Shown: in pieces, positions 1 to 64,000 of the stretch | How the letters are laid out: each line of letters opens with the position of its first letter | How positions within the stretch are numbered: the stretch's first letter is position 1 | IMG/VR virus record: IMGVR_UViG_3300045999_008996 | Coordinates: 62,001 to 126,000 of that record | Strand: one strand, 5' to 3' | Length of the DNA: 64,000 nt | Program-made: the position numbers and the translations under genes | The notes under the pieces: generated by a model | Databases searched by the model: none | What the model was told of the DNA's origin: nothing | Seen by the model: only the letters and a program-made list of their open reading frames with translations

Positions 1-686
1 GCAAGACCGCCAATCATACTACCATCAATATAATCGCACCCCCATTGATTGTTGTAAATTGGATAAAGAAAGTCTACTGCTTGTTTTGAGTTACTAATCT
101 TCCATTTGTTGATAGACTCAACTGCTTTGGCAAATCCATTTATCTCAGGACCATTCTTGTACCCAATACCTTCTGCTTTGACACCGATAGCGATGAAGTT
201 GTTTTCAAACTGAACAGAATCTTCATCCCCGTAAGACAGTCCAGCGCGAACTTTATCAAGTGTGCTTGTGTTTTTACGGGTAGTGTTTAGGTCTTCAAAG
301 AGTTTTGCTTCCTTTGCAATACAATCAGACAGACTTGCATCTTCATCGTGAATATAAACGAAACAAGGAATTTCAAAGTCTTCAGGCAGTTCTGCCAGAT
401 GTGCCATAATTGCTTTGTGTTGCCCGTCCACGATTACATAAATCCCATCTGGACGCAGAGCAACAAACAAAGGTTGACATAGTTCGTTATTAAACTGCTT
501 TGCTTTCTTCAGAGTAGCAGTTTGAATAAATCTTTGGTAATCTGAACTAACACAGAGTTGGGAAACTTTCAGATAAACCAGTTTTAATTGTTTTCCTATT
601 GCACCTTTAGCAAATTTAATTTTACCTAAAGTTGCAGCGATTTCTCCCAAAGTTTTTAACTTTGGATCTTGAATATATGATGTCAT
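1..686 (-). CDS. ParB/Srx-like (DGQHR/DndB-related) domain protein, runs off window edge
   Basis: Manually translated, not in ORF track: MTSYIQDPKLK...DYQRFI...YVIVDGQHKAIMA...EAKLFEDLNTTRK. AGGAG RBS just upstream. Confidence 0.75.
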   Translation of the reverse strand, partial: MTSYIQDPKLKTLGEIAATLGKIKFAKGAIGKQLKLVYLKVSQLCVSSDYQRFIQTATLKKAKQFNNELCQPLFVALRPDGIYVIVDGQHKAIMAHLAELPEDFEIPCFVYIHDEDASLSDCIAKEAKLFEDLNTTRKNTSTLDKVRAGLSYGDEDSVQFENNFIAIGVKAEGIGYKNGPEINGFAKAVESINKWKISNSKQAVDFLYPIYNNQWGCDYIDGSMIGGL

Positions 687-754
687 TTTGTCTCCTCTGG
701 AGTTTAGAAAATAGGACTTGAGTTTATAGTCATCGTCTGATTTGGACTATAATA

Positions 755-782
755 ATTATAGCATAAAAAAGAGGGTTGTCAA
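755..782 (-). promoter_or_regulatory. Consensus sigma70-type promoter TTGACA-16-TATAAT with TGn extended -10
   Basis: Plus-strand tgtcaa 777-782 and attata 755-760, upstream of the ParB-like gene. Confidence 0.75.
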
Positions 783-787
783 CCCTC
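765..787 (-). terminator. Rho-independent terminator
   Basis: gagggtt-gtc-aaccctc hairpin followed by U6 on the minus strand, just after the 795..959 stop. Confidence 0.75.
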
Positions 788-794
788 CAGAAAC

Positions 795-959
795 TTAACC
801 ACCTTTTTCTCGCAAACTTCGCACAAGATACTCAGTAAACTCTTCCATTTTTTCAGGAATGACAGCAGCAGGTCTTTCATTGATAGCATTTTTAAGTGCT
901 GTCATTTCTTTCCACTCATCATCTGTAAGTTTTTGATGTTTGCCTGACGAAAGAGTCAT
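795..959 (-). CDS. Hypothetical protein (54 aa)
   Basis: Manual translation MTLSSGKHQKLTDDEWKEM...REKGG; GGAG RBS. Confidence 0.7.
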   Translation of the reverse strand: MTLSSGKHQKLTDDEWKEMTALKNAINERPAAVIPEKMEEFTEYLVRSLREKGG

Positions 960-1048
960 AATTTTGCTCCCGAATACTATGATATGTTAGCATATCCATA
1001 TAAATTATCTAGACACTTAACAATCTCTTCGGGATTGCTTTACATATG

Positions 1049-1276
1049 TTAATCTTCATCATTAAAGAATGAACTAAAAGAACCTCTACTTCCTGGATTG
1101 CGAGTGTCCAGCATATCCATCAGTTCTTCAAACTTTTTGCATTGTTCAATACTCAATAGAATCTTAGAGAGTTGTTGAACTACTGTTGCCTTCTCATTGA
1201 TTGCTGCAGATTTAATTGCGGCACGAAGATGTGATTCTGCCTCCAAAAGATGATCAAGAGTTTGTTTACTCAGCAT
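1049..1276 (-). CDS. Hypothetical phage protein
   Basis: ORF track; overlaps neighbour in operon fashion. Confidence 0.75.
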   Translation of the reverse strand: MLSKQTLDHLLEAESHLRAAIKSAAINEKATVVQQLSKILLSIEQCKKFEELMDMLDTRNPGSRGSFSSFFNDED

Positions 1277-1823
1277 TTACTTTCCTCATTTCAAAACTAC
1301 CATCATTGCGATCAATCCATTCTACAACATCACCTTCTTTAAGTCCAGCAACCTCAAGCAAATCATCAGGAAACTGAACATAACATTCGCCAGTCAGTCC
1401 ATCCATTTCAACAGGAAGTTGCCACTTTACAATTTTATCTTTCACTGGATATATGTCTCCGTCTTCACTTACAAATACCTCTTTATTATAATACTCTGCC
1501 TCTCTCAATTCATATTCAGTATCACTACCACTTTTCCAAAAATCATTCCAGGCACCTTTACATTCTGGTGAAGAATCATCTTTATCACAACTCAAGATTT
1601 CATTTAGATAATCTTGATATTTGTTATTATCAACGCCACTATGCAACAGTCCAAGAAGTTCATATGCTTCAGATGTTTTCTGTTTATATGTGTAGTAGTT
1701 TTCTTTTACCACACCCAAAATAGTGTCATAAATCTCCTTGGGTGTTGCTTCACCTGCAGACATCGCATCGTGAATCCAATTCTCAAGATTCTCAAGAGAA
1801 TACTTTTTATAATCCATAATCAA
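1266..1823 (-). CDS. Acidic protein with C-terminal AbrB/SpoVT/MazE-like swapped-hairpin domain
   Basis: C-terminal VQFPDDLLEVAGLKEGDVVEWIDRNDGSFEMRKV fits the AbrB pattern. Confidence 0.65.
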   Translation of the reverse strand: MIMDYKKYSLENLENWIHDAMSAGEATPKEIYDTILGVVKENYYTYKQKTSEAYELLGLLHSGVDNNKYQDYLNEILSCDKDDSSPECKGAWNDFWKSGSDTEYELREAEYYNKEVFVSEDGDIYPVKDKIVKWQLPVEMDGLTGECYVQFPDDLLEVAGLKEGDVVEWIDRNDGSFEMRKVNAE

Positions 1824-2050
1824 TCTTTAGGTTTGGGTTTAGAGCAGTCGTGGCAGTAATAAGAAAAACCATCACGAAAATACTTTACCACCTGATAGTG
1901 GTCTTTGTCAAGTGGTTTTTCGACTCCACATTTATCACAAATCCTTGTCTTTCTTGATGGATTTTCGGATTCGTTTGAGTTCCTTGAGTTCCATTTTAAT
2001 ATTTTTGTAAGCAGTGTCAGCATCAATCTTATCTCCAAGTTCAAGTGCAA
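1820..2050 (-). CDS. Small Zn-ribbon protein (start uncertain)
   Basis: CDKC...CHDC. Confidence 0.55.
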   Translation of the reverse strand: MHLNLEIRLMLTLLTKILKWNSRNSNESENPSRKTRICDKCGVEKPLDKDHYQVVKYFRDGFSYYCHDCSKPKPKD

Positions 2051-2114
2051 TAATAATTTCTACTCTTGTACCAAAGTGTGCTAGTGCGCGTTCGAATGAA
2101 TCTAATTCATACAT
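1935..2114 (-). CDS. Small protein resembling a cyanobacterial conserved family
   Basis: FGTRVEIIIALELGDKIDADTAYKNIKMELKELK resembles a recalled cyanobacterial motif F..RV..I..LE..GKI....AY..IK..WK.LK. Confidence 0.6.
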   Translation of the reverse strand: MYELDSFERALAHFGTRVEIIIALELGDKIDADTAYKNIKMELKELKRIRKSIKKDKDL

Positions 2115-2328
2115 CTTTTTTACACCAATTCTCAAGAGTTAGAATATCTATACGTGCATCAACTGCATCAATAGAATTGGAGAGTTCATAGAAACAATTA
2201 CTATTCTCTACACTTTCTGCTTCAAGAATTTCGATACGTTCTTGCAATTCAATTAGTTTAGAATAGACATCATCAGCATTTTGTTTTTCATTTGGTGAGA
2301 TAAACCACTTAATAAATTTTTTAATCAT
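2107..2328 (-). CDS. Hypothetical coiled-coil protein
   Basis: ORF track, start moved to MIKKFIKW. Confidence 0.7.
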   Translation of the reverse strand: MIKKFIKWFISPNEKQNADDVYSKLIELQERIEILEAESVENSNCFYELSNSIDAVDARIDILTLENWCKKDV

Positions 2329-2500
2329 TATCAAGAAGTCCAACAGATTTCAAATAACGCCTGTATGACATAAAACGCCCCAGAGATGGTTGTCCTGGAG
2401 CATTTAATTGATAGCAAATCTCACAGTAGCATAACCACTCATACCAAGGAGTAGTTTTATCAAGAACGTGATAGGGATATTCTACAGTAGTTCTTTCCAA
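2321..2500 (-). CDS. Hypothetical protein (59 aa, TTG start)
   Basis: Manual: ...YPYHVLDKTTPWYEWLCYCEICYQL...; AGGAG/GAGG upstream. Confidence 0.6.
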   Translation of the reverse strand: MERTTVEYPYHVLDKTTPWYEWLCYCEICYQLNAPGQPSLGRFMSYRRYLKSVGLLDND

Positions 2501-2649
2501 AATTCCTCTCCTTTTTGAAGTGCTAATACTACAGTTGTATGTTCTCTTGCGTGCCGTTCAAGGTCTTTATTTTCAAAATAAAGATTAGACCTCTCTACAG
2601 CACAGCGAAAGATATTTGCCCAAAACTGTTGATTAGGTGTCAGACGCAT
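2482..2649 (-). CDS. Hypothetical micro-protein (REHxTV motif)
   Basis: Manual: MRLTPNQQFWANIFRCAVERSNLY...HAREHTTVVLAL. Confidence 0.6.
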   Translation of the reverse strand: MRLTPNQQFWANIFRCAVERSNLYFENKDLERHAREHTTVVLALQKGEEFWKELL

Positions 2650-2764
2650 TTTCATTTACTTTTTTTACAGTATTATGCAATTCTTTAAGTGCTTCAATGG
2701 TTTCAGGAGTCTCTTCCCAACTCCACTCATTTCCATTCTTATCAGTAAAAGTTCTCTGTGTCAT
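2633..2764 (-). CDS. Hypothetical protein
   Basis: ORF track, start moved to MTQRTFTD. Confidence 0.6.
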   Translation of the reverse strand: MTQRTFTDKNGNEWSWEETPETIEALKELHNTVKKVNENASDT

Positions 2765-2765
2765 A

Positions 2766-2984
2766 TTAGAGTTTATAATTATCTTTTGTAGAATAAGTCT
2801 TTTCGGTAGATTTGTCAAACTCACCCTCTTGTTTTGCTTTCAAATACCAACGAGTAGCAGTTACACATTGGTCTTCAGTCAGTGAGGTAATGATGCCTTT
2901 ACCATCAGGATAATGTGATTGCCAAGTTCCCCAACTTTTATGCTCCACATAGAAAGCATCATCGTCATAAAATTGTTTACTCAT
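2766..2984 (-). CDS. Hypothetical protein
   Basis: ORF track, operon packing. Confidence 0.7.
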   Translation of the reverse strand: MSKQFYDDDAFYVEHKSWGTWQSHYPDGKGIITSLTEDQCVTATRWYLKAKQEGEFDKSTEKTYSTKDNYKL

Positions 2985-3126
2985 AATGACTCAATTGCCT
3001 CTTCAATTCTACTTTTGCGCTGGTCAAATTTCTATATAAGAATTGCTGATACTCATTACCTTCCAAGAGTTTTGTAAGGTTATCAATCTGCATTAGAGCA
3101 AGAATGAGTTTAGTCTTGTCGTTCAT
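2977..3126 (-). CDS. Hypothetical protein (49 aa)
   Basis: Manual: MNDKTKLILALMQIDNL...; fills the gap between neighbours. Confidence 0.6.
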   Translation of the reverse strand: MNDKTKLILALMQIDNLTKLLEGNEYQQFLYRNLTSAKVELKRQLSHYE

Positions 3127-3268
3127 TGTTTTTCAGTTCTTCAATACGTTCCATAATGACTTTGATGAAGTCATCTTCAGTCCAGGTATTGAGAATACTT
3201 TCCGTAGGAGAAGTCTCGTCCCAACTGATGGTAAATGATTTGTCTTCATTTTCAGTTACCTCTATCAT
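3110..3268 (-). CDS. Hypothetical protein (52 aa)
   Basis: Manual: MIEVTENEDKSFTISWDE...WTEDDF; ATGA overlap. Confidence 0.65.
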   Translation of the reverse strand: MIEVTENEDKSFTISWDETSPTESILNTWTEDDFIKVIMERIEELKNNERQD

Positions 3269-3576
3269 TTTTTGCGTTTTGTAGGGCGAGTAGTGTTTCG
3301 AGTGGAATCCACGCTGGGTTTTCGTCCTTTACTTGTACTAGAACTTCCTTTACTTTTTGGTTTAGGTTTTTGTTCCACACTTCCCTTACGTTTTTTACTG
3401 GTGTCAATGGGTTCTCCATCTCTATAGTCAATTTTCAGGTTCTTCTTATCTAGTTTATATCGGTCTAGGTGTTTTTGCAAGTCAACCGTGTCCTTAAACC
3501 AACAAATACGGTTCTCTGCTTTAACTTCCAAACGAACGCCAAAGGATTCATAAGGAAATAGTTCTGTACTAATCAT
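3265..3576 (-). CDS. Hypothetical protein with basic tail
   Basis: ORF track; ATGA overlaps. Confidence 0.75.
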   Translation of the reverse strand: MISTELFPYESFGVRLEVKAENRICWFKDTVDLQKHLDRYKLDKKNLKIDYRDGEPIDTSKKRKGSVEQKPKPKSKGSSSTSKGRKPSVDSTRNTTRPTKRKK

Positions 3577-3956
3577 CTTCCCGTCACATCCTCATAGTCT
3601 TGTACTTTTCCGTGTTTGAAATGTATTCTACACCGGGGCCAGTAATCACATTTTCCTTCCAAAGTTGCAGGATAAACCTCAACATAATCAGTCACATCAC
3701 AAGGTTCTACTTTACCGTGCTTTCCTGTAGGTATCCATTCATAATTCAAAAACAAACGTTTAGGGTCATAACGCTCATCATCTTCCTTAATGTCTTCAAA
3801 GGTATGAGTTTCTCTATAGGTGATTTCATACAAACACCCATCAGGTGCAATCCAATAATGACACATTGCACAAGCAAGGTCCTTAGTTTGCATTTTTACA
3901 TTTGTGAAGTTAGGTCCCAAATAATATGAAGACTTTATCTCATCAAATAATCCCAT
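3573..3956 (-). CDS. Hypothetical phage protein
   Basis: ORF track, start MGLFDEIK after a GGAGG RBS. Confidence 0.75.
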   Translation of the reverse strand: MGLFDEIKSSYYLGPNFTNVKMQTKDLACAMCHYWIAPDGCLYEITYRETHTFEDIKEDDERYDPKRLFLNYEWIPTGKHGKVEPCDVTDYVEVYPATLEGKCDYWPRCRIHFKHGKVQDYEDVTGR

Positions 3957-4099
3957 CGTCTTTTCCTCCAAGTTTAACAGGAAATTCCTCATCACTCAAG
4001 TCATTATACAACAGTTTTGCAAAGATTTCATATGCAGGTTGTCTGGTTTCAATCGCAGATGAGGTTGCAACAGACCACATAATTCTCAACTGAAACTTA

Positions 4100-4480
4100 T
4101 CAGGTAAGGTCTTCATCATTCAATTCCACATCTTTTACAAGGTCTTGCAATCGGTTCACCATAACTTCATCCATCGGAATGACCTTCTCTTTACCAGTAT
4201 CAATATCGTGAGACATTTGAAGCAAACTATCTAAGAAATATTTGGGATAAATGTCGTCTTCTAAAGAGTCCCAGAAGTATAAGATACATTGCTCCAATGG
4301 GTCATCAGAGACAAGAAGTGCATAATCTCGGTAGTTATTACCCATCAAGTCCGCCCAGTTCTTAAAGGCATACCAACAATCGTACCACCCCTGAACAATA
4401 CAGGAGTGCCAGTAGTATTCAACCCAAGACAGTTTAGTTTTCTTGGTATTAGTTCCTAGAAGTGATCTTGAGAATGTCAT
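4100..4480 (-). CDS. Hypothetical protein
   Basis: ORF track. Confidence 0.7.
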   Translation of the reverse strand: MTFSRSLLGTNTKKTKLSWVEYYWHSCIVQGWYDCWYAFKNWADLMGNNYRDYALLVSDDPLEQCILYFWDSLEDDIYPKYFLDSLLQMSHDIDTGKEKVIPMDEVMVNRLQDLVKDVELNDEDLT

Positions 4481-4653
4481 TAGAGATAATGCGGTTTTTC
4501 TGTATCAAATTGGTAGAACTTCACGTCTTTCATATTGAGACACATACGAACAGTTTCGTGCTCTCTGTGTTCTCTATCTGTGCCTTTATATAGTCCTCTG
4601 CGTTGATAAGCACAGCACCAGACATTATAGTAGATTTTAGATTTATCGGTCAT
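4480..4653 (-). CDS. Hypothetical micro-protein (REHxTV motif)
   Basis: Manual: MTDKSKIYYNVWCCAYQRRGLY...EHREHETVRMCL. Confidence 0.65.
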   Translation of the reverse strand: MTDKSKIYYNVWCCAYQRRGLYKGTDREHREHETVRMCLNMKDVKFYQFDTEKPHYL

Positions 4654-4852
4654 CATCCCAAGGTGCTCTGCGACTCAATACTCTAGCGATCTTTTCGTTG
4701 TATTGTGGTGGTTTGTTGATTGCTTCTATGAGAGTATCATATGCTTCTTGACTCACATACATCTTTGTAGGTTTCATTCCAAGATGCTTGATGCACTTTC
4801 GTTCCCATCTCCATTCTTTATACTTATGCCATAATGACATTAGAAAGTTCAT
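4643..4852 (-). CDS. Small protein with DUF1778/TacA-like C-terminal segment
   Basis: VSQEAYDTLIEAINKPPQYNEKIARVLSRRAPW. Confidence 0.5.
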   Translation of the reverse strand: MNFLMSLWHKYKEWRWERKCIKHLGMKPTKMYVSQEAYDTLIEAINKPPQYNEKIARVLSRRAPWDDDR

Positions 4853-5064
4853 CTTTTGAATACCTCAGAATAGTATGGGTCTCTGCCTGATAGATTATAT
4901 GGGTCAAACCCTGGTCGAGTCATAATCCATTCATCTTCCATTTGCATATAACCCCATGAAAGTTCTTCAAAAAATGCAAGTCTATCAATATTATCTTCTA
5001 ATTGCAAACGAAAGTCAATGCAGTTTCTCCAAGACCAGAGGGCATTTTCAATCCACTGTTTCAT
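4849..5064 (-). CDS. Hypothetical protein
   Basis: ORF track, start MKQWIENALW. Confidence 0.65.
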   Translation of the reverse strand: MKQWIENALWSWRNCIDFRLQLEDNIDRLAFFEELSWGYMQMEDEWIMTRPGFDPYNLSGRDPYYSEVFKR

Positions 5065-5236
5065 CTGAGTAATTAACATAGAGATTGTCCCCACCAATGT
5101 TTAGATGAAAAATTTGACCATTGTTGAGATAGATTCCCAACCACACAGCACGACCTTCCTCCATTACCTCATAATGAAAAAGTTTTACATTCTCTAAAAT
5201 TATTTCGTCTGGATTCTTTATAAATTTTGAGGACAT
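5048..5236 (-). CDS. Hypothetical protein
   Basis: ORF track; first gene after promoter motif copy 1. Confidence 0.65.
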   Translation of the reverse strand: MSSKFIKNPDEIILENVKLFHYEVMEEGRAVWLGIYLNNGQIFHLNIGGDNLYVNYSDETVD

Positions 5237-5251
5237 CAAGGTTTTCTCAAT

Positions 5252-6166
5252 TCATAAGTGTATTATACCAGAGAGGGCACCCGATTTCAAGTTCCCCTGT
5301 GCCAGTTTTTCAACTGCCACAATGTCCTTATGTCTTTTATATTTTCCTATGTAAATCCTATAGATAGAACTTTGGTCATAACCATTTTCTTTTGACCAAT
5401 TACTTAATCCACATTGAGTAATAATTTTTCCATCAGCAAAAGTAATTTTCCAATAGTTTGATTTATGATGGTTTTTTCCAATTTTTATTTTATTCTTTTT
5501 TCCTCTTCCCAAAACCCAACCTTCTCCAGGACATTTTTTGGAAAATTTGTTATTTCCATTTTCATCATTCCACCAATACTTACCTGTATTTGATTCACTT
5601 TGTTTTCTTTTTGTTTTTTCAGAATGTGATTTGCCATAAAGTGGATGATTTTCTTTTGCCATTTTACCTTTAAGAGATTCACTTATTTTTTTTCTGTGTT
5701 CTTCTGAAAGTGGTTTTCCATAAAGTATGCTATTCTCTCCTTTATGTGCATTACTTTGTTTTCTTTTGGTTTCTTCGCTATGTTTTCTTCCTAAATTATT
5801 TTCTTTTATTTTTTGTCTATGCTCTGCCGAAAGAATTTTGCCCGTATGTGCTATTCTCAATTTTTCTCTTGTTTCTTCACTTCTAATACTACCAGAAAGA
5901 CCCTCACCACCATCAGTTTTATTTCTCAAAATACCAGTTCCTAAATCTTTCCTACCAAACACGGCAATCATATACTTCTCGTGCTTAAATGCTTCTTCCT
6001 CTGTTAGGTTTTGTTTTAGAAGTATTATTCGGGATTTATCTTTTGGTGGATAAACTTCACCTCTTCCTTTTCTATATACTCTATTATCTTTACCTTTACC
6101 TATGTAATAAGGAGTTCTATCCTCTCGCAAATATGCATAGGTATAAAATCTGTTAGGATTTACCAT
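5252..6166 (-). CDS. Free-standing GIY-YIG-type homing endonuclease with NUMOD3 repeats
   Basis: FYTYAYLREDRTPYYIGKG...R...E..MI...LRNKTDGGEG; HSEETKRK-type NUMOD3 repeats; start taken as MVNPNR, after the late promoter. Confidence 0.85.
   Translation of the reverse strand: MVNPNRFYTYAYLREDRTPYYIGKGKDNRVYRKGRGEVYPPKDKSRIILLKQNLTEEEAFKHEKYMIAVFGRKDLGTGILRNKTDGGEGLSGSIRSEETREKLRIAHTGKILSAEHRQKIKENNLGRKHSEETKRKQSNAHKGENSILYGKPLSEEHRKKISESLKGKMAKENHPLYGKSHSEKTKRKQSESNTGKYWWNDENGNNKFSKKCPGEGWVLGRGKKNKIKIGKNHHKSNYWKITFADGKIITQCGLSNWSKENGYDQSSIYRIYIGKYKRHKDIVAVEKLAQGNLKSGALSGIIHL
5262..5320 (-). promoter_or_regulatory. Repeated early promoter/stem-loop motif, copy 1
   Basis: TTGAAA(5285-5290)-17-TATAAT(5262-5267) with conserved plus-strand GTGCCAGTT box at 5299-5307. 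Confidence 0.7.
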
Positions 6167-6193
6167 TTCTACTCTTAAATTGGTTCGCAATAC

Positions 6194-6201
6194 TATTTAT
6201 A
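6194..6201 (-). promoter_or_regulatory. T4-type late promoter TATAAATA for the GIY-YIG gene
   Basis: Exact T4 gp55 consensus about 28 nt upstream of ATG. Confidence 0.8.
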
Positions 6202-6202
6202 C

Positions 6203-6260
6203 AAGAAAAGGAGCATTTCTGCTCCTCTCCCACCTTAAAGATGCGAACCAATTAAGGTAT
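6203..6260 (-). ncRNA. Putative antisense sRNA / RNA switch upstream of the GIY-YIG endonuclease
   Basis: ATAAATA at 6264-6270; 8-bp stem (6231-6238/6252-6259) around a segment complementary to leader 6178-6189; terminator aggagca-GAAA-tgctcct-UUUC. Confidence 0.5.
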
Positions 6261-6274
6261 TATTATTTATGTAA

Positions 6275-6571
6275 TTATTTTAAAATATCATCAACAGAAA
6301 CATAATCATAATCATCAATACAAAGTTTGAATCTTACAAAATCTAAAAAGTCCAATTCATCACACTCTGGAATATAATATTCTCCATCACCATCTCTATG
6401 AGTAAAATTAGCAAGATAATCCTCAAATACTACCATAATGGCAAGGGCACGAGAATGATCATGTTCTGTGATGGTTTTATGTGGGTGTGCCACAATTTTG
6501 GTGATACACTCAAAGAGTTCTTCACGGGTGTAAGAGAATGCTTTTGCTTCTTGGTTGAGTGTATAAGTCAT
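6275..6571 (-). CDS. Hypothetical protein
   Basis: ORF track. Confidence 0.7.
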   Translation of the reverse strand: MTYTLNQEAKAFSYTREELFECITKIVAHPHKTITEHDHSRALAIMVVFEDYLANFTHRDGDGEYYIPECDELDFLDFVRFKLCIDDYDYVSVDDILK

Positions 6572-6810
6572 TTCAATCTTTCAAATACATTACGAATATG
6601 AGATACTGAAAGATAAAACTCTCTGGTGTTTTGTCCTCCCAATACGATTGCGTTGAGTTCTTCAAGTGCTTCGTTGATGAGTTCTTGTCGTTCTGCCACA
6701 TTCATAACTTTCTGATAATCTTCTTCAGATACTTTAGCAACAATTACTTCATTTGTTGCCTCTCGTTCGGAAGCAATCTCTAGCATTTCTTCAAGTGTTG
6801 GGTCAGTCAT
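6568..6810 (-). CDS. Hypothetical protein
   Basis: ORF track, start MTDPTLEE. Confidence 0.7.
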   Translation of the reverse strand: MTDPTLEEMLEIASEREATNEVIVAKVSEEDYQKVMNVAERQELINEALEELNAIVLGGQNTREFYLSVSHIRNVFERLK

Positions 6811-7018
6811 TTTTTGCATCAAGTGTTTGCTTTACAATTCTGGCGGACTTTTGTGCTTTTGATTTCCATTCTTCAAGTTTTTCAATTCTATCACACAACT
6901 CGGTGATAATACCAATCAGACAATCATAATCAATATGCTCAATATCTTCACCATATTCTGGGTCATTATAGACATAGTAATTCAGTTCTTTCTTGAAGTT
7001 TCGGTCAGTCATAATCAA
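6803..7018 (-). CDS. Hypothetical protein
   Basis: ORF track. Confidence 0.65.
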   Translation of the reverse strand: MIMTDRNFKKELNYYVYNDPEYGEDIEHIDYDCLIGIITELCDRIEKLEEWKSKAQKSARIVKQTLDAKND

Positions 7019-7197
7019 TAGTTCTCATCAACATATAGTTCTGCCTCATCATCTTTTCCTTTATCATACATTACTTTGGCAAACTTCACAAAGGCATCAG
7101 GTTTTCCAGCAAACTCAGTCCATCCACAACCATCTTCTTCACACCATTCTTCGGTAAAGTATTCTTTTACCATTTGGAGGATTTCTTCAGTAGTCAT
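7015..7197 (-). CDS. Hypothetical protein, likely paralog of 7356..7574
   Basis: MT.E.I.Q....Y..E.W...DA..KFA+V+Y..G shared with 7356..7574. Confidence 0.65.
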   Translation of the reverse strand: MTTEEILQMVKEYFTEEWCEEDGCGWTEFAGKPDAFVKFAKVMYDKGKDDEAELYVDENY

Positions 7198-7363
7198 TTA
7201 GAATACCAAGAGCATAAAGTTGTCGTTCAATTCTCTCACTTGGAGTTCCAGTAAAAGCACCAACAAGTTCGGGATTGAGAGTATCAAGTTTCTGTGCGAT
7301 GTTCCAGCACTTATCTACTTCATCTTGATAGTGATTTAGAAGTTCCGTTAGAGGTTCAGTCAT
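7187..7363 (-). CDS. Hypothetical protein (58 aa)
   Basis: Manual: MTEPLTELLNHYQDEVDKCW...; fills the gap. Confidence 0.6.
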   Translation of the reverse strand: MTEPLTELLNHYQDEVDKCWNIAQKLDTLNPELVGAFTGTPSERIERQLYALGILNDY

Positions 7364-7574
7364 CATCAGAACTCCAAGTATTCATTTCGGTGCTTACATT
7401 ATTACTTTCCCAACCTTCATCATAACCCACTTTGAAACCTTCTGTGTAGATTACTCGGGCAAACTTCAAGAGTGCATCTTCTTCTAAAGGTTGCCATACA
7501 GCATCACCAATATCACCAGACCACAATTCTCTCAAATATGAGGAAGCAATTTGAATAATTTGTTCGTCAGTCAT
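7356..7574 (-). CDS. Hypothetical protein
   Basis: ORF track, start MTDEQIIQ. Confidence 0.65.
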   Translation of the reverse strand: MTDEQIIQIASSYLRELWSGDIGDAVWQPLEEDALLKFARVIYTEGFKVGYDEGWESNNVSTEMNTWSSDDD

Positions 7575-7812
7575 CGTATTCAGTAATAAAAGCAAATGCT
7601 AAACAAAACCTTCGTTGTTGAAAATCTACACTCATAAGAGAATTACCAAAGAAAGAAAACAAGAGGTTGATACCACCAGCAGAATGAATTATTTTACCGG
7701 GAGTTTCACAATTCACCCAAAGTAATGATTTGTTTTTGATGATACCAAACTGCCAGGTGTGAGATACTTCACCATCCTGATAAGTTTGTTTGGAGTGTTC
7801 GTAGATTTTCAT
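7567..7812 (-). CDS. Hypothetical beta-rich protein
   Basis: ORF track. Confidence 0.65.
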   Translation of the reverse strand: MKIYEHSKQTYQDGEVSHTWQFGIIKNKSLLWVNCETPGKIIHSAGGINLLFSFFGNSLMSVDFQQRRFCLAFAFITEYDD

Positions 7813-8006
7813 TTTTCAAGAACAAACAGAGTGTCAGAAATCATTTGTTTGGTGAAGTAAATTTCACCTTTATCAGTTACGAAAGAAAAGTATTTGAGGT
7901 CAGAAACTTTTCCCAAAAACTCTCCAATCTCCGCATATTTCTTTTCATCATATTCATTTTCAACACCTTCAAAGACACCGTATTTTGTGTGTGCGATGAT
8001 TTTCAT
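7809..8006 (-). CDS. Hypothetical protein
   Basis: ORF track, start MKIIAHTK after an AAGGA RBS. Confidence 0.7.
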   Translation of the reverse strand: MKIIAHTKYGVFEGVENEYDEKKYAEIGEFLGKVSDLKYFSFVTDKGEIYFTKQMISDTLFVLEK

Positions 8007-8030
8007 TGGAGTTCCTTTGTGTATGAAGTC

Positions 8031-8090
8031 ATTATACGACAAAACCACCGACCACAGGAGGGTCAGTGTGCCAGTTCATCAAGTGTACAC
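8031..8090 (-). promoter_or_regulatory. Repeated early promoter/stem-loop motif, copy 2
   Basis: TATAAT 8031-8036; plus-strand GTGCCAGTT 8068-8076 and AAGTGTACAC 8081-8090. Confidence 0.65.
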
Positions 8091-8390
8091 CTGAACCTCA
8101 AAGGTGTATGATTTTCTAAAATGTTCCATATTCATATGCATACTCACCACTTTTGCATCACCTTTTTGAACTTTACCAGCAACATCCAAAAAAGTATCTT
8201 CTGTTGGTTCATAAGATATGAAGGCTTTTGTAGGGTCTACTGCTGTAATACCAGTATTTGAAGTTGCGACCGATAAAGTAGTTACACCAGATACATTCCA
8301 TTCTGGTGGCAATTCAATTTTTTCTTCTACTACTGGTTCTTCTTTCTTTCCGTAAAGTTCTTCGTATTTTGCGATTAAAGGATTAGTCAT
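8079..8390 (-). CDS. Hypothetical protein
   Basis: ORF track. Confidence 0.7.
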   Translation of the reverse strand: MTNPLIAKYEELYGKKEEPVVEEKIELPPEWNVSGVTTLSVATSNTGITAVDPTKAFISYEPTEDTFLDVAGKVQKGDAKVVSMHMNMEHFRKSYTFEVQVYT

Positions 8391-8620
8391 TATACCATAT
8401 CCTCAAAGTCTCTGGGTTCTACATAAGGGTCTTCACAACCAGTATAAGCATACATTTTATTATTCATCTTATACCAGTCGTGATTGAGAGCATACCAGAA
8501 GGTCATGCAATACCAATCATAAAATCCAAGTCCTTCATCATAAGAACCAAATACATTAGTTTCTTCTGGAACTCTCATCCAGATTTTCCAATAATCAAAG
8601 ATTAGTTTAGTGAGTTTCAT
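8390..8620 (-). CDS. Hypothetical aromatic-rich protein
   Basis: ORF track, start MKLTKLIF after GAGGAGG. Confidence 0.65.
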   Translation of the reverse strand: MKLTKLIFDYWKIWMRVPEETNVFGSYDEGLGFYDWYCMTFWYALNHDWYKMNNKMYAYTGCEDPYVEPRDFEDMV

Positions 8621-8782
8621 AATACATATCCTCCTCATATTTTACATAATCACTTTGAAGATAGTTGAAGAACTCTCCATCATCGTGGGTCATAGTATAG
8701 CACCATTCATCAAAACATTCACCAAACCACCACCAACCAGATTGGAGTTTCTCAAAGACATTCATAGGACGATTGTATTTCA

Positions 8783-8968
8783 TCAGTCATACCTAATCTT
8801 CTTTGGATTGTTTTTGGTTCCACATACAGGACACTTTATACCATCCATCACCAGTTGTCTATCACAAGAATTACACCAAAAGAAACCATACTTTGCCTGT
8901 TTGGATTTCTCACGATTTCTTGGTGTATAGTCATCATCTATCTTTCTCATCCACCCAATAAAATCCAA
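8783..8968 (-). CDS. Small Zn-ribbon protein
   Basis: CNSC...CPVC. Confidence 0.6.
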   Translation of the reverse strand: MDFIGWMRKIDDDYTPRNREKSKQAKYGFFWCNSCDRQLVMDGIKCPVCGTKNNPKKIRYD

Positions 8969-9578
8969 GACAAGTTTTCATAAAGAACCGAACAATCATA
9001 CTCGGTTTATCAGGCATATAATACCTCAAATATCGTTGATTACCAATTGTATAATAACCTTTATGATTACTTCCCTGTTTGATTACAAAAGAGGTTTCAG
9101 TATAAGAACCAGCACTCAATCCAGTTGTTGTATAAGCAAGTTTTAGGTAAGGAAACTGTCCGTGCTCCTTTGCATATTCAAAGTTCTCAATAATTCTATC
9201 AAACTTTATGCTGTATAACTTTTCTGAAAGATATTTGGATTGATGGAACTTGTTTTTAGTATTCTCTATCTGGGCATCAATCTTCTCATCAAACTCTTGT
9301 GTGATTTCATCCAGAGTTTTAGGTTTCTCTGGGATAATAAGGAGATGTTTGACTTTATCAAAGTTTTCATTAGTTTCAGATACTTTCAATCCCATAGCAC
9401 AAAATACTGCCTCTACATCTTTGATAGAAGTTAGTTTAGTAGTATCTACATCATACCACTTACTTCCAATATGTAAAGTTCCTACTGGTGGAATATAAGT
9501 GTTGTTTTGAACGCTTGCTGGGTAAGTATCCAATACTGGTTGTCCTATGTTTTGTTCGGTTGGTTTCCAATCAGTCAT
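8934..9578 (-). CDS. Hypothetical protein
   Basis: ORF track, start MTDWKPTE. Confidence 0.75.
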   Translation of the reverse strand: MTDWKPTEQNIGQPVLDTYPASVQNNTYIPPVGTLHIGSKWYDVDTTKLTSIKDVEAVFCAMGLKVSETNENFDKVKHLLIIPEKPKTLDEITQEFDEKIDAQIENTKNKFHQSKYLSEKLYSIKFDRIIENFEYAKEHGQFPYLKLAYTTTGLSAGSYTETSFVIKQGSNHKGYYTIGNQRYLRYYMPDKPSMIVRFFMKTCLGFYWVDEKDR

Positions 9579-9707
9579 AATTTTCAAGTTCCTCACACAA
9601 TTCTAACACATTATCATAAATCACAGGGAAATAGTCCAAAGAGTAAGAAGTGCTACCTCCATAAACATTATCAAACTCTACAAAAAGTTCTTGAAGTTTA
9701 TAATCAG

Positions 9708-9884
9708 TCATTTTGCCTCCATAGCATTAATCACAGCATCACGAGCACTTTTACCTTTTGCTCTATTCATAGGAAATCCAGTATTTATAAACACCCAATC
9801 ACTCTCACCATTCATTTTGAGAGAATGTGGTTTGAATTGATTGAGTAGAAACTCAAGGATTTCTGTGTCTGATGGTTCAGTCAT
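9708..9884 (-). CDS. Hypothetical protein (58 aa)
   Basis: Manual: MTEPSDTEILEFL...SARDAVINAMEAK; ATGA overlaps. Confidence 0.6.
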   Translation of the reverse strand: MTEPSDTEILEFLLNQFKPHSLKMNGESDWVFINTGFPMNRAKGKSARDAVINAMEAK

Positions 9885-10057
9885 CGTATTCCAGTATCAA
9901 AGAGGTTTTTCAGTTCTTCATAAAGTGGTCGTAGTTCAACATATCTTCCATCATGTTTTAGATCACCAGTATCTTTTGTATATAATAGAAGTGTATAGAG
10001 TTGTCGTGCTTGGTCTTCTTGAAGTTCTACGACATAAGATTTTTTGATTTCAATCAT
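9881..10057 (-). CDS. Hypothetical protein (58 aa)
   Basis: Manual: MIEIKKSYVVELQEDQARQLY...; ATGA overlaps. Confidence 0.6.
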   Translation of the reverse strand: MIEIKKSYVVELQEDQARQLYTLLLYTKDTGDLKHDGRYVELRPLYEELKNLFDTGIR

Positions 10058-10338
10058 TCTACATCCCCCAAATCCTTTTCGTCAATCAAAATCACAGTAT
10101 CAAAGGGGATTTCACGACCAAGACCACAATACTTACCAAGTTGATACATAAGGCTCCAAAGTTGGAACTTCACATAACCATCTTCATCTTCCTTTGGAGG
10201 TTCATAAGGATACTTATCAAGCATTCCACCAGCACCCTGAGCACTCCAAAAGTCATTATGGTCTTGTTCCAGCATTTTTTTGCCGTGTTCTGTGAGTTTC
10301 ACACGAACATTATAGTTGATGTTGAAGGATTTAGTCAT
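10054..10338 (-). CDS. Hypothetical phage protein
   Basis: NINYNVRVKLTEHG...DEDGYVKFQLWSLM. Confidence 0.7.
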   Translation of the reverse strand: MTKSFNINYNVRVKLTEHGKKMLEQDHNDFWSAQGAGGMLDKYPYEPPKEDEDGYVKFQLWSLMYQLGKYCGLGREIPFDTVILIDEKDLGDVE

Positions 10339-10583
10339 AATTCAAGAAGTTTCTCAAGTTGTAGTTTTTGTTGGACGAGTTCAACACTTTTCACTCTTTC
10401 GTCATAAAATCTTTTCATATTCTCACGGATTTCTCTTTCTTCTGAGGTCAAATCCATTTGATATTGTAATTTCAAAAGAAGAATAGTTTCCAAATCTTTG
10501 AGGACACTTACTGGAATATCCAAAAACTCATCATAAGTCATTTTCCTATCCAAATAACAATGGACATAATCAACCAAATCCAT
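10335..10583 (-). CDS. Hypothetical protein
   Basis: ORF track. Confidence 0.6.
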   Translation of the reverse strand: MDLVDYVHCYLDRKMTYDEFLDIPVSVLKDLETILLLKLQYQMDLTSEEREIRENMKRFYDERVKSVELVQQKLQLEKLLEL

Positions 10584-10674
10584 CCCGCAGTATATAAAAA
10601 TGTTTTTTTACCTTCAACAATAAGACCACCTACACAATAAATCTGTGAGATAATCAGGAAGACATCACTTTTTG

Positions 10675-10872
10675 TCATTTGGAGTTCTCCAACTTGTAGA
10701 AATCATATTTGGTTTTACAAGCAGTTGGTTGTTTTATACAATACGAAATTGTTTTTTCTTGTGTTTCTTTTTGTGCTATTGATGTTCCATTAGTAAATCC
10801 CAGAGTAAAAAATAAACCAGCAGTAGCCATAAGAAGAATAAGAACTGGTGGGATGTCATTATCATCGTTCAT
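10675..10872 (-). CDS. Small single-pass membrane protein, tandem paralog A
   Basis: Hydrophobic N-terminus, YCIKQPTACKTKYDFYKLE. Confidence 0.75.
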   Translation of the reverse strand: MNDDNDIPPVLILLMATAGLFFTLGFTNGTSIAQKETQEKTISYCIKQPTACKTKYDFYKLENSK

Positions 10873-11054
10873 TTCTGGTTCTCCAACTTGTAGAAATCAT
10901 ACTTGGTTTTACAAGCAGTTGGTTTTTCTATGCAGTATGTAATTGTTTCTCTTCGTGTTGTTGATTCTGCGCCATTAAACCCCAACATAAAAAACAAACC
11001 AGCAATAGCAACAAAAAGAATAAGAAATGGGAAGAAATTATCGTCGTTGCTCAT
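10869..11054 (-). CDS. Small single-pass membrane protein, tandem paralog B
   Basis: Hydrophobic N-terminus, YCIEKPTACKTKYDFYKLE. Confidence 0.75.
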   Translation of the reverse strand: MSNDDNFFPFLILFVAIAGLFFMLGFNGAESTTRRETITYCIEKPTACKTKYDFYKLENQK

Positions 11055-11266
11055 TTCCGTGCCTCCCAATACTTACCTTCCATACCACATTCATAATACT
11101 TTCTCGCATGATCACAATACTTACCATTAGATCTTCCCGTCACAACATTTCCAGTCAAAGCAGGATGAAGGCATAAGTCAAATGTGTCTCCAAATCCAGT
11201 AATGCGAGCATTCCAATCTTTCTTATAAAAACGGCAGTCGCAACAGAGACGAATAGGTTCAGTCAT
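11051..11266 (-). CDS. Cys-rich small protein
   Basis: CCDCRFY...FDLC...YC...CG. Confidence 0.7.
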   Translation of the reverse strand: MTEPIRLCCDCRFYKKDWNARITGFGDTFDLCLHPALTGNVVTGRSNGKYCDHARKYYECGMEGKYWEARK

Positions 11267-11289
11267 TTGAAGTTTTTATCTATGAAAGT

Positions 11290-11347
11290 ATCATACCAGA
11301 AAAGGCACCTGTTTTCAAGTGCCCCTGTTCCAGTTCGTCAAGTGTCC
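11290..11347 (-). promoter_or_regulatory. Repeated early promoter/stem-loop motif, copy 3
   Basis: TTGAAA-17-TATGAT; ggcac/gtgcc stem; GTTCCAGTT 11327-11335, AAGTGTCC 11340-11347. Confidence 0.7.
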
Positions 11348-11628
11348 AACATCTTACGAATTTTATCACCAATCAATTCAAGAATACTTTTTTGTCTTGG
11401 AGACCAAGCACTATAATTCATACAAATGTGATTGTATAGTCGTGGAAACTGATTAACAAGATTACAATAATCACCCCCTGATTTCAAACATTTATCAAAT
11501 CCAGCGCCATTAGAACTTTTACAACAATGAATACAGTTACGGCAGTTGATAGCAAGACCAGAAGCAGAATCAACTTGAGTATCAATCAGTCCTTCCAGTT
11601 GTGCCCGTTTTTGTTCAAGATTGTTCAT
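11338..11628 (-). CDS. Cys-rich small protein
   Basis: CRNCIHCC...FDKC...YC...C. Confidence 0.65.
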   Translation of the reverse strand: MNNLEQKRAQLEGLIDTQVDSASGLAINCRNCIHCCKSSNGAGFDKCLKSGGDYCNLVNQFPRLYNHICMNYSAWSPRQKSILELIGDKIRKMLDT

Positions 11629-11843
11629 AAGTTCTCCAATTCATCACATACATCAAGTATAGCACGGGCATCAAGCACCATATCTTCCACACCTTCCTCT
11701 TCACAACACTGATAGTATTGGAGTTGTTCTACTACCTCACGGAGAGCATTAGCAATCTCATATCCATCAACATTACAGGGATGTGGTTCATTCTTCCAGA
11801 ATGCTTCAAATACTTTTTGTGCTACTTCTTTTTTGTTAGTCAT
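11625..11843 (-). CDS. Hypothetical protein
   Basis: ORF track, start MTNKKEVA. Confidence 0.65.
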   Translation of the reverse strand: MTNKKEVAQKVFEAFWKNEPHPCNVDGYEIANALREVVEQLQYYQCCEEEGVEDMVLDARAILDVCDELENL

Positions 11844-11963
11844 ACCAACACATCCAAGTAATACCAAAAAATGAACCAAGCATAAATCCTACAGCAACAT
11901 TAGAAGGAACTAAAAAGGAAATAGCAATAATAACTGCCCAGAGTAGAAAGATTTTCATTTTAG

Positions 11964-12158
11964 TCAAATCGGATAAGGTTGTTGTGGGTCTTTATACCAC
12001 ACTTTCTTGTACAATAACCACGGTTCATCACTATTGATATTATGAACCATTTGTGCCATCCAGTGGAAACCACAAGAATCTACGGAATCCAAATAATGAA
12101 TGCCTGTTTTAGGACAGATAGTTCTTGTGACAGATACAAACTTAATTTTCTCAACCAT
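11964..12158 (-). CDS. Hypothetical protein
   Basis: ORF track, start MVEKIKFV after GGAG. Confidence 0.65.
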   Translation of the reverse strand: MVEKIKFVSVTRTICPKTGIHYLDSVDSCGFHWMAQMVHNINSDEPWLLYKKVWYKDPQQPYPI

Positions 12159-12255
12159 AATCAAACTCCGTCTGGTAGATTTCCTGTTACACAAAGAATA
12201 AAAGCAACAATAAAGAAAATCCCAAGTCCTACTGGAAGTGAGTAATCTGGGTCAG

Positions 12256-12519
12256 TCATTTGTGTTCTTTATACCAACTAAGGTCTCTTGGTCGTGTAGT
12301 AATTACATCCAAATAAAGTTGAAATCGTTTGTATCGGATATAAAATCCAAGCAAAAACCCCGAACTGATACACAAAGAAAATTCTGGGAGGATAGAATCG
12401 GAACCAAAATCATCCCACTGGACTGTAATATCAACTAGAGCAAACTTTTGGAATCTAAGGACTTGGAAAAACCATTCTTTTCCAAAATCTTCATAAGTTT
12501 CATAATCAAAGAGTTTCAT
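12256..12519 (-). CDS. Hypothetical beta-rich protein, paralog of 14020..14298
   Basis: EDFGKEW...LP...G.LL motif shared with 14020..14298. Confidence 0.7.
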   Translation of the reverse strand: MKLFDYETYEDFGKEWFFQVLRFQKFALVDITVQWDDFGSDSILPEFSLCISSGFLLGFYIRYKRFQLYLDVITTRPRDLSWYKEHK

Positions 12520-12793
12520 ACTTTGCCTCAACTTCTTTCACACGCTCCATGAAACTATCCTCTCCGTGGTCTCCACTATACAAATAGTCCACGTGCCTCA
12601 TAATTTCTGCCATCTTACGCATCTTGAGAAGTTGTTTCCTCAAATAATTGATAGTTTCAGGTGAGAAGTTGGGAGGAGCATACTCATACTCATCTGGTTT
12701 GTTGTTGTTTTGGATTTCTACTTCCAACTCATCAGCAAACTGTGCTACCTTGTAGTAATCATAACCGCAATCGCCAAAATGTCCGCCTGAAAT
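12506..12793 (-). CDS. Hypothetical protein, probable AUU start
   Basis: AGGAGG (12801-12806), 7-nt spacer, ATT-TCA-GGC-GGA-CAT in frame with track ORF 12506..12727; in-frame TAG at 12809-12811. Confidence 0.65.
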   Translation of the reverse strand: MSGGHFGDCGYDYYKVAQFADELEVEIQNNNKPDEYEYAPPNFSPETINYLRKQLLKMRKMAEIMRHVDYLYSGDHGEDSFMERVKEVEAKYETL

Positions 12794-12820
12794 AGGATTT
12801 CCTCCTTTCTATCTGAACAT

Positions 12821-12877
12821 ATTATACCAGAGAAACACTTACTTCCAAGTGCCCTTGTGCCAGTTTCATAAGTGGTC
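12821..12877 (-). promoter_or_regulatory. Repeated early promoter/stem-loop motif, copy 4
   Basis: TTGGAA-16-TATAAT; GTGCCAGTT 12857-12865, AAGTGGTC 12870-12877. Confidence 0.7.
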
Positions 12878-13623
12878 TAATTTAGTTTTCTTCCTAATAC
12901 CCATCCATCAGCAGGACATTCTTCACTTCTTTTACATTCTATTCCATTATTCCACCATTTTTTAGTTTTCATACTTTCACTTATTTTTCTTTTACATTCT
13001 TCAGATAATTCTTTTCCATAATTGGGATTATTTTTTCCAAGTTTAGATATTTTTATCTTGGATTTTGTTTCTTCAGAATGTTTTTTTCCTGTATTTGATT
13101 TGCGAAGTTTTTCTTTGTGTTCTTCTGTCAACGAAGGTTTATTTCTTCCTGTATGAGAAATGGAAATTTTTCTTTTATGCTCTTCAGAAAGAGATTTGCC
13201 GTAGTTGTGATGTTTATCTCCTTTTTGACTTTCGCTAAAATATCTTATCAACTCTTCAGGATGTTTTTTGCCATAAAATGGATTATTTTTTCCAGATAAT
13301 GATTTTCTCCACCTATTTTTTAGATTTTCATACAAAGTAGAATTATAATATCTATTGTGTTTTCCATCTTGAGATGCTCTCATCATCCAAAAAGCATAAG
13401 TCATTTTTCTGGATTTTTCATTATCAATACCATATCTTTTTATAAATGCCTTTTCTAATAATGCGTGAGCAATATAATGCTCCTTCCCAGTAAGAACAAC
13501 AACTCTATTATTCTTTCCAAAAATACTTATGGGAAATGTATGGTGTTTTTCTGTATAACCTTCAGGAGGAGTTCTGTTCTCTGCTTTCCTTATAAGGTTA
13601 CAATATATCTTTAGATAGTTCAT
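12877..13623 (-). CDS. Free-standing HNH-type (MobE-like) homing endonuclease with NUMOD3 repeats
   Basis: YTEKHHTFP...VVLTGKEHYIAHALL; NPFYGKKH and HSEETKSKI NUMOD3 motifs. Confidence 0.85.
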   Translation of the reverse strand: MNYLKIYCNLIRKAENRTPPEGYTEKHHTFPISIFGKNNRVVVLTGKEHYIAHALLEKAFIKRYGIDNEKSRKMTYAFWMMRASQDGKHNRYYNSTLYENLKNRWRKSLSGKNNPFYGKKHPEELIRYFSESQKGDKHHNYGKSLSEEHKRKISISHTGRNKPSLTEEHKEKLRKSNTGKKHSEETKSKIKISKLGKNNPNYGKELSEECKRKISESMKTKKWWNNGIECKRSEECPADGWVLGRKLN

Positions 13624-13648
13624 TTCTATTCTATTGAAACCGCATTAG

Positions 13649-13656
13649 TATTTATA
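13649..13656 (-). promoter_or_regulatory. T4-type late promoter TATAAATA for the HNH gene
   Basis: Exact consensus about 26 nt upstream of ATG. Confidence 0.8.
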
Positions 13657-13659
13657 ATA

Positions 13660-13719
13660 GAAAAGGTGCCCAAAAGAGCACCCAATCTTATCTGTAGAGA
13701 TTGCGGTTTCAACAGATAT
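13660..13719 (-). ncRNA. Putative antisense sRNA / RNA switch upstream of the HNH endonuclease
   Basis: ATAAATA 13723-13729; stem tatctgt/acagata around a segment complementary to leader 13630-13644; terminator ggtgctc-UUUU-gggcacc-UUUU. Confidence 0.5.
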
Positions 13720-13728
13720 TGTTATTTA

Positions 13729-14016
13729 TCATGGTTGTGTCTCCGTTGTTACTGGGGGTGGGGATGGTGCTACTGGAGGTACTATAACAGGTTGTGGGAT
13801 TGGTTGGACAGGAGGTTGTGCCACTTCTACAACTGGTTTCTGAGATTCTTCAATTTGTTTTTCAAGTTCGCTAATTTTTTCTTCAAATGCATTAATACTT
13901 GGTGTTTCTACTGGTGAAGGATTTTTACTTTCTTCAGCAAGTTTCCAACCAGTAATACCAGCACCAAAAATACTAGCAAGTGCAGCAAAAACAGAAATAG
14001 TCTTTGAAAAACTCAT
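13729..14016 (-). CDS. Membrane-anchored/secreted protein with coiled coil and Pro-rich tail
   Basis: Hydrophobic N-terminus, PPVQPIPQPVIVPPVAPSPPP. Confidence 0.7.
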   Translation of the reverse strand: MSFSKTISVFAALASIFGAGITGWKLAEESKNPSPVETPSINAFEEKISELEKQIEESQKPVVEVAQPPVQPIPQPVIVPPVAPSPPPVTTETQP

Positions 14017-14019
14017 AGT

Positions 14020-14298
14020 TTAGTCTTTAGTAATTTCGTTTGGTTGAATGTAAAAAAGTTCATCTCGCCAGTTTCGACCAGCAATATCAAAAGTAAATCC
14101 TATTCGCCCAATAGAAAAAAGGACTGATAAGAGTCTACCATACCCCATAGAGATTTGGAGATAAGGTAACTCAATCCATTTTCCATATTCACCATAATCA
14201 ATCGCAAATTGAAGGAGTGAATATCGTCTTCCAGTACAAAGAGTCACATAATACTCTTTACCATAATCTTCTCTTACACCAACTTGAAAGAACTTCAT
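14020..14298 (-). CDS. Hypothetical beta-rich protein
   Basis: Start MKFFQV; paralog of 12256..12519. Confidence 0.7.
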   Translation of the reverse strand: MKFFQVGVREDYGKEYYVTLCTGRRYSLLQFAIDYGEYGKWIELPYLQISMGYGRLLSVLFSIGRIGFTFDIAGRNWRDELFYIQPNEITKD

Positions 14299-14756
14299 TC
14301 GGATGCTCTCCATTGTTTTCTCATTTTAACATACTCTGGATCATAGGCAACCTTGTCGCGTACTTCTTTAAATATGCTCGCAGACTGTGCTTTAATGGAA
14401 ACCAATGCATCTGCTTCTTGGGGTAATACGGCACCAGACGAATCGTATTTTTTTCCGTCCTTATGATTCGCATATCGTCGGCTGCGAGTGAATCCCATCT
14501 CAAGGAATTTCCGCGCCATATCCATTCCAATGAAATCCTTCTGTCGTTTGTAATCACAATACATTTCGTATATCTTATGAGAAGATTTACGAGCAGTAAC
14601 CACATCCTTGAACCTCCAATGAGCACAGATCTCATCAGTATATGGTCGAACAAGGAGCACTCCCTGTTCACCACGACCAATACGATAAAGTTTTCTGATA
14701 TTTATGTCAGTGAAGTTCAAGTTTTTATAATCTAAAGAGTAATCAAACTCCTTCAT
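14295..14756 (-). CDS. DUF4385 family protein
   Basis: YRIGRGEQGVLLVRPY...DFIGMDMARKFLEMGFTRSRRYANHK. Confidence 0.8.
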   Translation of the reverse strand: MKEFDYSLDYKNLNFTDINIRKLYRIGRGEQGVLLVRPYTDEICAHWRFKDVVTARKSSHKIYEMYCDYKRQKDFIGMDMARKFLEMGFTRSRRYANHKDGKKYDSSGAVLPQEADALVSIKAQSASIFKEVRDKVAYDPEYVKMRKQWRASE

Positions 14757-15321
14757 TAACTTTACCATGAAGAGGACAATCACCATTTACCCACTTACGA
14801 CCGTCTGGCATTTCTTCATTATCCATTACAGGACACTTACAACCTTTTTCAACTGCTTCAGTAGAACCAGGAACAAGACCTTTCCACCCTTTATAATATT
14901 CCTCCACAGTCATTGCTTCCATTTCTTCTTCAGTATAATTTGGATTATCAGGTTGCTGACAGCGTGACAGTTTTGCTTTCAGATCATAAATCTCATCTTC
15001 CAACTTCCGAAACTCTTTTGCATAATCTTCTGCCATTTTCAGTTCAAACTCTTCCGCAATCTTACACATATCTTCTTCACTACGCATATCATTAAATGCA
15101 AGTGAACAAGCACCATTCATAATACCGATTTCATTATGTCCCATTGTGCGGGCAACAGTTCCAAAGAAACGGAAGAGTTGAATGGTGTTAATGTCTTCAC
15201 AGGGAATTTCAAAAGTATAATGCTCCTCAGGAAGAGTTCCGTCGTCATACATTCCAGAACCTCCAAGATTAGGGGTCCATTCGGCGTCAAAATGCACACG
15301 AAGTTTTGCTTTGTAAGTCAT
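14743..15321 (-). CDS. Hypothetical protein with C-terminal GCxCP..DN..CPLH metal-binding module
   Basis: Start MTYKAKL; PGSTEAVEKGCKCPVMDN...WVNGDCPLHG. Confidence 0.7.
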   Translation of the reverse strand: MTYKAKLRVHFDAEWTPNLGGSGMYDDGTLPEEHYTFEIPCEDINTIQLFRFFGTVARTMGHNEIGIMNGACSLAFNDMRSEEDMCKIAEEFELKMAEDYAKEFRKLEDEIYDLKAKLSRCQQPDNPNYTEEEMEAMTVEEYYKGWKGLVPGSTEAVEKGCKCPVMDNEEMPDGRKWVNGDCPLHGKVNEGV

Positions 15322-15343
15322 TGATCTTGATTTGTATGCACAT

Positions 15344-15403
15344 ACTATAAGACCCCCTGACGGAAAAATCAAGGGGTGTTGTGACGGTTTTTGGATTGGT
15401 CTC
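15344..15403 (-). promoter_or_regulatory. Repeated early promoter/stem-loop motif, copy 5 (divergent)
   Basis: TTGATT-17-TATAGT; cccctga/tcaagggg stem; GTGACGGTT 15381-15389. Confidence 0.55.
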
Positions 15404-15719
15404 AGTCCCGATTTCTCCAGTCACTTTCATTATCGCGACTGAAGAAATCAATGATGTCATCAGCACCATCAAATCCAGTTCTGTGATTTGATGGGTCTGG
15501 ATCACCCAAATCAAGTGCGTTCATAAAATCATCAAGACTTCCTTCTTGCATATTTGGATTCGCAGCGCGGCGTCTTGCTTGCCTTAACATTGTTGCAGCA
15601 GAGCGATTTGCTTTTGCTAATTTTTCACACCAAATCATATCACTTAACTCTACTGATTCACCTTTTACAATCTTATTACAAATCTCTTCTAATCTCAACC
15701 GATACTGCGTGGAGAGCAT
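15402..15719 (-). CDS. Conserved cyanophage-type hypothetical protein
   Basis: MLSTQYRLRLEEICNKI...MIWCEKLAKAN. Confidence 0.75.
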   Translation of the reverse strand: MLSTQYRLRLEEICNKIVKGESVELSDMIWCEKLAKANRSAATMLRQARRRAANPNMQEGSLDDFMNALDLGDPDPSNHRTGFDGADDIIDFFSRDNESDWRNRD

Positions 15720-15739
15720 ATGTATTATTCAGATAATTT

Positions 15740-15979
15740 TTATTTATTTCTTGATTCTAACTCTTCTTGCAGTTCTTTTGCAAGTTTATATGCGCGTCTC
15801 CACATCAAATACTTTACAATAGGATTTGCAGGATTATGCAATATCCACCATTTAACTTTTTCGTATTCTACTCTTGCAAGTTGAGTGAGCATATAAAACC
15901 CCCTAGCAACTGACTGGTCGGTAAGTATCAAATATGCAATACAAAAGAAAATAATAAAGTAGATATAAGAAACACTCAT
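15740..15979 (-). CDS. Small membrane protein
   Basis: Hydrophobic N-terminus; ORF track. Confidence 0.7.
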   Translation of the reverse strand: MSVSYIYFIIFFCIAYLILTDQSVARGFYMLTQLARVEYEKVKWWILHNPANPIVKYLMWRRAYKLAKELQEELESRNK

Positions 15980-16149
15980 TGTCTTAAAGTCTTGATGTAT
16001 TGTAAAACTTGCTCACGAACTGCCATAAGTTCATGATAACAAAGTTGATTGTGAGCACAGTTACGAAGTTCAGGATCTGGTTTGAGTACACTTTCCTCAA
16101 AAAGAGTCACTCCACGATTCCACTTGTCGATTTGAGATTCTTCAGTCAT
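15976..16149 (-). CDS. Hypothetical protein (57 aa)
   Basis: Manual: MTEESQIDKWNRGVTLFEESVLKPDPELRNCAHNQLCYHELM... Confidence 0.65.
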   Translation of the reverse strand: MTEESQIDKWNRGVTLFEESVLKPDPELRNCAHNQLCYHELMAVREQVLQYIKTLRQ

Positions 16150-16310
16150 TTTTTTACTACTTTAATGGGACAGGAAGGAACAACTTTACGGACTTCTTGA
16201 ATGATTTCAGATTTTTGAACTTCGGTAAGTCCCGCAACACTTACAAGACGGTGAATAATACTCATAACTTGTGTGCATGATATGGTTGTTGTAAGTAACA
16301 GAGCAACCAT
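16146..16310 (-). CDS. Hypothetical protein (54 aa)
   Basis: Manual: MVALLLTTTISCTQV...PSCPIKVVKK; AGGAG RBS; TTAAATA late-like promoter at 16332-16338. Confidence 0.65.
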   Translation of the reverse strand: MVALLLTTTISCTQVMSIIHRLVSVAGLTEVQKSEIIQEVRKVVPSCPIKVVKK

Positions 16311-16361
16311 AGTTTTCTCCTATTCTACTACTATTTAAGGCAGTTTATAATTTTTTAATAT

Positions 16362-16715
16362 TCAATCCCAACTCACATTTTCCAGAAGCACGCCAGGCAT
16401 AATGTATGTCCAACCTGTCCCACCAAGTTTATATTCCCACTTATATTCATATTTGTTATGAGAATCCCAAGTTACAAATCCTTTTTCTTTATCAAATCGG
16501 GATTTAATCGTCAGTGCAAAGCGATTGGAAAAGATATTACGAGTGCGTAGAGCACCATTTGATTCTCGTGTTTCAATTACTACACAAGTATCATCATAAA
16601 ATTCTTGATCCTTTTCAATTCCACATGCAGTTTCATAACGGAATGGACGATGTGTTTCCTGAGCAAATACAGGAGAAGAGAACAGAAGTGCAGCAAGAAC
16701 AATCAGTTTTTTCAT
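16362..16715 (-). CDS. Secreted hypothetical protein
   Basis: Signal peptide MKKLIVLAALLFSSPVFA. Confidence 0.75.
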   Translation of the reverse strand: MKKLIVLAALLFSSPVFAQETHRPFRYETACGIEKDQEFYDDTCVVIETRESNGALRTRNIFSNRFALTIKSRFDKEKGFVTWDSHNKYEYKWEYKLGGTGWTYIMPGVLLENVSWD

Positions 16716-17023
16716 CCAACAACCCTCCAACAAACGACAGCGTTACCTTTTTTTACAGACTGAATGTGAGCAAAAGCAGCATAAGAAAGATCCAAATCAG
16801 CATGAGAATATGGACCTCTATCATTTACACGAACGATAACTTGTTTACCATTATCTTGATTCGTTACCCGTATTTTTGTACCCATAGGTAAATAAGGACT
16901 AGCTGCAGTCCAACGATAAGCGTCAAACCGCTCACCGTTTGCAGTAACTTTTCCATGAAATCCATCTCCTACTCCATAGTATGTAGAAATTCCGCATGTA
17001 AGTGCTGCAATCAATCCAATCAT
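16712..17023 (-). CDS. rlpA: RlpA-like double-psi beta-barrel lytic transglycosylase
   Basis: STYYG..FHGKVTANGERFD...TAA...LPMGT.IRVTN...VIVRVNDRGPY...DLS.AAF. Confidence 0.85.
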   Translation of the reverse strand: MIGLIAALTCGISTYYGVGDGFHGKVTANGERFDAYRWTAASPYLPMGTKIRVTNQDNGKQVIVRVNDRGPYSHADLDLSYAAFAHIQSVKKGNAVVCWRVVG

Positions 17024-17220
17024 TTAATTACTTCCCAATGAGGATCATTTTTTTTATCCATCCAAAAACAGTACTTACGATTAATAGAAACAACAAAGAG
17101 TTGAGTCTCAGTCTCCTGCTCTACCTCCATTGCATGAAGAGAATCCATTTGATTTACAAAGCGATTCTTTGCTTTTGAACTCTTGGGTTGAACGTTAATA
17201 AAGTTTTTCTTGAGTTTCAT
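17020..17220 (-). CDS. Hypothetical protein
   Basis: ORF track. Confidence 0.7.
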   Translation of the reverse strand: MKLKKNFINVQPKSSKAKNRFVNQMDSLHAMEVEQETETQLFVVSINRKYCFWMDKKNDPHWEVIK

Positions 17221-17270
17221 TGTGTTTTAAGAGTGTTTAGATGATAGTCATCAAACCCAACAAAGGTAGT

Positions 17271-17699
17271 CTACATGGATTGTTGGGTCTCTGTCAAGTA
17301 GTCTTCGTAATACATTTGTTCAAGTGAGTGTGCTTCTACTTCATGTGGTTGTTCCCAATAATCAAAATCATCACAATTGATATTCTTGTAATACATTTTA
17401 CCCTTACGTTCCTTGAGAATACCTTTTACCCATTGACGAAGATGAATGAGTTCATGTATGATAGTCTTTGTATAAAGTTCTATACTAAGTTTAGGATCAA
17501 TTTCAATCAAAAACTCACGAGGACGATAAATGTTACCAGACACTGAACAATAACCATAAGATTCTTCTCTTCTAAGACCCCTGTGAAGGACCTCTATGGC
17601 AATGTGATGTCTTGGTAGGTACTTGTGAAGGAACCAGGAAACAACGCCCTTACAGCGTCTCCTACGCGCACCATAACCAGTTATATTAAGGTAGTGCAT
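17271..17699 (-). CDS. HExxH zinc metallopeptidase-like protein
   Basis: TIIHELIHLRQW...YWEQPHEVEA. Confidence 0.75.
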   Translation of the reverse strand: MHYLNITGYGARRRRCKGVVSWFLHKYLPRHHIAIEVLHRGLRREESYGYCSVSGNIYRPREFLIEIDPKLSIELYTKTIIHELIHLRQWVKGILKERKGKMYYKNINCDDFDYWEQPHEVEAHSLEQMYYEDYLTETQQSM

Positions 17700-17832
17700 T
17701 AAGCATTAAAAAATCAATTTTAGGACTACCTCAGAAAGTTTTGATGCCCAGTGAATAACCCACACAAAAGATCCAATAAAAATCAATCGGTCCAGACTAG
17801 AATACCTCATTGGTTTCGTTCGGTATGTACCT

Positions 17833-17891
17833 ACTATAAAACCCCACAGGGTCTCTGTGGGGTACTGGTGGACGGTTTTAAAAGTGTCTAC
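17833..17891 (-). promoter_or_regulatory. Repeated promoter/stem-loop motif, copy 6, at the end of the enzyme block
   Basis: TATAGT 17833-17838; 9-bp stem accccacag/ctgtggggt; GTGGACGGTT and AAGTGTC boxes. Confidence 0.6.
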
Positions 17892-19462
17892 TCTGTATCA
17901 AAAAAGAACATTTGCCAGCAGCGGCTGTTTTGCTTAACAGTACCAAAATATTGTGACGCTGAATGAATAGCACTTGCATCAAAAATCACAAGACGATTAT
18001 AAACATTTCCGAGAACATCTACTGGTTCAAATGGTGTTCCATCTAAATGACATCCACCGGGAACATCTTTCCATGCAGCATCCCAACCTTTATCAAAATA
18101 AGTTCTTGCTCTTGTTTGTTTATGGGCATATAAAGTTGTTCCACACTGATAAGGTGCATCTGGAGTGAGATATAGCATTCCTCCCCACTTTTGACTATCA
18201 CAGTGATACACTAATGGTTCTCCAGACCAAGAGATTTGAAATCTTCCATTCATTCCATGTTCTTCCCAAGCAGTAATTTTTCTTCCCATAATCTCTTCAA
18301 ATCTTTGTTTGAGACCTGGAAATAAAAATTGTTGTTCGGTTCTTCTACCAATGAATCCTCTACCAAATCCACCTTCAATATACTCTTGCTTGAGTGCAAA
18401 CTCTCTTACCGCATCTGGATCCTCATAAAAATTATCTACAATCCATGCAGTTGGTTTTGTGATGGACATTAGATTTATTGAAAAAATATTTTTGTTAGAA
18501 TCTGAATCTGGTAGTAAAAATTCTTTAACTTTTGGTAATTTAAAAATTTCTTTCGGGAGATTATCAATAGGATATTTTTTTAAAATAGTATTTTCAAATC
18601 CAGATGGTGGAATTTTTCCTTCTTCTGGAATATCTTCCATCAATCTATCTTGAGTTGTTTGTGAATTATATTTTACATAATTTAAAGATTTAAACTCATC
18701 ATCATAATGAACAAATGATTTTATTTTTTCTACCCGTTTTTCCCCATTACCCATCCAACTAAAATGCCAACCAAGATCTTGTATAATATTTCCATCTTGC
18801 ATTAAATATGTTATTGGTAGTTTATTTAATACACATGATCTAATTTGGGTTGGAGTAGATATCTTTAACTGTTTTTTCGTAGCAAAAAACATTCCACCAT
18901 CCCAAGGTTTGGGTACATTTTCATTTTTTAAATAAACTCTAAGATCTGCTCTTCCTTCAAGATATACTAATGGAATTTTAATAATAAAATCTTGATTTTG
19001 TCTGCACATAGAAGAAATCCATTCAATAGATTCTGGTTTTACAATCTCATCGGAATCGCTATGAATAAAAACAGTATCATCATCATATTCTTCAATAACA
19101 GATAATAAAGAATCTTTTTGCATTCTTTCTCTTACTCTACCTCTCAAAGAATTTAAATTCTTTTCATTTATATTGGAGGTGAAATCATAGTTTTCTGAGC
19201 AATTATATCTGTCAATGTCCTCAATCACTAAATCAGAATCTTCTGGTATTTTTAAATCTATAATTTTAATTTTTTCTTTTGGCAAATTTAATTCTTCAAT
19301 TCTATTTCTTAAAGTATATTCAATTGGTATCCCACTTTGAGTTTTATTAGATTCGCAAATTATAAATTCATCTACATGATCTTTTAATATGTTAATTCTC
19401 AATTCAAGAAGTTCTTTTCCTGTAGGATCAAAATAAGGAAAAAAGTCTACAATTTTTTTCAT
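17888..19462 (-). CDS. GT17-like glycosyltransferase fused to DUF6445-like 2OG-Fe(II) oxygenase
   Basis: E.LELR...VDEFIICESN.T.SG, SDSDEI, GWHFSWMG; C-terminal IVDNFYEDPD.VR, HCD, YNRLVIFD..AIHSA, R..Q.FFF. Confidence 0.8.
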   Translation of the reverse strand: MKKIVDFFPYFDPTGKELLELRINILKDHVDEFIICESNKTQSGIPIEYTLRNRIEELNLPKEKIKIIDLKIPEDSDLVIEDIDRYNCSENYDFTSNINEKNLNSLRGRVRERMQKDSLLSVIEEYDDDTVFIHSDSDEIVKPESIEWISSMCRQNQDFIIKIPLVYLEGRADLRVYLKNENVPKPWDGGMFFATKKQLKISTPTQIRSCVLNKLPITYLMQDGNIIQDLGWHFSWMGNGEKRVEKIKSFVHYDDEFKSLNYVKYNSQTTQDRLMEDIPEEGKIPPSGFENTILKKYPIDNLPKEIFKLPKVKEFLLPDSDSNKNIFSINLMSITKPTAWIVDNFYEDPDAVREFALKQEYIEGGFGRGFIGRRTEQQFLFPGLKQRFEEIMGRKITAWEEHGMNGRFQISWSGEPLVYHCDSQKWGGMLYLTPDAPYQCGTTLYAHKQTRARTYFDKGWDAAWKDVPGGCHLDGTPFEPVDVLGNVYNRLVIFDASAIHSASQYFGTVKQNSRCWQMFFFDTE

Positions 19463-20577
19463 ACTCTTTCAATTACAGTGAGACCATTATTGTTTGTTTT
19501 GTGAATTTTAAATCTCCATTCTGGATTCTCAATTAGGAATTCAATAATTGCTGGAAGAAGTCCAATTGGTTTTTCTTTGTATCCATTTTCTGTTGTAATA
19601 GAATATGGTTCTCCGTCAATCCCAAAAGTATGAGTATCATGAAATGCAATATATTTTCTAACTTTTTGCGGATGAATTTTAAGTTCTTGTTTTAGTTGAT
19701 CATAACAATGCCAAGTATCAATAAACAAAAGATCAGTTTCTTCTATTTCAATATCTAAAACATTTGCTTGAATATAATTCACATCTTTTCCAAATTGTTT
19801 TGCTTTATTGAAAAGATCATTAACCTCATCATCAATATAAAGATCATAAGATCTTAAAATTGTATCAGTATTTAAGAATGCTCTAGTACTTACTCCAGTT
19901 CTAACTCCCATTTCAGTAACATGTTTACATTCTTTGGCGAGATTAAAAAGAATTGGAAGATTTTCGCTAATATCTGAAAATGTCTCACACGCTTTTTTAT
20001 ATTCTAATTCAAAATATTTACTATTTACAATATTAAGTTTATTCATATTTTCCAATATAATGTTTTTATGAGTTTCAGTAAAATTTAAAAATTCATTTTT
20101 GTACAAATAGTCGAATAAATCTCTACTTTCTTGACCTTTTCCCCAATTCCAAGATGAAGTTGCTTTTTGGAAAATCAGCAAATGTTTACCATCATACTCT
20201 GGAATATTGATTGATACTATATCTTTTTCGTAACATTTTATTCCGAGCGTAGAATAAATGTAACAGTTTTGCCATTCTCCTTTCTTTTCATAAAGTAAAG
20301 AAAGGAAATAATATGCTTCTGGTCTTTCTGGAAGAAGCACTAGTGCATTTTCTAGTAATATTTTTTCTGTCGTGTCTCTTGAACCCTGAGACTTATAACA
20401 GAATGAAGCATGAATTAATGCACGATAGACAAGAATATTGTCTTCTGCTCTTTCTGCTGCTCTTAAGTAATAGGTGTGAGCAGGAGCAGTGTGTCCTTGT
20501 CTTTCATACCATTGTGCAAGATTATAATTCTTCTCGCCGTTTTCAGTATCTAAACTAAATTCAATCAGTTCATTCAT
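19459..20577 (-). CDS. TPR domain plus class I SAM methyltransferase (Methyltransf_24-like)
   Basis: YNLAQWY...PERPEAYYFLS; EMGVRTGVST, LLFIDTWH, IAFHDT. Confidence 0.8.
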   Translation of the reverse strand: MNELIEFSLDTENGEKNYNLAQWYERQGHTAPAHTYYLRAAERAEDNILVYRALIHASFCYKSQGSRDTTEKILLENALVLLPERPEAYYFLSLLYEKKGEWQNCYIYSTLGIKCYEKDIVSINIPEYDGKHLLIFQKATSSWNWGKGQESRDLFDYLYKNEFLNFTETHKNIILENMNKLNIVNSKYFELEYKKACETFSDISENLPILFNLAKECKHVTEMGVRTGVSTRAFLNTDTILRSYDLYIDDEVNDLFNKAKQFGKDVNYIQANVLDIEIEETDLLFIDTWHCYDQLKQELKIHPQKVRKYIAFHDTHTFGIDGEPYSITTENGYKEKPIGLLPAIIEFLIENPEWRFKIHKTNNNGLTVIERV

Positions 20578-21544
20578 TGATAAATTCCTCCACGAAAGAT
20601 TTTGAAATTCTTAAAATATAAGCAGTATTATCTTGTGCTCCGAAGGTGATTAGAAAATCATCTTTATGTCGTGCTAAACCACAAGAGAATTCGATTTTCA
20701 TATTCATAAATGAGAATAGAGGAGAGAACTTTTGGTTCTTAAAGTTCTTATCCCAAAAAACAAAACGATGGCGATATGTAGCGTCTTTTCTTCCTTGCTC
20801 ACTATTATATAAATCCGTCTCGTGAATAAGAGTTAAATAACCGCCATTATACTCAATAACTTGAGAACCTCCCCTCATATCATTGAAGTTTGGTTTGTAT
20901 TCTGTTGTTTCAAAAATTTCAGTTTCTCCACCATTTGGGTCGAATTTCATCAATGCAGTTGGATTTGTCCACTTTAGCAAATGAAAGGGTTTTCCTTCAA
21001 TTGGAGTGCAATTTTTCATACAATATTCATTGTCAGGTGGAGGTCCTGGAATTCTGTGCCTTGAAACTTCCTTGACTTCGGTGTCAGTGAAATCAAGACC
21101 CGAAAGTTCCATCCTCCCAGTCCCAATAGTATCTAAATCTCTTCTTACACCAATTCCATATATCTTACCTTCCCATTGAATAAGACGAACATCTTCTAAA
21201 CCAACAAATTCCCATTGAGGGGGATATGTATCAAATTGAGAAGTATCGATTTTTGTATAATGGACAACATCTAAATTATCATCCAATTCTGCAATATAAT
21301 TTGTAGTTCTCAAGTGCATATCATTCTCTGGGTGAATATATGATAGAGGTCCCCAGAGATGTTCAAATTTGTTGAGTTCTGAATGATAAAGAGTATAATT
21401 AACGTTTCGGATATTAACTAAAATCTTATCATTAACTACAAGAACTGATGGATTAGTAAGTGAAGGTCCAGAAAGATCTTGTGGATGTATGAGCAATGGT
21501 TTGATTAAACCACCATTTTCTAGTGCAAGTTTTACAAAATTCAT
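20570..21544 (-). CDS. Five-bladed beta-propeller glycoside hydrolase/phosphorylase-like protein (GH130-like)
   Basis: NPSV...RNVNY...GLEDVRL...KN...RGG. Confidence 0.65.
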   Translation of the reverse strand: MNFVKLALENGGLIKPLLIHPQDLSGPSLTNPSVLVVNDKILVNIRNVNYTLYHSELNKFEHLWGPLSYIHPENDMHLRTTNYIAELDDNLDVVHYTKIDTSQFDTYPPQWEFVGLEDVRLIQWEGKIYGIGVRRDLDTIGTGRMELSGLDFTDTEVKEVSRHRIPGPPPDNEYCMKNCTPIEGKPFHLLKWTNPTALMKFDPNGGETEIFETTEYKPNFNDMRGGSQVIEYNGGYLTLIHETDLYNSEQGRKDATYRHRFVFWDKNFKNQKFSPLFSFMNMKIEFSCGLARHKDDFLITFGAQDNTAYILRISKSFVEEFINE

Positions 21545-21586
21545 AGCAAAGATTTCTGTTTTATATGTTTAAATTGTTTGTTGATA

Positions 21587-21952
21587 CTATTTATTTTCCG
21601 TCAGAGAAGAGATATGCTCTTGACACATTTGAATGTCTTGCTCGATAAAACCTATCTGTTCTTGGATATTGGCATACTCTTTTGAATCTTCTTGATATTG
21701 AGAAAGTTGTTCTGTAAGAGATGTGATGTTTTGTTGATTATTTGCAATTCTTGCTTGGTGCTGCTCAATATCCCATTCTACTGTATATGGAGGTGGAGTT
21801 GGATGAGTGATAGTTGCTTCAATTTCAAAACTTCCACCTTTCTCGTCAATCAATGCCTGAACTTCTTCGAGAGTGTATCCAGTTTGATTATTAGAGTCAG
21901 CAGTTAAGTAATAAAGATGATTTAGTGGTAAAGTTAGTGTTGTAGTTTGCAT
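21587..21952 (-). CDS. Coiled-coil hypothetical protein
   Basis: Start MQTTTLTL by TGATG overlap; Gln-rich heptads. Confidence 0.7.
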   Translation of the reverse strand: MQTTTLTLPLNHLYYLTADSNNQTGYTLEEVQALIDEKGGSFEIEATITHPTPPPYTVEWDIEQHQARIANNQQNITSLTEQLSQYQEDSKEYANIQEQIGFIEQDIQMCQEHISSLTENK

Positions 21953-22980
21953 CAAAATTTCCTCCAAAGTTCTTTTGAAAATTGTACCCAGTCTTCTACT
22001 CTGGTTTCCCAACTATAATATTTATTACAAATCTCCACTTGTTGATTATTGTCAAATTTACCTTCACGATACTCTGTGATTGTTCTTTTAAGTTCTCTAG
22101 TAAATCGTTCAATATGTTTATTACGATCTGGAACAAACCCATAATGTCTTGCAAATCCAAGACCTGTTTCGGGAAGTGCAGCAAGATTACTAGAAAGTAC
22201 AGAACACCCAGCACATAGTGCTTCAATCATACAAATACAAGATGTTTCCATAAAGTAAGTTGGATAAGCAAAGATATGAGTATTCAAGAGTTGTTCTCTA
22301 ATCTTGGAGTTATTAGTTCTTGTATGGCGCACAACTCTTTTATCTTCATTCGCAAGTTTTAGACAATACCGAAGAAACTGCTCTTCTTGTGGATTGATAT
22401 GGGAATATTCATAAGTCTGTAGTCCTTGATGATATTGTTTCTTTCTTTCATCAGGGTCAAGTTCATGAAAGATATGAAGTTCAAAGTCTTCTTCTGGAAT
22501 AAGTTTAATAGATTCAAGAAGAATATCCAAACCACGAATAGGATTTGAATGAAACATCAGTTGAAGTTTTCCTTCAGGTTTTTTATGAACAGGAAATGGT
22601 TGTGTCGCATTTTTAAGAACAAAACACTTTTCCATTGGAAGTTGAAGTCTTTCACCAAACCTTTCATATTGCCAGTTGGAAACAAAAACATATGCCTTGA
22701 AGTGCTTTTGAAATTCTTTATCCAGAAGTCTCTCAATACCCTCTTCCATATGATGAGGATGTAACCAGACAATATTAGAACTATCAGGAGACAGAGTATT
22801 ATCACCTGGAATCACACACCAGTGCCAGTCAGCAAGGTCTGGAGCAGCAGGAAGAACATAATCCTGCCAAGCACGTCCCATAATTTCAGTACCACCTACG
22901 CCATCAGGATTAAGAACTGCCTCAAGAAGAGGTGGCATATTGTTATGCAAGTATTCTAATTTTGTAATAACCTCTTTCAT
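21952..22980 (-). CDS. GT-B (GT4-like) glycosyltransferase
   Basis: GGTE, VFVSNWQ, RGLDIL, YPTYFMETSCICMIEA. Confidence 0.85.
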   Translation of the reverse strand: MKEVITKLEYLHNNMPPLLEAVLNPDGVGGTEIMGRAWQDYVLPAAPDLADWHWCVIPGDNTLSPDSSNIVWLHPHHMEEGIERLLDKEFQKHFKAYVFVSNWQYERFGERLQLPMEKCFVLKNATQPFPVHKKPEGKLQLMFHSNPIRGLDILLESIKLIPEEDFELHIFHELDPDERKKQYHQGLQTYEYSHINPQEEQFLRYCLKLANEDKRVVRHTRTNNSKIREQLLNTHIFAYPTYFMETSCICMIEALCAGCSVLSSNLAALPETGLGFARHYGFVPDRNKHIERFTRELKRTITEYREGKFDNNQQVEICNKYYSWETRVEDWVQFSKELWRKF

Positions 22981-23819
22981 AATACCTCTTTCAAAAAGTT
23001 TTCCATTGGAGATTTTTTAAATATTTCTAAACCTTTTTCTGCTTGAGCATCAAGTTCTTCTGGTTTTTTAAGAAGTTTGTATGCAGTATCAACAAAACGA
23101 TTATAGGTTGAAGTGAACGTTGTTCCTTCCATATAATCTGGAAAGTCCGTATCTGGATTTCTTTCGCAAAGAACAGGAACCTTATTTTGAATGAGATGTG
23201 TAATTCTTACCATTTCAAAGATTTGATTATCATGATTATGGAGATTAATCACTAACTTTGCCCTCTTAATCAGTTCATCTCTTGCATCACCATAAGTTGA
23301 TTGAACCGCAACAAAATTAATCTTTTTGTTGTCGGCAAACTGTTTCATAATATGCTCTCTCCTTGGAGATGGGGAGAGATAAGCAAGAATATCAATATCC
23401 CTATCCTCTGGTTTATTTCTTTCAAAATAAGAGATTTCAGGAACATATCCAATCTTGAAATGTTTAATGTTTTCTACACCCACTTTACGAAGAACTTCAA
23501 CGTTTCTCATAGAGTAGTCCCACACCTCAAGACCTCTATATTTTTTACACCATCTTAAACATTCTGGTTGTTCTTTCATTTGTTCCAAAGAATATACAAT
23601 TGTATTCTTTGGAATATCATGTCTCACTACATCTACAGGACAATGGTGCATTCCAAATACAATATTTCTTCGGTCTGGTACAAAATCATTTACACTATTC
23701 GTTACATCATATCCCAACCTTTGAAGAGAAAAGAATACTGCTGCTTCAATCTCATGAAAAACTTCTGCATGAACATTAAAATGATTATCAGGTACAATTC
23801 TTACCAAATTAAATTTCAT
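22977..23819 (-). CDS. Putative GT-B glycosyltransferase-like protein
   Basis: VWDYS..N, SPRR, YGDARDELIKRAKLVINLH, FEMVRI. Confidence 0.65.
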   Translation of the reverse strand: MKFNLVRIVPDNHFNVHAEVFHEIEAAVFFSLQRLGYDVTNSVNDFVPDRRNIVFGMHHCPVDVVRHDIPKNTIVYSLEQMKEQPECLRWCKKYRGLEVWDYSMRNVEVLRKVGVENIKHFKIGYVPEISYFERNKPEDRDIDILAYLSPSPRREHIMKQFADNKKINFVAVQSTYGDARDELIKRAKLVINLHNHDNQIFEMVRITHLIQNKVPVLCERNPDTDFPDYMEGTTFTSTYNRFVDTAYKLLKKPEELDAQAEKGLEIFKKSPMENFLKEVL

Positions 23820-25242
23820 TAATGAATTCTCCAAAATTCTTTTTAATTTCACTTATAAGATTTATATCTTTAGAAACTACACCTAATCCGTTGCAATGAC
23901 CAAAGTTAGTTTTTGGTAACTTAATTTCTTTAAAAAATTTATTAACACCAAATTCTGAATTGTCAACCATTGTATCGTGCATAAGAACTATTCCATTTTC
24001 TTTTAAAAATGGAGTCCATTTTTCAAAATCATTCTTAACTGATTTGTAATCGTGCATTCCATCAATATGAAGAATATCAATTGGTTTATCCCAAGTCTTA
24101 ACTACATCATCAAAGTATCCCTTAATAAATGTAATGTTATTCAGTTCTAATTCTTTTTGTTTTTCTAAAACATAATCATAAGTATTTCTTACTCCCGCAA
24201 ATGGATCTCCTTCAAAACTATCAATTCCGAAGATTTGACCTTGATTTGAAAGAGCAAAGCAGAATGTGGAATAAGCATAATCAACACCTAAATCAACAAC
24301 TGTTTCTGGTTGAACTCTACGAACTAACCAGTCAGCAAACATCCTATGGTCTCTCCAATTAAAGTTATTTTGACTTCCAACTTCCATTAGAATATCTAAC
24401 TTATTTTTTACATAAGTATTTTCATCCTTTTCCACATCATTACGATACATTTCTGGTGGATAATATGTAAAATATCTTTCCAACCCCTGATTATCATATT
24501 GATGATGACGACGATAGTGAAAACAATATTGTTTTGGAATCCCTGTTGCCATCCAAAGTTCAAAGCAATAACGATAGTTTTGTAGTTCTCTCATCATTGC
24601 CTCTACATCCATATACTCTTCAATCTTGAGTGGATGCTTCAGTTTGCGGATGTAATCATTTCGTGCCCACCAGAAGTTTCCAGCATAATGCTGAACAACA
24701 AAATCAAGTTTAATATCGTGTCTTTCTACCCAATCAACACCACAACAATCGTAACCTTCATCTAATTTTGCAATGCAGTCTTCCCACTTTTCAATATTAT
24801 AATACTGCATGTAATGTCTCCAGTCCTTAATCGCACCAGGAATATGCGTTGAGTATGAACTTATTCCTTTATTATGAAAATAAAAAACATACCCATCATC
24901 TTCAAGGCAGTGCTCATAAATTTTGGCGAGAGTTTGACCCTCATAGAAGTTTGGTTGTTCACCTACATTTCTCATATCAATGATATTCACAAATGGAAAT
25001 CTATCTTTGATATATCCAGTCACCATTTGATCATATGAGTGACCTGTCTTGGAGTTATAAAGTCCAAGGGGCAAGGTGATACACATGTTGATGGTTGCTT
25101 TATCTGCAAGTCCTGCAGATTTAAGCAGTCCCATTTGTTCATCTATCCACCAAATCCACATATTATTTGTATCGGGAATAAACAAATGATAAAATACTGT
25201 TATGGTTTTTTTAATTTTCTTTTCGTTTTTATAGTTCAACAT
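23809..25242 (-). CDS. Putative glycan-modifying domain fused to SAM methyltransferase
   Basis: YFHNKG...HYAGNFWW...FELW N-domain; VDLGVD, IDILHIDGMH, VLMHD C-domain. Confidence 0.75.
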   Translation of the reverse strand: MLNYKNEKKIKKTITVFYHLFIPDTNNMWIWWIDEQMGLLKSAGLADKATINMCITLPLGLYNSKTGHSYDQMVTGYIKDRFPFVNIIDMRNVGEQPNFYEGQTLAKIYEHCLEDDGYVFYFHNKGISSYSTHIPGAIKDWRHYMQYYNIEKWEDCIAKLDEGYDCCGVDWVERHDIKLDFVVQHYAGNFWWARNDYIRKLKHPLKIEEYMDVEAMMRELQNYRYCFELWMATGIPKQYCFHYRRHHQYDNQGLERYFTYYPPEMYRNDVEKDENTYVKNKLDILMEVGSQNNFNWRDHRMFADWLVRRVQPETVVDLGVDYAYSTFCFALSNQGQIFGIDSFEGDPFAGVRNTYDYVLEKQKELELNNITFIKGYFDDVVKTWDKPIDILHIDGMHDYKSVKNDFEKWTPFLKENGIVLMHDTMVDNSEFGVNKFFKEIKLPKTNFGHCNGLGVVSKDINLISEIKKNFGEFINEI

Positions 25243-25931
25243 ACAACATTACTCTTCATATGACCGACAATAATATTAGGGTCTACAAATACTTTATGAC
25301 CCTGCTCTGCAACTCTCTCACAGAAATATAAATCTTCTCCTAACGGAAGTTCATAAGTTTCTCCATCAACTTCTTGAACAACCTTACCAAGACCAAACCA
25401 AGGTCTTTTTAAACTTTCAAATACTCCAGATTTAATGCACATAAATCCCATACCAACTCCATAAACCTCAATAGGTTCTCCAAGTTTTTGTAAAATTTCA
25501 AGTTCCTCTCTTGAAGTTGGTCTAAAGTCATTTTTGTTTTTGTGTATCATCGCATCCATTCCTTGTGCTTCAAAATACACTGCAGAAATAACTGACTTAT
25601 CGCTCGCATAAAGTCTTAGAAACTGCTCTGGATTCCAAATAATATCACTATCAATACAGAAAATTTTATCATAAGTGTATTGCCCCTTTCCTGGTGAAGA
25701 ATTAAAGACTTCCAGACTTCTTGAACCAGTAATAGTTGCTTCTCTTGCATTTGTTACAAGTGAAGCATATTCGTTTTGATAAATCCAGGAAATCTTATTT
25801 GCTTCTAGTGTATGAATCGTTGCAAGCAGACACTTTACATAGTCTGCACACATTGAATTACCGGGAGTTGTAATCACCACATTGAAGTGTGGTTTTGTTT
25901 GCTGCTGCTGAGAATTAGAATAATTTAACAT
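25236..25931 (-). CDS. GT-A (DxD) glycosyltransferase
   Basis: IDSDI, GMGFMCI, GEDLYFC...VGH. Confidence 0.8.
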   Translation of the reverse strand: MLNYSNSQQQQTKPHFNVVITTPGNSMCADYVKCLLATIHTLEANKISWIYQNEYASLVTNAREATITGSRSLEVFNSSPGKGQYTYDKIFCIDSDIIWNPEQFLRLYASDKSVISAVYFEAQGMDAMIHKNKNDFRPTSREELEILQKLGEPIEVYGVGMGFMCIKSGVFESLKRPWFGLGKVVQEVDGETYELPLGEDLYFCERVAEQGHKVFVDPNIIVGHMKSNVVC

Positions 25932-25935
25932 AAGA

Positions 25936-26655
25936 TTAGATTGTAATCATTTTCTGGTGTCCTACACGAACTTTTGGATTTACCCAAATATCAAATCCAT
26001 ATTTGCGAAAGTCTTCGCACATTGAAATATCTTCTGAACAGACATCTTCGAGAATGGTTCCATCTGGTTTTTGAAGTTGAATGACTCTTGGAACAAACCA
26101 AGGATAAGGAATTTTTTCATAAACTCCTTTTTTAATTAATATCCAACCAAAACCACAATAATCTACTTTAAAGGGTTCTGTCCTGCGAGACATGTCCTCA
26201 ATAGTTTCATATTTGTTAGACCCTTTTTCATAAAGTTCTTGCTTACTCATATGCTCTACAACAGTAGTTTGGTTGGAAAGAACTCCACCATTTGATTGTG
26301 CATACCAACCAGCAGCAATATCCTTATTCATCTTCAGAAGTTCAATCAGGTCTTCTGTCTTGAAAATAATATCACTATCAATCCACATAATGTAATCATA
26401 AGGAACCTGTCCCCTAAAAGGAGTGAGCATTGTTCCTGCATAATTATCTGCTTGCAAACAATCAGTTCGTGCGTGATTCACCATTGAACTGTATTGTTGA
26501 GAGATATAAAAATTAATACCTTGTTGATTGAGGTCAAAGAGCAGTCTTACAAACTGCGTCATAAAAGTTCCAGAGTACATTAATCCAGGAAGACAAAAAG
26601 CAATAGTCTTTCCTTTTAAGTCTGTACTTGATTTATTTGTATAATTTAGAGGCAT
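25936..26655 (-). CDS. GT-A (DxD) glycosyltransferase
   Basis: WIDSDI, GFGWILI, SEDISMC...VGHQK. Confidence 0.8.
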   Translation of the reverse strand: MPLNYTNKSSTDLKGKTIAFCLPGLMYSGTFMTQFVRLLFDLNQQGINFYISQQYSSMVNHARTDCLQADNYAGTMLTPFRGQVPYDYIMWIDSDIIFKTEDLIELLKMNKDIAAGWYAQSNGGVLSNQTTVVEHMSKQELYEKGSNKYETIEDMSRRTEPFKVDYCGFGWILIKKGVYEKIPYPWFVPRVIQLQKPDGTILEDVCSEDISMCEDFRKYGFDIWVNPKVRVGHQKMITI

Positions 26656-26675
26656 ATAGTGCAAATAATAAATTC

Positions 26676-26684
26676 ATTCTAACA
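26676..26684 (-). promoter_or_regulatory. Extended -10 promoter (TGtTAGAAT) at the head of enzyme block A
   Basis: Intergenic, about 20 nt before ATG 26655. Confidence 0.45.
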
Positions 26685-26698
26685 TATCTAGGTAGGTT

Positions 26699-29419
26699 TT
26701 ACCACCAGGTTATTTTCACATATCCATTTCCACCATCACCACCAGTACCAAATCTATTTTGTTCTATGGAGTATCCACCACCACCTCCGCCACCTCCACG
26801 GGTTCCAGAACCTCCGTGTCCTGCTGCTGATGCAGATTCTGTAGATGATGATGTAACTCCACCTCCACTGCCACCAGCAACATAAGTATTATTTCCAAAA
26901 GTAAGAGCGTTAAAACTGCTAATGGTATTAGAAGTTCTAGAACTCCAAATAATTGCATCAGTTGAAGTTCTTATTATTGCTCCACTATCAGCAGCGACAT
27001 AAGTATTGTTTGCTAAAATGACAGAACGAATAGAGTTGGAATTAGTCCCAGAGGTTCTTAGAGTCCAAACTATATTATTTGTTGATGTATTTAAAACTCC
27101 GCTGTTTCCACATGTAATATAAATACCATTTCCGAAAGTAAGAGAAAGTAAAATGCTAGTAGTACCAGAAGTTCTTACAGTCCATATAATTGTGTCAGTT
27201 GAAGATATCAATGCACCACTATCACCACCTGAAACATAATTGGCATTTCCAAACGTAAGTGAACGGAGAGTACTAGTAGTACCAGAAGTTCTTAGTTGCC
27301 AAATGATTGTATTTGTTGATGTGTGTAATCTTCCCCCAGTTCCACAAATTACATATAAACTTCCCGCAAAAATAGATGCAATTACATCACTAGTTCCAAA
27401 TGCAGTAGTTCTTAAAGTCCATTGAATTGAATTTGTTGAAATTGCAAATCCACCACTAATTCCAGAATAAAAATAATTTCCACTTTCGTAATTTAAAGAT
27501 CTCAATTCAAGTGTATACCCAGAAGTTCTTAAGGTCCAGTTAATTGTATCTGTTGAAGTATTTAATAATCCATTTCCGCCACCTGCAATATAAACATTGT
27601 TACCAAAAGTCAAAGAATAGATATCAATAGCACCAAAACTAGAAGTTCTAGAATACCAACTACCAATCCCAGAACTTAAAGCACCTCCACCACCTCCACC
27701 GATACCATAAGAACCGGTATAAGTTCCATAAGCACTATCGGCATCTGTACCATTTCCGCCAGTATTACTTCCACCATTTGTTGTAGTGGTATTTCCATAA
27801 TAATAAGAAACTGAATTTCCTCCCGCATTGGTATTATATGCTCCTCCTCCACCACCAGAAACTTGAAAACTGTTTGTTTGCGTAGAGGAATTTGATGTTG
27901 CGAGTGCTGATAAACCTGTACCCCCAGCAAGACCAGCAGTTCCATAAAGAGGATTAAGTGTCGATGCTGCTACTGCACCACCTGCACCACCTGCAATTCC
28001 TGTATTAGATCCGGCATTTCCAAAAGAAGAAGTAAGTGTATAAGTTGCAGTGCCCGTTGGAGTGTTTCCAGTCCAAGTAACTGTAGTATTTCCTCCATTA
28101 CTTCCTCCACCAGAAGTTGCACCTCCTGCAATAAAGACAGTTCCATATGTCAGTGCTGATATTGATGATGCCTTAAAAAGTGATGTTCTTTGAGTCCAGG
28201 TGATTGCATCTGTAGATGATGAGAGAATTCCAGAAGAACCTGCTACTATGTAAAAGTTATTTGCGTAAGTAACGGCATTAAGAATATCAGTAGAACCAGA
28301 AGTTCTTAAAGTCCATTGAATTGCATTTGTTGATGTTATTAATGTTCCAGTATCACCAGCAACAACATAAGCATTTGTTTGTCCTGATGCATAAGTAAGA
28401 GCACGAAGAATATTACCGGCACCAGAAGTCCTTAAAGTCCATTGAATTGCATTTGTTGAAGTAATTAATGTTCCAGAAGTACCACCACCAGCAACATAAG
28501 GTTCTGCTTGTCCTGATGCATACGCAAGAATAAGCATAGAAGCAGATGTGCCTGCAGTTCTTAAAGTCCAAGTAATTGAATCTGTTGAGGTGTTTAATAC
28601 TCCAGAAGCACCACCGGCAACATAGATATTATTTCCAAAAGTAAGAGAATTAATAGAATTACCAGAACCAAAACCAGAAGTTCTTAAAGACCAAGTGATT
28701 GTATCTGTTGAAGTGTTTAATACTCCAGAAGCACCGGCGACAACATAATTATTGTTTCCAAAAGTAAGTGCATTAAGACCACTAGTAGTACCAGAAGTTC
28801 TTGCAGTCCAAGTGATTGCATCTGTTGAAGAACTTATTACTCCGGAAGCACCACCAGCAACATAAGTATTGTTTGCAAAAGTAAGAGAATTAATAGAAGT
28901 AGTACCAAATTTAGAACCACCCGGAACAGTCTCCCATACAATTCCATCAGTACTGGTACTCATTCCACGATTGTTTCCACCACGACCACCAACACCAACA
29001 GTCACAGTCATCGTAGAGGCACTTCCAAGTTCTCCACGACGAATCAACCAGGAGTTATAAGCACCAGAACCACCTCCACCACCAGAACCTAATGTTCCCG
29101 TGTATCGTCCTGATGCTCCCCCTCCCCCCGCACCGATTGCTTCAATATAAAACTGTGTTGCTGTTGGGGGAATATAGAATGTTCCAGAAGAAGTGAATTC
29201 TTGTGAACCTTTGTATGTTGTATCTCCTATAGAAGTTAATGCGGAATTTATAGGTTTCCAAGAAATACTACCATTTCCTAATGATGCTAAAAATCTTCCA
29301 GCATTTCCAGTTGTACTTGGAAGAGTAGAACTATTATCAATATATTGGCGATTTACAGCATCAGTTGCATTCGATACTACACTAACACCAGTAACTTTAT
29401 TGCTGTCTAATGTTGCCAT
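26699..29419 (-). CDS. Tail-fibre/adhesin-like protein: Gly-rich domain plus two 7-repeat Asp-box propellers
   Basis: STDxIxWTxRTSG repeats x14; DAVNRQYID neck; C-terminal GYVKITWW. Confidence 0.8.
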   Translation of the reverse strand: MATLDSNKVTGVSVVSNATDAVNRQYIDNSSTLPSTTGNAGRFLASLGNGSISWKPINSALTSIGDTTYKGSQEFTSSGTFYIPPTATQFYIEAIGAGGGGASGRYTGTLGSGGGGGSGAYNSWLIRRGELGSASTMTVTVGVGGRGGNNRGMSTSTDGIVWETVPGGSKFGTTSINSLTFANNTYVAGGASGVISSSTDAITWTARTSGTTSGLNALTFGNNNYVVAGASGVLNTSTDTITWSLRTSGFGSGNSINSLTFGNNIYVAGGASGVLNTSTDSITWTLRTAGTSASMLILAYASGQAEPYVAGGGTSGTLITSTNAIQWTLRTSGAGNILRALTYASGQTNAYVVAGDTGTLITSTNAIQWTLRTSGSTDILNAVTYANNFYIVAGSSGILSSSTDAITWTQRTSLFKASSISALTYGTVFIAGGATSGGGSNGGNTTVTWTGNTPTGTATYTLTSSFGNAGSNTGIAGGAGGAVAASTLNPLYGTAGLAGGTGLSALATSNSSTQTNSFQVSGGGGGAYNTNAGGNSVSYYYGNTTTTNGGSNTGGNGTDADSAYGTYTGSYGIGGGGGGALSSGIGSWYSRTSSFGAIDIYSLTFGNNVYIAGGGNGLLNTSTDTINWTLRTSGYTLELRSLNYESGNYFYSGISGGFAISTNSIQWTLRTTAFGTSDVIASIFAGSLYVICGTGGRLHTSTNTIIWQLRTSGTTSTLRSLTFGNANYVSGGDSGALISSTDTIIWTVRTSGTTSILLSLTFGNGIYITCGNSGVLNTSTNNIVWTLRTSGTNSNSIRSVILANNTYVAADSGAIIRTSTDAIIWSSRTSNTISSFNALTFGNNTYVAGGSGGGVTSSSTESASAAGHGGSGTRGGGGGGGGYSIEQNRFGTGGDGGNGYVKITWW

Positions 29420-29440
29420 TTACTTATACCTTCCTTTGGA

Positions 29441-29447
29441 TATTTAT
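29441..29447 (-). promoter_or_regulatory. Late promoter ATAAATA
   Basis: Intergenic, upstream of 29419. Confidence 0.6.
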
Positions 29448-29449
29448 TT

Positions 29450-31249
29450 TTACCACCACGAAATTTTCACATAACCATTTCCACCATTACCACCTCTACC
29501 AAAAGTGGAACCAATAGAGGCACCACCACCCCCACCACCTCCACGAACTCCATTACCACCAGTTGCAGCAATCGAAACACTTGCACCTCCACCACCTCCA
29601 CCATAACCATAAGGAATTCCAGTATAAGTAGTTCCATTAGAACCATTTGTTCCACTATCAGCACCACCAGATGCTGATGTAGAGATTCCATAAACATTAA
29701 TTGTACCACCAGAACCCCCTGACGATATTGTGGAACCAGCACCACTTCCACCACCTGTTGGTTGATACTGATTGGTTTGTGTGGTTGCTGTGAGTCCCGA
29801 ACCGCTTAGAGTTTGTAATGCTCCAGAAAGTCCAGCAGTGGTATAAAAGGAACTTGATTGACTTGCGAGTTGTGCTGATCCTGCAACTCCACCATCACCT
29901 CCACCATTTGCAGTGATTGTATAAGTTCCTCCGGGTCCTGTCCAAGATACTGTGGTTCCTGCTCCTGCCGAACCTATACCAGCATCTGTAGTTGCACCTG
30001 CACCACCGACACCGGGATTGACTGTAAGATTTGAAGAAACAATATTCTTTGGGATATACCAAGAAGTATAAGAACCTGAAGAACCTCCTGCTCCTGATGC
30101 TTGTGCGTATGAGGTTGCTAAAAACGAACTATCTCCAGTAGCAACATAAGTATTATTTCCGTATCTGAGGCTTCTGATAGCTTGTGTAGTGTTGACTGTT
30201 CTTAAAGTCCAAGTAATTGCATCTGTTGATGATGCAATTAATCCAGCAGAACTTCCAACAATAATATAATTACCTCCATACTTAACTCCAACGATAGAAT
30301 TTGATCCAAAACCAGAAGTTCTTAAACTCCAAACAATCGCATCTGTTGAGGTATTTAATCTTCCACTATCACCAGCAGCAACATAAAGATTATTTCCAAA
30401 AGTAATACTATTAATAGAAATAGTACCAAAACCAGAAGTTCTCCGAGTCCAAACAATAGCATCTGTTGATGATATTAAATTAGATTCTAAAGATAGAGTA
30501 CCACTGCAAGCAATATAAGAATTATTTTGAAAGATTATTTCCTTTATTTCTTTTCCTGATCCGAGAGTTGAAGTTCTTAAAGTCCAAGTAATTGCATCTG
30601 TAGAAGTAATTATTTGCCCATTCAATCCACCAAATATATAAGTGTTATTATCAAAAATGGAAGCCATCATTGAATTTCCACCAATACCTGATGTTCTTAA
30701 AGTCCAAGTGATTGCATCCGTAGAACTTCCAAATACTCCATTTAACCCACCTGCTACATATGTTCCATTTCCAAAAGTGATCGTATTAAACCCGTAATTT
30801 GAATTTGAAACCCAATTAATACCATCTGTAGATGACCTAAAAGCATTTAATCCTCCAAAACCAAAAAAAAGATTGTTTGTAAATGATGTGAAATTATAAT
30901 TAGCACCTACTCCACCTGTTCTTAAAGTCCAAGTAACACCTGCTTGTTCTGTAGTTTGCCCTGCACTTCCCCCACCACCAGCACCAACTGCTTCAATAAA
31001 CAAAAGATTAGAATAACTTGGAACTGTAAAGGTCTGCGCTCCAGTTGCTGTGAATTCCTGATAGTTGGAAACGAAATCCCAAGAAGTGCTTGTTCCATCA
31101 GTTGTTGTTAGGAACTTACCAGCATTTCCGGTTTGTGATGGAAAACCACCGCCACCATAATTGTCCACATAATCTTTATTGACTACATCAGTTGATGCAA
31201 AAACTGTTGTAGTAATACCAGAAATAAAATTAGAACCTGCCGTGGTCAT
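29450..31249 (-). CDS. Tail-fibre/adhesin-like paralog with one 7-repeat propeller
   Basis: 7 WTxRT repeats; GYVKISWW. Confidence 0.8.
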   Translation of the reverse strand: MTTAGSNFISGITTTVFASTDVVNKDYVDNYGGGGFPSQTGNAGKFLTTTDGTSTSWDFVSNYQEFTATGAQTFTVPSYSNLLFIEAVGAGGGGSAGQTTEQAGVTWTLRTGGVGANYNFTSFTNNLFFGFGGLNAFRSSTDGINWVSNSNYGFNTITFGNGTYVAGGLNGVFGSSTDAITWTLRTSGIGGNSMMASIFDNNTYIFGGLNGQIITSTDAITWTLRTSTLGSGKEIKEIIFQNNSYIACSGTLSLESNLISSTDAIVWTRRTSGFGTISINSITFGNNLYVAAGDSGRLNTSTDAIVWSLRTSGFGSNSIVGVKYGGNYIIVGSSAGLIASSTDAITWTLRTVNTTQAIRSLRYGNNTYVATGDSSFLATSYAQASGAGGSSGSYTSWYIPKNIVSSNLTVNPGVGGAGATTDAGIGSAGAGTTVSWTGPGGTYTITANGGGDGGVAGSAQLASQSSSFYTTAGLSGALQTLSGSGLTATTQTNQYQPTGGGSGAGSTISSGGSGGTINVYGISTSASGGADSGTNGSNGTTYTGIPYGYGGGGGGASVSIAATGGNGVRGGGGGGGASIGSTFGRGGNGGNGYVKISWW

Positions 31250-31261
31250 TTACTTATCCTC

Positions 31262-33958
31262 CTAGTACCAACTAATACGAACATAACCATCACCACCAGT
31301 TCCTCCAGTACCTGCAGTATCTGTAGATTCTTCATAACCGCCACCACCACCTCCTCCACCCTTGGAACCGTTTCCTCCATTACCTACTGTTCCTGCGATT
31401 GGTGATGTTGCTATTAAACCAGTACCGCCCCCAAGAACATAGAGATTATTTGCATATGCAAGAGCATTATAATTAGTAGCAACACTTAGGGTTTGAGTTA
31501 CCCAAGTGATTGCATCTGTTGAAGTTCTTAAAGTTGGACTGGCACCACTAACTACATAAGTATTATTTTCAAAAATAATATCATAAAGATTACTAGTAGT
31601 ACCGGAAGTTCTTAAGGTCCATTCGATTGCATTGGTTGAAGTATTTAATACTCCACTATCGCCAACAACAAGATAAGGTTCTGTTTGTCCTGGTGCATAT
31701 CTAAGAGTAGTAAGAGCAGTGATAGTACCAGAAGTTCTTAAAGTCCAAACAATTGCATTCGTTGAGGTATTTAATCTTCCACTGTCACCTGCAACAACAT
31801 AAGGTTCACTTTGCCCTGATGCATATGTAAGGTCATTAAGGTTAGTAATAGTTCCGGAAGTTCTTGCAGTCCAAACAATTGCATCTGTTGAAGTTCTTAA
31901 AATTCCGGAAACAGTAGCAAAAACATAAGCATCTGTTTGTCCTGGTGCATAAAGAACAGAATTAATAGCATTACCAATTCCAGATGTTCTCAAAGTCCAA
32001 CTAACTGCATCTGTTGAAGTGATTAAAATTCCATTAGTGGCACTAGCAAGATAAGTATTATTTCCAAAAATAATTGAATTAAAACTATCGACATTACTGA
32101 TTCCCGAAGTTCTTAAAGTCCAACGAATTGCGTCAGTTGAAGTGACTATAGAACCACTGTTGTTGCAAGAAGTATAAAATGTCGAATAGACAATATCATT
32201 AAAAGTATTTGTGGTTCCTGAAGTTCTTATAGACCATAAGACCGCATTGCTACTAGAACCACCTCCACCACTCCCACCGCCACCATAAGATAGTCCCGTA
32301 ATATTTACGCCTCTATTTCCATTCACTTCAATTGATATATTTGCTGCAGTATTATTATAATAATTAATTGTTCCTCCAGCACCTCCAAGAGAAGACTCAG
32401 AAGAACTATAACCACCTCCTCCACCACCAGAAGTTTGGAATGCCGTTGTGGTCGTTGGTGCAGTGTTTCCTACAACTGATACTACCCTTCCTTGTGCTCC
32501 ATTACCACCCGCAGATGCTTGAAGGAAATTTGTATTATTTGCTGGTACTGTTCCTCCAGCACCTCCAAGTAAAAGTCCAGTATTACTTCCAGGACTCCCG
32601 CCATTCACAGTGATACTATGAGTTCCTAATGGTCCAGTCCAGGATACAGTGGTTCCTGCTCCTGCAGTTGCAATAGTTCCACCAGCACCAACATTTACTG
32701 TTAATGAAGAACCTGTGATTTGGTCTTTAGAAAGTATCCAAGATACTGATGCACCTCCACCTCCAGAACCACCAGACATTCCTGTGATTGTTCCTGGGGA
32801 TACTGTGAGAGTTCCTGATGCTCCTCCTACAACGAAAAGATTGTTTCCATAAGTGAGAGCATTTATTTGATTTGTGGTAGTTGAACTTCTTAAAGTCCAG
32901 GTGATTAAATTTGTGGAGGATAAAAGAACTCCTGATGCTCCTCCCACAACATAAGTATTATTTCCATAAGTAAGAGCAAGGAGATTACTAGTAGTTCCAG
33001 AAGTTCTTAAGGTCCATTCAATTGCATTAGTTGAAGTTAATAATCTTCCACCATCACCAGAAACAACATAAGGTTCTGTTTGTCCTGATACATATGTAAT
33101 AGCACGAAGAATACCACCGGCACCAGAAGTCCTTAAAGTCCATTGAATTGCATTTGTTGAAGTAATTAATGTTCCAGAAGTACCGCCACCCGCAACATAA
33201 GCATTTGTTTGTCCTGATGCATAAGCAAGAATAAGTATAGAAGCAGATGTGCCTGTAGTTCTTGCCGTCCAAACAATTGCATCCGTTGAGGTATTTAAAA
33301 TTCCAGAACCACCGGCAGCAATATAAGGATTTGTTTGACCTGATGCATAAGTAAGGGCATTAATAGTATCACTAGAAGAAAAACCAGAAGTTCTTAAAGT
33401 CCAAGTGATTGTATCTGTTGAAGTGTTTAATACTCCAGAACCACCGGCAGCAATATAAGCATTGTTTCCAAAAGTAAGTGCATTAAGAGTACTAGTAGTA
33501 CCAGAAGTTCTTGCAGTCCAAGTGATTGCGTCTGTTGAGGTATTTAATCTTCCAGAAGCACCGGCGACAACATAATTATTGTTTCCAAAAGTAAGTGCAT
33601 TAAGAGTAGTAGTAGTACCAGAAGTTCTTAAGGTCCAAATACTTGCTGTTTCATAAGAACTTCCATCAGTGTTTCCACTTGCTCCTCCGCCACCAGCACC
33701 AATTGCCTCTATCAGCAATTCTTTTGCTTGTGTTGGTAAGTTAAAAGTGTAAGACCCTGCTGTTGTGTATTCTTGACTTGCCTGAATTGGTTCCCAAGAT
33801 ACAGTACTTCCATTTGTAAATAGAAACTCATTCTCATTTCCCGAAGTGGTTGGAAGTGTTCCACCTTTATTATCTACATATTGTTTGTAAGCAGCATCTG
33901 TACCACTTGTTGCTGTTGAAACTCCAGTAATTTGATTAGAACCAACTTCGACTGGCAT
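31262..33958 (-). CDS. Tail-fibre/adhesin-like paralog with two 7-repeat propellers
   Basis: 14 repeats; GYVRISWY. Confidence 0.8.
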   Translation of the reverse strand: MPVEVGSNQITGVSTATSGTDAAYKQYVDNKGGTLPTTSGNENEFLFTNGSTVSWEPIQASQEYTTAGSYTFNLPTQAKELLIEAIGAGGGGASGNTDGSSYETASIWTLRTSGTTTTLNALTFGNNNYVVAGASGRLNTSTDAITWTARTSGTTSTLNALTFGNNAYIAAGGSGVLNTSTDTITWTLRTSGFSSSDTINALTYASGQTNPYIAAGGSGILNTSTDAIVWTARTTGTSASILILAYASGQTNAYVAGGGTSGTLITSTNAIQWTLRTSGAGGILRAITYVSGQTEPYVVSGDGGRLLTSTNAIEWTLRTSGTTSNLLALTYGNNTYVVGGASGVLLSSTNLITWTLRSSTTTNQINALTYGNNLFVVGGASGTLTVSPGTITGMSGGSGGGGASVSWILSKDQITGSSLTVNVGAGGTIATAGAGTTVSWTGPLGTHSITVNGGSPGSNTGLLLGGAGGTVPANNTNFLQASAGGNGAQGRVVSVVGNTAPTTTTAFQTSGGGGGGYSSSESSLGGAGGTINYYNNTAANISIEVNGNRGVNITGLSYGGGGSGGGGSSSNAVLWSIRTSGTTNTFNDIVYSTFYTSCNNSGSIVTSTDAIRWTLRTSGISNVDSFNSIIFGNNTYLASATNGILITSTDAVSWTLRTSGIGNAINSVLYAPGQTDAYVFATVSGILRTSTDAIVWTARTSGTITNLNDLTYASGQSEPYVVAGDSGRLNTSTNAIVWTLRTSGTITALTTLRYAPGQTEPYLVVGDSGVLNTSTNAIEWTLRTSGTTSNLYDIIFENNTYVVSGASPTLRTSTDAITWVTQTLSVATNYNALAYANNLYVLGGGTGLIATSPIAGTVGNGGNGSKGGGGGGGGYEESTDTAGTGGTGGDGYVRISWY

Positions 33959-33959
33959 A

Positions 33960-36900
33960 TCAAATCTCCTCTAATCTTTTCTCTAAATTATCAATTCTTT
34001 GATTTTGCTCTTTGATTGCTTCCACTAAAATTGCAACAAAGTTTTGATAAGCAACAGATTTAGGATCAGTTCCAAAAACAAGTTCTGGGAAAATTTCTTC
34101 TACCTCTTGTGCTATAAAACCAAGAGAATGAACACCGTTTTCCTTATAATCGAATTCAACACCACGAAGAGATAATACTTTTTTCAGTGCATTTTCTATA
34201 GTTTTAATATTTTCTTTGAGTTTCTTATCAGAGTTTGCAGTGATTGTTCCTCCAACAACAACATTTCCAGTTGATGGGGTGAATGTGAATTTTGTAGAGG
34301 ACACATTTGATGTTGTGGTAACCCCGGATGTTGAACTATTGAATAAAACATAAAGGGGAGTAGATGTTGTAGTGTCATCTACTATTGCAAATCCTCCATT
34401 GTTATTTCCTTGAATACCTTGAGTTCCTTGAGAACCTGCAGTTCCAGTAGTTCCTTGAGTTCCTGTAGTTCCTTGAGTTCCGATGGTTCCCTGAATACCT
34501 TGAGTTCCTTGAGAACCTGCAGTTCCAGTAGTTCCTTGAGTTCCAGTAGTTCCTTGAGTTCCTGTAGTTCCTTGAGTTCCGATGGTTCCCTGAATACCTT
34601 GAGTTCCTTGAGAACCTGCAGTTCCAGTAGTTCCTTGAGTTCCAGTAGTTCCTTGAGTTCCTGTAGTTCCTTGAGTTCCGATGGTTCCCTGAATACCTTG
34701 AGATCCGGTAGTTCCCTGAATACCTTGAGAACCTGTAGTTCCAGTAGTTCCTTGAGTTCCAGTAATTCCCTGAATACCTTGAGAACCTGTAGTTCCAGTA
34801 GTTCCAGTAGTTCCTTGAGTTCCAGTAGTTCCTTGAGTTCCAGTGGTTCCTTGAGTTCCAGTGGTTCCTTGAGAACCTTGAATACCTTGAGAACCTGTAG
34901 TTCCTTGGGCACCTCCCGACAAAAGATTAGTTGCAACACCAGCACCTAATGCTGATACATCCCAATATCCACCTCTATTAGTTCCGCCAGTTTCAAATAA
35001 TCTAACTCTATTTTGAAAGACATCAATTGTAACTCCGGTGTTCAATACCGTATTAGTTGTTGCCTTATTCAGTTTAATTTCTCCTCCCTCATCTCCAGAT
35101 GATTGAGTTGATTCCAAAAGCGGTGCTTTTAGAGTTGACCCATCAAAAGTGAGGTTTGCTTCTCCATTAAATGGCGTTGAACTGTTTCCAGTAGCAGTAA
35201 CCACATAATTATCTGTATTATTTGTAATTGAAGTTGCTGCCGATGTTCCCTGAATACCTTGAGTTCCTGTAGTTCCCTGAGTTCCAGTAGTTCCTGTAGT
35301 ACCTTGAGTTCCTGTAGTACCTTGAGTTCCTGTAGTTCCCTGAGAACCTGCAGTTCCTATAGTACCTTGAGTTCCAGTGGTTCCTTGAGTTCCAGTGGTT
35401 CCTTGAGTTCCAGTGGTTCCTTGAGTTCCAGTGGTTCCTTGAGTTCCAGTGGTTCCTTGAGAACCTGCAGTTCCTGTAGTACCTGTAGTACCTTGAGTTC
35501 CTGTAGTTCCTTGAGAACCTGCAGTTCCTGTAGTACCTTGAGTTCCAGTGGTTCCTTGAGAACCTGCAGTTCCTGTAGTACCTTGAGTTCCAGTGGTTCC
35601 TTGAATGCCTGCAGCAAAAGGAGTAGTCCAACTTACACCAACACCAGTTGAAACTAATATTGATCCCGCAACTCCAACATTATTCTCTCTCTCTTTAAGT
35701 CCTGCGCGAAGTCTTAAGTTGCCATCAACATCTAATTTTTCAGTCGGATTTGTAGTTCCAATACCAACGTCATTGTTAAGATTAATTCTTATAGAATTTC
35801 CACCGTTTGCGCCTAATCCAAGTTGTATAGTTCCAGCAGCACGAATATTAGATACTAAATTTGAGTGATTAATAATCAAGTCACCTTGACCACCACTTAC
35901 AAATCTTACATCTCCACCATTACCATTACCATCGACTTCTAACTTATAATTTGTACTAACACCTGCAGCAGGAACACCTATTGCAATTCTTCCATCACCT
36001 GTAACAACAAATGGTGTCACGTCGGGATTTGTTGAATCTTCAACAACTAGTGCATTTCCAGACCCAGTTTGAGTAATTCTTAATGCATCACCAGAACTAT
36101 TAACTGATATTGTAGAAACACCAGAAATATTAAGTTGTGGAACACTTAAAGTACTATCGGTGACTTGCATTCCACCAGCAGCAAGTCTTACTCCATTAGG
36201 TACTTGGGTGCTGCCAATACCCACGCCATAGTTAAACAACCAAGCATCAGTAATGCCTGCACCAATATCACCGCCCCTAAACCACATAATTTTCTTATAT
36301 GTGTTGGGATTAGTTTCCCCTGCAATATTAAGATTTACAAGAGGAGTTCCTTCAGTTGATGCAATAGCAATACCACCGTGACTTGCTGTCGCATCAGTTG
36401 GAGAGAATGAAGTTCCAATACCAAGAACAATGTCTGGGTCTGATATTGTTAATTGTTGGGTATTGAGTTGTGCTGCGGTTCCCCCAATTGTAATAGTTCC
36501 ATCAACATTTAAATTGCCATTAATGTCTGTATTGTTGAGAACAGTTAATGTATGAGCAACTAATTCTGTACCATCAAAAGTTAAATTTGACGATCCAGTT
36601 GGATTATTAGATCCGTCTTTATAAACAACTTGATTTGCAGATCCTGCAACAGGTCCAAAAATACCTTGAATACCTTGGACACCTTGAGTTCCTGTAGTTC
36701 CTTGGGAACCAGTGGTTCCTTGAATGCCTTGGATACCCTGAATACCTTGAGTCCCAGTAGTTCCTTGAGAACCTGTAATACCCTGAGTGCCTGTGGTTCC
36801 TTGAATGCCTTGAATGCCTTGGATACCTTGAGTTCCAGTAGTTCCCTGAGAACCTGTAATACCCTGAGTTCCAGTGGTTCCTTGAGAACCTATAGTTCCT

Positions 36901-38240
36901 TGTATTCCTAAAGAACCCTGAATTCCTTGTATTCCATCTATTCCTTGAATACCTTGAGTTCCAGTAGTTCCTTGAGAACCGGTAGTTCCTTGTATTCCTA
37001 AAGAACCTTGGATGCCCTGTATTCCATCTACTCCTTGAGAACCAGTGATTCCTTGAATTCCTTGAGAACCGGTAGTTCCTTGTATTCCTAAAGAACCTTG
37101 AATACCTTGAGTTCCTGTAGTTCCTTGAGAACCTGTGATTCCTTGAATACCCTGAATGCCCTGGATACCTTGGATTCCATCTGTTCCTTGAACACCTTGA
37201 ACACCTTGAGTTCCTTGAACGCCTTGAATTCCTAAAGATCCTTGAACTCCTTGAATACCCTGAGTGCCTTGAGTTCCTTGAATACCTTGAGTTCCCTGAA
37301 CACCCTGAATACCTAAGAGTCCCTGAATACCTTGAACACCCTGAACACCTTGGGTTCCTTGGGAACCCGTATCTCCTTTATCACCAGTTCTAGCAAATGT
37401 TATGAGTACATCTTCATTATTAGAAAAAAATGAAGCTGATCCAGATACATAGGAACAATTGACTTCAAAATAACCAGAATTTTCGGTTAATCCAGATATA
37501 GGAAATAAAGCAAAATCGTCAGGATTTAAACGATTTGATACTCTAAAGTGTCCCTTTATCGTTGATGTTGAATCATCAATAGTTCTGAGAAAAGATTGTA
37601 TGTCAGTTCCATTGTCATCTTCATCATCAATATAAAGTTTTGTAGCAGAAGTTAATATTACATTATTGAACTTTAATTTACCAACACCTGGATCTGTATT
37701 ATTTGTATTAATATCAAAAGTATAATTAAAAGTTGCTCCTCCAAAACTCCCCTCTGATCCTTGTACGCCAATAACACCTTGGGTACCTTGAATACCTTGT
37801 GCAACAAAAGCACCAGAAAGTCCTTGTGTTCCTTGTGAACCTATTGTCCCTTGAACTCCACCAAAACCTTGAGTTCCTGTAGTTCCTTGAGATCCAGTAG
37901 TTCCCTGAAGACCAGTGGTTCCTTGAGATCCAGTTCCAGAACTTCCTTGGATTCCATTAGATCCTTGAGTACCAGTTATCCCTTGAGTTCCTTGAGCACC
38001 TTGCCCAACAAATGCACCATCAATTCCCTGAATACCTTGAGGTCCTATGATTCCTTGAGAACCGACAGTTCCTTGAGATCCAGTGGTTCCCTGAGGACCA
38101 TTTGCTGAACCTTGAGCACCTAAAATTCCTTGAGTGCCTTGAATTCCCTGTAAACTACCAGCTTCCCTTGCAACCTTAAGAGAAGGAGAATATCCTACAG
38201 TGACGCTATAACTTGTGCTTCCTACTGAAACTGAAGGCAT
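33960..38240 (-). CDS. Collagen-like tail fibre with C-terminal peptidase S74 chaperone
   Basis: Long G-X-Q/G-T-T tracts; VGIGTTNP repeats; SDKKLKENI...G.IAQEVE. Confidence 0.85.
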
Positions 38241-38572
38241 TAGATTGACTCACTAGGGTTTACCAGCACCATTCCATCAACAACTTTTGTTTTCTTACCT
38301 GTTGATGATGTAATAATTACATCATAGTAGTATCTTCCTGCCTTTAAGTCATCAGTGACTGTATTTGCAAGAGATACAACAACTTGTCCTGCAGCAGACA
38401 CAATTCCTACACCAAATGGAGTAGAAGTTGCAGACTCTGGAAATTTGCGAATTTTTGCAACCCCTGTATGTCCCGTTAAATCCAAAGGACTGCCATCAGG
38501 ATTATTTACAGTAAAAACTTCCTGATAATCTGTTCCTTGTTCAATAACAATATTAACTGCAGCGACAGCCAT
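38240..38572 (-). CDS. Small virion/baseplate-associated protein
   Basis: NIVIEQGTD...LDLTG...AKIRK...GRYYYDV; late promoter ATAAATA 38592-38598. Confidence 0.7.
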
Positions 38573-38658
38573 ATTTCTCTAATATTTTAAGTATTTATTA
38601 AAAAACTAGACACTATTAATGCCTAGTAATTTTACTTATAAAAATTCAAATAAGTCAG

Positions 38659-39324
38659 TCAGTTATTTATCTCAATTCCATATTTTTGAGAAAGTTGTTT
38701 ATTTTGCTCTTTCATTGTTAGAAATCCTTTGACTTGAGCCCAACAAACAATACTGTATCTATTTCCTTTAGTGACAGGTTCTACACCGTGTCGATAGTGG
38801 TGATTGGAAGGAAAACAAACCATCATTCCTGGTTCTGGGCGAATTCTAACCTTAAGTTCTGGAAAAACAAAGTCTCCACCTTCAAAATCATCATTGAGGA
38901 ACATAACAATAGATAAGTCGCGGTCAATAGATTTTTTCCATATCAATTCTCCGTCTGGTGTTTGCCATAAACTCTCGCCATCAATATGGGGTCTATAGTG
39001 TCCACCAATTCCATAAGAAAGCATTTGGGGCATTTCGCTTTCGGAAACTTCAATTCCGTAAAAAGGATTGATAACTTCTTTAACTGCTTTTTTGAAAAGA
39101 TCTATGATTTTTTCTCTAATTGGTGCATAATCCACAAATTGAGTATCTCTCATTTTTTTATCAACAATCCATTCAGTGGTTCCATTATTATTGGATTTTT
39201 CTGGATCAAAAACAGAGAGATCTATTGCTTCTGACGAACGAACATGATTCAGAATTTCTTGAATTCCTTGCTCATTAATCACGTTAGGTTTAATTAAAAT
39301 ATAAGAAAGTGGGTTGTCAATCAT
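38659..39324 (-). CDS. 2OG-Fe(II) oxygenase (prolyl 4-hydroxylase-like)
   Basis: HYRPHID, LNDDFEGGDF, HGVEPVTKGNRYS. Confidence 0.9.
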   Translation of the reverse strand: MIDNPLSYILIKPNVINEQGIQEILNHVRSSEAIDLSVFDPEKSNNNGTTEWIVDKKMRDTQFVDYAPIREKIIDLFKKAVKEVINPFYGIEVSESEMPQMLSYGIGGHYRPHIDGESLWQTPDGELIWKKSIDRDLSIVMFLNDDFEGGDFVFPELKVRIRPEPGMMVCFPSNHHYRHGVEPVTKGNRYSIVCWAQVKGFLTMKEQNKQLSQKYGIEINN

Positions 39325-39325
39325 A

Positions 39326-40147
39326 TTAATAATACTTGTGATTTGGATTTTTCCAATATTCTAAATTGCTGTACCTATTTAGAATTTCATCAGAAAGAAT
39401 TGTTTTTGGATCTTTTGATACCTTTTTAAGTTCTTTACGAACATGATGCATATCTTTGAGGTACCATTGATCATCTATTTCTCTGTGTGCATTTTCAATA
39501 TGATCAAATGAATGTTGATATGGTGTAAGTTCTAGAAACTCATAGATTTTGTTTAGAGTTTCATTTGGAGAGTTAATTAGATCATCATACTCGACCATCA
39601 GTAAGTGCTTCTTATCGTCACCGCGAATGAATGCTTGCGACTGTGCCCAAAGTGCTTGTTCTACAATTCCATCTTTACTCATCAAATAATGACAGCGATT
39701 ATCATCATTAATTGGAAGTCCTTTTTCAATTAAATGTTGATCAATGAAAGAGACTTGATCCGAATTGCGACGTATCATTGAAATAAAAGACGTTAGAACC
39801 TCTGTAATGTCTCTAACTGGACAAATAATCTTTGGATTTGGTGTGATATAAGTTTTAATTCTTTCAATATTATTGCTCCATGCTCTGCAATGATCAATAA
39901 TAACTGGTTTTTCTATGTCAAAATAATAGTCCTTAATGATTGATGAGATGACTTTATGTGCTGATTTTGGTTTTGGATACCCAAGATATTGTTCACTGTT
40001 AGAAAAGTAATGGTCATTCCAATACATTAATTCCATTACTGGACTGACTGGTTCTGTATGAAGTTCTGGATTTTGATTGAGAATACTTTTCAATAAAGTA
40101 CTGCCAGACCTCGGAAGACCTGCCATAAAGAAATAAGTTTTATTCAT
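39326..40147 (-). CDS. Sulfotransferase
   Basis: GLPRSGSTLL (5'-PSB), VRDITEVLTS (3'-PB), YDDL. Confidence 0.9.
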   Translation of the reverse strand: MNKTYFFMAGLPRSGSTLLKSILNQNPELHTEPVSPVMELMYWNDHYFSNSEQYLGYPKPKSAHKVISSIIKDYYFDIEKPVIIDHCRAWSNNIERIKTYITPNPKIICPVRDITEVLTSFISMIRRNSDQVSFIDQHLIEKGLPINDDNRCHYLMSKDGIVEQALWAQSQAFIRGDDKKHLLMVEYDDLINSPNETLNKIYEFLELTPYQHSFDHIENAHREIDDQWYLKDMHHVRKELKKVSKDPKTILSDEILNRYSNLEYWKNPNHKYY

Positions 40148-40148
40148 A

Positions 40149-40763
40149 TCACCAATCAGTTGGATTAAAGAAGAATAATTGAACTAGACGACCATTTTCC
40201 AGTGTATCTCCAAAATTATAATTATGTGAATGCCAAAGATTAGCATTGAAAATCACCAAACGATTATACTTCATTGGCGATAAAAAGTAACGTGTCCATT
40301 GAGAACGGTCTAGACCTTCTCCATAAACTGTTGTCCACCATGCTTCTTTTGCAGATGAATATCCCCAGACACTTGCTTCAATGTCATGTGTTGGGCAAGT
40401 ATCCATTTTGGTTTTATTATGCATCCAAAATGAAGTGCCACCTTCATCAATCACTTGCTCTGGTGGATTGAGATAACAAACTGCCCCATATTCCCAAACA
40501 GGGTCTACGTGAACATCCTGACGATAAGTATTATTCTCATAAGAAATTCTAAAATATCCATTTGGATTTGCTGGAGTAAGTTTCTTATTCAGAATACTCT
40601 CAAATCTTTGATGAAGTTCTTGAGGATAATAATATTCATCTGAATTTCTTCCTGGATATGTGTATCCTTCTACTGGTTCTGGATATGTGGATTGAAGTGC
40701 AAACTGACGGACTTCATCTGGATTGGAATGAAAGTCATCAATTACAATAATATTGCGGTTCAT
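40149..40763 (-). CDS. DUF6445-like 2OG-Fe(II) oxygenase
   Basis: VIDDFHSNPDEVR, YPG, HVD, YNRLVIF...WHSH, GRLVQLFFF. Confidence 0.8.
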   Translation of the reverse strand: MNRNIIVIDDFHSNPDEVRQFALQSTYPEPVEGYTYPGRNSDEYYYPQELHQRFESILNKKLTPANPNGYFRISYENNTYRQDVHVDPVWEYGAVCYLNPPEQVIDEGGTSFWMHNKTKMDTCPTHDIEASVWGYSSAKEAWWTTVYGEGLDRSQWTRYFLSPMKYNRLVIFNANLWHSHNYNFGDTLENGRLVQLFFFNPTDW

Positions 40764-40773
40764 ATTGGAGCTT

Positions 40774-40790
40774 TATTTATTATTATATCA
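40774..40790 (-). promoter_or_regulatory. Tandem extended -10 (TGaTATAAT) and late (ATAAATA) promoters
   Basis: 40782-40790 and 40774-40780, upstream of 40763. Confidence 0.55.
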
Positions 40791-43649
40791 CACTATAAAA
40801 GACTGTAGTGCTGATGATAAAGCATTTGCTGCAGAACTCGTTGCAGCAAGATAACTACGAGGAGAACTTAATGGTGCGCTTGATGTAATAGTTTCTGTAG
40901 AGTAGTCTAACTTTTCAACTGTTGCTACTGGACCTGGATCACCACCACCAAAGTATCCTGCAATTGAATTACCTGTTGCAGCAAGAGCAATACGTGCAGC
41001 ACTTAATGGTGCACCAGGAACTGTTGATCTTGTATCAGTTGAATAAGTAATTTTATCCATTCTCGAAGATACATTAAGGTCTGGTTCATAACCCCCACCA
41101 AAATATCCTGCCGTAGAGTTTCCTGTTGCAGCAAGATACGCCCGATTAGAACTTAGAAAAGCCCCAGGGACAGTTGTTCTTGTATCAGTTGAATAAGTAA
41201 TTTTATCCATTGTTGAAAAAAGTGCTAATGCATCATTAGTACCACCACCAAAATATCCTGCCGTTGAGTTTCCTGTTGCAGCAAGTTGATAACGATTAGA
41301 ACTTAAGACTGCAGCAATTGGGGCAGCAGTTTCTGTAGAGTAGGTTAATTTTTGTATTGATGAAAATAGTACTACACCATTAGTTCCACCACCAAAGTAT
41401 CCTGCTAAAGAATTTCCTGTTGCAGCAAGTTGAGTACTTGTTGGATTTAATAAAGCGCCAGGAACTTGTGCTGTGGTATCAACAGAATAAGAAAGCTTAT
41501 CAATTGTTGATCTTGCGGGGTCAAAACTCAAACTAGGAGAACCACCACCAAAATATCCTGCTATTGAAGACGTCGTTGCATCAAGATTATAACTTGCAAC
41601 ACTTAATGATGCACCAGGAACTGCTACTGTTGTATCAGTGGAATAAGAAACCTTATCCATTGTTGCTGTTGCTCCACCCGGAGAAAATCCACCCCCAAAG
41701 TACCCAGCATTTGCTTGAACTGGAGCTGCAGTGATATTTTGTTGGGGTAATGCGTTTGCAGTAGAACTTGATGCCGCAAGAAAACTACGACCTGAACTTA
41801 GCGATGCGCTGGAAATTGTGGTTGTCGTATCAGTAGAATAATCAACCTTATCCATTGCAGAATGATATAATGGAGTAGGTCCAGGAGTAAAACCACCACC
41901 AAAGTATCCTGCTGTTGAGTTTCCTGTTGCAGCAAGACGACTGCGAGAAAAACCTAATGAGGTTGATGTTCTTGTATCGGTAGAATATTCAATCCTATCT
42001 ATAGTTGCTACTGGACCTGGAATACTAGGTTGAAAACCACCACCAAAATATCCTGCCACTTGGTTTCCTGTTGCAGCAAGATCATAACGTGCAGCACTTA
42101 ATGATGCACCAGGAACTGTTGATCTTGTATCGGTAGAATATTCAATCCTATCTATAGTTAATCCTGGACCAGGAAAACCACCACCAAAGTATCCTGATGT
42201 TGAGTTGCCCGTTGCAGCAAGACGACTACGTGCACTACTTAATGATGCACTAGGAACTGTTGTTCTTGTATCAGTGGAATAAGTGACCTTATCCATTGTT
42301 GCTACGTCAACAGCAGTAGGAGTACTAGGTTGAAGACCACCACCAAAATATCCTGCCACTTGGGTTCCTGTTGCAGCAAGGTAAAAACGCGAACCATTTA
42401 ATGTCGCCCCAGGAACTGTTGCTATCGTATCATTGGAATAAGTGACCTTATCCATTGTTGCGACACCTCCACCCCCAAAGTACCCATCAGTTGAGTTACC
42501 TGTTGCAGCAAGATATGCCCGAGCAGGAAAAATATTTGCCCCAGGAACTGGCGATGTGGTGTCAGTAGAATAAATTACTTTATCCATTGTTGACCGAACG
42601 CCGGGAGATCCTGGACCAAAACCACCCCCAAAGTATCCTAAGTTAAATGAAGATCTTCCTGATATAAAGTTTCTTGATTTTGCTAAGTTTGGTAGTGGTA
42701 TTGAAGGAAGTCCGTTTGCTCTGAGACTTGATGCCGCAGCACCGTAAACAGCAGCAAACAAAGATGCATTGGGAACTGATGCGGTTGTATCGATGGAATA
42801 ATTGATCTTATCAATTGAAGATAAATACCATCCACCACCAAAATATCCTGCTATTGAATTTCCTGTTGCAGTTGGTCCTCGGCGAGCATCCCTTAAGTTT
42901 GTTGATTGAGTAACAGGTATTCTTGTGTCATTGGAGTAAGTAATCTTATCTACTGTTGAATAATATCCAGGAGAACCAGGACCATCACCACCACCAAAAT
43001 ATCCTGATGTTGAGTTGCCAGTTGCCGCAAGATCTCTGCGGTTAATACTTAATGTTGTTGTGGGAAGTAATGCTGACGTATCATTGGAATAAGTGACCTT
43101 ATCCATTGTTGACACTGAACCAAAAATACTACCACCACCAAAATATCCTGCTACTTGGTTTCCTGTTGCAGCAAGTCTATCTCGATTAGAACTTAAGTTT
43201 GCACCAGGAACTGTTGAACTTGTATCAGTTGAATAAGTAATCTTATTCAGTATCGAAAACCAATTAAAATATCCTGCTATTGAATTTCCCGTTGCCGCAG
43301 TTGTTGATTCTAAGTTTGCACTAGGAACTGCTGTTCTTGTATCAGTTGAATAAGTTAATTTATCCGTTTTTAAATAACCACTAAAGTATCCCGCTATTGA
43401 GTTTCCTGTTGCAGAAATATAACTATTACTGAAACTTAGGTTTGCCCCAGGAACTGGTGATGTAGTGTCATTTGAATAAGTTATCTTAGTTATCGACGAA
43501 TAAACTAAGGGGTAAACCCCACCACCTGCAAAATATCCAGTGTTTGCCGCCGGTTCATTAATAAAAACCTCATCTGAATTAGTCCAGATTTTCTTTTTTA
43601 TTCTGCTACGAGCATCAAGTAACCTAAAAACACCTCTGGTATCAGACAT
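40788..43649 (-). CDS. Kelch-like triple 6-blade propeller virion protein
   Basis: 18 AATGNSxAGYF(GGG)...DKxxYSxDT repeats in three blocks; late promoter 43682-43688. Confidence 0.8.
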   Translation of the reverse strand: MSDTRGVFRLLDARSRIKKKIWTNSDEVFINEPAANTGYFAGGGVYPLVYSSITKITYSNDTTSPVPGANLSFSNSYISATGNSIAGYFSGYLKTDKLTYSTDTRTAVPSANLESTTAATGNSIAGYFNWFSILNKITYSTDTSSTVPGANLSSNRDRLAATGNQVAGYFGGGSIFGSVSTMDKVTYSNDTSALLPTTTLSINRRDLAATGNSTSGYFGGGDGPGSPGYYSTVDKITYSNDTRIPVTQSTNLRDARRGPTATGNSIAGYFGGGWYLSSIDKINYSIDTTASVPNASLFAAVYGAAASSLRANGLPSIPLPNLAKSRNFISGRSSFNLGYFGGGFGPGSPGVRSTMDKVIYSTDTTSPVPGANIFPARAYLAATGNSTDGYFGGGGVATMDKVTYSNDTIATVPGATLNGSRFYLAATGTQVAGYFGGGLQPSTPTAVDVATMDKVTYSTDTRTTVPSASLSSARSRLAATGNSTSGYFGGGFPGPGLTIDRIEYSTDTRSTVPGASLSAARYDLAATGNQVAGYFGGGFQPSIPGPVATIDRIEYSTDTRTSTSLGFSRSRLAATGNSTAGYFGGGFTPGPTPLYHSAMDKVDYSTDTTTTISSASLSSGRSFLAASSSTANALPQQNITAAPVQANAGYFGGGFSPGGATATMDKVSYSTDTTVAVPGASLSVASYNLDATTSSIAGYFGGGSPSLSFDPARSTIDKLSYSVDTTAQVPGALLNPTSTQLAATGNSLAGYFGGGTNGVVLFSSIQKLTYSTETAAPIAAVLSSNRYQLAATGNSTAGYFGGGTNDALALFSTMDKITYSTDTRTTVPGAFLSSNRAYLAATGNSTAGYFGGGYEPDLNVSSRMDKITYSTDTRSTVPGAPLSAARIALAATGNSIAGYFGGGDPGPVATVEKLDYSTETITSSAPLSSPRSYLAATSSAANALSSALQSFIV

Positions 43650-43690
43650 TTTTTATAATTGGTTTCCTACAAGCATAATATTATTTATTC

Positions 43691-46528
43691 TTAAATAATT
43701 GATGCTTGTAGTGCTGATGATAAAGCATTTGCTGCAGAACTCGTTGCAGCAGAACTAATGCGAGGGGCAGTTAAGTTTGCACCAGGAACTGCTGTAATAG
43801 TTTCTGTAGAGTAGTCTAACTTTTCCATTAATGATGGACCAGGAGAACCACCACCAAAATATCCTGCTCTTGAGTTACTTGTTGCGGACAAAAGTGAACG
43901 CTGTACTATTGCACCAGGAACTGCTGTTCTTGTATCAGTCGAATAAGTAATCTTATCCATTGTTGACACAATACCACCAGGACCACCTCCACCTCCAAAG
44001 TATCCATCATTTGAGTTACCTGTTGCGGCGTGAGCAGAACGGGGAATACTTAATGTAGCAGGAAGTAATGTTCTCGTATCAGTTGAATAAGTTAATTTAT
44101 CTATTGTTGAAAAAAGTGCTGATGCATCATTAGTACCACCACCAAAATATCCTGCTGCAGAGTTTCCTGTTGCAGCAAGAGTATTACGATTAGAACTTAA
44201 GACTGCAGCAATTGGTGCAGCGGTCTCTGTAGAGTAGGTTAATTTTTGTATCGTTGAAACTGCTGCTCCACTATTATTTCCACTACCAAAGTATCCTGCT
44301 AAAGAATTTCCTGTTGCTGAAAATCGAGAACTTATTGCTCTTAATGGAGCACCCGGAACTTGTGCTGTGGTATCAACAGAATAAGAAACCCTATCAATTG
44401 TTGATGGATTATTAATACCTCCTCCAAAATATCCTGCTATTGAAGAAGATGTTGCAGCAAAATCATAACGTGCATTACTTAATGATGCACCAGGAACTGC
44501 TACTGTTGTATCAGTGGAATAAGAAACCTTGTCCATTGTTGCTAATGGACCAGTAGAACTACCCCCAAAGTACCCAGCATTTGCTTGAACTGGAGATGTA
44601 GTAATATTTTGTTGGGGTAATGCGTTTGCTGTAGAACTTGAGGCAGCAAGGAGACTACGAGGAAAACTTAAAGATGCACTAGAAATTGCGGTTGTCGTAT
44701 CAGTAGAATAATCGACTTTATCCATTGTAGAATAATATGCTAGTGGACTAGGGGCAAAACCACCACCAAAATATCCCGCTGTTGAGTTGCCTGTTGCAGC
44801 AAGACGACTGCGAGAAAAACCTAATGAGGTTGATGTTCTTGTATCAGTGGAATATTCAATCCTATCTATAGTTGCTACTGGACCAGGAGAACCGCCACCA
44901 AAGTATCCTGATGTTGAGTTGCCCGTTGCGGCAAGAACATAACGTGAACCACTTAATGATGCGCCAGGAACTGTTGATCTTGTATCAGTGGAATAATTGA
45001 TCTTATCAATTGTTGTTACTGCACCGGGAGCACCACCACCAAAATATCCTGCAGTTGAATTTCCTGTTGCAGCAAGACCAAAACGACTAGAACTTAATGT
45101 AGTAGGAAGTAATGTTCTTGTATCAGTGGAATAAGTGACCTTATCCATAGTTGCTACTGGACCGCCAGGAGTACTTCCACCCCCAAAGTATCCTGCTGTT
45201 GAAGACGATGTTGCGGCAAGATAACTACGAGAACCACTTAACGCTGCTGTGGAGACTGTTGCTATCGTATCGGTTGAATAAGTGACCTTATCCATTGTTG
45301 CTACTGGACCAGGAAGACCACCACCAAAATATCCTGCTGTTGAAGACGATGTTGCAGCAAGACCATAACGTGCAGGAAAAATATTTGCCCCAGGAACTGG
45401 TGTTGTTGTATCAGTGGAATAAGAAACCTTGTCCATTGTTGACCGAACGCCGGGGGATCCTGGACCAAAACCACCCCCAAAATATCCTGAGTTAAATGAA
45501 GATCTTCCTGATATAAAGTTTCTTGAGGTTGTTAAATTTATTGCTGGTAATGCATTTGCTCTTGCACTTGAGGCAGCAAGACGATTACGAGGAACAGTTA
45601 AGTTTGCACCAGCAACTGTTGTTCTTGTATCAGTGGAATACGAGACTTTATCCATTGTTGCTACTGGACCTGGATCACCACCACCAAAGTATCCTGCAAT
45701 TGAATTACCTGTTGCGGCAGCGTTTTCGCGACCAGAACTTAAGTTTGCAGTAGGAACTGCTGCTGTTGTATCAGTAGAATAGGAGACTTTATCCATAGTT
45801 GCTACTGGACCAGGAGAACCACCTCCAAAATATCCAGAAGATAAATTACCTGTTGCAGCAAGTTCTTGACGAGCAGAACTTAAGTTTGCACCAGGAACTG
45901 CAAATGTTGTATCAGTGGAATATGCAACCTTATCCATAGTTGCAAGATCAATTCCACCAAGACCCCCACCAAAATATCCTACTACTTGGTTTCCTGCCGC
46001 AGCAAGATTACTACGTGAGGCAATTAAGTTTGCACCAGGAACTGCCGCTGTTGTATCTGTTGAATAAGAAACCTTATCCATAGTCACCACAGGACCAGAA
46101 CCCCCACCAAAATATCCTGCCGCAGAGTTTCCTGTTGCAGCAAGATAACCACGAGCAGCACTTAATGAGCCAGGAATCGGAGAGACAGTATCGGTTGAAT
46201 AAGTCACCTTATCCATTGTCGCTACTACTCCAGGAGATCCAGGACCACGACCACCACCAAAATATCCTGCCACAGAGTTACCTGTTGCAGCAAGACCATA
46301 ACGAGGAACACTTAAAAATGTAGCAGGAAGTGGTGACGTGGTATCAGTTGAATAAAATACTTTATCCATCAATGAAAACAAAGATAGACTAGTATTAGTG
46401 CCTCCAACAAAATATCCAGTGTTCAGTGCTGGTTCATTAATGAAAACTTCATCTGGACTAATCCAGTTATTATCTTTAATTTCTAAAAGTATTTCAGATA
46501 AAGCAAAAGTCCCCCTAGTTTCAGCCAT
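43691..46528 (-). CDS. Kelch-like triple 6-blade propeller virion protein (paralog)
   Basis: 18 repeats; same linkers and C-terminal ANALSSALQ. Confidence 0.8.
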   Translation of the reverse strand: MAETRGTFALSEILLEIKDNNWISPDEVFINEPALNTGYFVGGTNTSLSLFSLMDKVFYSTDTTSPLPATFLSVPRYGLAATGNSVAGYFGGGRGPGSPGVVATMDKVTYSTDTVSPIPGSLSAARGYLAATGNSAAGYFGGGSGPVVTMDKVSYSTDTTAAVPGANLIASRSNLAAAGNQVVGYFGGGLGGIDLATMDKVAYSTDTTFAVPGANLSSARQELAATGNLSSGYFGGGSPGPVATMDKVSYSTDTTAAVPTANLSSGRENAAATGNSIAGYFGGGDPGPVATMDKVSYSTDTRTTVAGANLTVPRNRLAASSARANALPAINLTTSRNFISGRSSFNSGYFGGGFGPGSPGVRSTMDKVSYSTDTTTPVPGANIFPARYGLAATSSSTAGYFGGGLPGPVATMDKVTYSTDTIATVSTAALSGSRSYLAATSSSTAGYFGGGSTPGGPVATMDKVTYSTDTRTLLPTTLSSSRFGLAATGNSTAGYFGGGAPGAVTTIDKINYSTDTRSTVPGASLSGSRYVLAATGNSTSGYFGGGSPGPVATIDRIEYSTDTRTSTSLGFSRSRLAATGNSTAGYFGGGFAPSPLAYYSTMDKVDYSTDTTTAISSASLSFPRSLLAASSSTANALPQQNITTSPVQANAGYFGGSSTGPLATMDKVSYSTDTTVAVPGASLSNARYDFAATSSSIAGYFGGGINNPSTIDRVSYSVDTTAQVPGAPLRAISSRFSATGNSLAGYFGSGNNSGAAVSTIQKLTYSTETAAPIAAVLSSNRNTLAATGNSAAGYFGGGTNDASALFSTIDKLTYSTDTRTLLPATLSIPRSAHAATGNSNDGYFGGGGGPGGIVSTMDKITYSTDTRTAVPGAIVQRSLLSATSNSRAGYFGGGSPGPSLMEKLDYSTETITAVPGANLTAPRISSAATSSAANALSSALQASII

Positions 46529-47027
46529 TTTTTATGATTATTTTCTGAAAGAGCATAGAGTTATTTAGATTAGTAGCATAAGAATGCCATAAATTACTTC
46601 TAAATAAAACCATTCTATTATACTTTGCAGTAATATTCCCATACTCTTTCCATAAACTCAAATCAGACTTAAAAACTTCTACAAGATTGTTTTCGTTGAT
46701 TTGATATTGATTCATTTCGTCTAAAGTTGGAAATGCTTCTAGTCCTGTTGCAAGATGCGAATAAAACTTAATTCCGGTCTCACCAAACGATTGCATTGGT
46801 AATGTCAGATAAATGACTGCAATCCAATCAGAACTAAGATGAGCAACAACATTAGAATCACCACCAACTTCATTCGTTGCTGAAATGATTTCAATAGGAT
46901 TACCAATAATCTCTGCAATTTTATTTACTGTTTCATTGGTAATCACACATTGATTCTCAAAAAAACCTTTATGATATTGGTGTGGAATATCATAAAGGTT
47001 ATCAACTATAACGATATGTTCTCTCAT
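46521..47027 (-). CDS. Degenerate DUF6445-like oxygenase homolog
   Basis: IVDNLY..P, W.AVIYLT, YNRMVLF...LWHS; HxD replaced by HLS. Confidence 0.65.
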   Translation of the reverse strand: MREHIVIVDNLYDIPHQYHKGFFENQCVITNETVNKIAEIIGNPIEIISATNEVGGDSNVVAHLSSDWIAVIYLTLPMQSFGETGIKFYSHLATGLEAFPTLDEMNQYQINENNLVEVFKSDLSLWKEYGNITAKYNRMVLFRSNLWHSYATNLNNSMLFQKIIIKNG

Positions 47028-47875
47028 TCTGGAGTGTTATTACCTTCAATTTGCTTTTGTTCTGCTGCAGGTTTGATTGCCGCACCATAACCTAAATCAG
47101 CACCAGTGAGTTTCTCATAACCTCTCATGACCTTACTCTGAAGGTCATTAATAAACTCAAGTCTCCCTCTTGGATCCAGAAGTTTATCCATTGGTAGATA
47201 ACCTTCTTTGAATTGATTACGTGGATCAACCATTGAAGGAGCAGAAGCACGACGCATTGCCTGGAGATTGGCACCAGAAATACCTGTTTGTGCTGCCATT
47301 AAGTCATCAAGTGCTTGTTCTGCAAGACGAGTATCCCAGTATTCTTGATTTTCTTCGAGGAATTGTTGTCTTGTAGGAGGTGTACCGCCATTTTGCTCTA
47401 CCAGTTTTTCGAGCATCTTATCCAAGTGTTCAAGTTGATAAAGACGATCGCGAATTTCCATCTCACTGCCTTTAATGTAGTGTGTCATTTCAAGTTCTTC
47501 AAGGTCATACCAGCAGAGTTTTTTACCTCCACCAGGACCACCAAATTCCCACATAATAGGTTGAGATTTATCCTTCCCTTCCCACTTATATTCAAACTCA
47601 CGAATTCTTTCTTTCATTTCGATAAGTTTGCTCATAAATCCACCTGCCATAATACGACGTTCTTTGAGAATATGCTCAAAAGAAACAGAGATGTTATGAG
47701 TGTTCAATCCAATGAACTTTTCAATTTGGAAGTTAGTTCTTCCTTGTGCCATTTCTTTATCACTTTCTTCCCAAGCAAAAACATTTTGAGATGCTTGCAT
47801 CAAAAATTCATCTTCTATCGCTACTTTCTTTGCATTTGTTGGCGTATAAGTCAACGCAAAATTTCCTTCAGACAT
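47024..47875 (-). CDS. Helical protein, possible fibre partner/chaperone
   Basis: GRTNFQIEKF...EYWDTRLAEQA...GISGANL; AAGGA RBS before MSEGNF. Confidence 0.6.
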   Translation of the reverse strand: MSEGNFALTYTPTNAKKVAIEDEFLMQASQNVFAWEESDKEMAQGRTNFQIEKFIGLNTHNISVSFEHILKERRIMAGGFMSKLIEMKERIREFEYKWEGKDKSQPIMWEFGGPGGGKKLCWYDLEELEMTHYIKGSEMEIRDRLYQLEHLDKMLEKLVEQNGGTPPTRQQFLEENQEYWDTRLAEQALDDLMAAQTGISGANLQAMRRASAPSMVDPRNQFKEGYLPMDKLLDPRGRLEFINDLQSKVMRGYEKLTGADLGYGAAIKPAAEQKQIEGNNTPE

Positions 47876-47923
47876 AATCCTTTTCAATTTATGAAAATGT
47901 GTACTACTATATAGTTGCTCTAA

Positions 47924-50458
47924 TCAGACCAAACTTTGTGCTAGAAGTTCGGTTGCCACTTGCTTACCCCACTTTTTCTCAAAGTGCTTACGGTAATTCT
48001 TTTCTCTTGTTAGAGTCTTTTCTTTTTTCTCACCACTTCTCCATGTTGATTTCCCAAAGAAATGAATGAGATAAGAATTATAATTCAGATCAACATTAAA
48101 TCCAAGTTGATGAACTCTCAAACGATAATCAACGTCTTCTCCACCATTCTCAAATCTTTCATCTAAAAATCCAGCAGTTGATAGAATTTCGTGAGGAATA
48201 TAGAAGCAATAGAAACCAATAATTGATTTGTTGATTTGTTCCGGTTGTACATTGAGTGTCTTAACAAACTCATTCAACTCACTTTCTTTTCCTTGGATGT
48301 CTTCAAGATCCATTGCTGGTTGTACCTTGAGACTTCCATAATCACCAACTAGTTTTTGATTGCAGAGAGGAACCAGAACAGTATTTTTAGAATTGAAGTC
48401 TTGATTCCAATTTTCAGTGAAAACAACGTCATTATTTAACCCAAAGAAATCAACTCCATCAATCAGAGCAAGTTTCATCACAAAGTTCATATTAGATGCA
48501 AATGGTTTTGGAGTATTATTTGCAATCAGAGTAATGTGCTCTCGATAATCTGTTAGAGAATACTGCCCATCATTATCGATTAGAAAGAATCTATCTTGCT
48601 CTCTCAATTCAGTATTTTGAAAGAAAGACCTAAGTGCAAGTTCAGTATATTTTTCAGTGCTCTTTGTACTCGTCATACAATAATACACTGGTCTCTTTTC
48701 TACCTTATTGCTCTGAACCGTATTAATTACTTGCTTCCATTGTTCTGCAATCTTCTTCCAATCATACTTTTCAGTCACATAATCTGAAATGAGTTTGGAA
48801 ACTTCCTGATAAAACTTTGGTTCTTTATCATAATAATCAAGTGCTAAACAACAAGCATCAGCAAACTGACAAATGAAGTTATCAGTAACTTTCCAACCTT
48901 TGGAAGTATTCTCACCTTCAATCGGAACTACTGTTGCATTCTTTTCACCAGCAACTTCTGCAAGTGCTCCAATGTTTGTAATGATTGGATATGCACCACA
49001 CTTCATTGCTTCAATCATCGAAACACCAAAGGTTTCTTCCCAGATGTTTGGATGAATAAAGAATGCTGACTCTTGATATTGTTTCACCAATTCTTCACGA
49101 TCAATGGCAGGAGAGTATTCCACATTTGGAAGAGTCTTTAGATATTCATAGAGTTCAATAAATTGATCATTTAATGGTCCATAAAGAGACATTGAAGAGA
49201 AGATTTTAAACTTCACGTTAGGATGTACTTTAGAAATCAGAGGAATGATTTTGGATAATACTTCAAGACCTTTATAAGGAATTGAAGTGAAAATCATTGT
49301 CTTTGTTTTTTGAGTGGAATGCTTAAACATTTCAGCAACTCCATTTGGAATCACTGTAATTTTATGCTCAGGAATATTCAAAAATTTTACAAGTTGATCT
49401 TTGTTCCACTGCGAAGGTGAAACAATATGATTCACGGTGTTATGATCAAAGTTTAGAAAGACTGGTTGATCATAAGCGTGATGTGCCCAGAGAATTTTAT
49501 ATTGGTGATTTGATTTTTTAATTTCTTCAGGTAAATGAGAAACAAAAACATTTTCTGGAAATGTATAATGTTCTTGCAAATACACATAGGATGTTTCAGT
49601 TGCTCCACTAGGACTTTTCATGTTGGTTTCTTTCATTTTATAAAATTCTTTTGGAAATATTTTAACAATTAACTTACGAAGATTATCTGGATAGCATTGA
49701 AATTGATATTCTTTAAAATCTTCTCCTCTATGAAGAAGATCTTTTTTATTTTTTATGGCATCAAGAATATTATCTTCCTTAATGTATTTTTCTTTATTAA
49801 ATTCTTGATGTGCGAATGATTGCAGTTTAGTCTTAATTTTTTCAATATTACCAAAATAAGTGAAATGCCATCCACCATCTTCAATAGGACTTAACTGAAA
49901 TCTTCTATTACGAAAATAATCACACCCATACTTAAGAGTTGTTCGAACATTTGAAAAAACAGTTCCTGCCCAATCACTTGTAGAAAAAGTAGAAAAATTA
50001 TAGTAAAACATATCGCATTTTGCGACATACATAAATTCTTCTTGAAAAGATTTATAATTTAAAATTATAGTTTGAATGATTTCTTTTCTTGGAATTTCAT
50101 CAACATCACTAATCATGAAAAAATCACTCGAAGAAAATGATTTTAAATGTTCAGTAATATAATCTCTTTGCAATCTTTCTAACTTCCAATTACCATTATC
50201 AAAGTCACACTCTATTACATTATTTAAAAAGTTAAATTTATTAATATCTGGTTCATATTTTAAGCGAATAATTTTATTTTTAATTTCTTGTGGTATATCA
50301 TCAAGAATTTCATCTAAATGATAAGGTTTTGGTTTTCCAGAATGAGTATAGTTACACTCACTAATTACAAAGTGATCGACAACATCATTTAAATATTCTA
50401 AACGGAGTTTGAGAATATCAAACTCATTAAAAAACATAAAACTATCAATAACTTTCAT
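47924..50458 (-). CDS. Triple glycosyltransferase fusion GT17-GT4-GT2
   Basis: FFNE..ILKLRL, SDVDEIP, GWHFTY; GATE, VIPNG, EETFGVSMIEA; LNNDV, GFLDERF..GGEDVDY. Confidence 0.85.
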   Translation of the reverse strand: MKVIDSFMFFNEFDILKLRLEYLNDVVDHFVISECNYTHSGKPKPYHLDEILDDIPQEIKNKIIRLKYEPDINKFNFLNNVIECDFDNGNWKLERLQRDYITEHLKSFSSSDFFMISDVDEIPRKEIIQTIILNYKSFQEEFMYVAKCDMFYYNFSTFSTSDWAGTVFSNVRTTLKYGCDYFRNRRFQLSPIEDGGWHFTYFGNIEKIKTKLQSFAHQEFNKEKYIKEDNILDAIKNKKDLLHRGEDFKEYQFQCYPDNLRKLIVKIFPKEFYKMKETNMKSPSGATETSYVYLQEHYTFPENVFVSHLPEEIKKSNHQYKILWAHHAYDQPVFLNFDHNTVNHIVSPSQWNKDQLVKFLNIPEHKITVIPNGVAEMFKHSTQKTKTMIFTSIPYKGLEVLSKIIPLISKVHPNVKFKIFSSMSLYGPLNDQFIELYEYLKTLPNVEYSPAIDREELVKQYQESAFFIHPNIWEETFGVSMIEAMKCGAYPIITNIGALAEVAGEKNATVVPIEGENTSKGWKVTDNFICQFADACCLALDYYDKEPKFYQEVSKLISDYVTEKYDWKKIAEQWKQVINTVQSNKVEKRPVYYCMTSTKSTEKYTELALRSFFQNTELREQDRFFLIDNDGQYSLTDYREHITLIANNTPKPFASNMNFVMKLALIDGVDFFGLNNDVVFTENWNQDFNSKNTVLVPLCNQKLVGDYGSLKVQPAMDLEDIQGKESELNEFVKTLNVQPEQINKSIIGFYCFYIPHEILSTAGFLDERFENGGEDVDYRLRVHQLGFNVDLNYNSYLIHFFGKSTWRSGEKKEKTLTREKNYRKHFEKKWGKQVATELLAQSLV

Positions 50459-50464
50459 ATAATA

Positions 50465-51118
50465 CTAACCTTGATAAATGTGATAACCAGTGTGACTAAG
50501 TTTAATTGTTGGATCTAACCAAATATTATAACCAACTTGTTGTGCTCTATGGAAGAAACTTTTATCTTCCGACATAAACCCATTTTGAGTCCGATATTCT
50601 GCAAAGTAATGATATGAATTATTAAACTCTGCAGAAGTATGTGGAGTATCTGAATGATAGTCCGAAGGAATATATTTGAGTCCAGGATTTTGTTTTGCAA
50701 TATCAAGAAACACTTGACGGTGTATCAAAACAAAACCCATTCCATTTCCGTTAATCCTCACCAAATCTCCGTGTCTTTGTTCTGGTTGAACAATATCGAC
50801 ACAGTACCTTTCTGGAATAATCTTCATTGGATAAGCGCCAGAAACAATCGGAACTTGATGTGCAATCAATTTTATCACGTCCTCTGGATCAAATCCAATG
50901 TCACTGTCCAAAAAGAACAGGTACTCGTGTTCTGTGTTGTTAATGAAAAAATTAGCAATCTTTGAACGTGCTTGAGTAATCAAAGAAGAGTTCGTCAGAG
51001 TTAATAGTCCGTGAGGAATATCATTTCTGACGAATGCTTTACCAAGATTAAAAAGTCCAAGAGTGGTTTTTTCACTCACAATTCCTCCCATACAGGGAAG
51101 TCCAATCATTATACTCAT
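50465..51118 (-). CDS. GT-A (DxD) glycosyltransferase
   Basis: SLITQARS, FLDSDI, GMGFVLI, SEDKSFF...LSHTG. Confidence 0.8.
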   Translation of the reverse strand: MSIMIGLPCMGGIVSEKTTLGLFNLGKAFVRNDIPHGLLTLTNSSLITQARSKIANFFINNTEHEYLFFLDSDIGFDPEDVIKLIAHQVPIVSGAYPMKIIPERYCVDIVQPEQRHGDLVRINGNGMGFVLIHRQVFLDIAKQNPGLKYIPSDYHSDTPHTSAEFNNSYHYFAEYRTQNGFMSEDKSFFHRAQQVGYNIWLDPTIKLSHTGYHIYQG

Positions 51119-51133
51119 ATCAGTTTTTTAATA

Positions 51134-51142
51134 ATTATAGCA
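51134..51142 (-). promoter_or_regulatory. Extended -10 promoter TGcTATAAT at the head of enzyme block B
   Basis: Intergenic, about 16 nt before ATG 51118. Confidence 0.55.
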
Positions 51143-51148
51143 CGAAAA

Positions 51149-51970
51149 TTATGAAGTCTTTACCTTTCCCGAAATCTGAACATCAATTGTTGAAAGTTGA
51201 TCGACTTGAATATTCAGAACATCATTTACATTTAGTCTCTTTGGAGTTTCTAGAAGTTCTACGCTAGCATACTTTGGAATAATTAAATCCGATACAAGAC
51301 TTCTGGTTGTAACTCCACTTGTAACTGTAACTGAAATTGGAAATCCTCCAAGATCAGTTGTATTTGTTAATCGAATGGATTGAAGAATAGCGGGATTAGT
51401 TGTTGCAGTATAGATTCCAATTGGAGCAGTTGTGGTAATACCACTAATAGGACCAAATCCTAATCCAAAGTAATCTGGTGAAATTTTTTCCTCATAAGTA
51501 ATATAAACCTGAACAGCATTATTAGCACCGACGCGATTAATATCCGTTCCCCTCATTACAATCTTATCTGAGGGATTGAGAACTTGTGGTTGATGTAAGA
51601 GTTCTACTGCCATCCCTGCTGGAATTGGAATATTATATGCAAAATAACTTCTTTCGCCCCCATTAAAATCAAATGCACCAATAACATTTGTTTCGGTATT
51701 TATTCCAACGTTTGTGGCATGAATTGAATGAACAACATATTCTCTACCCGCAGTGGAGGGAAGTGTGAGAACCGTTGTCCCAATTCCCGTTAATGTTGCA
51801 GAAAATGCACTTGTAATGCCAGTGTTAAATTCTCCACCATCAACAACAATACCAGTTAATTTACTGCCATCACCATAGAATGTAGTGACCCCTGTGCTAC
51901 CTACACCAACTACATTGACAACATTTCTATTATTATCAATAACATTAATGCTATTAATTTGGATTGCCAT
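51149..51970 (-). CDS. Virion structural protein (two related beta-sandwich halves)
   Basis: SI..TN...IP....VELL..P..LN..D repeated twice; late promoter 52001-52007. Confidence 0.7.
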   Translation of the reverse strand: MAIQINSINVIDNNRNVVNVVGVGSTGVTTFYGDGSKLTGIVVDGGEFNTGITSAFSATLTGIGTTVLTLPSTAGREYVVHSIHATNVGINTETNVIGAFDFNGGERSYFAYNIPIPAGMAVELLHQPQVLNPSDKIVMRGTDINRVGANNAVQVYITYEEKISPDYFGLGFGPISGITTTAPIGIYTATTNPAILQSIRLTNTTDLGGFPISVTVTSGVTTRSLVSDLIIPKYASVELLETPKRLNVNDVLNIQVDQLSTIDVQISGKVKTS

Positions 51971-52003
51971 CGTCGTGTCTCCACTCGGCTATGCTTTCTC
52001 TAT

Positions 52004-53401
52004 TTATGAAACCTTCTTTTTAAGTTCCTCAACTTCTGCGGAAAGTTCTTTTACTGCTTGAATTAGCACTCCAACAAGTCCATTATAGTTTACCGATTTA
52101 TTTTCTTTAGTTGTAACAAGATCGGGAAGAATTTCTTCAAGTTCTTGAGCGATGACGCCATAAGATTTTTTATCATTTATCTTCCAATCAAAAGAAACTC
52201 CTCTTAAAGAATTGACGATATCTAAAGAATTTTCAATCGTACTGACGTTCTTCTTAAGATTGCAGTCACTGGTTGAGTTAATGTCTGCCGCAGTAACAGT
52301 AAATGACGCTGTTAAATTAGAGCAATTTATTGATCCTGCAGTAAAGTCACCTGAAGAATCGCGAGCAACAATTGGAAAGTTTATTGGATCTGCATTTGAT
52401 GAACTTGCATTAACTGCAATAGTTCTAGCAATAGACCCATTATAAGTTGTTCCAGAATCGAAACTGATATATGCGCCTGCTGATAAACTATTTAAATTAT
52501 TACCTAAAGTAATACCAGAAATTGTTGATGCTGCTAATTTAGAAACTGCAATTCCAGCTGATGCATTGATATCTCCATCTACAATAGTTCCATCCAATAT
52601 CATTCCAGAAGTCACAGCACCAACACTTGCAGTGCTAACAAGAGTGCCTGTTCCTGTAGGAAGTGTTAATGTTCCAGATGCTACAGAAGAAGCGCGAAGA
52701 TTTGTTGAACCAGAAGAACTGCCATTAAAATTAACTCCACCACCTCCAAAAGTAGGTGAAGTGAGAGTTTTATTTATTAATGTTTGAGTGTCTGTCGTAC
52801 CAACAATATCTCCCGTTGGGGGTGTTTTTCCTCTTAAAAAGTCCGCGTTGAGATTTGTAACCAGAGTATTTGACGATACTACAAGTGGTGCGGTACCTGA
52901 TGCAACGGTTGAAATGAGACGATTTGCTGAAACATTACCATTTACAGTTAGTCTTTCAGTAATTCCAAGTGAAGTACCTATTCCAACATTGCCTATACGA
53001 TAAACTGTACTTCCTACTCCAGGTAACCAGGTTGCAAGTTCTGGATTAATGAGTAAAGTATTATTAACATAAAAAGCAGAAGCAGTAATAATACCACTCG
53101 TATTAAGATTACTTGTAGGTTCAATTCCTGAAGTAATGGTAGATATTCCAGCAACTAATGCATAGTCTGCAATAGTAGCGTTAGTTGCTGTTCCTATAAA
53201 TCCACCATAGAAATTAGATGCTGTTACTACACCAGATATATTAACATTACCACCAACATCAAGTTTTGCTACTGGTATTGTAGTTCCTATGCCAACATTT
53301 TGAGAAATTCCTGTGGTAATTGCAACACTTTTCGTTGTATCATCAACGAAAATAAAAGTTCCAAACTGAGAAAGTTCTCTATTTCTTGTTACTGCTGACA
53401 T
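52004..53401 (-). CDS. Tail fibre with peptidase S74 chaperone
   Basis: VGIGTT repeats, TDTQTLINKTL, SDCNLKKNV...GVIAQELE. Confidence 0.85.
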   Translation of the reverse strand: MSAVTRNRELSQFGTFIFVDDTTKSVAITTGISQNVGIGTTIPVAKLDVGGNVNISGVVTASNFYGGFIGTATNATIADYALVAGISTITSGIEPTSNLNTSGIITASAFYVNNTLLINPELATWLPGVGSTVYRIGNVGIGTSLGITERLTVNGNVSANRLISTVASGTAPLVVSSNTLVTNLNADFLRGKTPPTGDIVGTTDTQTLINKTLTSPTFGGGGVNFNGSSSGSTNLRASSVASGTLTLPTGTGTLVSTASVGAVTSGMILDGTIVDGDINASAGIAVSKLAASTISGITLGNNLNSLSAGAYISFDSGTTYNGSIARTIAVNASSSNADPINFPIVARDSSGDFTAGSINCSNLTASFTVTAADINSTSDCNLKKNVSTIENSLDIVNSLRGVSFDWKINDKKSYGVIAQELEEILPDLVTTKENKSVNYNGLVGVLIQAVKELSAEVEELKKKVS

Positions 53402-53419
53402 TGGATACTCCTTATATTC

Positions 53420-56400
53420 TTATTTAGAATTTGCTTCAAGAACTTCAACTCTTATCTTAAGTTCTTTCAATGCTTCAATAAGAACACCTATCACACCGTT
53501 ATAATTAACAGTTTTATTTTCATCACCGTTGACGAGTTCAGGAAGAACAGTCTCAAGTTCCTGTGCAATAACACCGATTGATGGATTTCCACTCAATTTC
53601 CAATTAAATCTTACACCACGGATACTTTCAATAGTTTGAAGTGCATTTTCAAAAGTTCTAATGTCAATTTTACGTCTAATATCAGATCCAGAATTTATAT
53701 CTCCTCCAACCGTGAGGTTTCCAGACGTAGGATTAAAAGTAAATGCTGTTGCTATAGTTCTTATTCTTGGTGTTTGGTCTCCAACGTTTGCAACAAATAC
53801 TGGATAATGATCTCCTCCACTAGAAACTGCAGTAGCATTAATAAGTGTTGAAGGTCCAGAAGTTCCCTGAATTCCAAGATCACCTTGAATACCCTGAAGA
53901 CCTTGAGGACCCCTAATTCCCTGACTACCTTGGTTGCCTTGAATACCAACACCAGTACCACCAATTAAACCTTGAGATCCAGTAGTACCTTGGGTGCCTT
54001 GAGAACCTGCTCCGGGATTACCCTGAACACCTTGGAGACCTTGAGCACCTGTTGAACCTATTCCAGTTGTACCTTGAGTTCCTTGAGAACCTTGAGTTCC
54101 CTGAGAACCTGTTATTTTAGAAAGTAATGATGTAGCGGCCCAAGTATCAACACCGGTTCCAGATGCAGAATTTTGAACATATCTTAAGTAAACGCCATCA
54201 AAGGTTTTTGCGCCTGAGGGAACTACAATTGTCTTAAGTGTCCAAACATTACTGGAAAGATCACCAGGTGCAGTAGTGTCTAATGTAATCCAAGTAGATG
54301 CATCCTTTGAATACTGAACATCAACGTTTTCACCAGCGTCGGGAACCTCTCCCCATCCACCACCACCTTTATTTACATAAAAATACAATTCATCCACATA
54401 AGTAAGATATACTTTGTTGTTAGTTCTTACATTTCTTGTAGTGCTTGTATTAAATACAACAATTCCTGTTGTTGATGGAACTTCAGTAGACGCTGATAGA
54501 CCTGCTACTCCACTTACATCTGATAAGACTGAATTTGTAAGCGTAATGCCACCAGAACTTTGTAAGTCCAATAATGCATAACTATTTGCTGAAGTTGCAC
54601 CAGTAATACCCTGAACCCCCAAAGATCCTTGTACACCTTGTACACCTTGTACACCTTGTCTTCCTTGAATACCTTGAATACCTGTGGTCCCTTGAGGACC
54701 ACTGATTCCCTGAACACCTTGAGAACCTGTTAAACCTTGAAGACCTTGAATACCAGTTGAACCTAATCCAATAGAACCTTGAATACCTTGAGAACCTGTT
54801 AAACCTTGAGGTCCTTTAATAGTCCCAACATCGTTCCAAATTGATCCATCAAATACCCACAGGCGGCCCGTATCTTGAGCAATGACACCATCACCGGTTG
54901 ATGGTGGATACCAAGGATATATGGTATCATTTGAAGTTAATACTGTAGAACCAATTCCAGAAGTTTTTGATGGTACTGATCCAACAATTGTAACTGAGGT
55001 TCCATCTTGACCGGTGGTACCCTGAGAACCATTAAAACCTTGGATACCTTGTCTTCCTTGAATACCCTGAACCGAAGTTCCTTGAATACCTTGAGCACCT
55101 TGAAGACCTTGAATACCTGTTGAACCTATTCCAGTTGTACCTTGGGGACCACTAAAACCTTGGATACCTTGTCTTCCTTGAATACCCTGAACCGAAGTTC
55201 CTTGAATACCCTGAAGACCTTGAATACCTGGACTTCCAACACTTCCCAGATTACCTTGAATACCTTGAATACCCTGAGGTCCAATAACACCTTGAATACC
55301 CTGAAGACCCAAAATACCCTGAATACCTGTTGAACCTACTCCAACAGAACCTTGAATACCCTGCCTTCCTTGAATACCTTGAGGTCCAATAACACCTTGA
55401 GTACCCTGAAGACCTTGGATACCTGTTGAACCTACTCCAACGGAACCTTGAATACCCTGCCTTCCTTGAACTCCTTGAATTCCTTGGGGTCCAATAACAC
55501 CTTGAATACCCTGAAGGCCTTGAATACCTGTCGATCCCAATCCAATAGAACCTTGTATACCTTGAGAACCTGTTAATCCTTGAGGTCCCCTAACTTCACC
55601 TACGTCGTTCCAAATTGATCCATCAAATACCCACAGGCGGCCCGTATCTTGTGCAACAACACCATTACCTGTTGATGGTGGATACCAAGGATATATTGTA
55701 TCATTCGCAGTTAATACTGTAGAACCAATTCCAGAAGTTTTTGATGGTACTGATCCAACAATTGTAACTGAGGTTCCATCTTGACCGGTGGTACCCTGAG
55801 AACCATTAAAACCTTGGATACCTTGAGAACCACTAGTTCCCTGAATACCTTGAATAGAGATTCCTTGAATACCCTGAAGACCTTGAGATCCTTGAATTGA
55901 GATTCCTTGAGTACCCTGAAGACCTTGAGAACCATTAGTTCCTTGGATACCTTGAACTGAGATTCCTTGAATACCCTGAAGACCCTGAAGACCTTGAAGA
56001 CCCGTCGAACCTACTCCAATCGAACCTTGAATACCTTGAGTACCTTGAACTGAGATTCCTTGAATACCCTGAAGACCTTGAATACCTGTCGAACCCACCC
56101 CAACGGAACCTTGAATACCCTGCCTTCCTTGAATACCTTGAGTTCCTTGAGGACCTATCAAACCCTGAGAACCTGTTAATCCTTGAGGTCCTCTAATTTG
56201 ACCTACATTATCCCAATCATTAGATCCTATATAAACCCACAAATCCCCTGTATTAGAATTAATTACTCCATTTCCAATTGATGCTGATGGAAATGCAGCA
56301 TTCAACTCAGAATCTTCATTGCCAGGTGTTAGTGCTGCTGATCCAATAATTGTAACAGAGGTCCCGTCTTGACCAGTTATACCTTGAATACCCTGAACCG

Positions 56401-56734
56401 AAGTTCCTTGGATACCCTGAACACCTTGAGAACCTATAGGACCTTCATTTCCAGTGCTTCCAAGATTACCCTGAATACCCTGAATACCTTGGATACCTTG
56501 GATACCTTGTCTTCCTTGAATACCCTGAGAACCTGTTCCATCATTACCCTGAATACCTTGGGTTCCTTGAATACCTTGCGTTCCACCGGCAATAGTCCAA
56601 AACCTTGTTCCATCTGTTTTAGACGCTAAAACTTTATCATCTACATCTGGTTTGCCAAGATATCTCTCCGTATCTTCGAGGGAAATAAATTGACCGTCTT
56701 GGCCTACAACAGAACCGCTATTTAATCTTGACAT
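53420..56734 (-). CDS. Collagen-like fibre with repeated spacer domains, reelin-like domain and S74 chaperone
   Basis: G-X-Q tracts; SDIRRK...GVIAQELE. Confidence 0.85.
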   Translation of the reverse strand: MSRLNSGSVVGQDGQFISLEDTERYLGKPDVDDKVLASKTDGTRFWTIAGGTQGIQGTQGIQGNDGTGSQGIQGRQGIQGIQGIQGIQGNLGSTGNEGPIGSQGVQGIQGTSVQGIQGITGQDGTSVTIIGSAALTPGNEDSELNAAFPSASIGNGVINSNTGDLWVYIGSNDWDNVGQIRGPQGLTGSQGLIGPQGTQGIQGRQGIQGSVGVGSTGIQGLQGIQGISVQGTQGIQGSIGVGSTGLQGLQGLQGIQGISVQGIQGTNGSQGLQGTQGISIQGSQGLQGIQGISIQGIQGTSGSQGIQGFNGSQGTTGQDGTSVTIVGSVPSKTSGIGSTVLTANDTIYPWYPPSTGNGVVAQDTGRLWVFDGSIWNDVGEVRGPQGLTGSQGIQGSIGLGSTGIQGLQGIQGVIGPQGIQGVQGRQGIQGSVGVGSTGIQGLQGTQGVIGPQGIQGRQGIQGSVGVGSTGIQGILGLQGIQGVIGPQGIQGIQGNLGSVGSPGIQGLQGIQGTSVQGIQGRQGIQGFSGPQGTTGIGSTGIQGLQGAQGIQGTSVQGIQGRQGIQGFNGSQGTTGQDGTSVTIVGSVPSKTSGIGSTVLTSNDTIYPWYPPSTGDGVIAQDTGRLWVFDGSIWNDVGTIKGPQGLTGSQGIQGSIGLGSTGIQGLQGLTGSQGVQGISGPQGTTGIQGIQGRQGVQGVQGVQGSLGVQGITGATSANSYALLDLQSSGGITLTNSVLSDVSGVAGLSASTEVPSTTGIVVFNTSTTRNVRTNNKVYLTYVDELYFYVNKGGGGWGEVPDAGENVDVQYSKDASTWITLDTTAPGDLSSNVWTLKTIVVPSGAKTFDGVYLRYVQNSASGTGVDTWAATSLLSKITGSQGTQGSQGTQGTTGIGSTGAQGLQGVQGNPGAGSQGTQGTTGSQGLIGGTGVGIQGNQGSQGIRGPQGLQGIQGDLGIQGTSGPSTLINATAVSSGGDHYPVFVANVGDQTPRIRTIATAFTFNPTSGNLTVGGDINSGSDIRRKIDIRTFENALQTIESIRGVRFNWKLSGNPSIGVIAQELETVLPELVNGDENKTVNYNGVIGVLIEALKELKIRVEVLEANSK
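54801..55830. repeat. Near-identical ~250-bp intragenic duplication (about 54801-55050 vs 55581-55830)
   Basis: GQDGTSVTIVGSVPSKTSGIGSTVLT...GRLWVFDGSIWNDVG encoded twice with near-identical DNA. Confidence 0.85.
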
Positions 56735-56738
56735 TTAC

Positions 56739-57074
56739 TTACTTTGCAGATTCTAAAATACTGAGTGTATACTTCATTGTACTATCAGTTGATCCTTGAA
56801 TTTCAATTTTGTCGCCAGTTTCAAGGACTAAACTTCCCGAAATTGGATTAAGGGCATCAGTCGCTGGAATTTTTGCGTTCTTAATTAGTTCATATTGAGT
56901 TCCTGACTTATTATAAAAAATTGTTACAGTAGAAACTCCTGAAGAAATATTTGATACTACAGAAAACAAATGGATAGAAGCAACTCCATTAGGTGCAGTA
57001 TAAACTGTTGTTACACCCGTCGTTACTGCTATACTGACTGTTTTATATGTATTAAGTGCTAGTGCTCCAGCCAT
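56739..57074 (-). CDS. Small virion structural protein
   Basis: VYTAP.GV...SN...IPATDA...LVLETGDKI. Confidence 0.7.
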   Translation of the reverse strand: MAGALALNTYKTVSIAVTTGVTTVYTAPNGVASIHLFSVVSNISSGVSTVTIFYNKSGTQYELIKNAKIPATDALNPISGSLVLETGDKIEIQGSTDSTMKYTLSILESAK

Positions 57075-57077
57075 TTT

Positions 57078-59780
57078 TTATTTTGCCCCTAATGCGATAA
57101 TAAATGGTGTTACTGTATTTAGCAGACTACGCTCAAACGCTCTTCCGCGAATTGTGCCAGTTGCCTGATCGATGATCATATCCTCACCAATAGCAAAATT
57201 CCCATCCTGATCGGTGCTAGTATAAACGACTTCGCCACCATTCATTTTGACAACTTCATTTGCTTGAATTGTTACTCCACCCTTTGAAGGTCTAGCAATT
57301 TCAATAGTATTTCCTGCACCAATGTATTCAAAAGAGTGTGAGGAAACAATTTGCAAACTCTGTCGTTGAAGATATGCAGTAGTTCCAATTCCAACATCAT
57401 TATTTAAAGGTTGGGCGAGAGTAACTGTTGATACTCCCGCAACAGGAGTAGTCGCAGAACGTACTTGATAATAAATTGGTCTAACATTTGGAACAGCTAC
57501 AACTCCAGATCCACCACCACCAGAAAATGTGACTGCTACCGGTAAATCACTGAAACGATAATTTCTTCCATTACCAATCACATTGATTCTTACTACCTTT
57601 CCATTTTCAACTTCTGCAACTGCTTCGGCAGCAATGTTAGAAGGTCCTGTTGGAGATGTTGTAAATATAACTGCAGGTGGTTCAGTATATCCAGATCCAC
57701 CATCAAAAATAGTAACACTTTCAATTTGATAATATAATTCATCAAAGTAAAGTGCTTGACCAGAATATGGTTTCTCTTGGCCCACACCACCAATAACAAT
57801 ACTTAAATCACCTTCACTTGCATTTGAAGAAGTGATACCAGTGTATCGATAATTGGATAATGTTGTTGGAGAACTAACACCATTCGAAACAAGTCCTTTT
57901 GTTCCAAATGAAGAGTTTGAATTGGTGATATCACATTGCCCACCACTTTCAGTTATGATTGCTTGATCGTTGCAAATTGTGAATATTGAAACTAATTGGG
58001 CATATGCGCCATTAGAAATTTTAACCCCAATACCACCCTGATTATATTGAGTATAAGAGTCAACACTCATCATACCCGTGATTCCCATATCTTCTTTATC
58101 GCCGGGGTCAGCGTCAAATCCATCAACTTTCATCCCAATGCTGTTAGGAATAAAGTTAGTGCAGTTACGAATATAAGGTCCCTTCGTGACATTACCTACA
58201 CCCTGTGATGGAATTGTATTTGGATTGGTTGTCCCAATACCAGCGTTTCCGGGATAAGTTAAATTAAATACAGTTCCCACTGCAGTTGTTCCAACACCAA
58301 TGATTGTTGTAACAACTCCTACACACGAATAAAGTGCAGAGACAACATTTGTACAAGAGTTGATATCAATATTTGATCCTGTACTTGGATCTGCTTGAAT
58401 GCTTACATCTCTTAGTTGAGTATATTGATTTTGATAATTACCAGTCCAATAAACATTATTAATACAAGATTTTGCAATTCCTGCAGCATAATTTAATGCG
58501 TCAATAGTTGTGGTTCCAATACCAGCATTAATCACGCCACCAGTGAAGAAGGATAAACCAACACCGACACATTTGGAATTTCCCCCTCTTGTTATATCGT
58601 GACAGGCTGCAAGACAAGTTGATTTAATGTAATTTCTATAATTTGCAGTATTAATTGCTACCACAGGATTTTGGTATGCAGTACTACTGATGTAACCAAC
58701 AGTTTCTTCTGCAATATAATTCAGATTATAACGAATCATCCTAGCAGCATCAAAGAAGCGATCACTTGAAACTCCAGTAGGATCAAGTGGTTTAAAAGCA
58801 ACTACTGCGGCATTATTGGATGCAGATTGTCCCTGAAAAGATAAATCAGTAAGATGAGTTCCATTAGTAACATGAAATAGATCACTTGCAGGATCGTTCG
58901 GAATAACAATACAATTTCTTAATTCAGCTCCTTCAATAGAGACGTTTTCTGAGAGAACTATAGGATTTAATTCAGTGTATGTTCCAGGTGAAACTTTAAC
59001 AGTATCTCCAGAACTTGCAATACCAACTGCCGCTTTAACAGTTGCCTTTGGATAATCTAAAGTTAATCCGTTGTTTGCATCGCTACCATTTTTTGCGACA
59101 TATATTGTTTTTCCGGGTGGATTAGAAGTAACAACTCCAACTGCAGTAACAGCAATATCTACAGCATTACTTCCAGAACTCGTTACGGTTACGCCCGCTC
59201 CAGTAAAGTTAAGAGTTGTAATTGAACTTGCAGATCCAATTATAGACCCATCCTTTTTAACCGTAATTCCAATAGCAACTACTTCACCAATACCAGCAGG
59301 TATAACATCTGTTGCAAGAATTTCAACTGTTTCTCCACCAAAACAAGCTTCATTTAAAATTACAACAGTCCCACTACTAGCATCAAATTCATCTGGTGCT
59401 AAACGAACACCATTAATGTAAACTTCAGCAGACCCTACTGCATACGTAAGAAAAAATTGAATTTGTCCAGGACTAGCAACCGAGTATGATGAGTTTCTAG
59501 TAAGTCTGGACCAAGTAACGCCAGTTCCAGTGGATGTTAAATAAAACTTATCTTTTCCCGTTGTCCCACCAATGCTAACATACCCATCAAGAACCAAATT
59601 CTTAATGGTCGTAATTCCTGAGACAGTTAAACTAGTAGCACCAATTCCTCCATTGACATGAAGAGTATGACTTGGATTAGTAGTTGCAATGCCAACTTTA
59701 TTGGTACCAGCATCTGCTACAAGTAAACTTGTATCGACCTCTAATCCGTTTTTTATAACGAATGATTTATTGATAGCCAT
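57078..59780 (-). CDS. Cyanophage-type fibre/virion protein with beta-helix (pectin lyase-like) region
   Basis: FVIKNGLEV start; YVAKNGSDANNG; PYIRNCTNF; VDSYTQYNQGGIG...GAYAQLVSIFTI. Confidence 0.8.
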   Translation of the reverse strand: MAINKSFVIKNGLEVDTSLLVADAGTNKVGIATTNPSHTLHVNGGIGATSLTVSGITTIKNLVLDGYVSIGGTTGKDKFYLTSTGTGVTWSRLTRNSSYSVASPGQIQFFLTYAVGSAEVYINGVRLAPDEFDASSGTVVILNEACFGGETVEILATDVIPAGIGEVVAIGITVKKDGSIIGSASSITTLNFTGAGVTVTSSGSNAVDIAVTAVGVVTSNPPGKTIYVAKNGSDANNGLTLDYPKATVKAAVGIASSGDTVKVSPGTYTELNPIVLSENVSIEGAELRNCIVIPNDPASDLFHVTNGTHLTDLSFQGQSASNNAAVVAFKPLDPTGVSSDRFFDAARMIRYNLNYIAEETVGYISSTAYQNPVVAINTANYRNYIKSTCLAACHDITRGGNSKCVGVGLSFFTGGVINAGIGTTTIDALNYAAGIAKSCINNVYWTGNYQNQYTQLRDVSIQADPSTGSNIDINSCTNVVSALYSCVGVVTTIIGVGTTAVGTVFNLTYPGNAGIGTTNPNTIPSQGVGNVTKGPYIRNCTNFIPNSIGMKVDGFDADPGDKEDMGITGMMSVDSYTQYNQGGIGVKISNGAYAQLVSIFTICNDQAIITESGGQCDITNSNSSFGTKGLVSNGVSSPTTLSNYRYTGITSSNASEGDLSIVIGGVGQEKPYSGQALYFDELYYQIESVTIFDGGSGYTEPPAVIFTTSPTGPSNIAAEAVAEVENGKVVRINVIGNGRNYRFSDLPVAVTFSGGGGSGVVAVPNVRPIYYQVRSATTPVAGVSTVTLAQPLNNDVGIGTTAYLQRQSLQIVSSHSFEYIGAGNTIEIARPSKGGVTIQANEVVKMNGGEVVYTSTDQDGNFAIGEDMIIDQATGTIRGRAFERSLLNTVTPFIIALGAK

Positions 59781-59806
59781 AGGTGGAGAGCGCCAACCTT
59801 TTTACT

Positions 59807-59818
59807 TATTTATAAATA
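59807..59818. promoter_or_regulatory. Palindromic back-to-back late promoters TATTTATAAATA
   Basis: TATAAATA on both strands between divergent genes 59780(-) and 59844(+). Confidence 0.75.
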
Positions 59819-59843
59819 CTAAAAAATACTTTTAGGAAATCAT

Positions 59844-60263
59844 ATGTCTTCGCAAGTATTGAGTGGTGCTTCCAACCCTTCTTATACAAATAATACTGGT
59901 CAGAATGTGAGAATTGTGATTAACTTCATGAGAAATGTAACTGCAATTAACTGGGCAGGAGTTAGTGCAACTGCATCTAGTTGTACTATTGGTAGGAATC
60001 TTGCTTATACACAATCAGTTACTGAAGGTACCACTGTAGATTCTACAATAGTTACTTCAAAAAGTGCATTTATATATAGTGCTGGTTTTGGTCCGAATGA
60101 TATAGTAAACACAATAAAAATACCAAGTAGTACGGTGGTATCCTCCGGAAATAATATGGGCGGAAATAACTCTCTTCCAACAGAATTGATGCTTGCTTCA
60201 GGTCAAACTTTCAGTGCTATCTGCAGTGCATATAATATAGTAGTCATCCCCGAAGCAGGTTAA
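59844..60263 (+). CDS. Small virion-type protein, the only plus-strand gene
   Basis: SYTNNTGQNVRIVINF...LPTELMLASGQTF; AGGA RBS; own late promoter. Confidence 0.8.
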   Translation: MSSQVLSGASNPSYTNNTGQNVRIVINFMRNVTAINWAGVSATASSCTIGRNLAYTQSVTEGTTVDSTIVTSKSAFIYSAGFGPNDIVNTIKIPSSTVVSSGNNMGGNNSLPTELMLASGQTFSAICSAYNIVVIPEAG

Positions 60264-63200
60264 TCAGATAGGCATACTGAATCCACGAGTGGTGAATGGA
60301 TAGAGATTTGCAGAACCTCCACCACTCGCACTAATTGTAACTTCACCAGTTCCACTTGTTGGAGTTACTAAAACACCTGCTCCTGCAATAATCTTGGTGA
60401 CTCCACTGTTACTAATAGTCGCAAGGGTAATACCAGAACCAACAGTGGCATAAGAAATATTAATACCAGTTCCTGCGGCAACCTCTTGATTTGATACTTG
60501 TTTCCAAGCAAGAGTTCCAGTTCCATCAGTGTAAAGAACCTGTCCACTTGTTCCATAAGAAGTCGGAAGTGTAAAGATTAAATTAGAAGACAGTGACCCT
60601 ACCTGAAGTCCAACATAGTTGGTTCTATCAGACTCATAGATTCTTACTGCTCCAGTAACAGCAGCATTTCCAACGACATCAAGAGCAGCAAGAGTTGTTC
60701 CAGTTTTAATGCCAACATTACCTGCACCATCAATAATAAATGGTGTATTATCACTAGCGCCATTTTCAACTCTTACAATATCAGTTCCTGCAGAAGTTTT
60801 GATATAAAGTGAGATTTCATTATCTGCAACAATCTCAACCTTTGCTGTCGGTTGAGTGGAACCAAAACCAACTGAACCAGTGTTAGTAAAGAAAGTTGAA
60901 TCTGGAATGTTAGTAGCACTTCCAAATCTTAACTGGGAAAGATTGGGATCGTAGAATCCAATTGGAACACCAGCAAACATATCATTATCATTCCACTGAA
61001 GTGAATTGTAAGGTGCTCCAGGGAAACTTCCACCAAGACTTACTTTTTCAACAAAAATTGTTGCAATACCAACATCTGCAGATCCTACAACGCTAACAGC
61101 AGCACCAACAAAGTTAAGTGACTTAACTCTTCCCAAGAAGTTTGCTGCATTTGCTCCTGTATAAATTCCAATTCTTGGATCTCCATCAAAAGTTAAAGTG
61201 CTAATACCAGAATTTGCATCATAAGTTACGCCAAAAGTAAATCCAGTTGCAACAAGATTGAGTAAAGTTGAAAACCCAACATAAGTTCCTGCTGATGCAA
61301 TTCCAACACCAGGACCACCAACAAATCCAAATGGTTCCCACTTGTTTTCAGTCACATAAGTCCAACCAGCAAATTCATATTTACTTGGTTCTGAGTTGAA
61401 GGAAATATCACCATAGTTTCCTGGAGTCGTTGGTTTTGCCTTGGTGATGCTCAACTTTCTAGAAATTTGCTCATCACCTTGAATAAACAACGAATTTGCT
61501 TCAATATCGGCATTTGTAGTAACTTTATTATTAAAGACTACGGGACCATCAAACTCGGACACAACATTCTTATCTCTTCCACCTTCAACTCTTACAGAAC
61601 CTTCAACAAATAATTTTTGAGTATCTGTAATATTAACAATTTCTGAAGTATTCTTTTCTCCAGTATTTGTAGGAACTGGGGTATCGAAGGTTTCTTCTTT
61701 ACCTGTTGCCGAATTGATCTTTTTATTGCCGGCAAAGAAATCCCCGTCACTGTTCATACCAGTATAAACGATCAAACCACCATCAGTTTTAGTAGATTGT
61801 GCTAAGAAAGTTTCTTCCTTACTTAAGTTACGGTCTTGTTTATCTGGTAAAGATGTCGAATAATTACCAGGACCAAATCCAAGATATTCAAAAGTATGAC
61901 CAGATGCACGAATAATTGAGTTGCGACGAAGTTCAACAGGAGTTACTTTAATTCTACGAACAAGTGAACCTGCAAGGTGAGTCTCTCTTGGAGAACCCAA
62001 AACAGATCTAAAGATTTCTAAAGAATTTGAAGTAACTGCTTGCTTGATTCTAAAGATTTCATTATTAATTAACAGATAATCGCCAAGATTTAATCCAAGA
62101 GAGACCGCATTTGGAACATTCAATGTAGTTGAATCCAAATCAGTTGCAAGAATTGAAGTTCCAAGAGTTGTTGTAATTCCAGCATACTGATAATCTAAAC
62201 GACCTGAACTATTTTCAGTATCTTTATCTAAGTTACCACCATAAGAAGTTAACGTAGGACGATAAGCATATAGAGTTCCTGTAGGTGAGATAGAAGTTGT
62301 TGCACCAATACCAATATTAATATCTACAAGTGAATTTCCAACAGGACTATAAAGTTTTTTAACAATAAAATCTCCATTAAATGCAGATTGGTTTGCACCT
62401 CTAATAACAACTTTATTATCAACTCTAAATCCATGACTGGTTGTAAATCCAACAGTTGCAAGTCCGGTTACAGAGTTATAAACAAACGTAGACACTCCTA
62501 CGGTTTTCCCCGTAAATACATATCCAGAAGAAGCAGTTACTGTTGATCCTAATCCTACAGTTGAAAATCCGGAAATTGTCTCACTAGAAATTACATTAAT
62601 TTCTTTTGTTTTACCTGTAGAAATTCCAGAAACTCTGTAAATTGTGTTATATTCAGAGTTTGATGTAGAGGGAATTCCAAAAATTTTAAGAGTGTCCTCA
62701 ACATTATTAGAAATAGATTCAACTCTTACAACACCTATGGTGTGACTTGCAGTAGTTGCGACACCAACAACCGTAAGAGTATTTCCAATACCATATGCAG
62801 AACCACCATCAATAATCTGAACTCCAGTGATTGCACCTGCAGTAACAGAAATTCTTGCAGTTGCATTTGCTCCTGTAGTCGATCCAGCAAAACCTACCAA
62901 TCTAGCATTATAAAGATTTCCAGTAAAACTACCAGTCGATCCATAATTGCTACCACTACTTACAATACTAACTGTGGTGATTCCAGAAAGTCCATGATCA
63001 ATTGCAGTATAAATTGTGTGGGCGGTTCCGCTAGATGATTGAATATTCGTAATACCATACCCAACAATATAGGATTCTAAAGTCTCTTTAGTAATACTTT
63101 TTCGTGGATCATTTACTACAACTTTTCCAATAATGTCCGGAAGAGCATGAGAATCTGAAGCATCTAAATCAGATTCTGGATTGTCATTATTCGATTGTGG

Positions 63201-64000
63201 ATAAAGATTATCAATTGGTTGAGCGAATGATTCATCCCTAAATGGAGTAACTGTTGGTTTGTTTGAATAGTTAATTAGAGTCAAATAGTAAACACCATCT
63301 TGCACATTGGCAATGTATGGTTGAACTACTTGGGTTCTATAGACTTGATAGGTTTTTGTATATCTCTTTCTTCTAAAGTATGGAAGACTTGAAGTTCTGC
63401 TAGAAGTATCGTTTACAAAAGAACCAAGAGATGTTGTCACCGTATAAGTGAATTCCTTTGCACTTGGAATTGATGTTACGGTATATGTACCATTGTACCC
63501 TGAAGGAGATACATTAACGACTTCAATTTCTTCACCAACTTTTAAATTATGCGGAATTTCTGCACGAATTGTAACAGTGCCTGAAGAGTAAGAAGCATTT
63601 GCAATAAACTTAGGATTTCTAAGTAAAGTTGAATTTGAAATTGCACCAGAACTATTATAAAGTTGTCCAATTTCAGTAGTACCAGTTCCTATGATGTTGT
63701 TAGATTCTTGAAGAATAAATCCATCAGTCGGTGGTTTTGCTGTAGTAGAAGAATTTTTTGGAAGAACATAACGAACTCGATAGAGAGTATCAACTAAACT
63801 TCTAGAGTCTGGTTTACGTGTTACATAAGATCTTGTAGTTGCATCACCAAGACCCGAAACTCCTGAAGAATTAATTATGTTATAAATTCCATTATCTGTA
63901 GTATCTACGTTTACATACCACTGATTATCAAATTGAACTGGATGACCAATATCTCCTGGATTCTTATCAGAAACTCTACTTACAATACTTAAAGTTCCCC
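60264..64000 (-). CDS. Large cyanophage-type tail fibre/virion structural protein, 5' end beyond window
   Basis: Frame stays open from 63440 to the window edge (…VSDKNPGDIGHPVQFD…LYRVRYVLPK…); SIIRASGHTFEYLGFGPGNYST motif. Confidence 0.85.
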   Translation of the reverse strand, partial: GTLSIVSRVSDKNPGDIGHPVQFDNQWYVNVDTTDNGIYNIINSSGVSGLGDATTRSYVTRKPDSRSLVDTLYRVRYVLPKNSSTTAKPPTDGFILQESNNIIGTGTTEIGQLYNSSGAISNSTLLRNPKFIANASYSSGTVTIRAEIPHNLKVGEEIEVVNVSPSGYNGTYTVTSIPSAKEFTYTVTTSLGSFVNDTSSRTSSLPYFRRKRYTKTYQVYRTQVVQPYIANVQDGVYYLTLINYSNKPTVTPFRDESFAQPIDNLYPQSNNDNPESDLDASDSHALPDIIGKVVVNDPRKSITKETLESYIVGYGITNIQSSSGTAHTIYTAIDHGLSGITTVSIVSSGSNYGSTGSFTGNLYNARLVGFAGSTTGANATARISVTAGAITGVQIIDGGSAYGIGNTLTVVGVATTASHTIGVVRVESISNNVEDTLKIFGIPSTSNSEYNTIYRVSGISTGKTKEINVISSETISGFSTVGLGSTVTASSGYVFTGKTVGVSTFVYNSVTGLATVGFTTSHGFRVDNKVVIRGANQSAFNGDFIVKKLYSPVGNSLVDINIGIGATTSISPTGTLYAYRPTLTSYGGNLDKDTENSSGRLDYQYAGITTTLGTSILATDLDSTTLNVPNAVSLGLNLGDYLLINNEIFRIKQAVTSNSLEIFRSVLGSPRETHLAGSLVRRIKVTPVELRRNSIIRASGHTFEYLGFGPGNYSTSLPDKQDRNLSKEETFLAQSTKTDGGLIVYTGMNSDGDFFAGNKKINSATGKEETFDTPVPTNTGEKNTSEIVNITDTQKLFVEGSVRVEGGRDKNVVSEFDGPVVFNNKVTTNADIEANSLFIQGDEQISRKLSITKAKPTTPGNYGDISFNSEPSKYEFAGWTYVTENKWEPFGFVGGPGVGIASAGTYVGFSTLLNLVATGFTFGVTYDANSGISTLTFDGDPRIGIYTGANAANFLGRVKSLNFVGAAVSVVGSADVGIATIFVEKVSLGGSFPGAPYNSLQWNDNDMFAGVPIGFYDPNLSQLRFGSATNIPDSTFFTNTGSVGFGSTQPTAKVEIVADNEISLYIKTSAGTDIVRVENGASDNTPFIIDGAGNVGIKTGTTLAALDVVGNAAVTGAVRIYESDRTNYVGLQVGSLSSNLIFTLPTSYGTSGQVLYTDGTGTLAWKQVSNQEVAAGTGINISYATVGSGITLATISNSGVTKIIAGAGVLVTPTSGTGEVTISASGGGSANLYPFTTRGFSMPI

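What the first reader, a model, noticed from the sequence alone, without database searches (positions are those of the whole stretch)
6167..6270. Antisense-RNA cassette upstream of the GIY-YIG endonuclease (copy 1 of a shared architecture)
Seen, minus strand in order: late promoter ATAAATA (6264-6270); 8-bp hairpin taccttaa/ttaaggtg with loop UUGGUUCGCAUCU; terminator aggagca-GAAA-tgctcct-UUUC; second late promoter TATAAATA (6194-6201); leader UUGCGAACCAAUUUAAGAGUAGAA-AUG. Segment 6242-6253 is a perfect 12-nt complement of leader 6178-6189 and extends further with one bulge. Known: T4 intron endonucleases (I-TevI/II/III) are silenced by cis hairpins on early read-through RNA and released by a late promoter. 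Inference: here the anti-leader has its own promoter, stem and terminator, so it may be a ~55-nt trans-acting sRNA that limits a toxic nuclease, resembling a type I toxin-antitoxin.
Basis: partly seen in the sequence, partly recalled or inferred. Interest (0 to 1): 0.85.

Follow-up and report, generated by a model that had tools for sequence, protein, structure and literature searches.

The report
Portable RNA brake for homing endonucleases
A T4-like cyanophage carries two copies of a compact mobile control cassette that keeps a selfish DNA-cutting enzyme untranslated unless its RNA starts at a dedicated late promoter; the cassette recurs in over 100 related viral contigs and probably also releases its silencing segment as a ~56-nt RNA, a function not yet tested.

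Summary
A second copy lies at 13649-13730. At least 117 distinct homologous modules precede at least five types of homing endonuclease (HEG) N-terminus in viral contigs.

Three RNA helices show compensatory changes: the anti-leader:leader duplex, a local hairpin that holds the anti-leader in its loop, and an intrinsic terminator.

HEG-less alleles show that the whole ~1 kb unit is one insertion between two translationally coupled genes. It runs from the upstream ATAAATA to a sigma-70 promoter at the 3' end.

The core logic is already known. An upstream segment sequesters the 5' UTR, and a late promoter between the arms gives translatable mRNA. This is the phage T4 I-TevI/segB/mobE scheme, and it was noted in 2009 for cyanophage-like HEGs.

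I found no description of the upstream unit. It has an invariant late-promoter motif whose predicted start is the first base of the local hairpin, followed by a terminator. That predicts a ~56-nt late RNA. Pairing of that RNA in trans is thermodynamically favoured (about -13 kcal/mol for cognate pairs, -2 for non-cognate) but unproven.

It is not a type I toxin-antitoxin system, and it matches no Rfam family.

Verdict: a new variant of a known kind, with an interesting and testable sRNA hypothesis.

The parts
6264..6271 (-). P1: upstream late-promoter motif CATAAATA (copy 1). Predicted +1 at A6258.
   Evidence: Sequence. TAAATA is invariant in 62 of 62 homologous cassettes, and position -12 is A (51) or C (11). 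P1 lies inside the inserted DNA, 4 nt from the left junction. The phage's own late-gene-like ORFs use NATAAATA. No transcript data.
6231..6259 (-). H1: local hairpin (arms 6252-6259 / 6231-6238) that displays the anti-leader in a 13-nt loop.
   Evidence: The segment folds as H1 + terminator in 61 of 62 cassettes. There are 35 distinct stems. On the model-fitted alignment A3, 87.5% of cells are paired and 5 of 6 pairs show double changes.
6242..6253 (-). Anti-leader core: perfect 12-nt complement of the leader. Pairing extends into the H1 5' arm.
   Evidence: RNAalifold predicts 12 pairs, all with compensatory changes. 89.1% of cells are paired against 65.7% in shuffles.
6202..6226 (-). Intrinsic terminator: 7-bp GC-rich stem, GAAA loop, UUUCUUG tail.
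   Evidence: There are 48 distinct terminator hairpins, with 6 of 7 pairs covarying. The U-tract columns are at least 90% conserved.
6194..6201 (-). P2: consensus late promoter TATAAATA. Predicted +1 at G6188.
   Evidence: Sequence. TATAAATA in 63 of 65 cassettes. P2 lies between the two arms of the long-range helix, as in T4 I-TevI (PMC2988022).
6167..6189 (-). Leader / 5' UTR of the endonuclease mRNA. 6178-6189 pairs with the anti-leader, and the AAGAG region pairs with the H1 5' arm.
   Evidence: A median of 14 leader nt out of 18-25 are sequestered, reaching -7 or -5 from the AUG.
5252..6166 (-). Free-standing homing endonuclease gene (304 aa): GIY-YIG-like N-terminus plus NUMOD3 motifs.
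5262..5307 (-). 3' end of the cassette: AACTGGCACA motif, stem-loop and an extended -10 sigma-70 promoter (TTGAAA-17-TGgTATAAT) that restarts transcription of the downstream gene.
   Evidence: Best promoter match in the scanned 4500-14500 region, 11 of 12.. Absent from HEG-less alleles, so it arrived with the insertion.
13723..13730 (-). Copy 2 P1 (GATAAATA), overlapping the TGA stop of the upstream ORF.
13689..13718 (-). Copy 2 local hairpin. The anti-leader 13702-13716 lies in its 5' arm and loop.
13657..13683 (-). Copy 2 intrinsic terminator.
13624..13656 (-). Copy 2 P2 (TATAAATA, 13649-13656) and leader. The complement of the anti-leader is at 13630-13644.
12877..13623 (-). Copy 2 homing endonuclease (248 aa): HNH-like N-terminus plus five NUMOD3 motifs.
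12821..12865 (-). Copy 2 3' composite motif: AACTGGCACA followed by TTGGAA-16-TGgTATAAT.

Best explanation
This is the 5' control module of a self-contained, mobile homing-endonuclease (HEG) cassette. It uses T4-type temporal and translational control, plus two extra layers.

(1) Any RNA entering from upstream first transcribes the anti-leader, which is held in a local hairpin (H1). It then meets an intrinsic terminator that stops most polymerases.

(2) RNAs that read through carry both arms. The anti-leader plus the H1 5' arm then pair with almost the whole 18-25-nt 5' UTR, up to about -7 from the AUG. The endonuclease is therefore not translated.

(3) The late promoter P2 lies between the arms. 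Its transcript starts at the first or second base of the leader, lacks the anti-leader, and is translatable. The endonuclease is thus made only late and only from P2.

(4) A sigma-70 promoter at the 3' end of the cassette restores expression of the downstream gene, whose translational coupling to the upstream gene was broken by the insertion.

(5) The conserved upstream late-promoter motif P1 most likely fires late. Its start would be exactly at the base of H1, giving a ~56-nt RNA with two hairpins that ends at the terminator. If made, this RNA should pair through its loop with the 5' end of the P2 mRNA and damp translation in trans.

Shown: the sequence elements, their conservation, covariation of all three helices, the insertion boundaries, and the energetics.

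Inferred: promoter activity, termination, and both cis and trans repression.

My sub-probabilities:
- cis sequestration plus P2 release: about 0.85
- P1 makes a discrete RNA: about 0.65
- measurable trans repression: about 0.4
For: Folding and covariation:
- The cis fold is the minimum-energy structure in both window copies and in 62 of 62 homologous cassettes.
- RNAalifold recovers the long-range helix from a plain MAFFT alignment. All 12 predicted pairs show compensatory changes.
- For the long-range helix plus terminator, 89.1% of cells are paired against 65.7% in shuffles (0 of 500 reach the observed value). Covariation score is 0.664 against 0.270. Slid controls give 36-54%.
- H1 and the terminator covary on the model-fitted alignment: 88.8% against 69.4%, with slid controls at 38-57%.

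Prevalence and mobility:
- There are 117 distinct modules with about 34 address classes. They precede GIY-YIG-type, HNH-type and other HEG N-termini.
- A scan that required only P1, the start of H1 and one terminator class gave 72 analysable modules. About 71 are followed by P2, a cognate leader and an endonuclease-type ORF.
- In HEG-less alleles the two flanking genes overlap as ATGA. The ~1036-nt insertion therefore brought its own stop codon, P1 and the 3' promoter.

Evidence that P1 is a promoter:
- TAAATA is present in 62 of 62 cassettes.
- Position -12 is only A or C: 62 of 62 in the first sample and 72 of 72 in the independent scan.
- P1 has the same -5..+2 context as P2 (n-T-A-a-T-purine-C).
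- A(-13) variants and the Aeh1 'a/gC' form at positions -13/-12 are recognised late-promoter variants, and the TATA box spans -13 to -6 (PMC2988020).
- H1 starts at the 5th to 7th nt after the motif, which is the predicted +1.
- P1 is retained where a stop-codon role cannot apply, for example after a tRNA gene or after a divergent gene.

Trans energetics: cognate ddG averages -13.3 kcal/mol against -2.2 for non-cognate pairs. The two window copies do not cross-pair.

Precedent for the cis logic, for terminators and for embedded downstream promoters: PMC2988022, PMC2790892.
Against: - There is no transcript evidence of any kind. No isolate carrying the cassette (S-SRM01, B3, B23) has a transcriptome in the papers I could search.
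- An efficient terminator between the arms makes cis pairing rare, so why both layers are kept is not explained.
- P1's -13 position is random (A24, T17, G12, C9), whereas P2 keeps T in 60 of 62.
- The TAA triplets in and just after the P1 motif serve as the stop codon of the upstream gene in 22 of 55 loci, and stops overlap the motif in 28 of 55. This gives a partial non-promoter reason for conservation.
- Some terminators have poor U-tracts.
- The H1 covariation was measured on an alignment fitted to the model. On the raw MAFFT alignment H1 is misregistered and only 42% paired.
Confidence: 0.6

Rival explanations
1. Cis only. P1 is not an active promoter. Its TAAATA(A) is kept because it forms the left end of the mobile cassette and supplies stop codons in two frames for whatever gene the cassette lands behind. 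H1 merely insulates the anti-leader from arbitrary upstream sequence until the leader is transcribed. The system would then be a T4-like hairpin with an added terminator and nothing more.
For: - The upstream ORF's stop codon lies in or overlaps the motif in 28 of 55 loci.
- P1's -13 base is random.
- ATAAATA is not enriched in the window.
- Simpler relatives work without P1: L097, L099 and L024 have only the anti-leader and TATAAATA in a hairpin.
- The module is almost never found away from its endonuclease, with 1-2 orphan types among about 117.
- The cis mechanism is the experimentally established one (PMC2988022).
Against: - A stop codon needs three bases, yet all six of TAAATA are invariant, and position -12 is restricted to the two bases found in known late-promoter consensi (PMC2988020).
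- The motif is kept after a tRNA gene and after divergent genes, where no stop is needed.
- The spacing to H1 puts the predicted +1 on the first stem base in 58 of 62 cassettes.
- The -5..+2 context copies that of P2.
Confidence: 0.3
2. Trans first. The terminator is efficient, so the two arms are rarely on one RNA. The main role of the anti-leader is as a late, stable ~56-nt sRNA from P1. It titrates the P2 mRNA and sets a threshold for endonuclease synthesis, working like IS10 RNA-OUT/RNA-IN or a type I antitoxin.
For: - The P1 evidence listed under the best explanation.
- The anti-leader core always sits in a 13-18-nt loop, with a 5' stem at the predicted +1 and a 3' terminator hairpin, which is the shape of a stable antisense RNA.
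- The P2 mRNA keeps all but one base of the target.
- Cognate ddG is -13.3 against -2.2 kcal/mol for non-cognate pairs.
- The module is intact in five cassettes that have no co-directional upstream gene.
- Variants without a terminator also lack P1.
- There is precedent for short RNAs, terminated just downstream of a late promoter, acting as regulators (StxS, PMC7547250).
Against: - There are no expression data.
- Constant co-expression of repressor and target from two like promoters seems wasteful compared with a weaker ribosome-binding site.
- Two cassettes in one contig share the same address (L023 and L041), so orthogonality is not enforced.
- Defining features of type I toxin-antitoxin systems are not met.
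Confidence: 0.1
3. Chance complementarity or a generic terminator-plus-promoter junction with no regulatory pairing.
For: AT-rich genome. ATAAATA occurs at the chance rate in the window. There is a look-alike without an anti-leader at 38592-38670.
Against: z-scores of -4.7 and -5.8. 117 homologous modules with pervasive compensatory changes.
Confidence: 0.01

Closest known systems
T4-family late-promoter-in-hairpin translational control of homing endonucleases (I-TevI, I-TevII, I-TevIII, segB; Aeh1 mobE) (PMC2988022)
   Same: An upstream sequence pairs with the ribosome-binding region on long transcripts. A TATAAATA late promoter sits so that late transcripts lack the 5' arm. The genes are GIY-YIG or HNH endonucleases in a T4-like phage. 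Terminators and embedded downstream promoters also occur in T4 mobE and seg genes (PMC2790892).
   Different: - An intrinsic terminator lies inside the loop of the regulatory helix.
- The 5' arm is pre-folded in its own covarying hairpin.
- A second, conserved late-promoter motif precedes that hairpin.
- The whole unit is a portable module shared by several endonuclease families.
5' UTR hairpins containing TATAAATA upstream of free-standing endonucleases in cyanophage-like 'fractured gene' loci (Dassa et al. 2009, PMC2677866)
   Same: Same kind of phages and genes. That paper reports two conserved motifs that pair with each other on the stem, with a late promoter inside. It probably describes members of the same or a sister family.
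   Different: The paper interprets them only as cis translational hairpins. Its text mentions no upstream promoter, internal terminator, short RNA or large-scale covariation. I could not see its figures or supplement.
IS10 RNA-OUT/RNA-IN and type I toxin-antitoxin antisense RNAs (from my own knowledge, not tested against a paper here)
   Same: A mobile element limits synthesis of its own DNA-cutting or DNA-moving enzyme. A stem-loop RNA does this through its loop, which pairs with the extreme 5' end and ribosome-binding region of the mRNA.
   Different: Those RNAs are transcribed from the opposite strand and overlap their target. Here the RNA is encoded on the same strand upstream. The target here is not a small membrane toxin, and no differential-stability or addiction logic is evident.
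Short RNAs terminated just downstream of a phage late promoter, such as StxS from PR' (PMC7547250)
   Same: A late promoter followed within tens of nucleotides by a terminator yields a short RNA that regulates in trans.
   Different: StxS is a by-product of antitermination control in lambdoid prophages and acts on host targets. Here no antiterminator is known, and the predicted target is the adjacent gene.
CfrI antisense RNA of cyanophage S-PM2 (PMC2984593)
   Same: A non-coding RNA linked to a homing endonuclease gene in a T4-like cyanophage.
   Different: CfrI is about 225 nt and is transcribed antisense across the endonuclease gene and psbA. It has no sequence or architectural similarity to this module.
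PeSL composite terminator/early-promoter motifs of T4-like phages (PMC2839356, PMC4122927)
   Same: The cassette's 3' end (AACTGGCACA, stem-loop, near-consensus sigma-70 promoter) is a repeated terminator/promoter composite. It also occurs at two non-endonuclease sites in the window.
   Different: PeSLs were described in coliphages and vibriophages with other consensus sequences. They concern early promoters and recombination, not control of endonuclease translation.

Membership tests
T4-type cis RBS-sequestering hairpin with internal late promoter | An upstream segment complementary to the 5' UTR / ribosome-binding region forms a stable helix on long transcripts. | tested here: met
   Minimum-energy folds. 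62 of 62 cassettes fold this way. Covariation.
T4-type cis RBS-sequestering hairpin with internal late promoter | A late promoter (TATAAATA) lies between or within the arms, so late transcripts lack the 5' arm. | tested here: met
   P2 at 6194-6201, between arms 6242-6253 and 6178-6189. TATAAATA in 63 of 65 cassettes.
T4-type cis RBS-sequestering hairpin with internal late promoter | Early or middle read-through transcripts carrying both arms exist and are poorly translated. | not testable with these tools
   No transcript or translation data. The internal terminator would reduce such transcripts.
T4-type cis RBS-sequestering hairpin with internal late promoter | The regulated gene is a homing endonuclease (or late gene) of a T4-like phage. 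| tested here: met
   phrog_314/655 and NUMOD3 matches. Nearest records are Kyanoviridae cyanomyoviruses.
Independent trans-acting antisense sRNA gene | Own promoter with a mapped transcription start. | tested here: inconclusive
   The motif is invariant, its allowed variants match known late-promoter forms, and the predicted +1 is at the base of the hairpin (PMC2988020). There is no transcription-start data.
Independent trans-acting antisense sRNA gene | Own intrinsic terminator defining a discrete 3' end. | tested here: met
   GC stem plus conserved U-tract, covarying. This is met at sequence level only.
Independent trans-acting antisense sRNA gene | Represses the target when supplied in trans. 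| not testable with these tools
   Only energetics are available: cognate ddG -13.3 against non-cognate -2.2 kcal/mol.
Type I toxin-antitoxin system | The antitoxin RNA is encoded antisense to, or overlapping, the toxin mRNA (or divergently with a repeat). | tested here: not met
   The anti-leader is on the same strand, upstream of the target's promoter.
Type I toxin-antitoxin system | The toxin is a small, usually hydrophobic, peptide whose unchecked synthesis kills the cell. | tested here: not met
   The target encodes a 248-304-aa homing endonuclease.
Any Rfam 15 family | Score at or above the family's gathering threshold. | tested here: not met
   No hit in the window at gathering threshold. 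The best sub-threshold hit is 19.7 bits against a threshold of 50.
GIY-YIG endonuclease (copy 1 protein) | GIY-YIG catalytic domain recognised by a curated profile or by its fold. | tested here: inconclusive
   - The motif Y8-T-Y ... Y20-Y-I-G ... R29 is invariant among 20 homologs.
- Pfam LEM-3_GIY-YIG scores 19.6 bits, below the 27-bit cut-off.
- PDB profile hits to GIY-YIG proteins have E = 0.1.
- The AlphaFold2 model has pLDDT 54 and was not searched.

The most novel reading that the evidence does not exclude
P1-H1-terminator is a real gene for a new class of regulator: a ~56-nt 'anti-leader' sRNA encoded on the same strand, immediately upstream of its target's promoter. It would be transcribed late from its own gp55-type promoter and would pair through its loop with the 5' end of the neighbouring endonuclease mRNA. 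The roughly 34 address classes would then be a natural library of orthogonal RNA-RNA switches that travel with different homing endonucleases. Rare orphan copies (L031/L033) might even silence the endonuclease of a co-infecting phage.
Probability: 0.4. Interest if true: 0.8.

Novelty: new variant of a known kind. Interest (0 to 1): 0.6.

Why it matters
- **Selfish-gene biology.** Homing endonucleases are selfish genes that must avoid harming the phage they ride in. How free-standing ones are regulated outside T4 is largely unknown.
- **A reusable unit.** This cassette shows a complete, reusable solution in one ~1 kb unit: stop codon, late promoter, pre-folded anti-leader, terminator, late promoter, short UTR, gene, and a restart promoter. 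It is shared by at least five types of endonuclease N-terminus in more than 100 distinct modules.
- **Annotation.** It gives a precise signature for such genes, which are currently mislabelled 'translation initiation factor 2' in several GenBank records.
- **Insertion anatomy.** It is a clear example of how an insertion into a translationally coupled operon repairs the damage it causes.
- **A testable sRNA.** It makes a sharp prediction of a phage late sRNA in culturable systems (S-SRM01, B3, B23).
- **Synthetic biology.** If the trans action is real, this would be a new genetic arrangement for antisense control and a source of dozens of naturally orthogonal short RNA pairs.

Tried and rejected
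- **Rfam.** Neither the gathering-threshold search nor the permissive search found anything.
- **Other copies in the window.** The covariance model finds only the two cassettes. The ATAAATA pair at 38592/38670 has a hairpin and a terminator but no endonuclease and no convincing anti-leader.
- **Testing H1 on the plain MAFFT alignment.** This failed through misregistration (42% paired, best at slide +1). It was redone with a covariance-model alignment, which leans towards the model.
- **'Orphan sRNA as immunity against foreign endonucleases'.** Orphans are rare. One type is L031/L033. A second, L208, looks like a deletion remnant. In the unbiased scan, about 71 of 72 modules are attached to an endonuclease. 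The idea is not supported as a general function.
- **'P1 is only a portable stop codon'.** This explains at most 28 of 55 loci. It does not explain the six invariant bases or the retention of P1 after a tRNA gene or a divergent gene.
- **Address orthogonality within genomes as a test of trans action.** L023 and L041 in one contig share an address, so the test is not informative.
- **Confirming GIY-YIG.** PDB sequence search found nothing. The profile search gave weak hits only. The AlphaFold2 model had low confidence, so no fold search was run.
- **Literature.** I found no description of the upstream promoter/terminator unit or of a short RNA, and no transcriptome for S-SRM01. The figures and supplement of PMC2677866 could not be read.
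Full report
**1. What is in the window**

Genes here run on the minus strand of a 37% GC T4-like cyanomyovirus. The nearest records are Synechococcus phages S-SRM01 and S-RIM32, and the contig is a 222.6-kb IMG/VR UViG.

Reading 6280 to 6160 on the minus strand gives these elements in order:
- the stop codon of a 98-aa ORF (TAA, 6277-6275);
- ATAAATA (6270-6264);
- a hairpin with arms 6252-6259 / 6231-6238 and a 13-nt loop;
- a GC-rich 7-bp hairpin with a GAAA loop and a U-rich tail (6226-6202);
- TATAAATA (6201-6194);
- a 22-nt leader;
- the ATG (6166) of a 304-aa endonuclease.

The 12-nt perfect complement 6242-6253 / 6178-6189 is confirmed. Such repeats are expected about 0.5 times per 64 kb.

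Folded as one RNA, the region adopts the long-range anti-leader:leader helix with the terminator hairpin inside its loop (-40.6 kcal/mol, z = -4.7).

The protein has NUMOD3 motifs and matches PHROG homing-endonuclease families. Its GIY-YIG nature is likely from motifs but is not formally established.

**2. The second copy**

At 13730-13624 the same order of parts precedes a 248-aa HNH-like/NUMOD3 endonuclease:
- GATAAATA overlapping a TGA stop;
- a local hairpin;
- a terminator;
- TATAAATA;
- the leader.

The paired sequences are different from copy 1 (15-nt duplex, z = -5.8). A covariance model of the module finds exactly these two sites in the window. No Rfam family matches.

**3. Relatives**

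Searching IMG/VR with the two proteins gave 158 loci. Sixty-two non-redundant upstream regions have the full architecture.

A second scan did not depend on protein similarity. It asked only for TAAATA, the first bases of the hairpin and one terminator class.
- About 71 of them are followed by a late promoter (TATAAATA, or CTAAATA in three), a cognate leader and an endonuclease-type ORF.

The union of the two samples is 117 distinct modules with about 34 address classes.

The ORFs fall into at least five N-terminal types: three GIY-YIG-like, one classic GIY-YIG and one HNH-like. The same 5' module, even the same address, occurs with different endonuclease families (L003 and L081). The module is therefore exchangeable.

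Cultured phages S-SRM01, B3 and B23 carry it. Their endonucleases are annotated 'translation initiation factor 2'.

**4. Covariation**

- RNAalifold on a plain MAFFT alignment recovers the long-range helix. There are 12 pairs, and every one shows changes on both sides. For example, one pair is UA 24, GC 20, CG 16.
- With the terminator added, 89.1% of cells pair against 65.7% in shuffles (0 of 500 reach this value). The covariation score is 0.664 against 0.270, and slid controls give 36-54%.
- The helix includes the 5' arm of the local hairpin, which pairs with the purine-rich AGAG(C/U) just upstream of the AUG.
- In 62 of 62 cassettes the minimum-energy fold of a transcript carrying both arms is this helix. 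It covers a median of 14 nt of the 18-25-nt UTR, to -7 or -5 from the AUG.
- The local hairpin (H1) is misaligned by MAFFT. On a covariance-model alignment it is 87.5% paired, with double changes at 5 of 6 pairs. The terminator is 89.9% paired, with double changes at 6 of 7 pairs. That alignment leans towards the model.
- As an alignment-free check, 61 of 62 segments fold as H1 plus terminator. There are 35 distinct H1 stems and 48 distinct terminator hairpins, and chimeras of non-cognate halves are weaker.

The H1 5' arm therefore has two conserved alternative partners.

**5. The cassette is one insertion**

In at least 12 contigs the homologs of the two flanking genes (window 6275-6571 and 5048-5239) overlap by ATGA, which is classic translational coupling. 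Other contigs carry unrelated inserts at that spot.

In the window the gap is about 1036 nt. The inserted DNA begins with a new stop codon (TAA) and 4 nt, followed by P1. It ends with a near-consensus extended -10 sigma-70 promoter (5290-5262, the best match in the scanned 4500-14500 region) and a ~30-nt leader for the downstream gene.

So P1 belongs to the mobile unit and is not a promoter of the recipient phage. The unit ends upstream transcription and restarts it downstream.

The 3' composite (AACTGGCACA, stem-loop, TGGTATAAT) also occurs at two non-endonuclease sites in the window and after about 10 of 60 relatives. It resembles the PeSL elements of other T4-like phages (PMC4122927).

**6. 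Is the upstream ATAAATA a promoter?**

For:
- TAAATA is present in all 62 canonical cassettes.
- Position -12 is A or C only: 51 and 11 in one sample, 57 and 15 in the independent scan.
- These are the two forms known as late-promoter consensi in the T4 family. A(-13) variants are common in T4, and Aeh1 uses a/gC at -13/-12 (PMC2988020). The cyanophage consensus is NATAAATA (PMC2984593).
- The window's own late-gene-like ORFs use A/C-ATAAATA.
- The -5..+2 context (n-T-A-a-T-purine-C) is the same as at P2.
- With the TATA box at -13 to -6, the predicted +1 is the first base (+/-1) of H1 in 58 of 62 cassettes.
- The motif persists after a tRNA gene and after divergently transcribed genes.
- Simpler variants lacking the terminator also lack P1.

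Against:
- Position -13 is random.
- The motif doubles as the upstream gene's stop codon in many loci.
- There are no transcript data.

I put the chance that P1 makes a discrete ~56-nt RNA at about 0.65.

**7. Cis or trans?**

The cis mechanism follows physically for any RNA carrying both arms. It is the established T4 scheme for I-TevI, I-TevII, I-TevIII, segB and Aeh1 mobE (PMC2988022). Hairpins containing TATAAATA were reported upstream of cyanophage-like free-standing endonucleases in 2009 (PMC2677866).

Trans pairing is feasible:
- After paying to open H1, the cognate heterodimer gains a mean of -13.3 kcal/mol, against -2.2 for non-cognate pairs.
- The two window cassettes do not cross-react.
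- The P2 mRNA retains all but one base of the target.

If P1 fires at rates like P2, some trans repression seems hard to avoid. Sequence alone cannot show it.

Orphan modules are rare and look like remnants (L031/L033 before a baseplate-hub gene, and L208), so a free-standing role is not supported.

**8. Comparison and verdict**

- The module works like, and by its testable features belongs with, the T4-type late-promoter-in-hairpin controls.
- It adds an internal terminator, a pre-folded anti-leader and a probable second late promoter.
- It is not a type I toxin-antitoxin system, because two defining features are not met. It resembles IS10 RNA-OUT/RNA-IN only in the loop-to-5'-end geometry.
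- Novelty: a new variant of a known kind.
- The sRNA reading has probability about 0.4. It would be notable if true, and it is directly testable in S-SRM01.

Noticed in passing
window 5262-5307, ~8030-8076, 11290-11335, 12821-12865 (minus strand): A repeated composite motif: CACTTGAnGAACTGG(C/A)ACA, then a GC stem-loop with a U-run, then TGGTAT(A/G)AT (a near-consensus extended -10 sigma-70 promoter). Two copies end the two endonuclease cassettes and two are elsewhere. It is also seen after about 10 of 60 related endonuclease genes and in S-SRM01. It looks like a cyanophage counterpart of PeSL terminator/early-promoter elements.
   Followed up: partly
window 38592-38670 (minus), ORFs 38240-38572 and 33960-38240: A look-alike arrangement (ATAAATA, hairpin, terminator, ATAAATA) lies upstream of a 110-aa ORF. 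That ORF is followed by a 1426-aa ORF made largely of collagen-like G-x-x repeats. There is no endonuclease and no clear anti-leader. It is probably an ordinary terminator plus late-promoter junction.
   Followed up: partly
L159 (S-SRM01, MW015081 62515-63273), L160 (phage B23 41542-42165); also B3 and Sf-CH5: Homing endonucleases of this family are annotated 'translation initiation factor 2' in GenBank records. This is probably a misannotation.
   Followed up: partly
L033 3107-3186 (minus; identical in L031) and L208 1660-1730: Orphan modules (upstream promoter, hairpin, terminator) with no adjacent cognate leader or endonuclease. One lies before a baseplate-hub gene (phrog_150). The other keeps a leader remnant, which suggests the endonuclease was deleted.
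   Followed up: partly
L101 304-420: A chimeric cassette. Its anti-leader (gtgtgtcgca) does not match its leader (tgcggtttcaa). This implies recombination at or near the internal TATAAATA and gives a naturally unpaired variant.
   Followed up: no
L286, L300, L301, L315, L318-L326 versus window 5239-6275: The site between the homologs of window genes 6275-6571 and 5048-5239 is an insertion hot spot. HEG-less alleles overlap by ATGA. Other contigs carry unrelated inserts in gaps of 150-535 nt that encode small ORFs.
   Followed up: partly
L083 1333-2575: Here a cassette sits between tRNA-Leu and tRNA-Thr genes, and its upstream TATAAATA abuts the tRNA 3' end. This recalls T4 segB in the tRNA cluster.
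   Followed up: no
L005, L012, L023, L050, L031 (about 50 nt upstream of the module): In these loci the cassette follows a long, divergently transcribed ORF. Back-to-back ATAAATA motifs lie on the two strands, so no co-directional upstream gene can feed read-through RNA into it. The module is nevertheless intact.
   Followed up: partly
window 23583-23614 and 46964-47000: These are the only other perfect 12-nt inverted repeats in the window with arms no more than 90 nt apart. They are probably hairpins or terminators.
   Followed up: no

What the first reader, a model, noticed from the sequence alone, without database searches (positions are those of the whole stretch)
13624..13729. Same cassette, different sequence, upstream of the unrelated HNH endonuclease
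Seen: ATAAATA (13723-13729); hairpin tatctgt/acagata enclosing UGAAACCGCAAUCUCU; terminator ggtgctc-UUUU-gggcacc-UUUU; TATAAATA (13649-13656); leader UGCGGUUUCAAUAGAAUAGAA-AUG. Segment 13702-13716 pairs with leader 13630-13644 over 15 nt with one G-U. Spacing matches copy 1: promoter to promoter 74 vs 70 nt, promoter to ATG 26 vs 28 nt. Both share a CGCA loop / UGCG leader seed and a UAGAAAUG start. The rest of the pairing differs, so each RNA matches only its own gene. Inference: a portable, orthogonal RNA control module that travels with phage homing endonucleases of different folds. This is the best candidate for an undescribed system in the window.
Basis: partly seen in the sequence, partly recalled or inferred. 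Interest (0 to 1): 0.88.

Follow-up and report, generated by a model that had tools for sequence, protein, structure and literature searches.

The report
Portable RNA lock on homing-endonuclease genes
A ~110-base control cassette sits in front of selfish homing-endonuclease genes in T4-like cyanophages: a terminator, a late promoter and a leader that base-pairs with an upstream "anti-leader". It is a widespread, elaborated version of a known phage trick for keeping such genes untranslated until late infection, and it may also make a small RNA, which is unproven.

Summary
The 15-nt anti-leader/leader pairing is far beyond chance (fold z = -5.8). The same architecture recurs in about 200 distinct cassettes in IMG/VR contigs and in the cultured Synechococcus phage S-SRM01. 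It always precedes homing-endonuclease-type genes of at least four to six unrelated families. Pairing is kept by massive compensatory change (13/13 pairs; 93.5% paired against 69% in shuffles). G-U pairs without A-C pairs show that the pairing acts in RNA of the coding strand.

The core mechanism is already known. As in T4 I-TevI, segB, gene e and Aeh1 mobE, RNA that reads in from upstream hides the ribosome-binding site. Only RNA started at the internal TATAAATA late promoter can be translated. Dassa et al. 2009 already noted such hairpins before marine metagenomic endonuclease genes.

Three features appear new:
- an intrinsic terminator inside the loop;
- a strictly conserved second late-promoter motif (N[A/C]TAAATA) at the cassette's 5' edge, with the same spacer and a purine at +6 as the main promoter;
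- placement of that motif so that transcription would start on the first base of a stem-loop that displays the anti-leader.

These predict a ~57-nt terminated RNA that could also act in trans. That layer is plausible (about 0.4) but untested.

Verdict: a new variant of a known kind, of moderate interest.

The parts
13723..13730 (-). P1: upstream late-promoter-type motif gATAAATA. It forms the 5' edge of the cassette and overlaps the stop codons of the upstream ORF.
   Evidence: TAAATA is present at a fixed distance in nearly all standard cassettes. It is the same motif class as the late promoters of this phage's structural genes.
13689..13718 (-). H1: local stem-loop (7-bp stem, 16-nt loop) that displays the anti-leader. 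The predicted P1 start site (13717) falls on its first bases.
13702..13716 (-). Anti-leader (5' arm), complementary to the leader.
13657..13683 (-). Intrinsic terminator: 8-bp G+C-rich stem, 4-nt loop and a T-tract that abuts P2.
   Evidence: helix 3 covaries.
13649..13656 (-). P2: canonical T4-type late promoter TATAAATA. The predicted start site is G13643.
   Evidence: (TATAAATA in 183 of 193 cassettes).
13630..13644 (-). Leader (3' arm). It pairs with the anti-leader and runs from the predicted 5' end of the late mRNA to 6 nt before the AUG, covering the ribosome-binding region.
12877..13623 (-). Mob-type HNH homing endonuclease with NUMOD3 repeats (248 aa).
12821..12848 (-). Sigma-70-like promoter with an extended -10 (TTGGAA-16-TGgTATAAT) just after the endonuclease stop. 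It is followed by a strong Shine-Dalgarno sequence for the next gene.
   Evidence: This is not a general cassette feature (13 of 162).
6264..6271 (-). Copy 1 P1: cATAAATA.
6232..6258 (-). Copy 1 H1 stem-loop (ACCTTAA / TTAAGGT). The anti-leader is 6242-6259.
6204..6231 (-). Copy 1 intrinsic terminator.
6194..6201 (-). Copy 1 P2: TATAAATA. The predicted start site is G6188.
6169..6189 (-). Copy 1 leader (3' arm). It pairs to within 2 nt of the AUG and includes the AAGAG Shine-Dalgarno-like element.
5252..6166 (-). GIY-YIG-like homing endonuclease with NUMOD3 repeats (304 aa). The catalytic domain is identified only by motif and weak matches.

Best explanation
The region is a self-contained expression-control cassette that moves together with free-standing homing-endonuclease genes in T4-like cyanophages.

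Order of parts: late-promoter motif P1, stem-loop H1 carrying an anti-leader, intrinsic terminator, canonical late promoter P2, leader, AUG.

Working model:
1. The terminator stops most transcription entering from the upstream (probably early) genes.
2. Any RNA that does read through carries both arms. It folds into a 15-20-bp long-range helix that buries the whole leader up to 0-6 nt before the AUG, so the endonuclease is not translated.
3. RNA started at P2 begins on the first bases of the 3' arm and lacks the anti-leader. It has an open ribosome-binding region and is the only translatable message. The nuclease is therefore made only late and at a modest level.
4. P1 is probably an active late promoter, with less confidence. 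It would then make a ~57-nt terminated RNA (H1 plus terminator). This RNA could pair with the P2 leader in trans, or polymerases stopping at the terminator next to P2 could occlude P2, further damping expression.

What is shown here: the anatomy, the RNA-level selected pairing, the portability and the exclusive link to endonuclease genes.

What is inferred: promoter activity, start sites, termination and the effect on translation. These rest on analogy with T4 I-TevI, gene e and Aeh1 mobE.
For: Anatomy and folding:
- Searches give the anatomy and the folds (z about -5.7).
- In 171 of 171 read-through RNAs the minimum-energy fold uses the long-range helix.
- The P2-started 5' ends are nearly unstructured (-3.8 and -7.1 kcal/mol).

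Selected pairing:
- 193-205 distinct cassettes were found.
- In a set chosen only by terminator-plus-P2 sequence, 98 of 99 have a cognate duplex of -17 kcal/mol or better, against 14% of non-cognate pairs.
- RNAalifold on an unfitted MAFFT alignment picks this helix, with 13 of 13 pairs showing compensatory change.
- 93.5% of cells are paired against 69.3% in shuffles. The covariation score is 0.709 against 0.255 (0 of 500 shuffles reach it), and slid controls give at most 0.117.
- The gap-free seed holds 39 G-U pairs and no A-C pairs, so the pairing acts in RNA of the coding strand.

Promoters:
- P2 is TATAAATA in 183 of 193 cassettes, and pairing starts 4 nt after it.
- T4-type late promoters occupy -13 to -6 (PMC2988020).
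- NATAAATA is the cyanomyovirus late consensus (PMC2984593).
- In the window the motif shows an 18:3 strand bias and sits before structural ORFs.

Precedent for the mechanism: PMC2988022, PMC3014915 and PMC2677866.

Link to endonuclease genes: 192 of 205 downstream ORFs fall into four endonuclease-type families. The rest are other GIY-YIG/HNH-like genes or decayed copies.

Support for P1:
- TAAATA lies at the module's 5' edge.
- Its extended logo is the same as P2's, with a purine at +6.
- H1 begins at the predicted start site in 153 of 173 cassettes, and one base later in the other 20.
- The P1-to-P2 segment folds as exactly two hairpins in 173 of 173.
- The NCTAAATA variants match the Aeh1 late consensus.
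Against: - No transcript, start-site or translation data exist for any of these cassettes.
- The Shine-Dalgarno-like elements are weak (AGAG/AGAA).
- With a good terminator in place the cis lock looks partly redundant.
- A purely cis model does not explain why P1 and H1 are conserved.
- H1 is only marginally stable (mean -5.7 kcal/mol, mean z = -1.64).
- Cassettes sharing a genome are no more orthogonal than random pairs. This gives no extra support to trans action.
- In 81 of 129 cases the upstream ORF stops within -3 to +4 of the P1 motif. Part of P1's conservation could therefore reflect a stop-codon or junction role.
Confidence: 0.78

Rival explanations
1. P1 drives a dedicated ~57-nt small RNA (H1 plus terminator). 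The anti-leader, exposed in the H1 loop, pairs in trans with the 5' end of the P2 mRNA and blocks its ribosome-binding site. Each endonuclease gene would then carry its own private sRNA repressor.
For: - P1 is TAAATA in nearly all standard cassettes. It has the same spacer and the same purine at +6 as P2.
- P1 marks the module's 5' edge.
- H1 starts on the predicted start site.
- The two-hairpin, sRNA-like fold appears in 173 of 173 cassettes.
- The loop-located seed helix is 99.8% paired.
- Complementarity begins at the predicted +1 of the mRNA.
- Cognate cofold gain is -12 kcal/mol, against 0 and -4.6 for the cross pairs.
- Both motif variants match recognised T4-family late consensus sequences.
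Against: - No RNA has been detected.
- Both promoters would fire at the same time, so the purpose of making activator and repressor transcripts together is unclear.
- The cis helix forms anyway and has direct experimental precedent.
- No trans-acting sRNA has been characterised in T4-type phages (PMC3014915).
- There is no excess orthogonality within genomes.
- About a quarter of cassettes extend the pairing upstream of the predicted P2 start. That extension matters only in cis.
Confidence: 0.4
2. The mechanism is cis only. The upstream TAAATA is not a working promoter. It would be a stop-codon cap or insertion-junction signature, or a resident late promoter captured at the insertion site. H1 would merely help fold or stabilise the 3' end of the upstream mRNA.
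For: - The upstream ORF stops inside or next to the motif in 81 of 129 cases. The same holds in S-SRM01.
- The window's native late promoters also overlap upstream stop codons.
- H1 is weak.
- All published precedents act in cis.
Against: - A stop cap would tolerate TAG or TGA, yet TAAATA is essentially invariant.
- The AT-rich 5-nt spacer and the purine at +6 copy P2.
- The fixed 5-nt distance to the base of H1 is not explained.
- The cassette sits among small, probably early genes, where resident late promoters are rare.
Confidence: 0.3
3. The long-range helix is mainly a double-strand-specific RNase (RNase III-type) processing site. Cleavage would separate upstream mRNA from the endonuclease mRNA.
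For: The helix is a conserved 15-20-bp duplex enclosing a structured loop. This geometry resembles phage intercistronic processing sites (from general knowledge of T7).
Against: - The helices are short and often bulged.
- No conserved internal-loop signature was seen.
- The helix covers exactly the ribosome-binding region and ends at the P2 start, which fits translational masking better.
Confidence: 0.08
4. The inverted repeat acts at the DNA level. It would be an operator for the endonuclease or another protein (as I-TevI autorepresses at its late promoter), or a cruciform.
For: - The repeat flanks P2.
- I-TevI autorepression at an operator overlapping its late promoter is known (PMC2988022).
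Against: - There are 39 G-U pairs and no A-C pairs in the seed, which points to single-strand, strand-specific RNA pairing.
- The arm sequences differ almost completely between cassettes that precede homologous endonucleases, and are shared between cassettes that precede unrelated ones. They therefore do not track a protein's DNA specificity.
Confidence: 0.03
5. The short RNA is a guide or cofactor bound by the endonuclease, in the manner of omega RNA or HEARO.
For: None beyond its position next to an HNH-type gene.
Against: - The same RNA scaffold serves at least four unrelated protein families that carry their own NUMOD3-type DNA-binding modules.
- There is no Rfam match, including to HEARO-type families.
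- The variable part of the RNA is complementary to its own leader, not to a target site.
Confidence: 0.02

Closest known systems
RBS-sequestering hairpins with an internal late promoter in T-even phages: I-TevI, I-TevII, I-TevIII, segB, Aeh1 mobE, and genes e, soc and 49 (PMC2988022; PMC3014915).
   Same: - An upstream strand pairs with the Shine-Dalgarno/AUG region on long early or middle transcripts.
- A TATAAATA late promoter is placed so that late transcripts lack the 5' strand and are translated.
- The arrangement is used on homing-endonuclease genes, including a Mob-type HNH gene related to the one in this window.
   Different: - Here the loop contains a conserved intrinsic terminator.
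- A second late-promoter motif sits upstream of the 5' strand, so RNA from it would carry the anti-leader.
- The 5' strand is also presented in its own stem-loop.
- The whole unit is a mobile module shared by several endonuclease families.
5'-UTR hairpins of free-standing endonuclease genes in 'fractured gene' loci from marine metagenomes (Dassa et al. 2009, PMC2677866).
   Same: - Hairpins precede GIY-YIG and other free-standing endonuclease genes.
- Ten of them include TATAAATA.
[quoted passage not shown]
- They were interpreted as mobE-like translational control. They are probably the same cassette class.
   Different: - Going by the main text (the supplement was not available), that paper does not describe the upstream second promoter motif, the embedded terminator or the covariation across hundreds of copies.
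- I could not compare the sequences directly.
Stem-loop antisense RNAs that block translation of an adjacent or overlapping gene, such as Sok/hok, CopA/CopT and pMV158 RNAII/repB. This comparison rests on general knowledge; PMC4485353 was listed but not read.
   Same: - A short RNA with its own promoter, a recognition loop and a Rho-independent terminator.
- Extended complementarity to the translation-initiation region of one specific target.
   Different: - Those RNAs are transcribed from the opposite strand of their target. Here the putative RNA is co-directional and encoded upstream, so complementarity comes from an inverted repeat and the same pairing can form in cis.
- Expression of the RNA is unproven.
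CfrI antisense RNA of cyanophage S-PM2, linking psbA and the endonuclease gene F-CphI (cited in PMC2984593).
   Same: A non-coding RNA associated with a homing-endonuclease gene in a T4-like cyanophage.
   Different: CfrI is a ~225-nt true antisense transcript from the opposite strand overlapping the coding regions. It has no terminator/late-promoter cassette and no leader masking.
PeSL (promoter-early stem-loop) mobile regulatory cassettes of T4-type phages (Arbiol et al. 2010). This is recalled from memory and was not checked here.
   Same: Short promoter-plus-stem-loop modules that recur between genes in hyperplastic regions and appear to move with, or mediate shuffling of, accessory genes.
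   Different: PeSLs carry early sigma-70-type promoters. They are not described as pairing with a downstream leader or as specific to endonuclease genes.
Short terminated transcripts from phage late promoters: lambda 6S RNA and StxS from PR' (PMC7547250 was listed; only its abstract was seen).
   Same: A late promoter fires into a terminator a few dozen nucleotides downstream and yields a small RNA that can have regulatory activity.
   Different: Those depend on Q antitermination and act on host targets. Here no antiterminator is evident, and the complementary target is the adjacent gene's own leader.

Membership tests
T4-type late-promoter/RBS-sequestering leader hairpin (I-TevI, e, soc, 49 and mobE class) | The translation-initiation region is base-paired with an upstream segment in transcripts that start upstream. 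| tested here: met
   The minimum-energy folds give z = -5.8 and -5.6. The long-range helix wins in 171 of 171 read-through RNAs. Pairing reaches 0-6 nt from the AUG. Covariation is strong.
T4-type late-promoter/RBS-sequestering leader hairpin (I-TevI, e, soc, 49 and mobE class) | A T4-type late promoter (TATAAATA) is positioned so that late transcripts lack the 5' strand. | tested here: met
   TATAAATA lies between the arms in 183 of 193 cassettes. The predicted +1 falls on the first bases of the 3' arm. The promoter geometry comes from PMC2988020. The test is at sequence level only.
T4-type late-promoter/RBS-sequestering leader hairpin (I-TevI, e, soc, 49 and mobE class) | Translation is shown to be repressed on long transcripts and relieved on late transcripts. 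| not testable with these tools
   This needs reporter, toeprint or infection experiments.
T4-type late-promoter/RBS-sequestering leader hairpin (I-TevI, e, soc, 49 and mobE class) | The phage has the gp55-type late transcription system. | not tested
   The window looks like a T4-like cyanomyovirus. NATAAATA shows an 18:3 strand bias before structural ORFs, and the nearest relatives are in the Kyanoviridae. I did not search the contig for gp55, gp33 or gp45.
Trans-acting antisense small RNA with a dedicated target | The RNA has its own promoter and a defined 5' end. | tested here: inconclusive
   A late-promoter-type motif is conserved at a fixed distance, with a P2-like spacer and a purine at +6. 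There are no transcript data.
Trans-acting antisense small RNA with a dedicated target | A Rho-independent terminator defines a short RNA. | tested here: met
   The terminator scan hit 13683-13664. A terminator hairpin plus U-tract is present in 173 of 173 cassettes, and its stem covaries (helix 3). Its efficiency is unknown.
Trans-acting antisense small RNA with a dedicated target | The RNA has specific complementarity to the target's initiation region, with an accessible seed. | tested here: met
   Cognate duplexes average -23 kcal/mol against -12 for non-cognate pairs. The seed lies in the H1 loop in the predicted folds.
Trans-acting antisense small RNA with a dedicated target | The RNA accumulates and represses its target when supplied in trans. 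| not testable with these tools
   This needs Northern blots or dRNA-seq and trans-complementation assays.
Any curated Rfam family (including HNH-associated HEARO/omega-type RNAs) | A covariance-model match at or near the gathering score. | tested here: not met
   cmscan of 5000-15000 at E <= 5 gave only three sub-threshold chance hits elsewhere.
HNH (Mob-type) homing endonuclease, for the downstream gene | Sequence membership in the family. | tested here: met
   PHROG 655 'homing endonuclease' matches at 1e-35, and PHROG 12434 'HNH endonuclease' at 8e-06. There are three NUMOD3 repeats. Identity is 32-37% over more than 80% of the length to homing endonucleases of T4-like coliphages, one of them annotated as mobile endonuclease E. 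The Pfam HNH model itself did not hit.

The most novel reading that the evidence does not exclude
Each cassette would be a two-gene RNA circuit. An upstream late promoter makes a ~57-nt terminated anti-leader RNA that represses, in trans, the endonuclease mRNA made from the promoter 70 nt downstream.

This would be the first class of trans-acting regulatory small RNA in T4-type phages. It would be a private repressor that selfish endonuclease genes carry with them. Nature would already have diversified it into more than 100 mutually orthogonal RNA-RNA pairs on one scaffold.
Probability: 0.4. Interest if true: 0.75.

Novelty: new variant of a known kind. Interest (0 to 1): 0.55.

Why it matters
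The cassette shows how selfish nuclease genes can settle almost anywhere in a densely packed phage genome. They bring their own insulation (a terminator), timing (a late promoter) and translational lock. Sometimes they also bring a promoter and RBS for the gene they displace.

Three practical consequences follow:
- The cassette is a sharp annotation marker for the boundaries of homing-endonuclease genes in cyanophage metagenomes.
- It offers a natural library of more than 100 co-varying, mutually specific RNA pairs on one scaffold. This is useful for studying RNA-RNA specificity and for designing riboregulators.
- If the upstream promoter is active, it gives T4-type phages their first candidate trans-acting small RNA. 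The 2010 T4 review noted this gap (PMC3014915).

A cultured host-phage pair, S-SRM01 on Synechococcus sp. KCZYC6, carries the full cassette, so the question can be tested directly.

Tried and rejected
- **Rfam:** a scan of 5-15 kb found nothing relevant.
- **Empty site:** I looked for the site without the cassette through neighbours of the DUF4385 gene. Synteny is too poor in this hyperplastic region. Only the 3' junction at the start codon of the next gene could be read. The 5' edge was defined statistically instead.
- **Within-genome orthogonality:** I asked whether cassettes sharing a genome avoid cross-pairing, which would favour trans action. There was no difference (-10.3 against -10.1 kcal/mol, p = 0.64).
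- **3' sigma-70-like promoter:** I asked whether it is part of the module. It is present in only 13 of 162 cassettes, so it is a local feature.
- **Two further downstream protein families:** Pfam, PHROG, NCBIfam, PDB sequence search and hhalign gave nothing significant. The AlphaFold N-terminal domains had pLDDT below 50, so no fold search was run. They are called endonuclease-like only from their C-terminal repeat and DNA-binding architecture and their Tyr-rich N-terminal motifs.
- **Coliphage homologue:** the vB_EcoM_G8 endonuclease gene overlaps uvsW and has no cassette, so it was uninformative.
- **Literature:** I searched for cyanophage start-site maps or small RNAs near endonuclease genes. 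None were found. The Gibb and Edgell primary papers were not held, and neither was the Dassa supplement.
- **DNA operator or cruciform, and guide RNA:** both rejected (see rival explanations).
Full report
**What is there.** The window is part of a 222-kb IMG/VR contig from a T4-like cyanomyovirus. It is distantly related to freshwater Synechococcus phage S-SRM01, Kyanoviridae. Genes run on the - strand.

Reading 13730 to 13621 on that strand gives these elements in order:
- the TGA-TAA end of a 95-aa ORF, overlapped by gATAAATA (P1, 13730-13723);
- a 7-bp hairpin, H1 (13718-13712 / 13695-13689), with a 16-nt loop;
- an intrinsic terminator (13683-13664 plus T-tract), called independently;
- TATAAATA (P2, 13656-13649);
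- a 25-nt leader;
- the ATG (13623) of a 248-aa Mob-type HNH/NUMOD3 homing endonuclease.

13716-13702 pairs with 13644-13630 over 15 nt with one G-U. Copy 1 (6271-6164) has the same layout with different arm sequences, in front of a GIY-YIG-like/NUMOD3 gene.

**Is it more than chance?** RNA spanning both arms folds with the long-range helix enclosing the terminator and P2. z = -5.80 and -5.61, with 0 of 200 shuffles as stable. Cofolding of the putative short RNA with the P2-started 5' end gains -12.3 and -12.0 kcal/mol for the cognate pairs. The two cross pairs gain 0.0 and -4.6.

**Relatives.** Homologues of the two endonucleases in IMG/VR carry the same cassette upstream, with obviously matching arm changes.
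- A scan that required only an ATAAATA motif, an ORF and a leader/upstream duplex found 193 distinct cassettes with 125 distinct anti-leaders.
- A definition that required no ORF found 205.
- An independent pattern scan used only the terminator-P2 junction. Of its 99 unique cassettes, 98 have a cognate duplex of -17 kcal/mol or better, against 14% of non-cognate combinations.
- RNAalifold on a plain MAFFT alignment of 67 diverse cassettes chose the anti-leader/leader helix. All 13 pairs show compensatory double changes.
- Pair counting gave 93.5% paired against 69.3% in shuffles. The covariation score is 0.709 against 0.255 (0 of 500 shuffles reach it). Slid controls reach at most 0.117. The terminator stem also covaries.
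- In the gap-free seed there are 39 G-U pairs and no A-C pairs. Selection therefore acts on RNA of the coding strand, not on a DNA palindrome.

**Association with endonuclease genes.** Of the 205 cassettes, the downstream ORF is:
- of the window's GIY-like type in 100;
- of the Mob-HNH type in 44;
- of two further families without database matches in 28 and 20;
- another ORF of at least 60 aa in 7. By N-terminal motif alone, five of these look like canonical GIY-YIG genes. The other two are Cys-rich, and one of them is S-SRM01 gp066, annotated as an HNH endonuclease;
- a short or decayed ORF in 6, some of them truncated copies of the HNH type.

No cassette preceded any other kind of gene. The two unmatched families are called endonuclease-like only from their C-terminal repeat and DNA-binding architecture. 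Their N-terminal folds could not be modelled.

**Mechanism: the known core.** The pairing runs from 4 nt after P2 to 0-6 nt before the AUG, so it covers the ribosome-binding region. T4-type late promoters are an 8-bp box at -13 to -6 (PMC2988020). P2 transcripts should therefore begin on the first bases of the 3' arm and lack the anti-leader. Their 5' ends are nearly unstructured. In every read-through RNA tested (171 of 171) the minimum-energy fold uses the long-range helix rather than H1.

This is the logic established for T4 I-TevI/II/III, segB, e, soc and 49 and for Aeh1 mobE (PMC2988022; PMC3014915). Dassa et al. noted hairpins containing TATAAATA and two complementary motifs before metagenomic marine endonuclease genes (PMC2677866). 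The core of the finding is therefore a known kind of control, here shown to be a highly conserved, mobile module.

**What goes beyond the precedent.**
1. An intrinsic terminator sits inside the loop, with its T-tract abutting P2.
2. A second late-promoter-type motif lies at the cassette's 5' edge.
   - TAAATA lies 4-7 nt before the first paired base in 173 of 193 cassettes. Most of the apparent exceptions are scoring artefacts or a distinct 'type II' architecture.
   - Among 317 pairs of similar cassettes in different contexts, identity falls to background immediately 5' of this motif.
   - Its forms (NATAAATA, NCTAAATA) match the cyanomyovirus and Aeh1 late consensus sequences.
   - They also match the motifs that sit, with an 18:3 strand bias, before this phage's structural genes.
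   - Its downstream logo (A-T-A-A-T, then a purine at +6) mirrors that of P2.
3. H1 begins exactly at the predicted P1 start in 153 of 173 cassettes, and one base later in the other 20. Its basal pairs covary. The P1-to-P2 segment folds as exactly two hairpins in 173 of 173.

Together these predict a ~57-nt RNA with the anatomy of an antisense regulator.

**Weighing cis against trans.** The cis lock follows directly from the anatomy and has experimental precedent. I put it at about 0.8.

The trans layer explains P1, H1 and the terminator economically, but several points count against it:
- H1 is weak (mean -5.7 kcal/mol, mean z = -1.64).
- Cassettes sharing a genome are no more orthogonal than random pairs.
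- The upstream ORF stops within -3 to +4 of the P1 motif in 81 of 129 cases (also in S-SRM01). Some of the conservation could therefore be a stop-codon or junction role. However, TAG and TGA alternatives are never seen.
- No transcript data exist.

I put an active, functionally relevant short RNA at about 0.4.

**Rejected readings.** DNA operator or cruciform: the G-U asymmetry argues against it, and the arm sequences do not track the protein family. Guide or cofactor RNA: one scaffold serves unrelated proteins, there is no Rfam match, and the variable part is complementary to its own leader. An RNase III processing site remains a minor possibility.

**Verdict.** It is not a new kind of system, and trans action is unproven. 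It is a new variant of a known kind. A testable extra layer would be notable if real, because no trans-acting small RNA has been characterised in T4-type phages (PMC3014915). S-SRM01 carries the complete cassette before gp066 and offers a direct experimental route.

Noticed in passing
window 12740-12850 (-), compared with L285:5700-5800: The gene after the HNH endonuclease has lost the ATG that its homologue has in L285. In this window a strong AAGGAGG is followed 7 nt later by ATT, in frame with the conserved SGGHFGDCGYDYYK start. Upstream lies a sigma-70-like promoter with an extended -10, TTGGAA-16-TGgTATAAT (12848-12821). The endonuclease insertion seems to supply a promoter and RBS for its neighbour, possibly with a non-ATG start.
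   Followed up: partly
window 5255-5270 (-): The same CTCTGGTATAAT extended -10-like element lies inside the 3' end of the GIY-like ORF, just before the next gene. Across all cassettes only 13 of 162 endonuclease genes have TGnTATAAT near their stop.
   Followed up: partly
L022:260-410: This is a natural chimera. The leader is identical to that of the window's HNH cassette, but the anti-leader comes from another cassette. The cognate duplex is only -6.9 kcal/mol. It is a ready-made 'unlocked' variant, consistent with recombination inside the conserved terminator/P2 segment.
   Followed up: no
L018, L020, L037, L050, L090, L100, L178 (upstream of the matched genes): A second cassette architecture ('type II') exists. 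The anti-leader sits in the loop of a single long hairpin (GTGGGCAGCAAC ... GTTGCGTAAGTCCCAC) placed directly before TATAAATA. Some copies have a TAAATA 4-5 nt before that stem.
   Followed up: partly
L169 (14.4 kb): Five separate cassettes, each with its own distinct anti-leader/leader pair and endonuclease-type gene, lie within one 14-kb stretch. This is an unusually dense cluster of homing-endonuclease genes.
   Followed up: no
L158:1478-2236, L169:5185-6054 and relatives (alignments A2, A3): Two protein families always follow the cassette. Their N-termini are like MTSQSPRIYTYKITFEEVPYYYYG and MELKEYHYVYYSYEEYGRGY. Neither has a Pfam, PHROG, NCBIfam or PDB match. Their N-terminal domains could not be modelled (pLDDT below 50). 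Their C-terminal halves are repeated helical modules plus a small beta-beta-alpha-beta unit shared with the window's GIY-like protein. They are probably undescribed or very divergent homing-endonuclease catalytic domains.
   Followed up: partly
window 59807-59818: Two TATAAATA motifs overlap on opposite strands. They lie between the divergent ORFs 57078-59780(-) and 59844-60263(+). This looks like a compact bidirectional late promoter.
   Followed up: no
whole window: NATAAATA occurs 18 times on the - strand and 3 times on the + strand. NCTAAATA occurs 4 times against 1. Most - strand copies lie 10-50 nt before ORF starts, and several overlap the stop codon of the preceding gene. This is useful for annotating the phage's late transcription units.
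   Followed up: partly
L004, L005, L006 (about 2880-2910): In these loci the cassette's upstream TAAATA motif directly abuts what looks like the 3' end of a tRNA gene (GGTTCGAATCC...). Endonuclease cassettes are evidently also inserted next to tRNA genes. No tRNA scan was run.
   Followed up: no

Follow-up and report, generated by a model that had tools for sequence, protein, structure and literature searches.

Gene content of the tail-fibre region

The window (a 64,000-nucleotide stretch of DNA) comes from the complete 222.6-kb genome of a T4-like cyanomyovirus that encodes gp23, psbA, and psbD. Every gene from position 17888 to position 63440 is located on the minus strand. This span is the hypervariable tail-fibre region of the phage, in which enzyme genes are interleaved with fibre genes, and it holds two independent cassettes, A and B (Table 1), each comprising a family of predicted β-propeller proteins of the receptor-binding type and its own enzymes. 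An earlier sequence-only reading had proposed such a fibre-plus-enzyme arrangement with about 10 glycosyltransferase (GT)-like domains; domain checks by Pfam, PHROGs, NCBIfam, and PDB sequence searches, the ESM Atlas, and one AlphaFold model confirmed the arrangement and yielded approximately 8–10 such domains. Firm assignments are two GT17 domains, two GT4 domains, three phrog_1574 GT-A proteins, in all of which DSD, ED, and H are invariant, three DUF6445 domains, one Methyltransf_24 domain, the 2OG-FeII_Oxy_3 protein, the sulfotransferase, and the first collagen and S74 fibre; all DUF6445 copies of the genome are confined to the fibre region. Gene fusions link TPR, DUF6445, GT17, GT4, U287, and MT24 domains.

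Table 1. Features of the tail-fibre region, with coordinates in the window
Position	Strand	Feature	Evidence
17841..17863	-	Terminator-like hairpin	9-bp stem, 6 GC pairs, T-run
17888..19462	-	GT17 (N-terminus) and DUF6445 2OG-Fe(II) oxygenase (C-terminus) fusion	Pfam GT17 2e-8, DUF6445 4e-6; alignment
19459..20577	-	TPR N-terminus, weak Methyltransf_24-like C-terminus	Pfam; S-SCSM2R homologue
20570..21544	-	Conserved 324-aa protein, weakly GH130-like	E 0.03; homologue annotation (MGP in S-SCSM2R)
21587..22012	-	U141, small conserved cassette A protein	Identity 44–73% in relatives
21952..22980	-	Cassette A GT4-type (GT-B) glycosyltransferase	Pfam 7e-5, phrog_2170 5e-22
22977..23852	-	U291, Glyco_trans_1_2 (CgeB-like) GT-like protein	Atlas, Pfam
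23809..25242	-	DUF8361 N-domain and Methyltransf_24 O-methyltransferase-type domain fusion	Pfam 2e-18; Atlas
25236..25931, 25936..26664	-	Two tandem phrog_1574 GT-A	PHROGs; invariant motifs
26699..33958	-	Three paralogous fibre/adhesin-like proteins (906, 599, 898 aa)	Pfam, repeat analysis
33960..38240	-	Collagen-like tail fibre, C-terminal S74 intramolecular chaperone	Pfam Collagen 1.5e-90, S74 6e-17
38240..38572	-	Tail-fibre-assembly-like protein	phrog_3304/1084
38659..39324	-	2OG-FeII_Oxy_3 oxygenase	Pfam, PDB sequence search
39326..40147	-	PAPS-type sulfotransferase	Pfam, PDB searches
40149..40763	-	DUF6445a, 2OG-Fe(II) oxygenase fold with HVD...H	Pfam, alignment, AlphaFold model
40788..46528	-	Two Kelch-like proteins (953, 945 aa)	phrog_19111; repeat analysis
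46521..47027	-	DUF6445b, degenerate paralogue	Pfam, alignment
47024..47887	-	U287, conserved helical protein	Conservation across loci
47924..50458	-	Three-domain GT: GT17 (N-terminus), GT4 (middle), GT2-like C-terminus	Pfam; motifs
50465..51118	-	Cassette B phrog_1574 GT-A	PHROGs; motifs
51149..51970	-	U273, small fibre-like protein, N-terminal GDGSKLTGI motif	Conserved at cassette B head in relatives
52004..53401	-	S74 fibre	
53420..56734	-	Second collagen and S74 fibre	
within 52004..63440	-	U111, 900-aa fibre, 1058-aa fibre	Pfam, PHROGs

In each of the Asp-box proteins of cassette A, a fibre-type N-terminus is combined with a polyglycine domain (Gly_rich_2) into which one or two Asp-box-like propellers are inserted; the repeats of about 40 aa (STDxIxW) number 13, 6, and 13. 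The neighbouring collagen-like fibre contains 223 G-X-Y triplets, where X is mostly Thr (111) and Y mostly Gln or Thr (56 Thr), and only 2% Pro; in the collagen fibres generally, the triplets are nearly devoid of Pro and Lys. Among the enzymes, the GT17-DUF6445 fusion retains HCD...H in its oxygenase domain (by alignment), and U291 is less firmly assigned, with an Atlas score of 0.98–0.99, a structural TM of 0.93 to PF13524 clusters, and a Pfam E-value of 0.015. The closest PDB relative of the phrog_1574 GT-A proteins is STIV A197; the STIV capsid protein is glycosylated. Two methyltransferases had been noted earlier, of which the Methyltransf_24 domain following DUF8361 is firm and represents a distant homologue (~21–27% identity) of mycobacteriophage (O-)methyltransferases, the DUF8361 N-terminus itself giving an RgpF-like lead only; the second, at the C-terminus of the TPR protein, is weak (Pfam E 0.085). 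The previously proposed GH130-like and TPR domains are likewise less well supported: the GH130 assignment combines a marginal match with homologue annotation, a PDB search with this protein gave no match, and the TPR matches score below the Pfam cut-off. In phage S-SCSM2R, the counterpart of the TPR N-terminus is fused to DUF6445.

The Kelch-like proteins of cassette B belong to a family of more than 880 members and contain 18 repeats each of about 47 aa, equivalent to three six-bladed propellers; they are X-Pro-Gly-rich, with 19–21 Pro-Gly dipeptides versus 6–7 expected. The 2OG-FeII_Oxy_3 oxygenase is the sole copy in the genome, and its closest solved relatives are protein prolyl 3-/4-hydroxylases (PDB matches to Bacillus anthracis, PBCV-1, and human enzymes). 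The sulfotransferase, as claimed before, is confirmed, is also the only one in the genome, and has a profile closest to protein-tyrosine sulfotransferases (TPST; E 6e-7, solved structures), in matches that, like a weak one to NoeE in NCBIfam, cover mainly the PAPS-binding loops; no APS kinase is encoded. DUF6445a, in every case encoded directly upstream of the sulfotransferase, has a fold with TM of about 0.5 to sugar-acting oxygenases (HygX, EvdO1) and to prolyl hydroxylases alike; a search for a solved structure of any DUF6445 family member found none. One of the three DUF6445 copies, DUF6445b, has lost the HxD iron ligands (by alignment). At its stop codon the DUF6445b gene overlaps the start of the Kelch gene that follows, an adjacency kept in 13 of 14 mapped loci (absent in L019). 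U287 forms one gene with a GT4 domain in three distant loci (as called), and its AF2 model is poor (pLDDT 47). The C-terminus of the three-domain GT carries the GT2-type motifs IDNDG and GGEDVDY, read by eye. Cassette B extends further than first delimited, taking in U273, and additional fibre genes run to position 63440.

As had been stated, the window contains no nucleotide-sugar genes; the genome has them 39–52 kb beyond the end of the window, in a cluster that contains GT25, NDP-sugar epimerases, a nucleotidyltransferase, and an OprB/SLH porin-like gene. This cluster is distant and contains no fibre genes, and thus the fibre-embedded enzyme set is a separate entity.

Transcriptional context

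Genes in the span overlap or abut, and both fibre genes and enzyme blocks are preceded by NATAAATA, the published late promoter motif of cyanomyoviruses (PMC2984593). Of the 11 motifs on the minus strand, 8 have a start codon no more than 60 nt downstream, in some cases that of an enzyme block (P ~8e-10). Such motifs precede the genes for the GH130-like protein (by 43 nt), the tail-fibre-assembly-like protein (19 nt), DUF6445a (10 nt), and U273 (30 nt), and a perfect TATAAATA lies 26 nt upstream of the 900-aa fibre gene. The terminator-like hairpin directly 3′ of the last enzyme gene is likely the end of the fibre-plus-enzyme transcription unit.

Recurrence and co-inheritance of the cassettes

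The set of cassette B, namely Kelch-like triple propellers, DUF6445 proteins, sulfotransferase, prolyl-hydroxylase-like oxygenase, GT-A, GT4, and U287, recurs in 27 IMG/VR loci, five distant metagenome loci, a single-cell virus, and Synechococcus phage S-SKS1. The IMG/VR loci were located through the sulfotransferase with a flank limit of 10 kb; all 27 contain Kelch-like genes, accompanied by DUF6445a (26 loci), U287 (23), the hydroxylase (22), GT4 (20), and GT-A (19), and the missing partners coincide largely with contig ends or the flank limit. The sub-blocks [GT-A, GT4, U287, DUF6445b] and [DUF6445a, sulfotransferase] are shuffled among two to five Kelch paralogs but remain linked to them. 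The same partners surround five Kelch homologs at 32–39% identity and are found in the single-cell virus and in S-SKS1, a phage of another genus, where the cassette lies 24 kb from other fibre genes.

The set of cassette A (Asp-box/polyglycine fibres, two GT-A, DUF8361-O-methyltransferase, CgeB-like GT, and GT4) recurs in about 40 loci, its enzyme block adjoining three to five Asp-box fibres. In relatives of both cassettes, the enzymes share 55–97% identity, whereas the fibres share only 30–63%; the propeller genes are hypervariable and differ in copy number, as in receptor-binding proteins. The co-inheritance of enzyme sets with fibre types that the sequence-only reading had put forward as a test is thus observed for both cassettes. 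The cassettes occur independently of one another, and therefore each fibre family has its own enzyme set, as had been suggested. The related loci belong mostly to one cyanomyovirus lineage and several are duplicate assemblies; therefore, part of the linkage is inherited synteny.

Proposed function of the cassettes

Judging from gene content and context, post-translational modification of the fibres appears to be the best explanation for both cassettes, and we assign it a probability of about 0.5. Fibre and enzyme genes would be co-transcribed late in infection from T4-type late promoters, and the enzymes would act in the cytoplasm on fibre proteins that have just been synthesised. For the Kelch-like proteins of cassette B, side chains may be hydroxylated by the prolyl-hydroxylase-like oxygenase and by DUF6445a, with exposed X-Pro-Gly loops as the best candidates; the sulfotransferase would sulfate the new hydroxyl or a tyrosine, and the GT-A, GT4, GT17, and GT2-like enzymes would attach sugars. 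Two proteins are putative non-catalytic helpers: DUF6445b, which lacks the iron ligands and whose translation is coupled to that of a Kelch gene, and U287, which distant relatives encode as a fusion with GT4. The X-Pro-Gly-rich Kelch loops seem to fit better as hydroxylase substrate than the collagen fibre, which is excluded as the main substrate by its 2% Pro. For cassette A, the predicted product is a methylated O-glycan, assembled by two GT-A, the CgeB-like GT, GT4, GT17-DUF6445, and either one or two domains of the O-methyltransferase type; the Asp-box/polyglycine adhesins, which are rich in Thr, would carry it, as might the collagen fibre, which is rich in Thr and poor in proline. Both cassettes had been suggested to make a methylated or sulfated glycan; the invariant DUF6445-sulfotransferase pair and the prolyl-hydroxylase-like enzyme suggest, at least as strongly, that hydroxyl and sulfate groups are placed directly on protein side chains. 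Receptor binding might be adjusted by such modifications, or the fibres made more stable or shielded.

The fibres had been proposed as the target, and most likely the enzymes decorate them rather than the host surface: the late-promoter motifs speak for the fibres over LPS or DNA, and, by sequence comparison, the closest relatives of solved structure for three enzymes have protein substrates or derive from a glycosylated virion. Alternatively, the enzymes could act on the envelope of the infected cyanobacterium and alter its LPS, its O-chain, or some other surface glycan, for instance as a barrier to superinfection. This is the usual published reading for fibre-region GTs of cyano- and pelagimyophages and of S-SCSM2R (PMC7029224, PMC12801897), and we consider it possible, if less probable. 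Enzymes and fibres would then be neighbours since both share one fast-evolving host-interaction island. Polysaccharide synthesis commonly involves GT4, GT2, and GT-A enzymes, there are weak NCBIfam matches to EPS/LPS GTs, and the genome does carry a classical sugar cluster; its separation from the fibres argues against this reading. Moreover, a crude scan detected no membrane-spanning stretch in the enzymes, a domain search of the span found no flippase, polymerase, or polyprenyl-phosphate GT, no role on LPS is obvious for the prolyl-hydroxylase-like and TPST-like enzymes, and the enzymes remain with one fibre family despite shuffling and inter-genus phage transfer. Modification of phage DNA bases by the oxygenase, methyltransferase, and GTs is highly improbable. 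DNA-hypermodifying phages do have GTs, and the methyltransferase domain bears the PHROG label 'DNA methyltransferase', but the weak Tet_JBP match of the 2OG-FeII_Oxy_3 protein (E 3e-4) scores 20.4 bits against a cut-off of 34.9, while the prolyl hydroxylase family reaches 63 bits over the same region. In addition, no cytosine methylase or base-hydroxymethylase was seen in a domain search of the span, and a review reports no evidence for DNA glycosylation by cyanomyoviruses.

The linkage data also apply to a coupling in which the propellers, as lectin-like or adaptor modules, recognise what the enzymes make or alter, be it a glycan or a protein, the target being another virion protein or a host surface component. 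Kelch and Asp-box propellers are commonly binding platforms, and the S-SKS1 cassette lies away from annotated tail-fibre genes; we nevertheless regard this option as unlikely, given the fibre-type N-termini and polyglycine adhesin domains of the Asp-box proteins, the fibre-type N-terminus of U273 at the head of cassette B, and the receptor-binding-like variability of the propeller genes. Still less probable is a pile-up of auxiliary metabolic or secondary-metabolite genes in a plastic region with no functional link to the fibres, such as 2OG oxygenases that tune 2-oxoglutarate or make small molecules. Metabolite synthesis was proposed for the Syn9 dioxygenase arrays by Iyer et al. (PMC2938197), many cyanophage 2OG oxygenases lie outside structural regions, and the TPR-DUF6445 and GH130-like genes of S-SCSM2R adjoin replication genes. 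However, gene content here is kept through rearrangement across dozens of loci, translation of DUF6445b is coupled to that of a Kelch gene, and the sulfotransferase, 2OG-FeII_Oxy_3, and DUF6445 occur solely in the fibre region of the genome.

Comparison with known systems

The fibre-region GTs of marine T4-like phages (Zaragoza-Solas et al., 2020, PMC7029224) and P-SSM2-type 'LPS' clusters represent the same genomic phenomenon; these papers give inventories of the genes and attribute host O-chain modification to them, whereas the cassette structure, fibre-family-specific enzyme sets, oxygenase-sulfotransferase pair, and late-promoter context are not described there. An O-methyltransferase and GTs within a structural block are shared with mycobacteriophage cassettes (Corndog, Che8, Myrna; Freeman et al., 2023, as summarised in PMC11600133); according to these sources, capsid and tail tube of Corndog-type phages are modified by three GTs and an O-methyltransferase whose genes lie within the structural operon (PMC11600133, PMC4351075), the sites being capsid and tail-tube C-termini in siphoviruses of Actinobacteria. 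In contrast, the candidates here are propeller and collagen fibres of a T4-like cyanophage, with oxygenases and a sulfotransferase added. Comparable to cassette B are operons in which Iyer, Abhiman, de Souza, and Aravind (2010, PMC2938197) predicted hydroxylation and then sulfation of co-encoded collagen-like/tail-collar proteins: a 2OG-Fe(II) dioxygenase and a sulfotransferase are linked to a fibrous or tail-fibre-like protein, and methyltransferase fusions occur too. Those operons are bacterial, with β-hydroxylase/PhyH-family oxygenases and often PAPS synthetase, whereas the phage cassette has DUF6445 and prolyl-hydroxylase-type oxygenases, additional GTs, Kelch-like partners, and no APS kinase.

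An oxygenase fused or adjacent to a GT, as in GT17-DUF6445, is known from animal LH3/PLOD3 and mimivirus L230, and the 2OG-FeII_Oxy_3 protein matches the prolyl 4-hydroxylases noted above; unlike in the collagen hydroxylase-GT enzymes, DUF6445 is a different oxygenase family and the triplets here are nearly free of Pro and Lys. With its abundant Thr and scarce proline, the collagen-like repeat could plausibly be O-glycosylated, as in Bacillus BclA exosporium/CgeB-type spore-surface glycosylation, and a CgeB-like GT and methyltransferase-type domains are encoded nearby; the phage differs from BclA in having no rhamnose/anthrose operon and an S74 chaperone instead of the C1q-like C-terminal domain, the homology being restricted to the triplets.

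Genomic Setting of the Fibre Region

The virus record (222,563 bp) is complete, with direct terminal repeats. It encodes the T4-type major capsid protein gp23 and the photosystem genes psbA and psbD, and GenBank phages gave almost no megablast matches to the region, the few being Synechococcus phages; thus, we assign the record to a T4-like cyanomyovirus from a metagenome. Between approximately 17.9 and 63.4 kb, the minus strand carries every real gene. The enzyme genes are interleaved with the fibre genes on this one strand, overlapping or abutting them, which places glycosyltransferases (GTs) and methyltransferase-type domains inside a virion structural block. Two groups of genes are distinguished below: cassette A, which combines Asp-box/polyglycine fibres with a set of enzymes, and cassette B, which combines Kelch-like propellers with another. 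Family scans bore out the domain inventory that had been drawn from the sequence alone, and the features discussed are listed in the table.

Positions and domain content of the features discussed (window coordinates)
Feature	Position	Strand	Remarks
NUMOD3-containing gene	5252-6190	-	Homing-endonuclease-like
NUMOD3-containing gene	12877-13623	-	Homing-endonuclease-like
DUF4385 protein	14295-14786	-	E 1e-53
Cassette A enzymes	17888-26664	-	Family scans
GT17 fused to DUF6445	Cassette A	-	Family scans
GH130-like protein	20570-21544	-
U141, small conserved protein	21587-22012	-	Cassette A
U291	22977-23852	-
GT4	Cassette A	-	Family scans
DUF8361 domain fused to Methyltransf_24	Cassette A	-	Pfam, Atlas
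phrog_1574 proteins (two)	Cassette A	-	Family scans
Collagen-like fibre, 1426 aa	Adjoins the three Asp-box paralogues	-	C-terminal S74 intramolecular chaperone
Cassette B	38659-51970	-	2OG-FeII_Oxy_3 oxygenase, sulfotransferase, DUF6445a, two Kelch-like proteins, DUF6445b, U287, GT17-GT4-(GT2-like) protein, phrog_1574 GT-A, fibre-like U273
2OG-FeII_Oxy_3 oxygenase	38659-39324	-
Sulfotransferase	39326-40147	-
DUF6445a	40149-40763	-
DUF6445b	46521-47027	-	Degenerate paralogue
U287	47024-47887	-
GT17-GT4-(GT2-like) protein	47924-50458	-
U273	51149-51970	-
Second collagen-like fibre	53420-56734	-
900-aa fibre	57078-59780	-
139-aa ORF	59844-60263	+	No family hit
Further fibre genes (four, the second collagen-like fibre and the 900-aa fibre included)	Up to 63440	-	Beyond the region covered by the sequence-only reading

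Enzymes and Fibres of the Two Cassettes

The three fibres of cassette A are paralogous. Each combines a fibre-type N-terminus with a polyglycine domain, and they contain 13, 6, and 13 Asp-box-like repeats of approximately 40 aa; tblastn matched one Asp-box fibre to two distant phages only. Among the enzymes, the phrog_1574 family has invariant DSD, ED, and His residues, as in GT-A enzymes, and PDB offers a single relative, glycosyltransferase A197 of the archaeal virus STIV. Atlas groups U291 with Glyco_trans_1_2/CgeB-like proteins (0.98-0.99), and a PDB profile search with this protein gave no match. The Methyltransf_24 domain is approximately 21-27% identical to mycobacteriophage methyltransferases, the matches being cluster K-type phages and not the characterised Corndog genes, and the TPR protein has a weak Methyltransf_24-like C-terminus (E 0.085) with the D-x-L-x-I-D...HDT motif in common. 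The GH130-like protein is a weak family match (E 0.03) that found no counterpart in a PDB profile search; a homologue in phage S-SCSM2R with 54% identity carries the annotation mannosylglucose phosphorylase. In the same phage (locus L001), ORF195 at locus positions 19997-21862, which adjoins the GH130-like gene and a baseplate/tail-pin gene, is annotated as 'cytochrome c-type biogenesis protein CcmH/NrfG' and is really a TPR-plus-DUF6445 fusion, its C-terminus being 78% identical to the GT17-DUF6445 protein of the window.

Each Kelch-like protein of cassette B contains 18 repeats of approximately 47 aa, that is, three six-bladed propellers; Pfam Kelch matches are faint and occur in some homologues. 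U287 yielded an AlphaFold model with a pLDDT of 47 and weak leads only (0.69) in the Atlas feature search. The C-terminal domain of the GT17-GT4 protein appears GT2-like from its motifs alone and showed no relation to U287 by hhalign; on the GT4 protein it occurs elsewhere only in loci L006 and L007, while the extra N-terminal GT17 domain is found in the window only, apart from a GT17 at the truncated end of L074. The window has separate genes for GT4 and U287, whereas gene calling in distant relatives gives one gene of 582-584 aa covering both (L138 7730-9478, L139 21912-23666, and L140 15452-17206). The enzyme functions are tied together by domain fusions, namely GT17-DUF6445, TPR-DUF6445 (in S-SCSM2R), TPR-(MT24-like), DUF8361-MT24, GT17-GT4-GT2-like, and GT4-U287.

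Oxygenases and Sulfotransferase

The 2OG-FeII_Oxy_3 protein (PF13640, 62.9 bits against a cut-off of 27) belongs to the P4H family of 2OG-Fe(II) oxygenases. Its best PDB relatives are protein prolyl 3- and 4-hydroxylases (human P3H1 and P4H alpha-2, and the P4H enzymes of Bacillus anthracis and chlorovirus PBCV-1), and it is referred to below as the prolyl-hydroxylase-like enzyme. For DUF6445, sequence and profile searches of PDB returned no relative, and the literature searched does not mention the family. The AlphaFold model of DUF6445a (pLDDT 90) adopts the double-stranded beta-helix of 2OG oxygenases, with a Foldseek probability of 1.0 to many of them; fold neighbours at TM ~0.5 include proline hydroxylases, PHD2, and bacterial P4H, and also the sugar-acting HygX and EvdO1. 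The HxD...H iron triad is kept, as HVD or HCD plus the distal His, in two of the three DUF6445 copies of the window. DUF6445b, the gene of which overlaps a Kelch start codon, has lost HxD and is therefore probably a non-catalytic pseudo-enzyme; the first His is also lost in two of its relatives, and the distal His-Ser is kept. The sulfotransferase family profile retrieves TPST1/2 first from PDB (E 6e-7 to 8e-5). This alignment spans mainly the PAPS-binding loops, and a weak match to the Nod-factor sulfotransferase NoeE is also present, so that tyrosine is only one candidate acceptor.

Cassettes as Inherited Units

The sequence-only reading had each enzyme set acting on its cognate fibre and proposed their co-inheritance as a test. 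Enzyme sets and fibre types are co-inherited across 27 loci for cassette B and approximately 40 for cassette A. All window proteins were mapped onto 27 IMG/VR loci that had been retrieved by the sulfotransferase (67-91% identity), some of which are duplicate assemblies. Kelch-like genes are found in 27/27 of these loci, DUF6445a in 26/27, U287 in 23/27, the prolyl-hydroxylase-like gene in 22/27, GT4 in 20/27, and GT-A in 19/27; the absences fall mostly in loci cut by a contig end or in loci where the gene may lie past the 10-kb flank. The two genes of the DUF6445a-sulfotransferase pair, together in 26 of the 27, are adjacent or no more than about 1 kb apart in every locus mapped, beside Kelch-like genes. 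Gene order is variable, with the sub-blocks [GT-A, GT4, U287, DUF6445b] and [DUF6445a, sulfotransferase] reshuffled among two to five Kelch paralogues. DUF6445b lies directly 5' of a Kelch gene in 13 of 14 mapped loci (the exception being L019), usually with overlapping stop and start codons. The same genes also surround five much more distant members of the Kelch family (32-39% identity, four or five propellers), GT4 and U287 being called as one gene in three of these loci. Two further carriers of cassette B are the single-cell virus AG-345-L05 (Kyanoviridae) and Synechococcus phage S-SKS1, a member of another genus in which the cassette is reduced and lies 24 kb from the annotated tail-fibre genes.

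For cassette A, approximately 40 loci contain a full-length homologue of the DUF8361-methyltransferase, and in each of them the same enzyme block is accompanied by three to five adjacent Asp-box fibres. In none of these loci did the two cassettes lie within 10 kb of one another, and they are thus independent. In both, the enzymes are far better conserved than the fibres (55-97% vs 30-63%). The fibre region contains the genome's single sulfotransferase and single 2OG-FeII_Oxy_3 gene, together with all three of its DUF6445 copies.

In S-SKS1 (L002, NC_020851; locus 41121-43178, record 201121-203129), the annotation splits the prolyl-hydroxylase-like gene into two CDS, SWZG_00285 and SWZG_00286, and the Kelch-like gene beside it (record 201816-203129) has no annotation, which points to a frameshift, a pseudogene, or an annotation gap.

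Candidate Substrates

The Kelch-like proteins contain 50-52 prolines and 19-21 Pro-Gly dipeptides, against 6-7 expected, which are located in the variable loop after GYFGGG and in a VPGA motif. X-Pro-Gly is the minimal site of collagen P4H, and the hydroxylase may act on these Kelch loops. The conserved YSTDT of the Kelch repeat was set aside as a modification site, being the ordinary Kelch strand-turn consensus in our own reading of the repeats. The collagen fibre was rejected as a substrate of the prolyl-hydroxylase-like enzyme because its triplets are almost devoid of proline: its 223 G-X-Y triplets carry Thr at 111 X and 56 Y positions and Gln at 125 Y positions, proline amounts to 2%, and the collagen fibres have 1 Pro-Gly against 5.7 expected. 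We take this fibre to be akin to the Thr-rich, glycosylated class of collagen-like proteins represented by BclA, with which it shares Thr-rich G-X-Y repeats; however, BclA has a C1q-like C-terminus and an adjacent deoxy-sugar operon, whereas the window fibre ends in a Peptidase_S74 chaperone and no sugar-synthesis genes are present in the window.

Expression Signals

The late promoter of cyanomyoviruses has been described as NATAAATA (PMC2984593). On the minus strand between 17 and 64 kb, 8 of the 11 copies of this relaxed motif end 6-43 nt upstream of a start codon (P ~8e-10, ignoring the higher intergenic A+T); positional enrichment is confined to it, and perfect TATAAATA shows no enrichment over the whole window. 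The motif precedes fibre genes (the 900-aa fibre, U273, Kelch 1, the fibre-assembly gene ahead of the collagen fibre, and the 906-aa adhesin) as well as enzyme blocks (DUF6445a-sulfotransferase-hydroxylase, U141, and GH130-like-TPR-GT17/DUF6445). The remaining gene junctions mostly overlap or are shorter than 40 nt, and a strong terminator-like hairpin lies 3' of the last enzyme gene. These signals fit late expression of the enzymes together with the virion genes.

Proposed Function and Alternatives

Each enzyme set is paired with a single fibre family, and this pairing is conserved, shuffled, and transferable, which argues strongly for a functional link between them. The link would be explained most economically if the enzymes act on the fibres, and we give this reading a probability of roughly 0.5. 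Under it, the cassette B fibres would be hydroxylated, then sulfated and glycosylated, and cassette A would put methylated O-glycans on its fibres. More tentatively, and with some doubt, we propose that marine cyanomyoviruses modify their own beta-propeller receptor-binding proteins through dedicated pathways, first by hydroxylation and then by sulfation and glycosylation; the DUF6445 oxygenase and the sulfotransferase would constitute a previously unknown protein hydroxylation-sulfation module.

The main rival is modification of the host envelope by the fibre-linked enzymes, which is how such genes are read in the literature (PMC7029224, PMC12801897, PMC2984593). This explanation is weakened by the absence of membrane or lipid-carrier components from the fibre cassettes: Pfam and NCBIfam scans of the window detected no flippase, bactoprenol-linked GT, or Wzx/Wzy/WaaL-type family, and a crude scan revealed no hydrophobic membrane-like stretch in any ORF. 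Systems of the gtrABC or O-antigen type, which modify LPS, have membrane components and in-cluster nucleotide-sugar genes, whereas the window cassettes lack both. The late type of the promoter motifs also speaks against envelope modification, as does the presence of a separate, fibre-free sugar cluster at 165-178 kb of the genome, where the nucleotide-sugar synthesis genes are found that the sequence-only reading had rightly noted as not visible in the window. Alternatively, the propellers may be binding modules and not substrates. Hypermodification of DNA is unlikely, since the best Tet_JBP match scores 20.4 bits against a cut-off of 34.9.

Among known systems, virion glycosylation by an O-methyltransferase and GTs encoded inside a structural operon is established in mycobacteriophages (PMC11600133, PMC4351075). 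The likeness of the cassettes to these systems lies in GT/O-methyltransferase genes within a structural block, sequence matches to mycobacteriophage enzymes being limited to the Methyltransf_24 domain. Iyer et al. (PMC2938197) predicted that bacterial dioxygenase-sulfotransferase operons hydroxylate and sulfate co-encoded collagen-like or tail-collar proteins; the window resembles them in its dioxygenase-sulfotransferase pair beside Kelch-like genes with a collagen fibre following. PAPS synthetase is frequent but not universal in those operons, and here the genome encodes no APS kinase. Marine T4-like phages were already known to carry GTs among their fibre genes (PMC7029224). In the literature, we found no description of two fibre-family-specific cassettes, a DUF6445-sulfotransferase pair, a degenerate DUF6445b coupled to Kelch genes, or, in phages, a prolyl-hydroxylase-like enzyme with X-Pro-Gly-rich Kelch propellers.

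The tail fibres of a phage set its choice of host cell, and cyanophages control the populations of Synechococcus and Prochlorococcus, which are among the most abundant photosynthesisers of the ocean. Should the fibres be chemically decorated by their accompanying enzymes, fibre sequence would not be the sole determinant of host range and particle stability, or of escape from host defences or grazers. If the more tentative hydroxylation-sulfation reading holds, the propellers would be the first phage virion proteins to bear sulfate or hydroxyl groups, and their family numbers hundreds in ocean metagenomes. Fibre decoration would add T4-like phages to the mycobacteriophages as a group with glycosylated virions. 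It would also call for revision of the host-LPS annotation of GTs in the fibre region and offer a testable substrate for the uncharacterised oxygenase family DUF6445 and for a phage sulfotransferase. Parts of the system are present in the cultured phages S-SKS1 and S-SCSM2R, which opens the question to bench work.

Additional Features of the Genome

The fibre-free sugar cluster (G000:C1:165038-178385, locus L121) is located 39-52 kb past the window end and encodes an OprB/SLH porin-like protein, GT25, two NDP-sugar epimerase/dehydratases, RXYLT1-like, GT31-like, and GT2 proteins, and a nucleotidyltransferase; it may be the source of activated sugars for the fibre-linked enzymes, or else the true host-surface system. 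In the second collagen-like fibre, a Reelin subrepeat-B-like domain (E 3e-7) lies between the collagen runs and the S74 chaperone. The stretch from 1 to 17 kb of the window encodes, besides the DUF4385 protein, many other small minus-strand ORFs with no family hits. Both NUMOD3-containing genes have a perfect TATAAATA from a few to 25 nt upstream of their starts, at 6194-6201 and 13649-13656. At 59807-59818, two perfect copies of TATAAATA overlap on opposite strands (TATTTATAAATA), each 26 nt upstream of a start codon (25 intervening bases on the plus side), one of the 900-aa fibre gene and the other of the 139-aa ORF; this arrangement could be a bidirectional late promoter.
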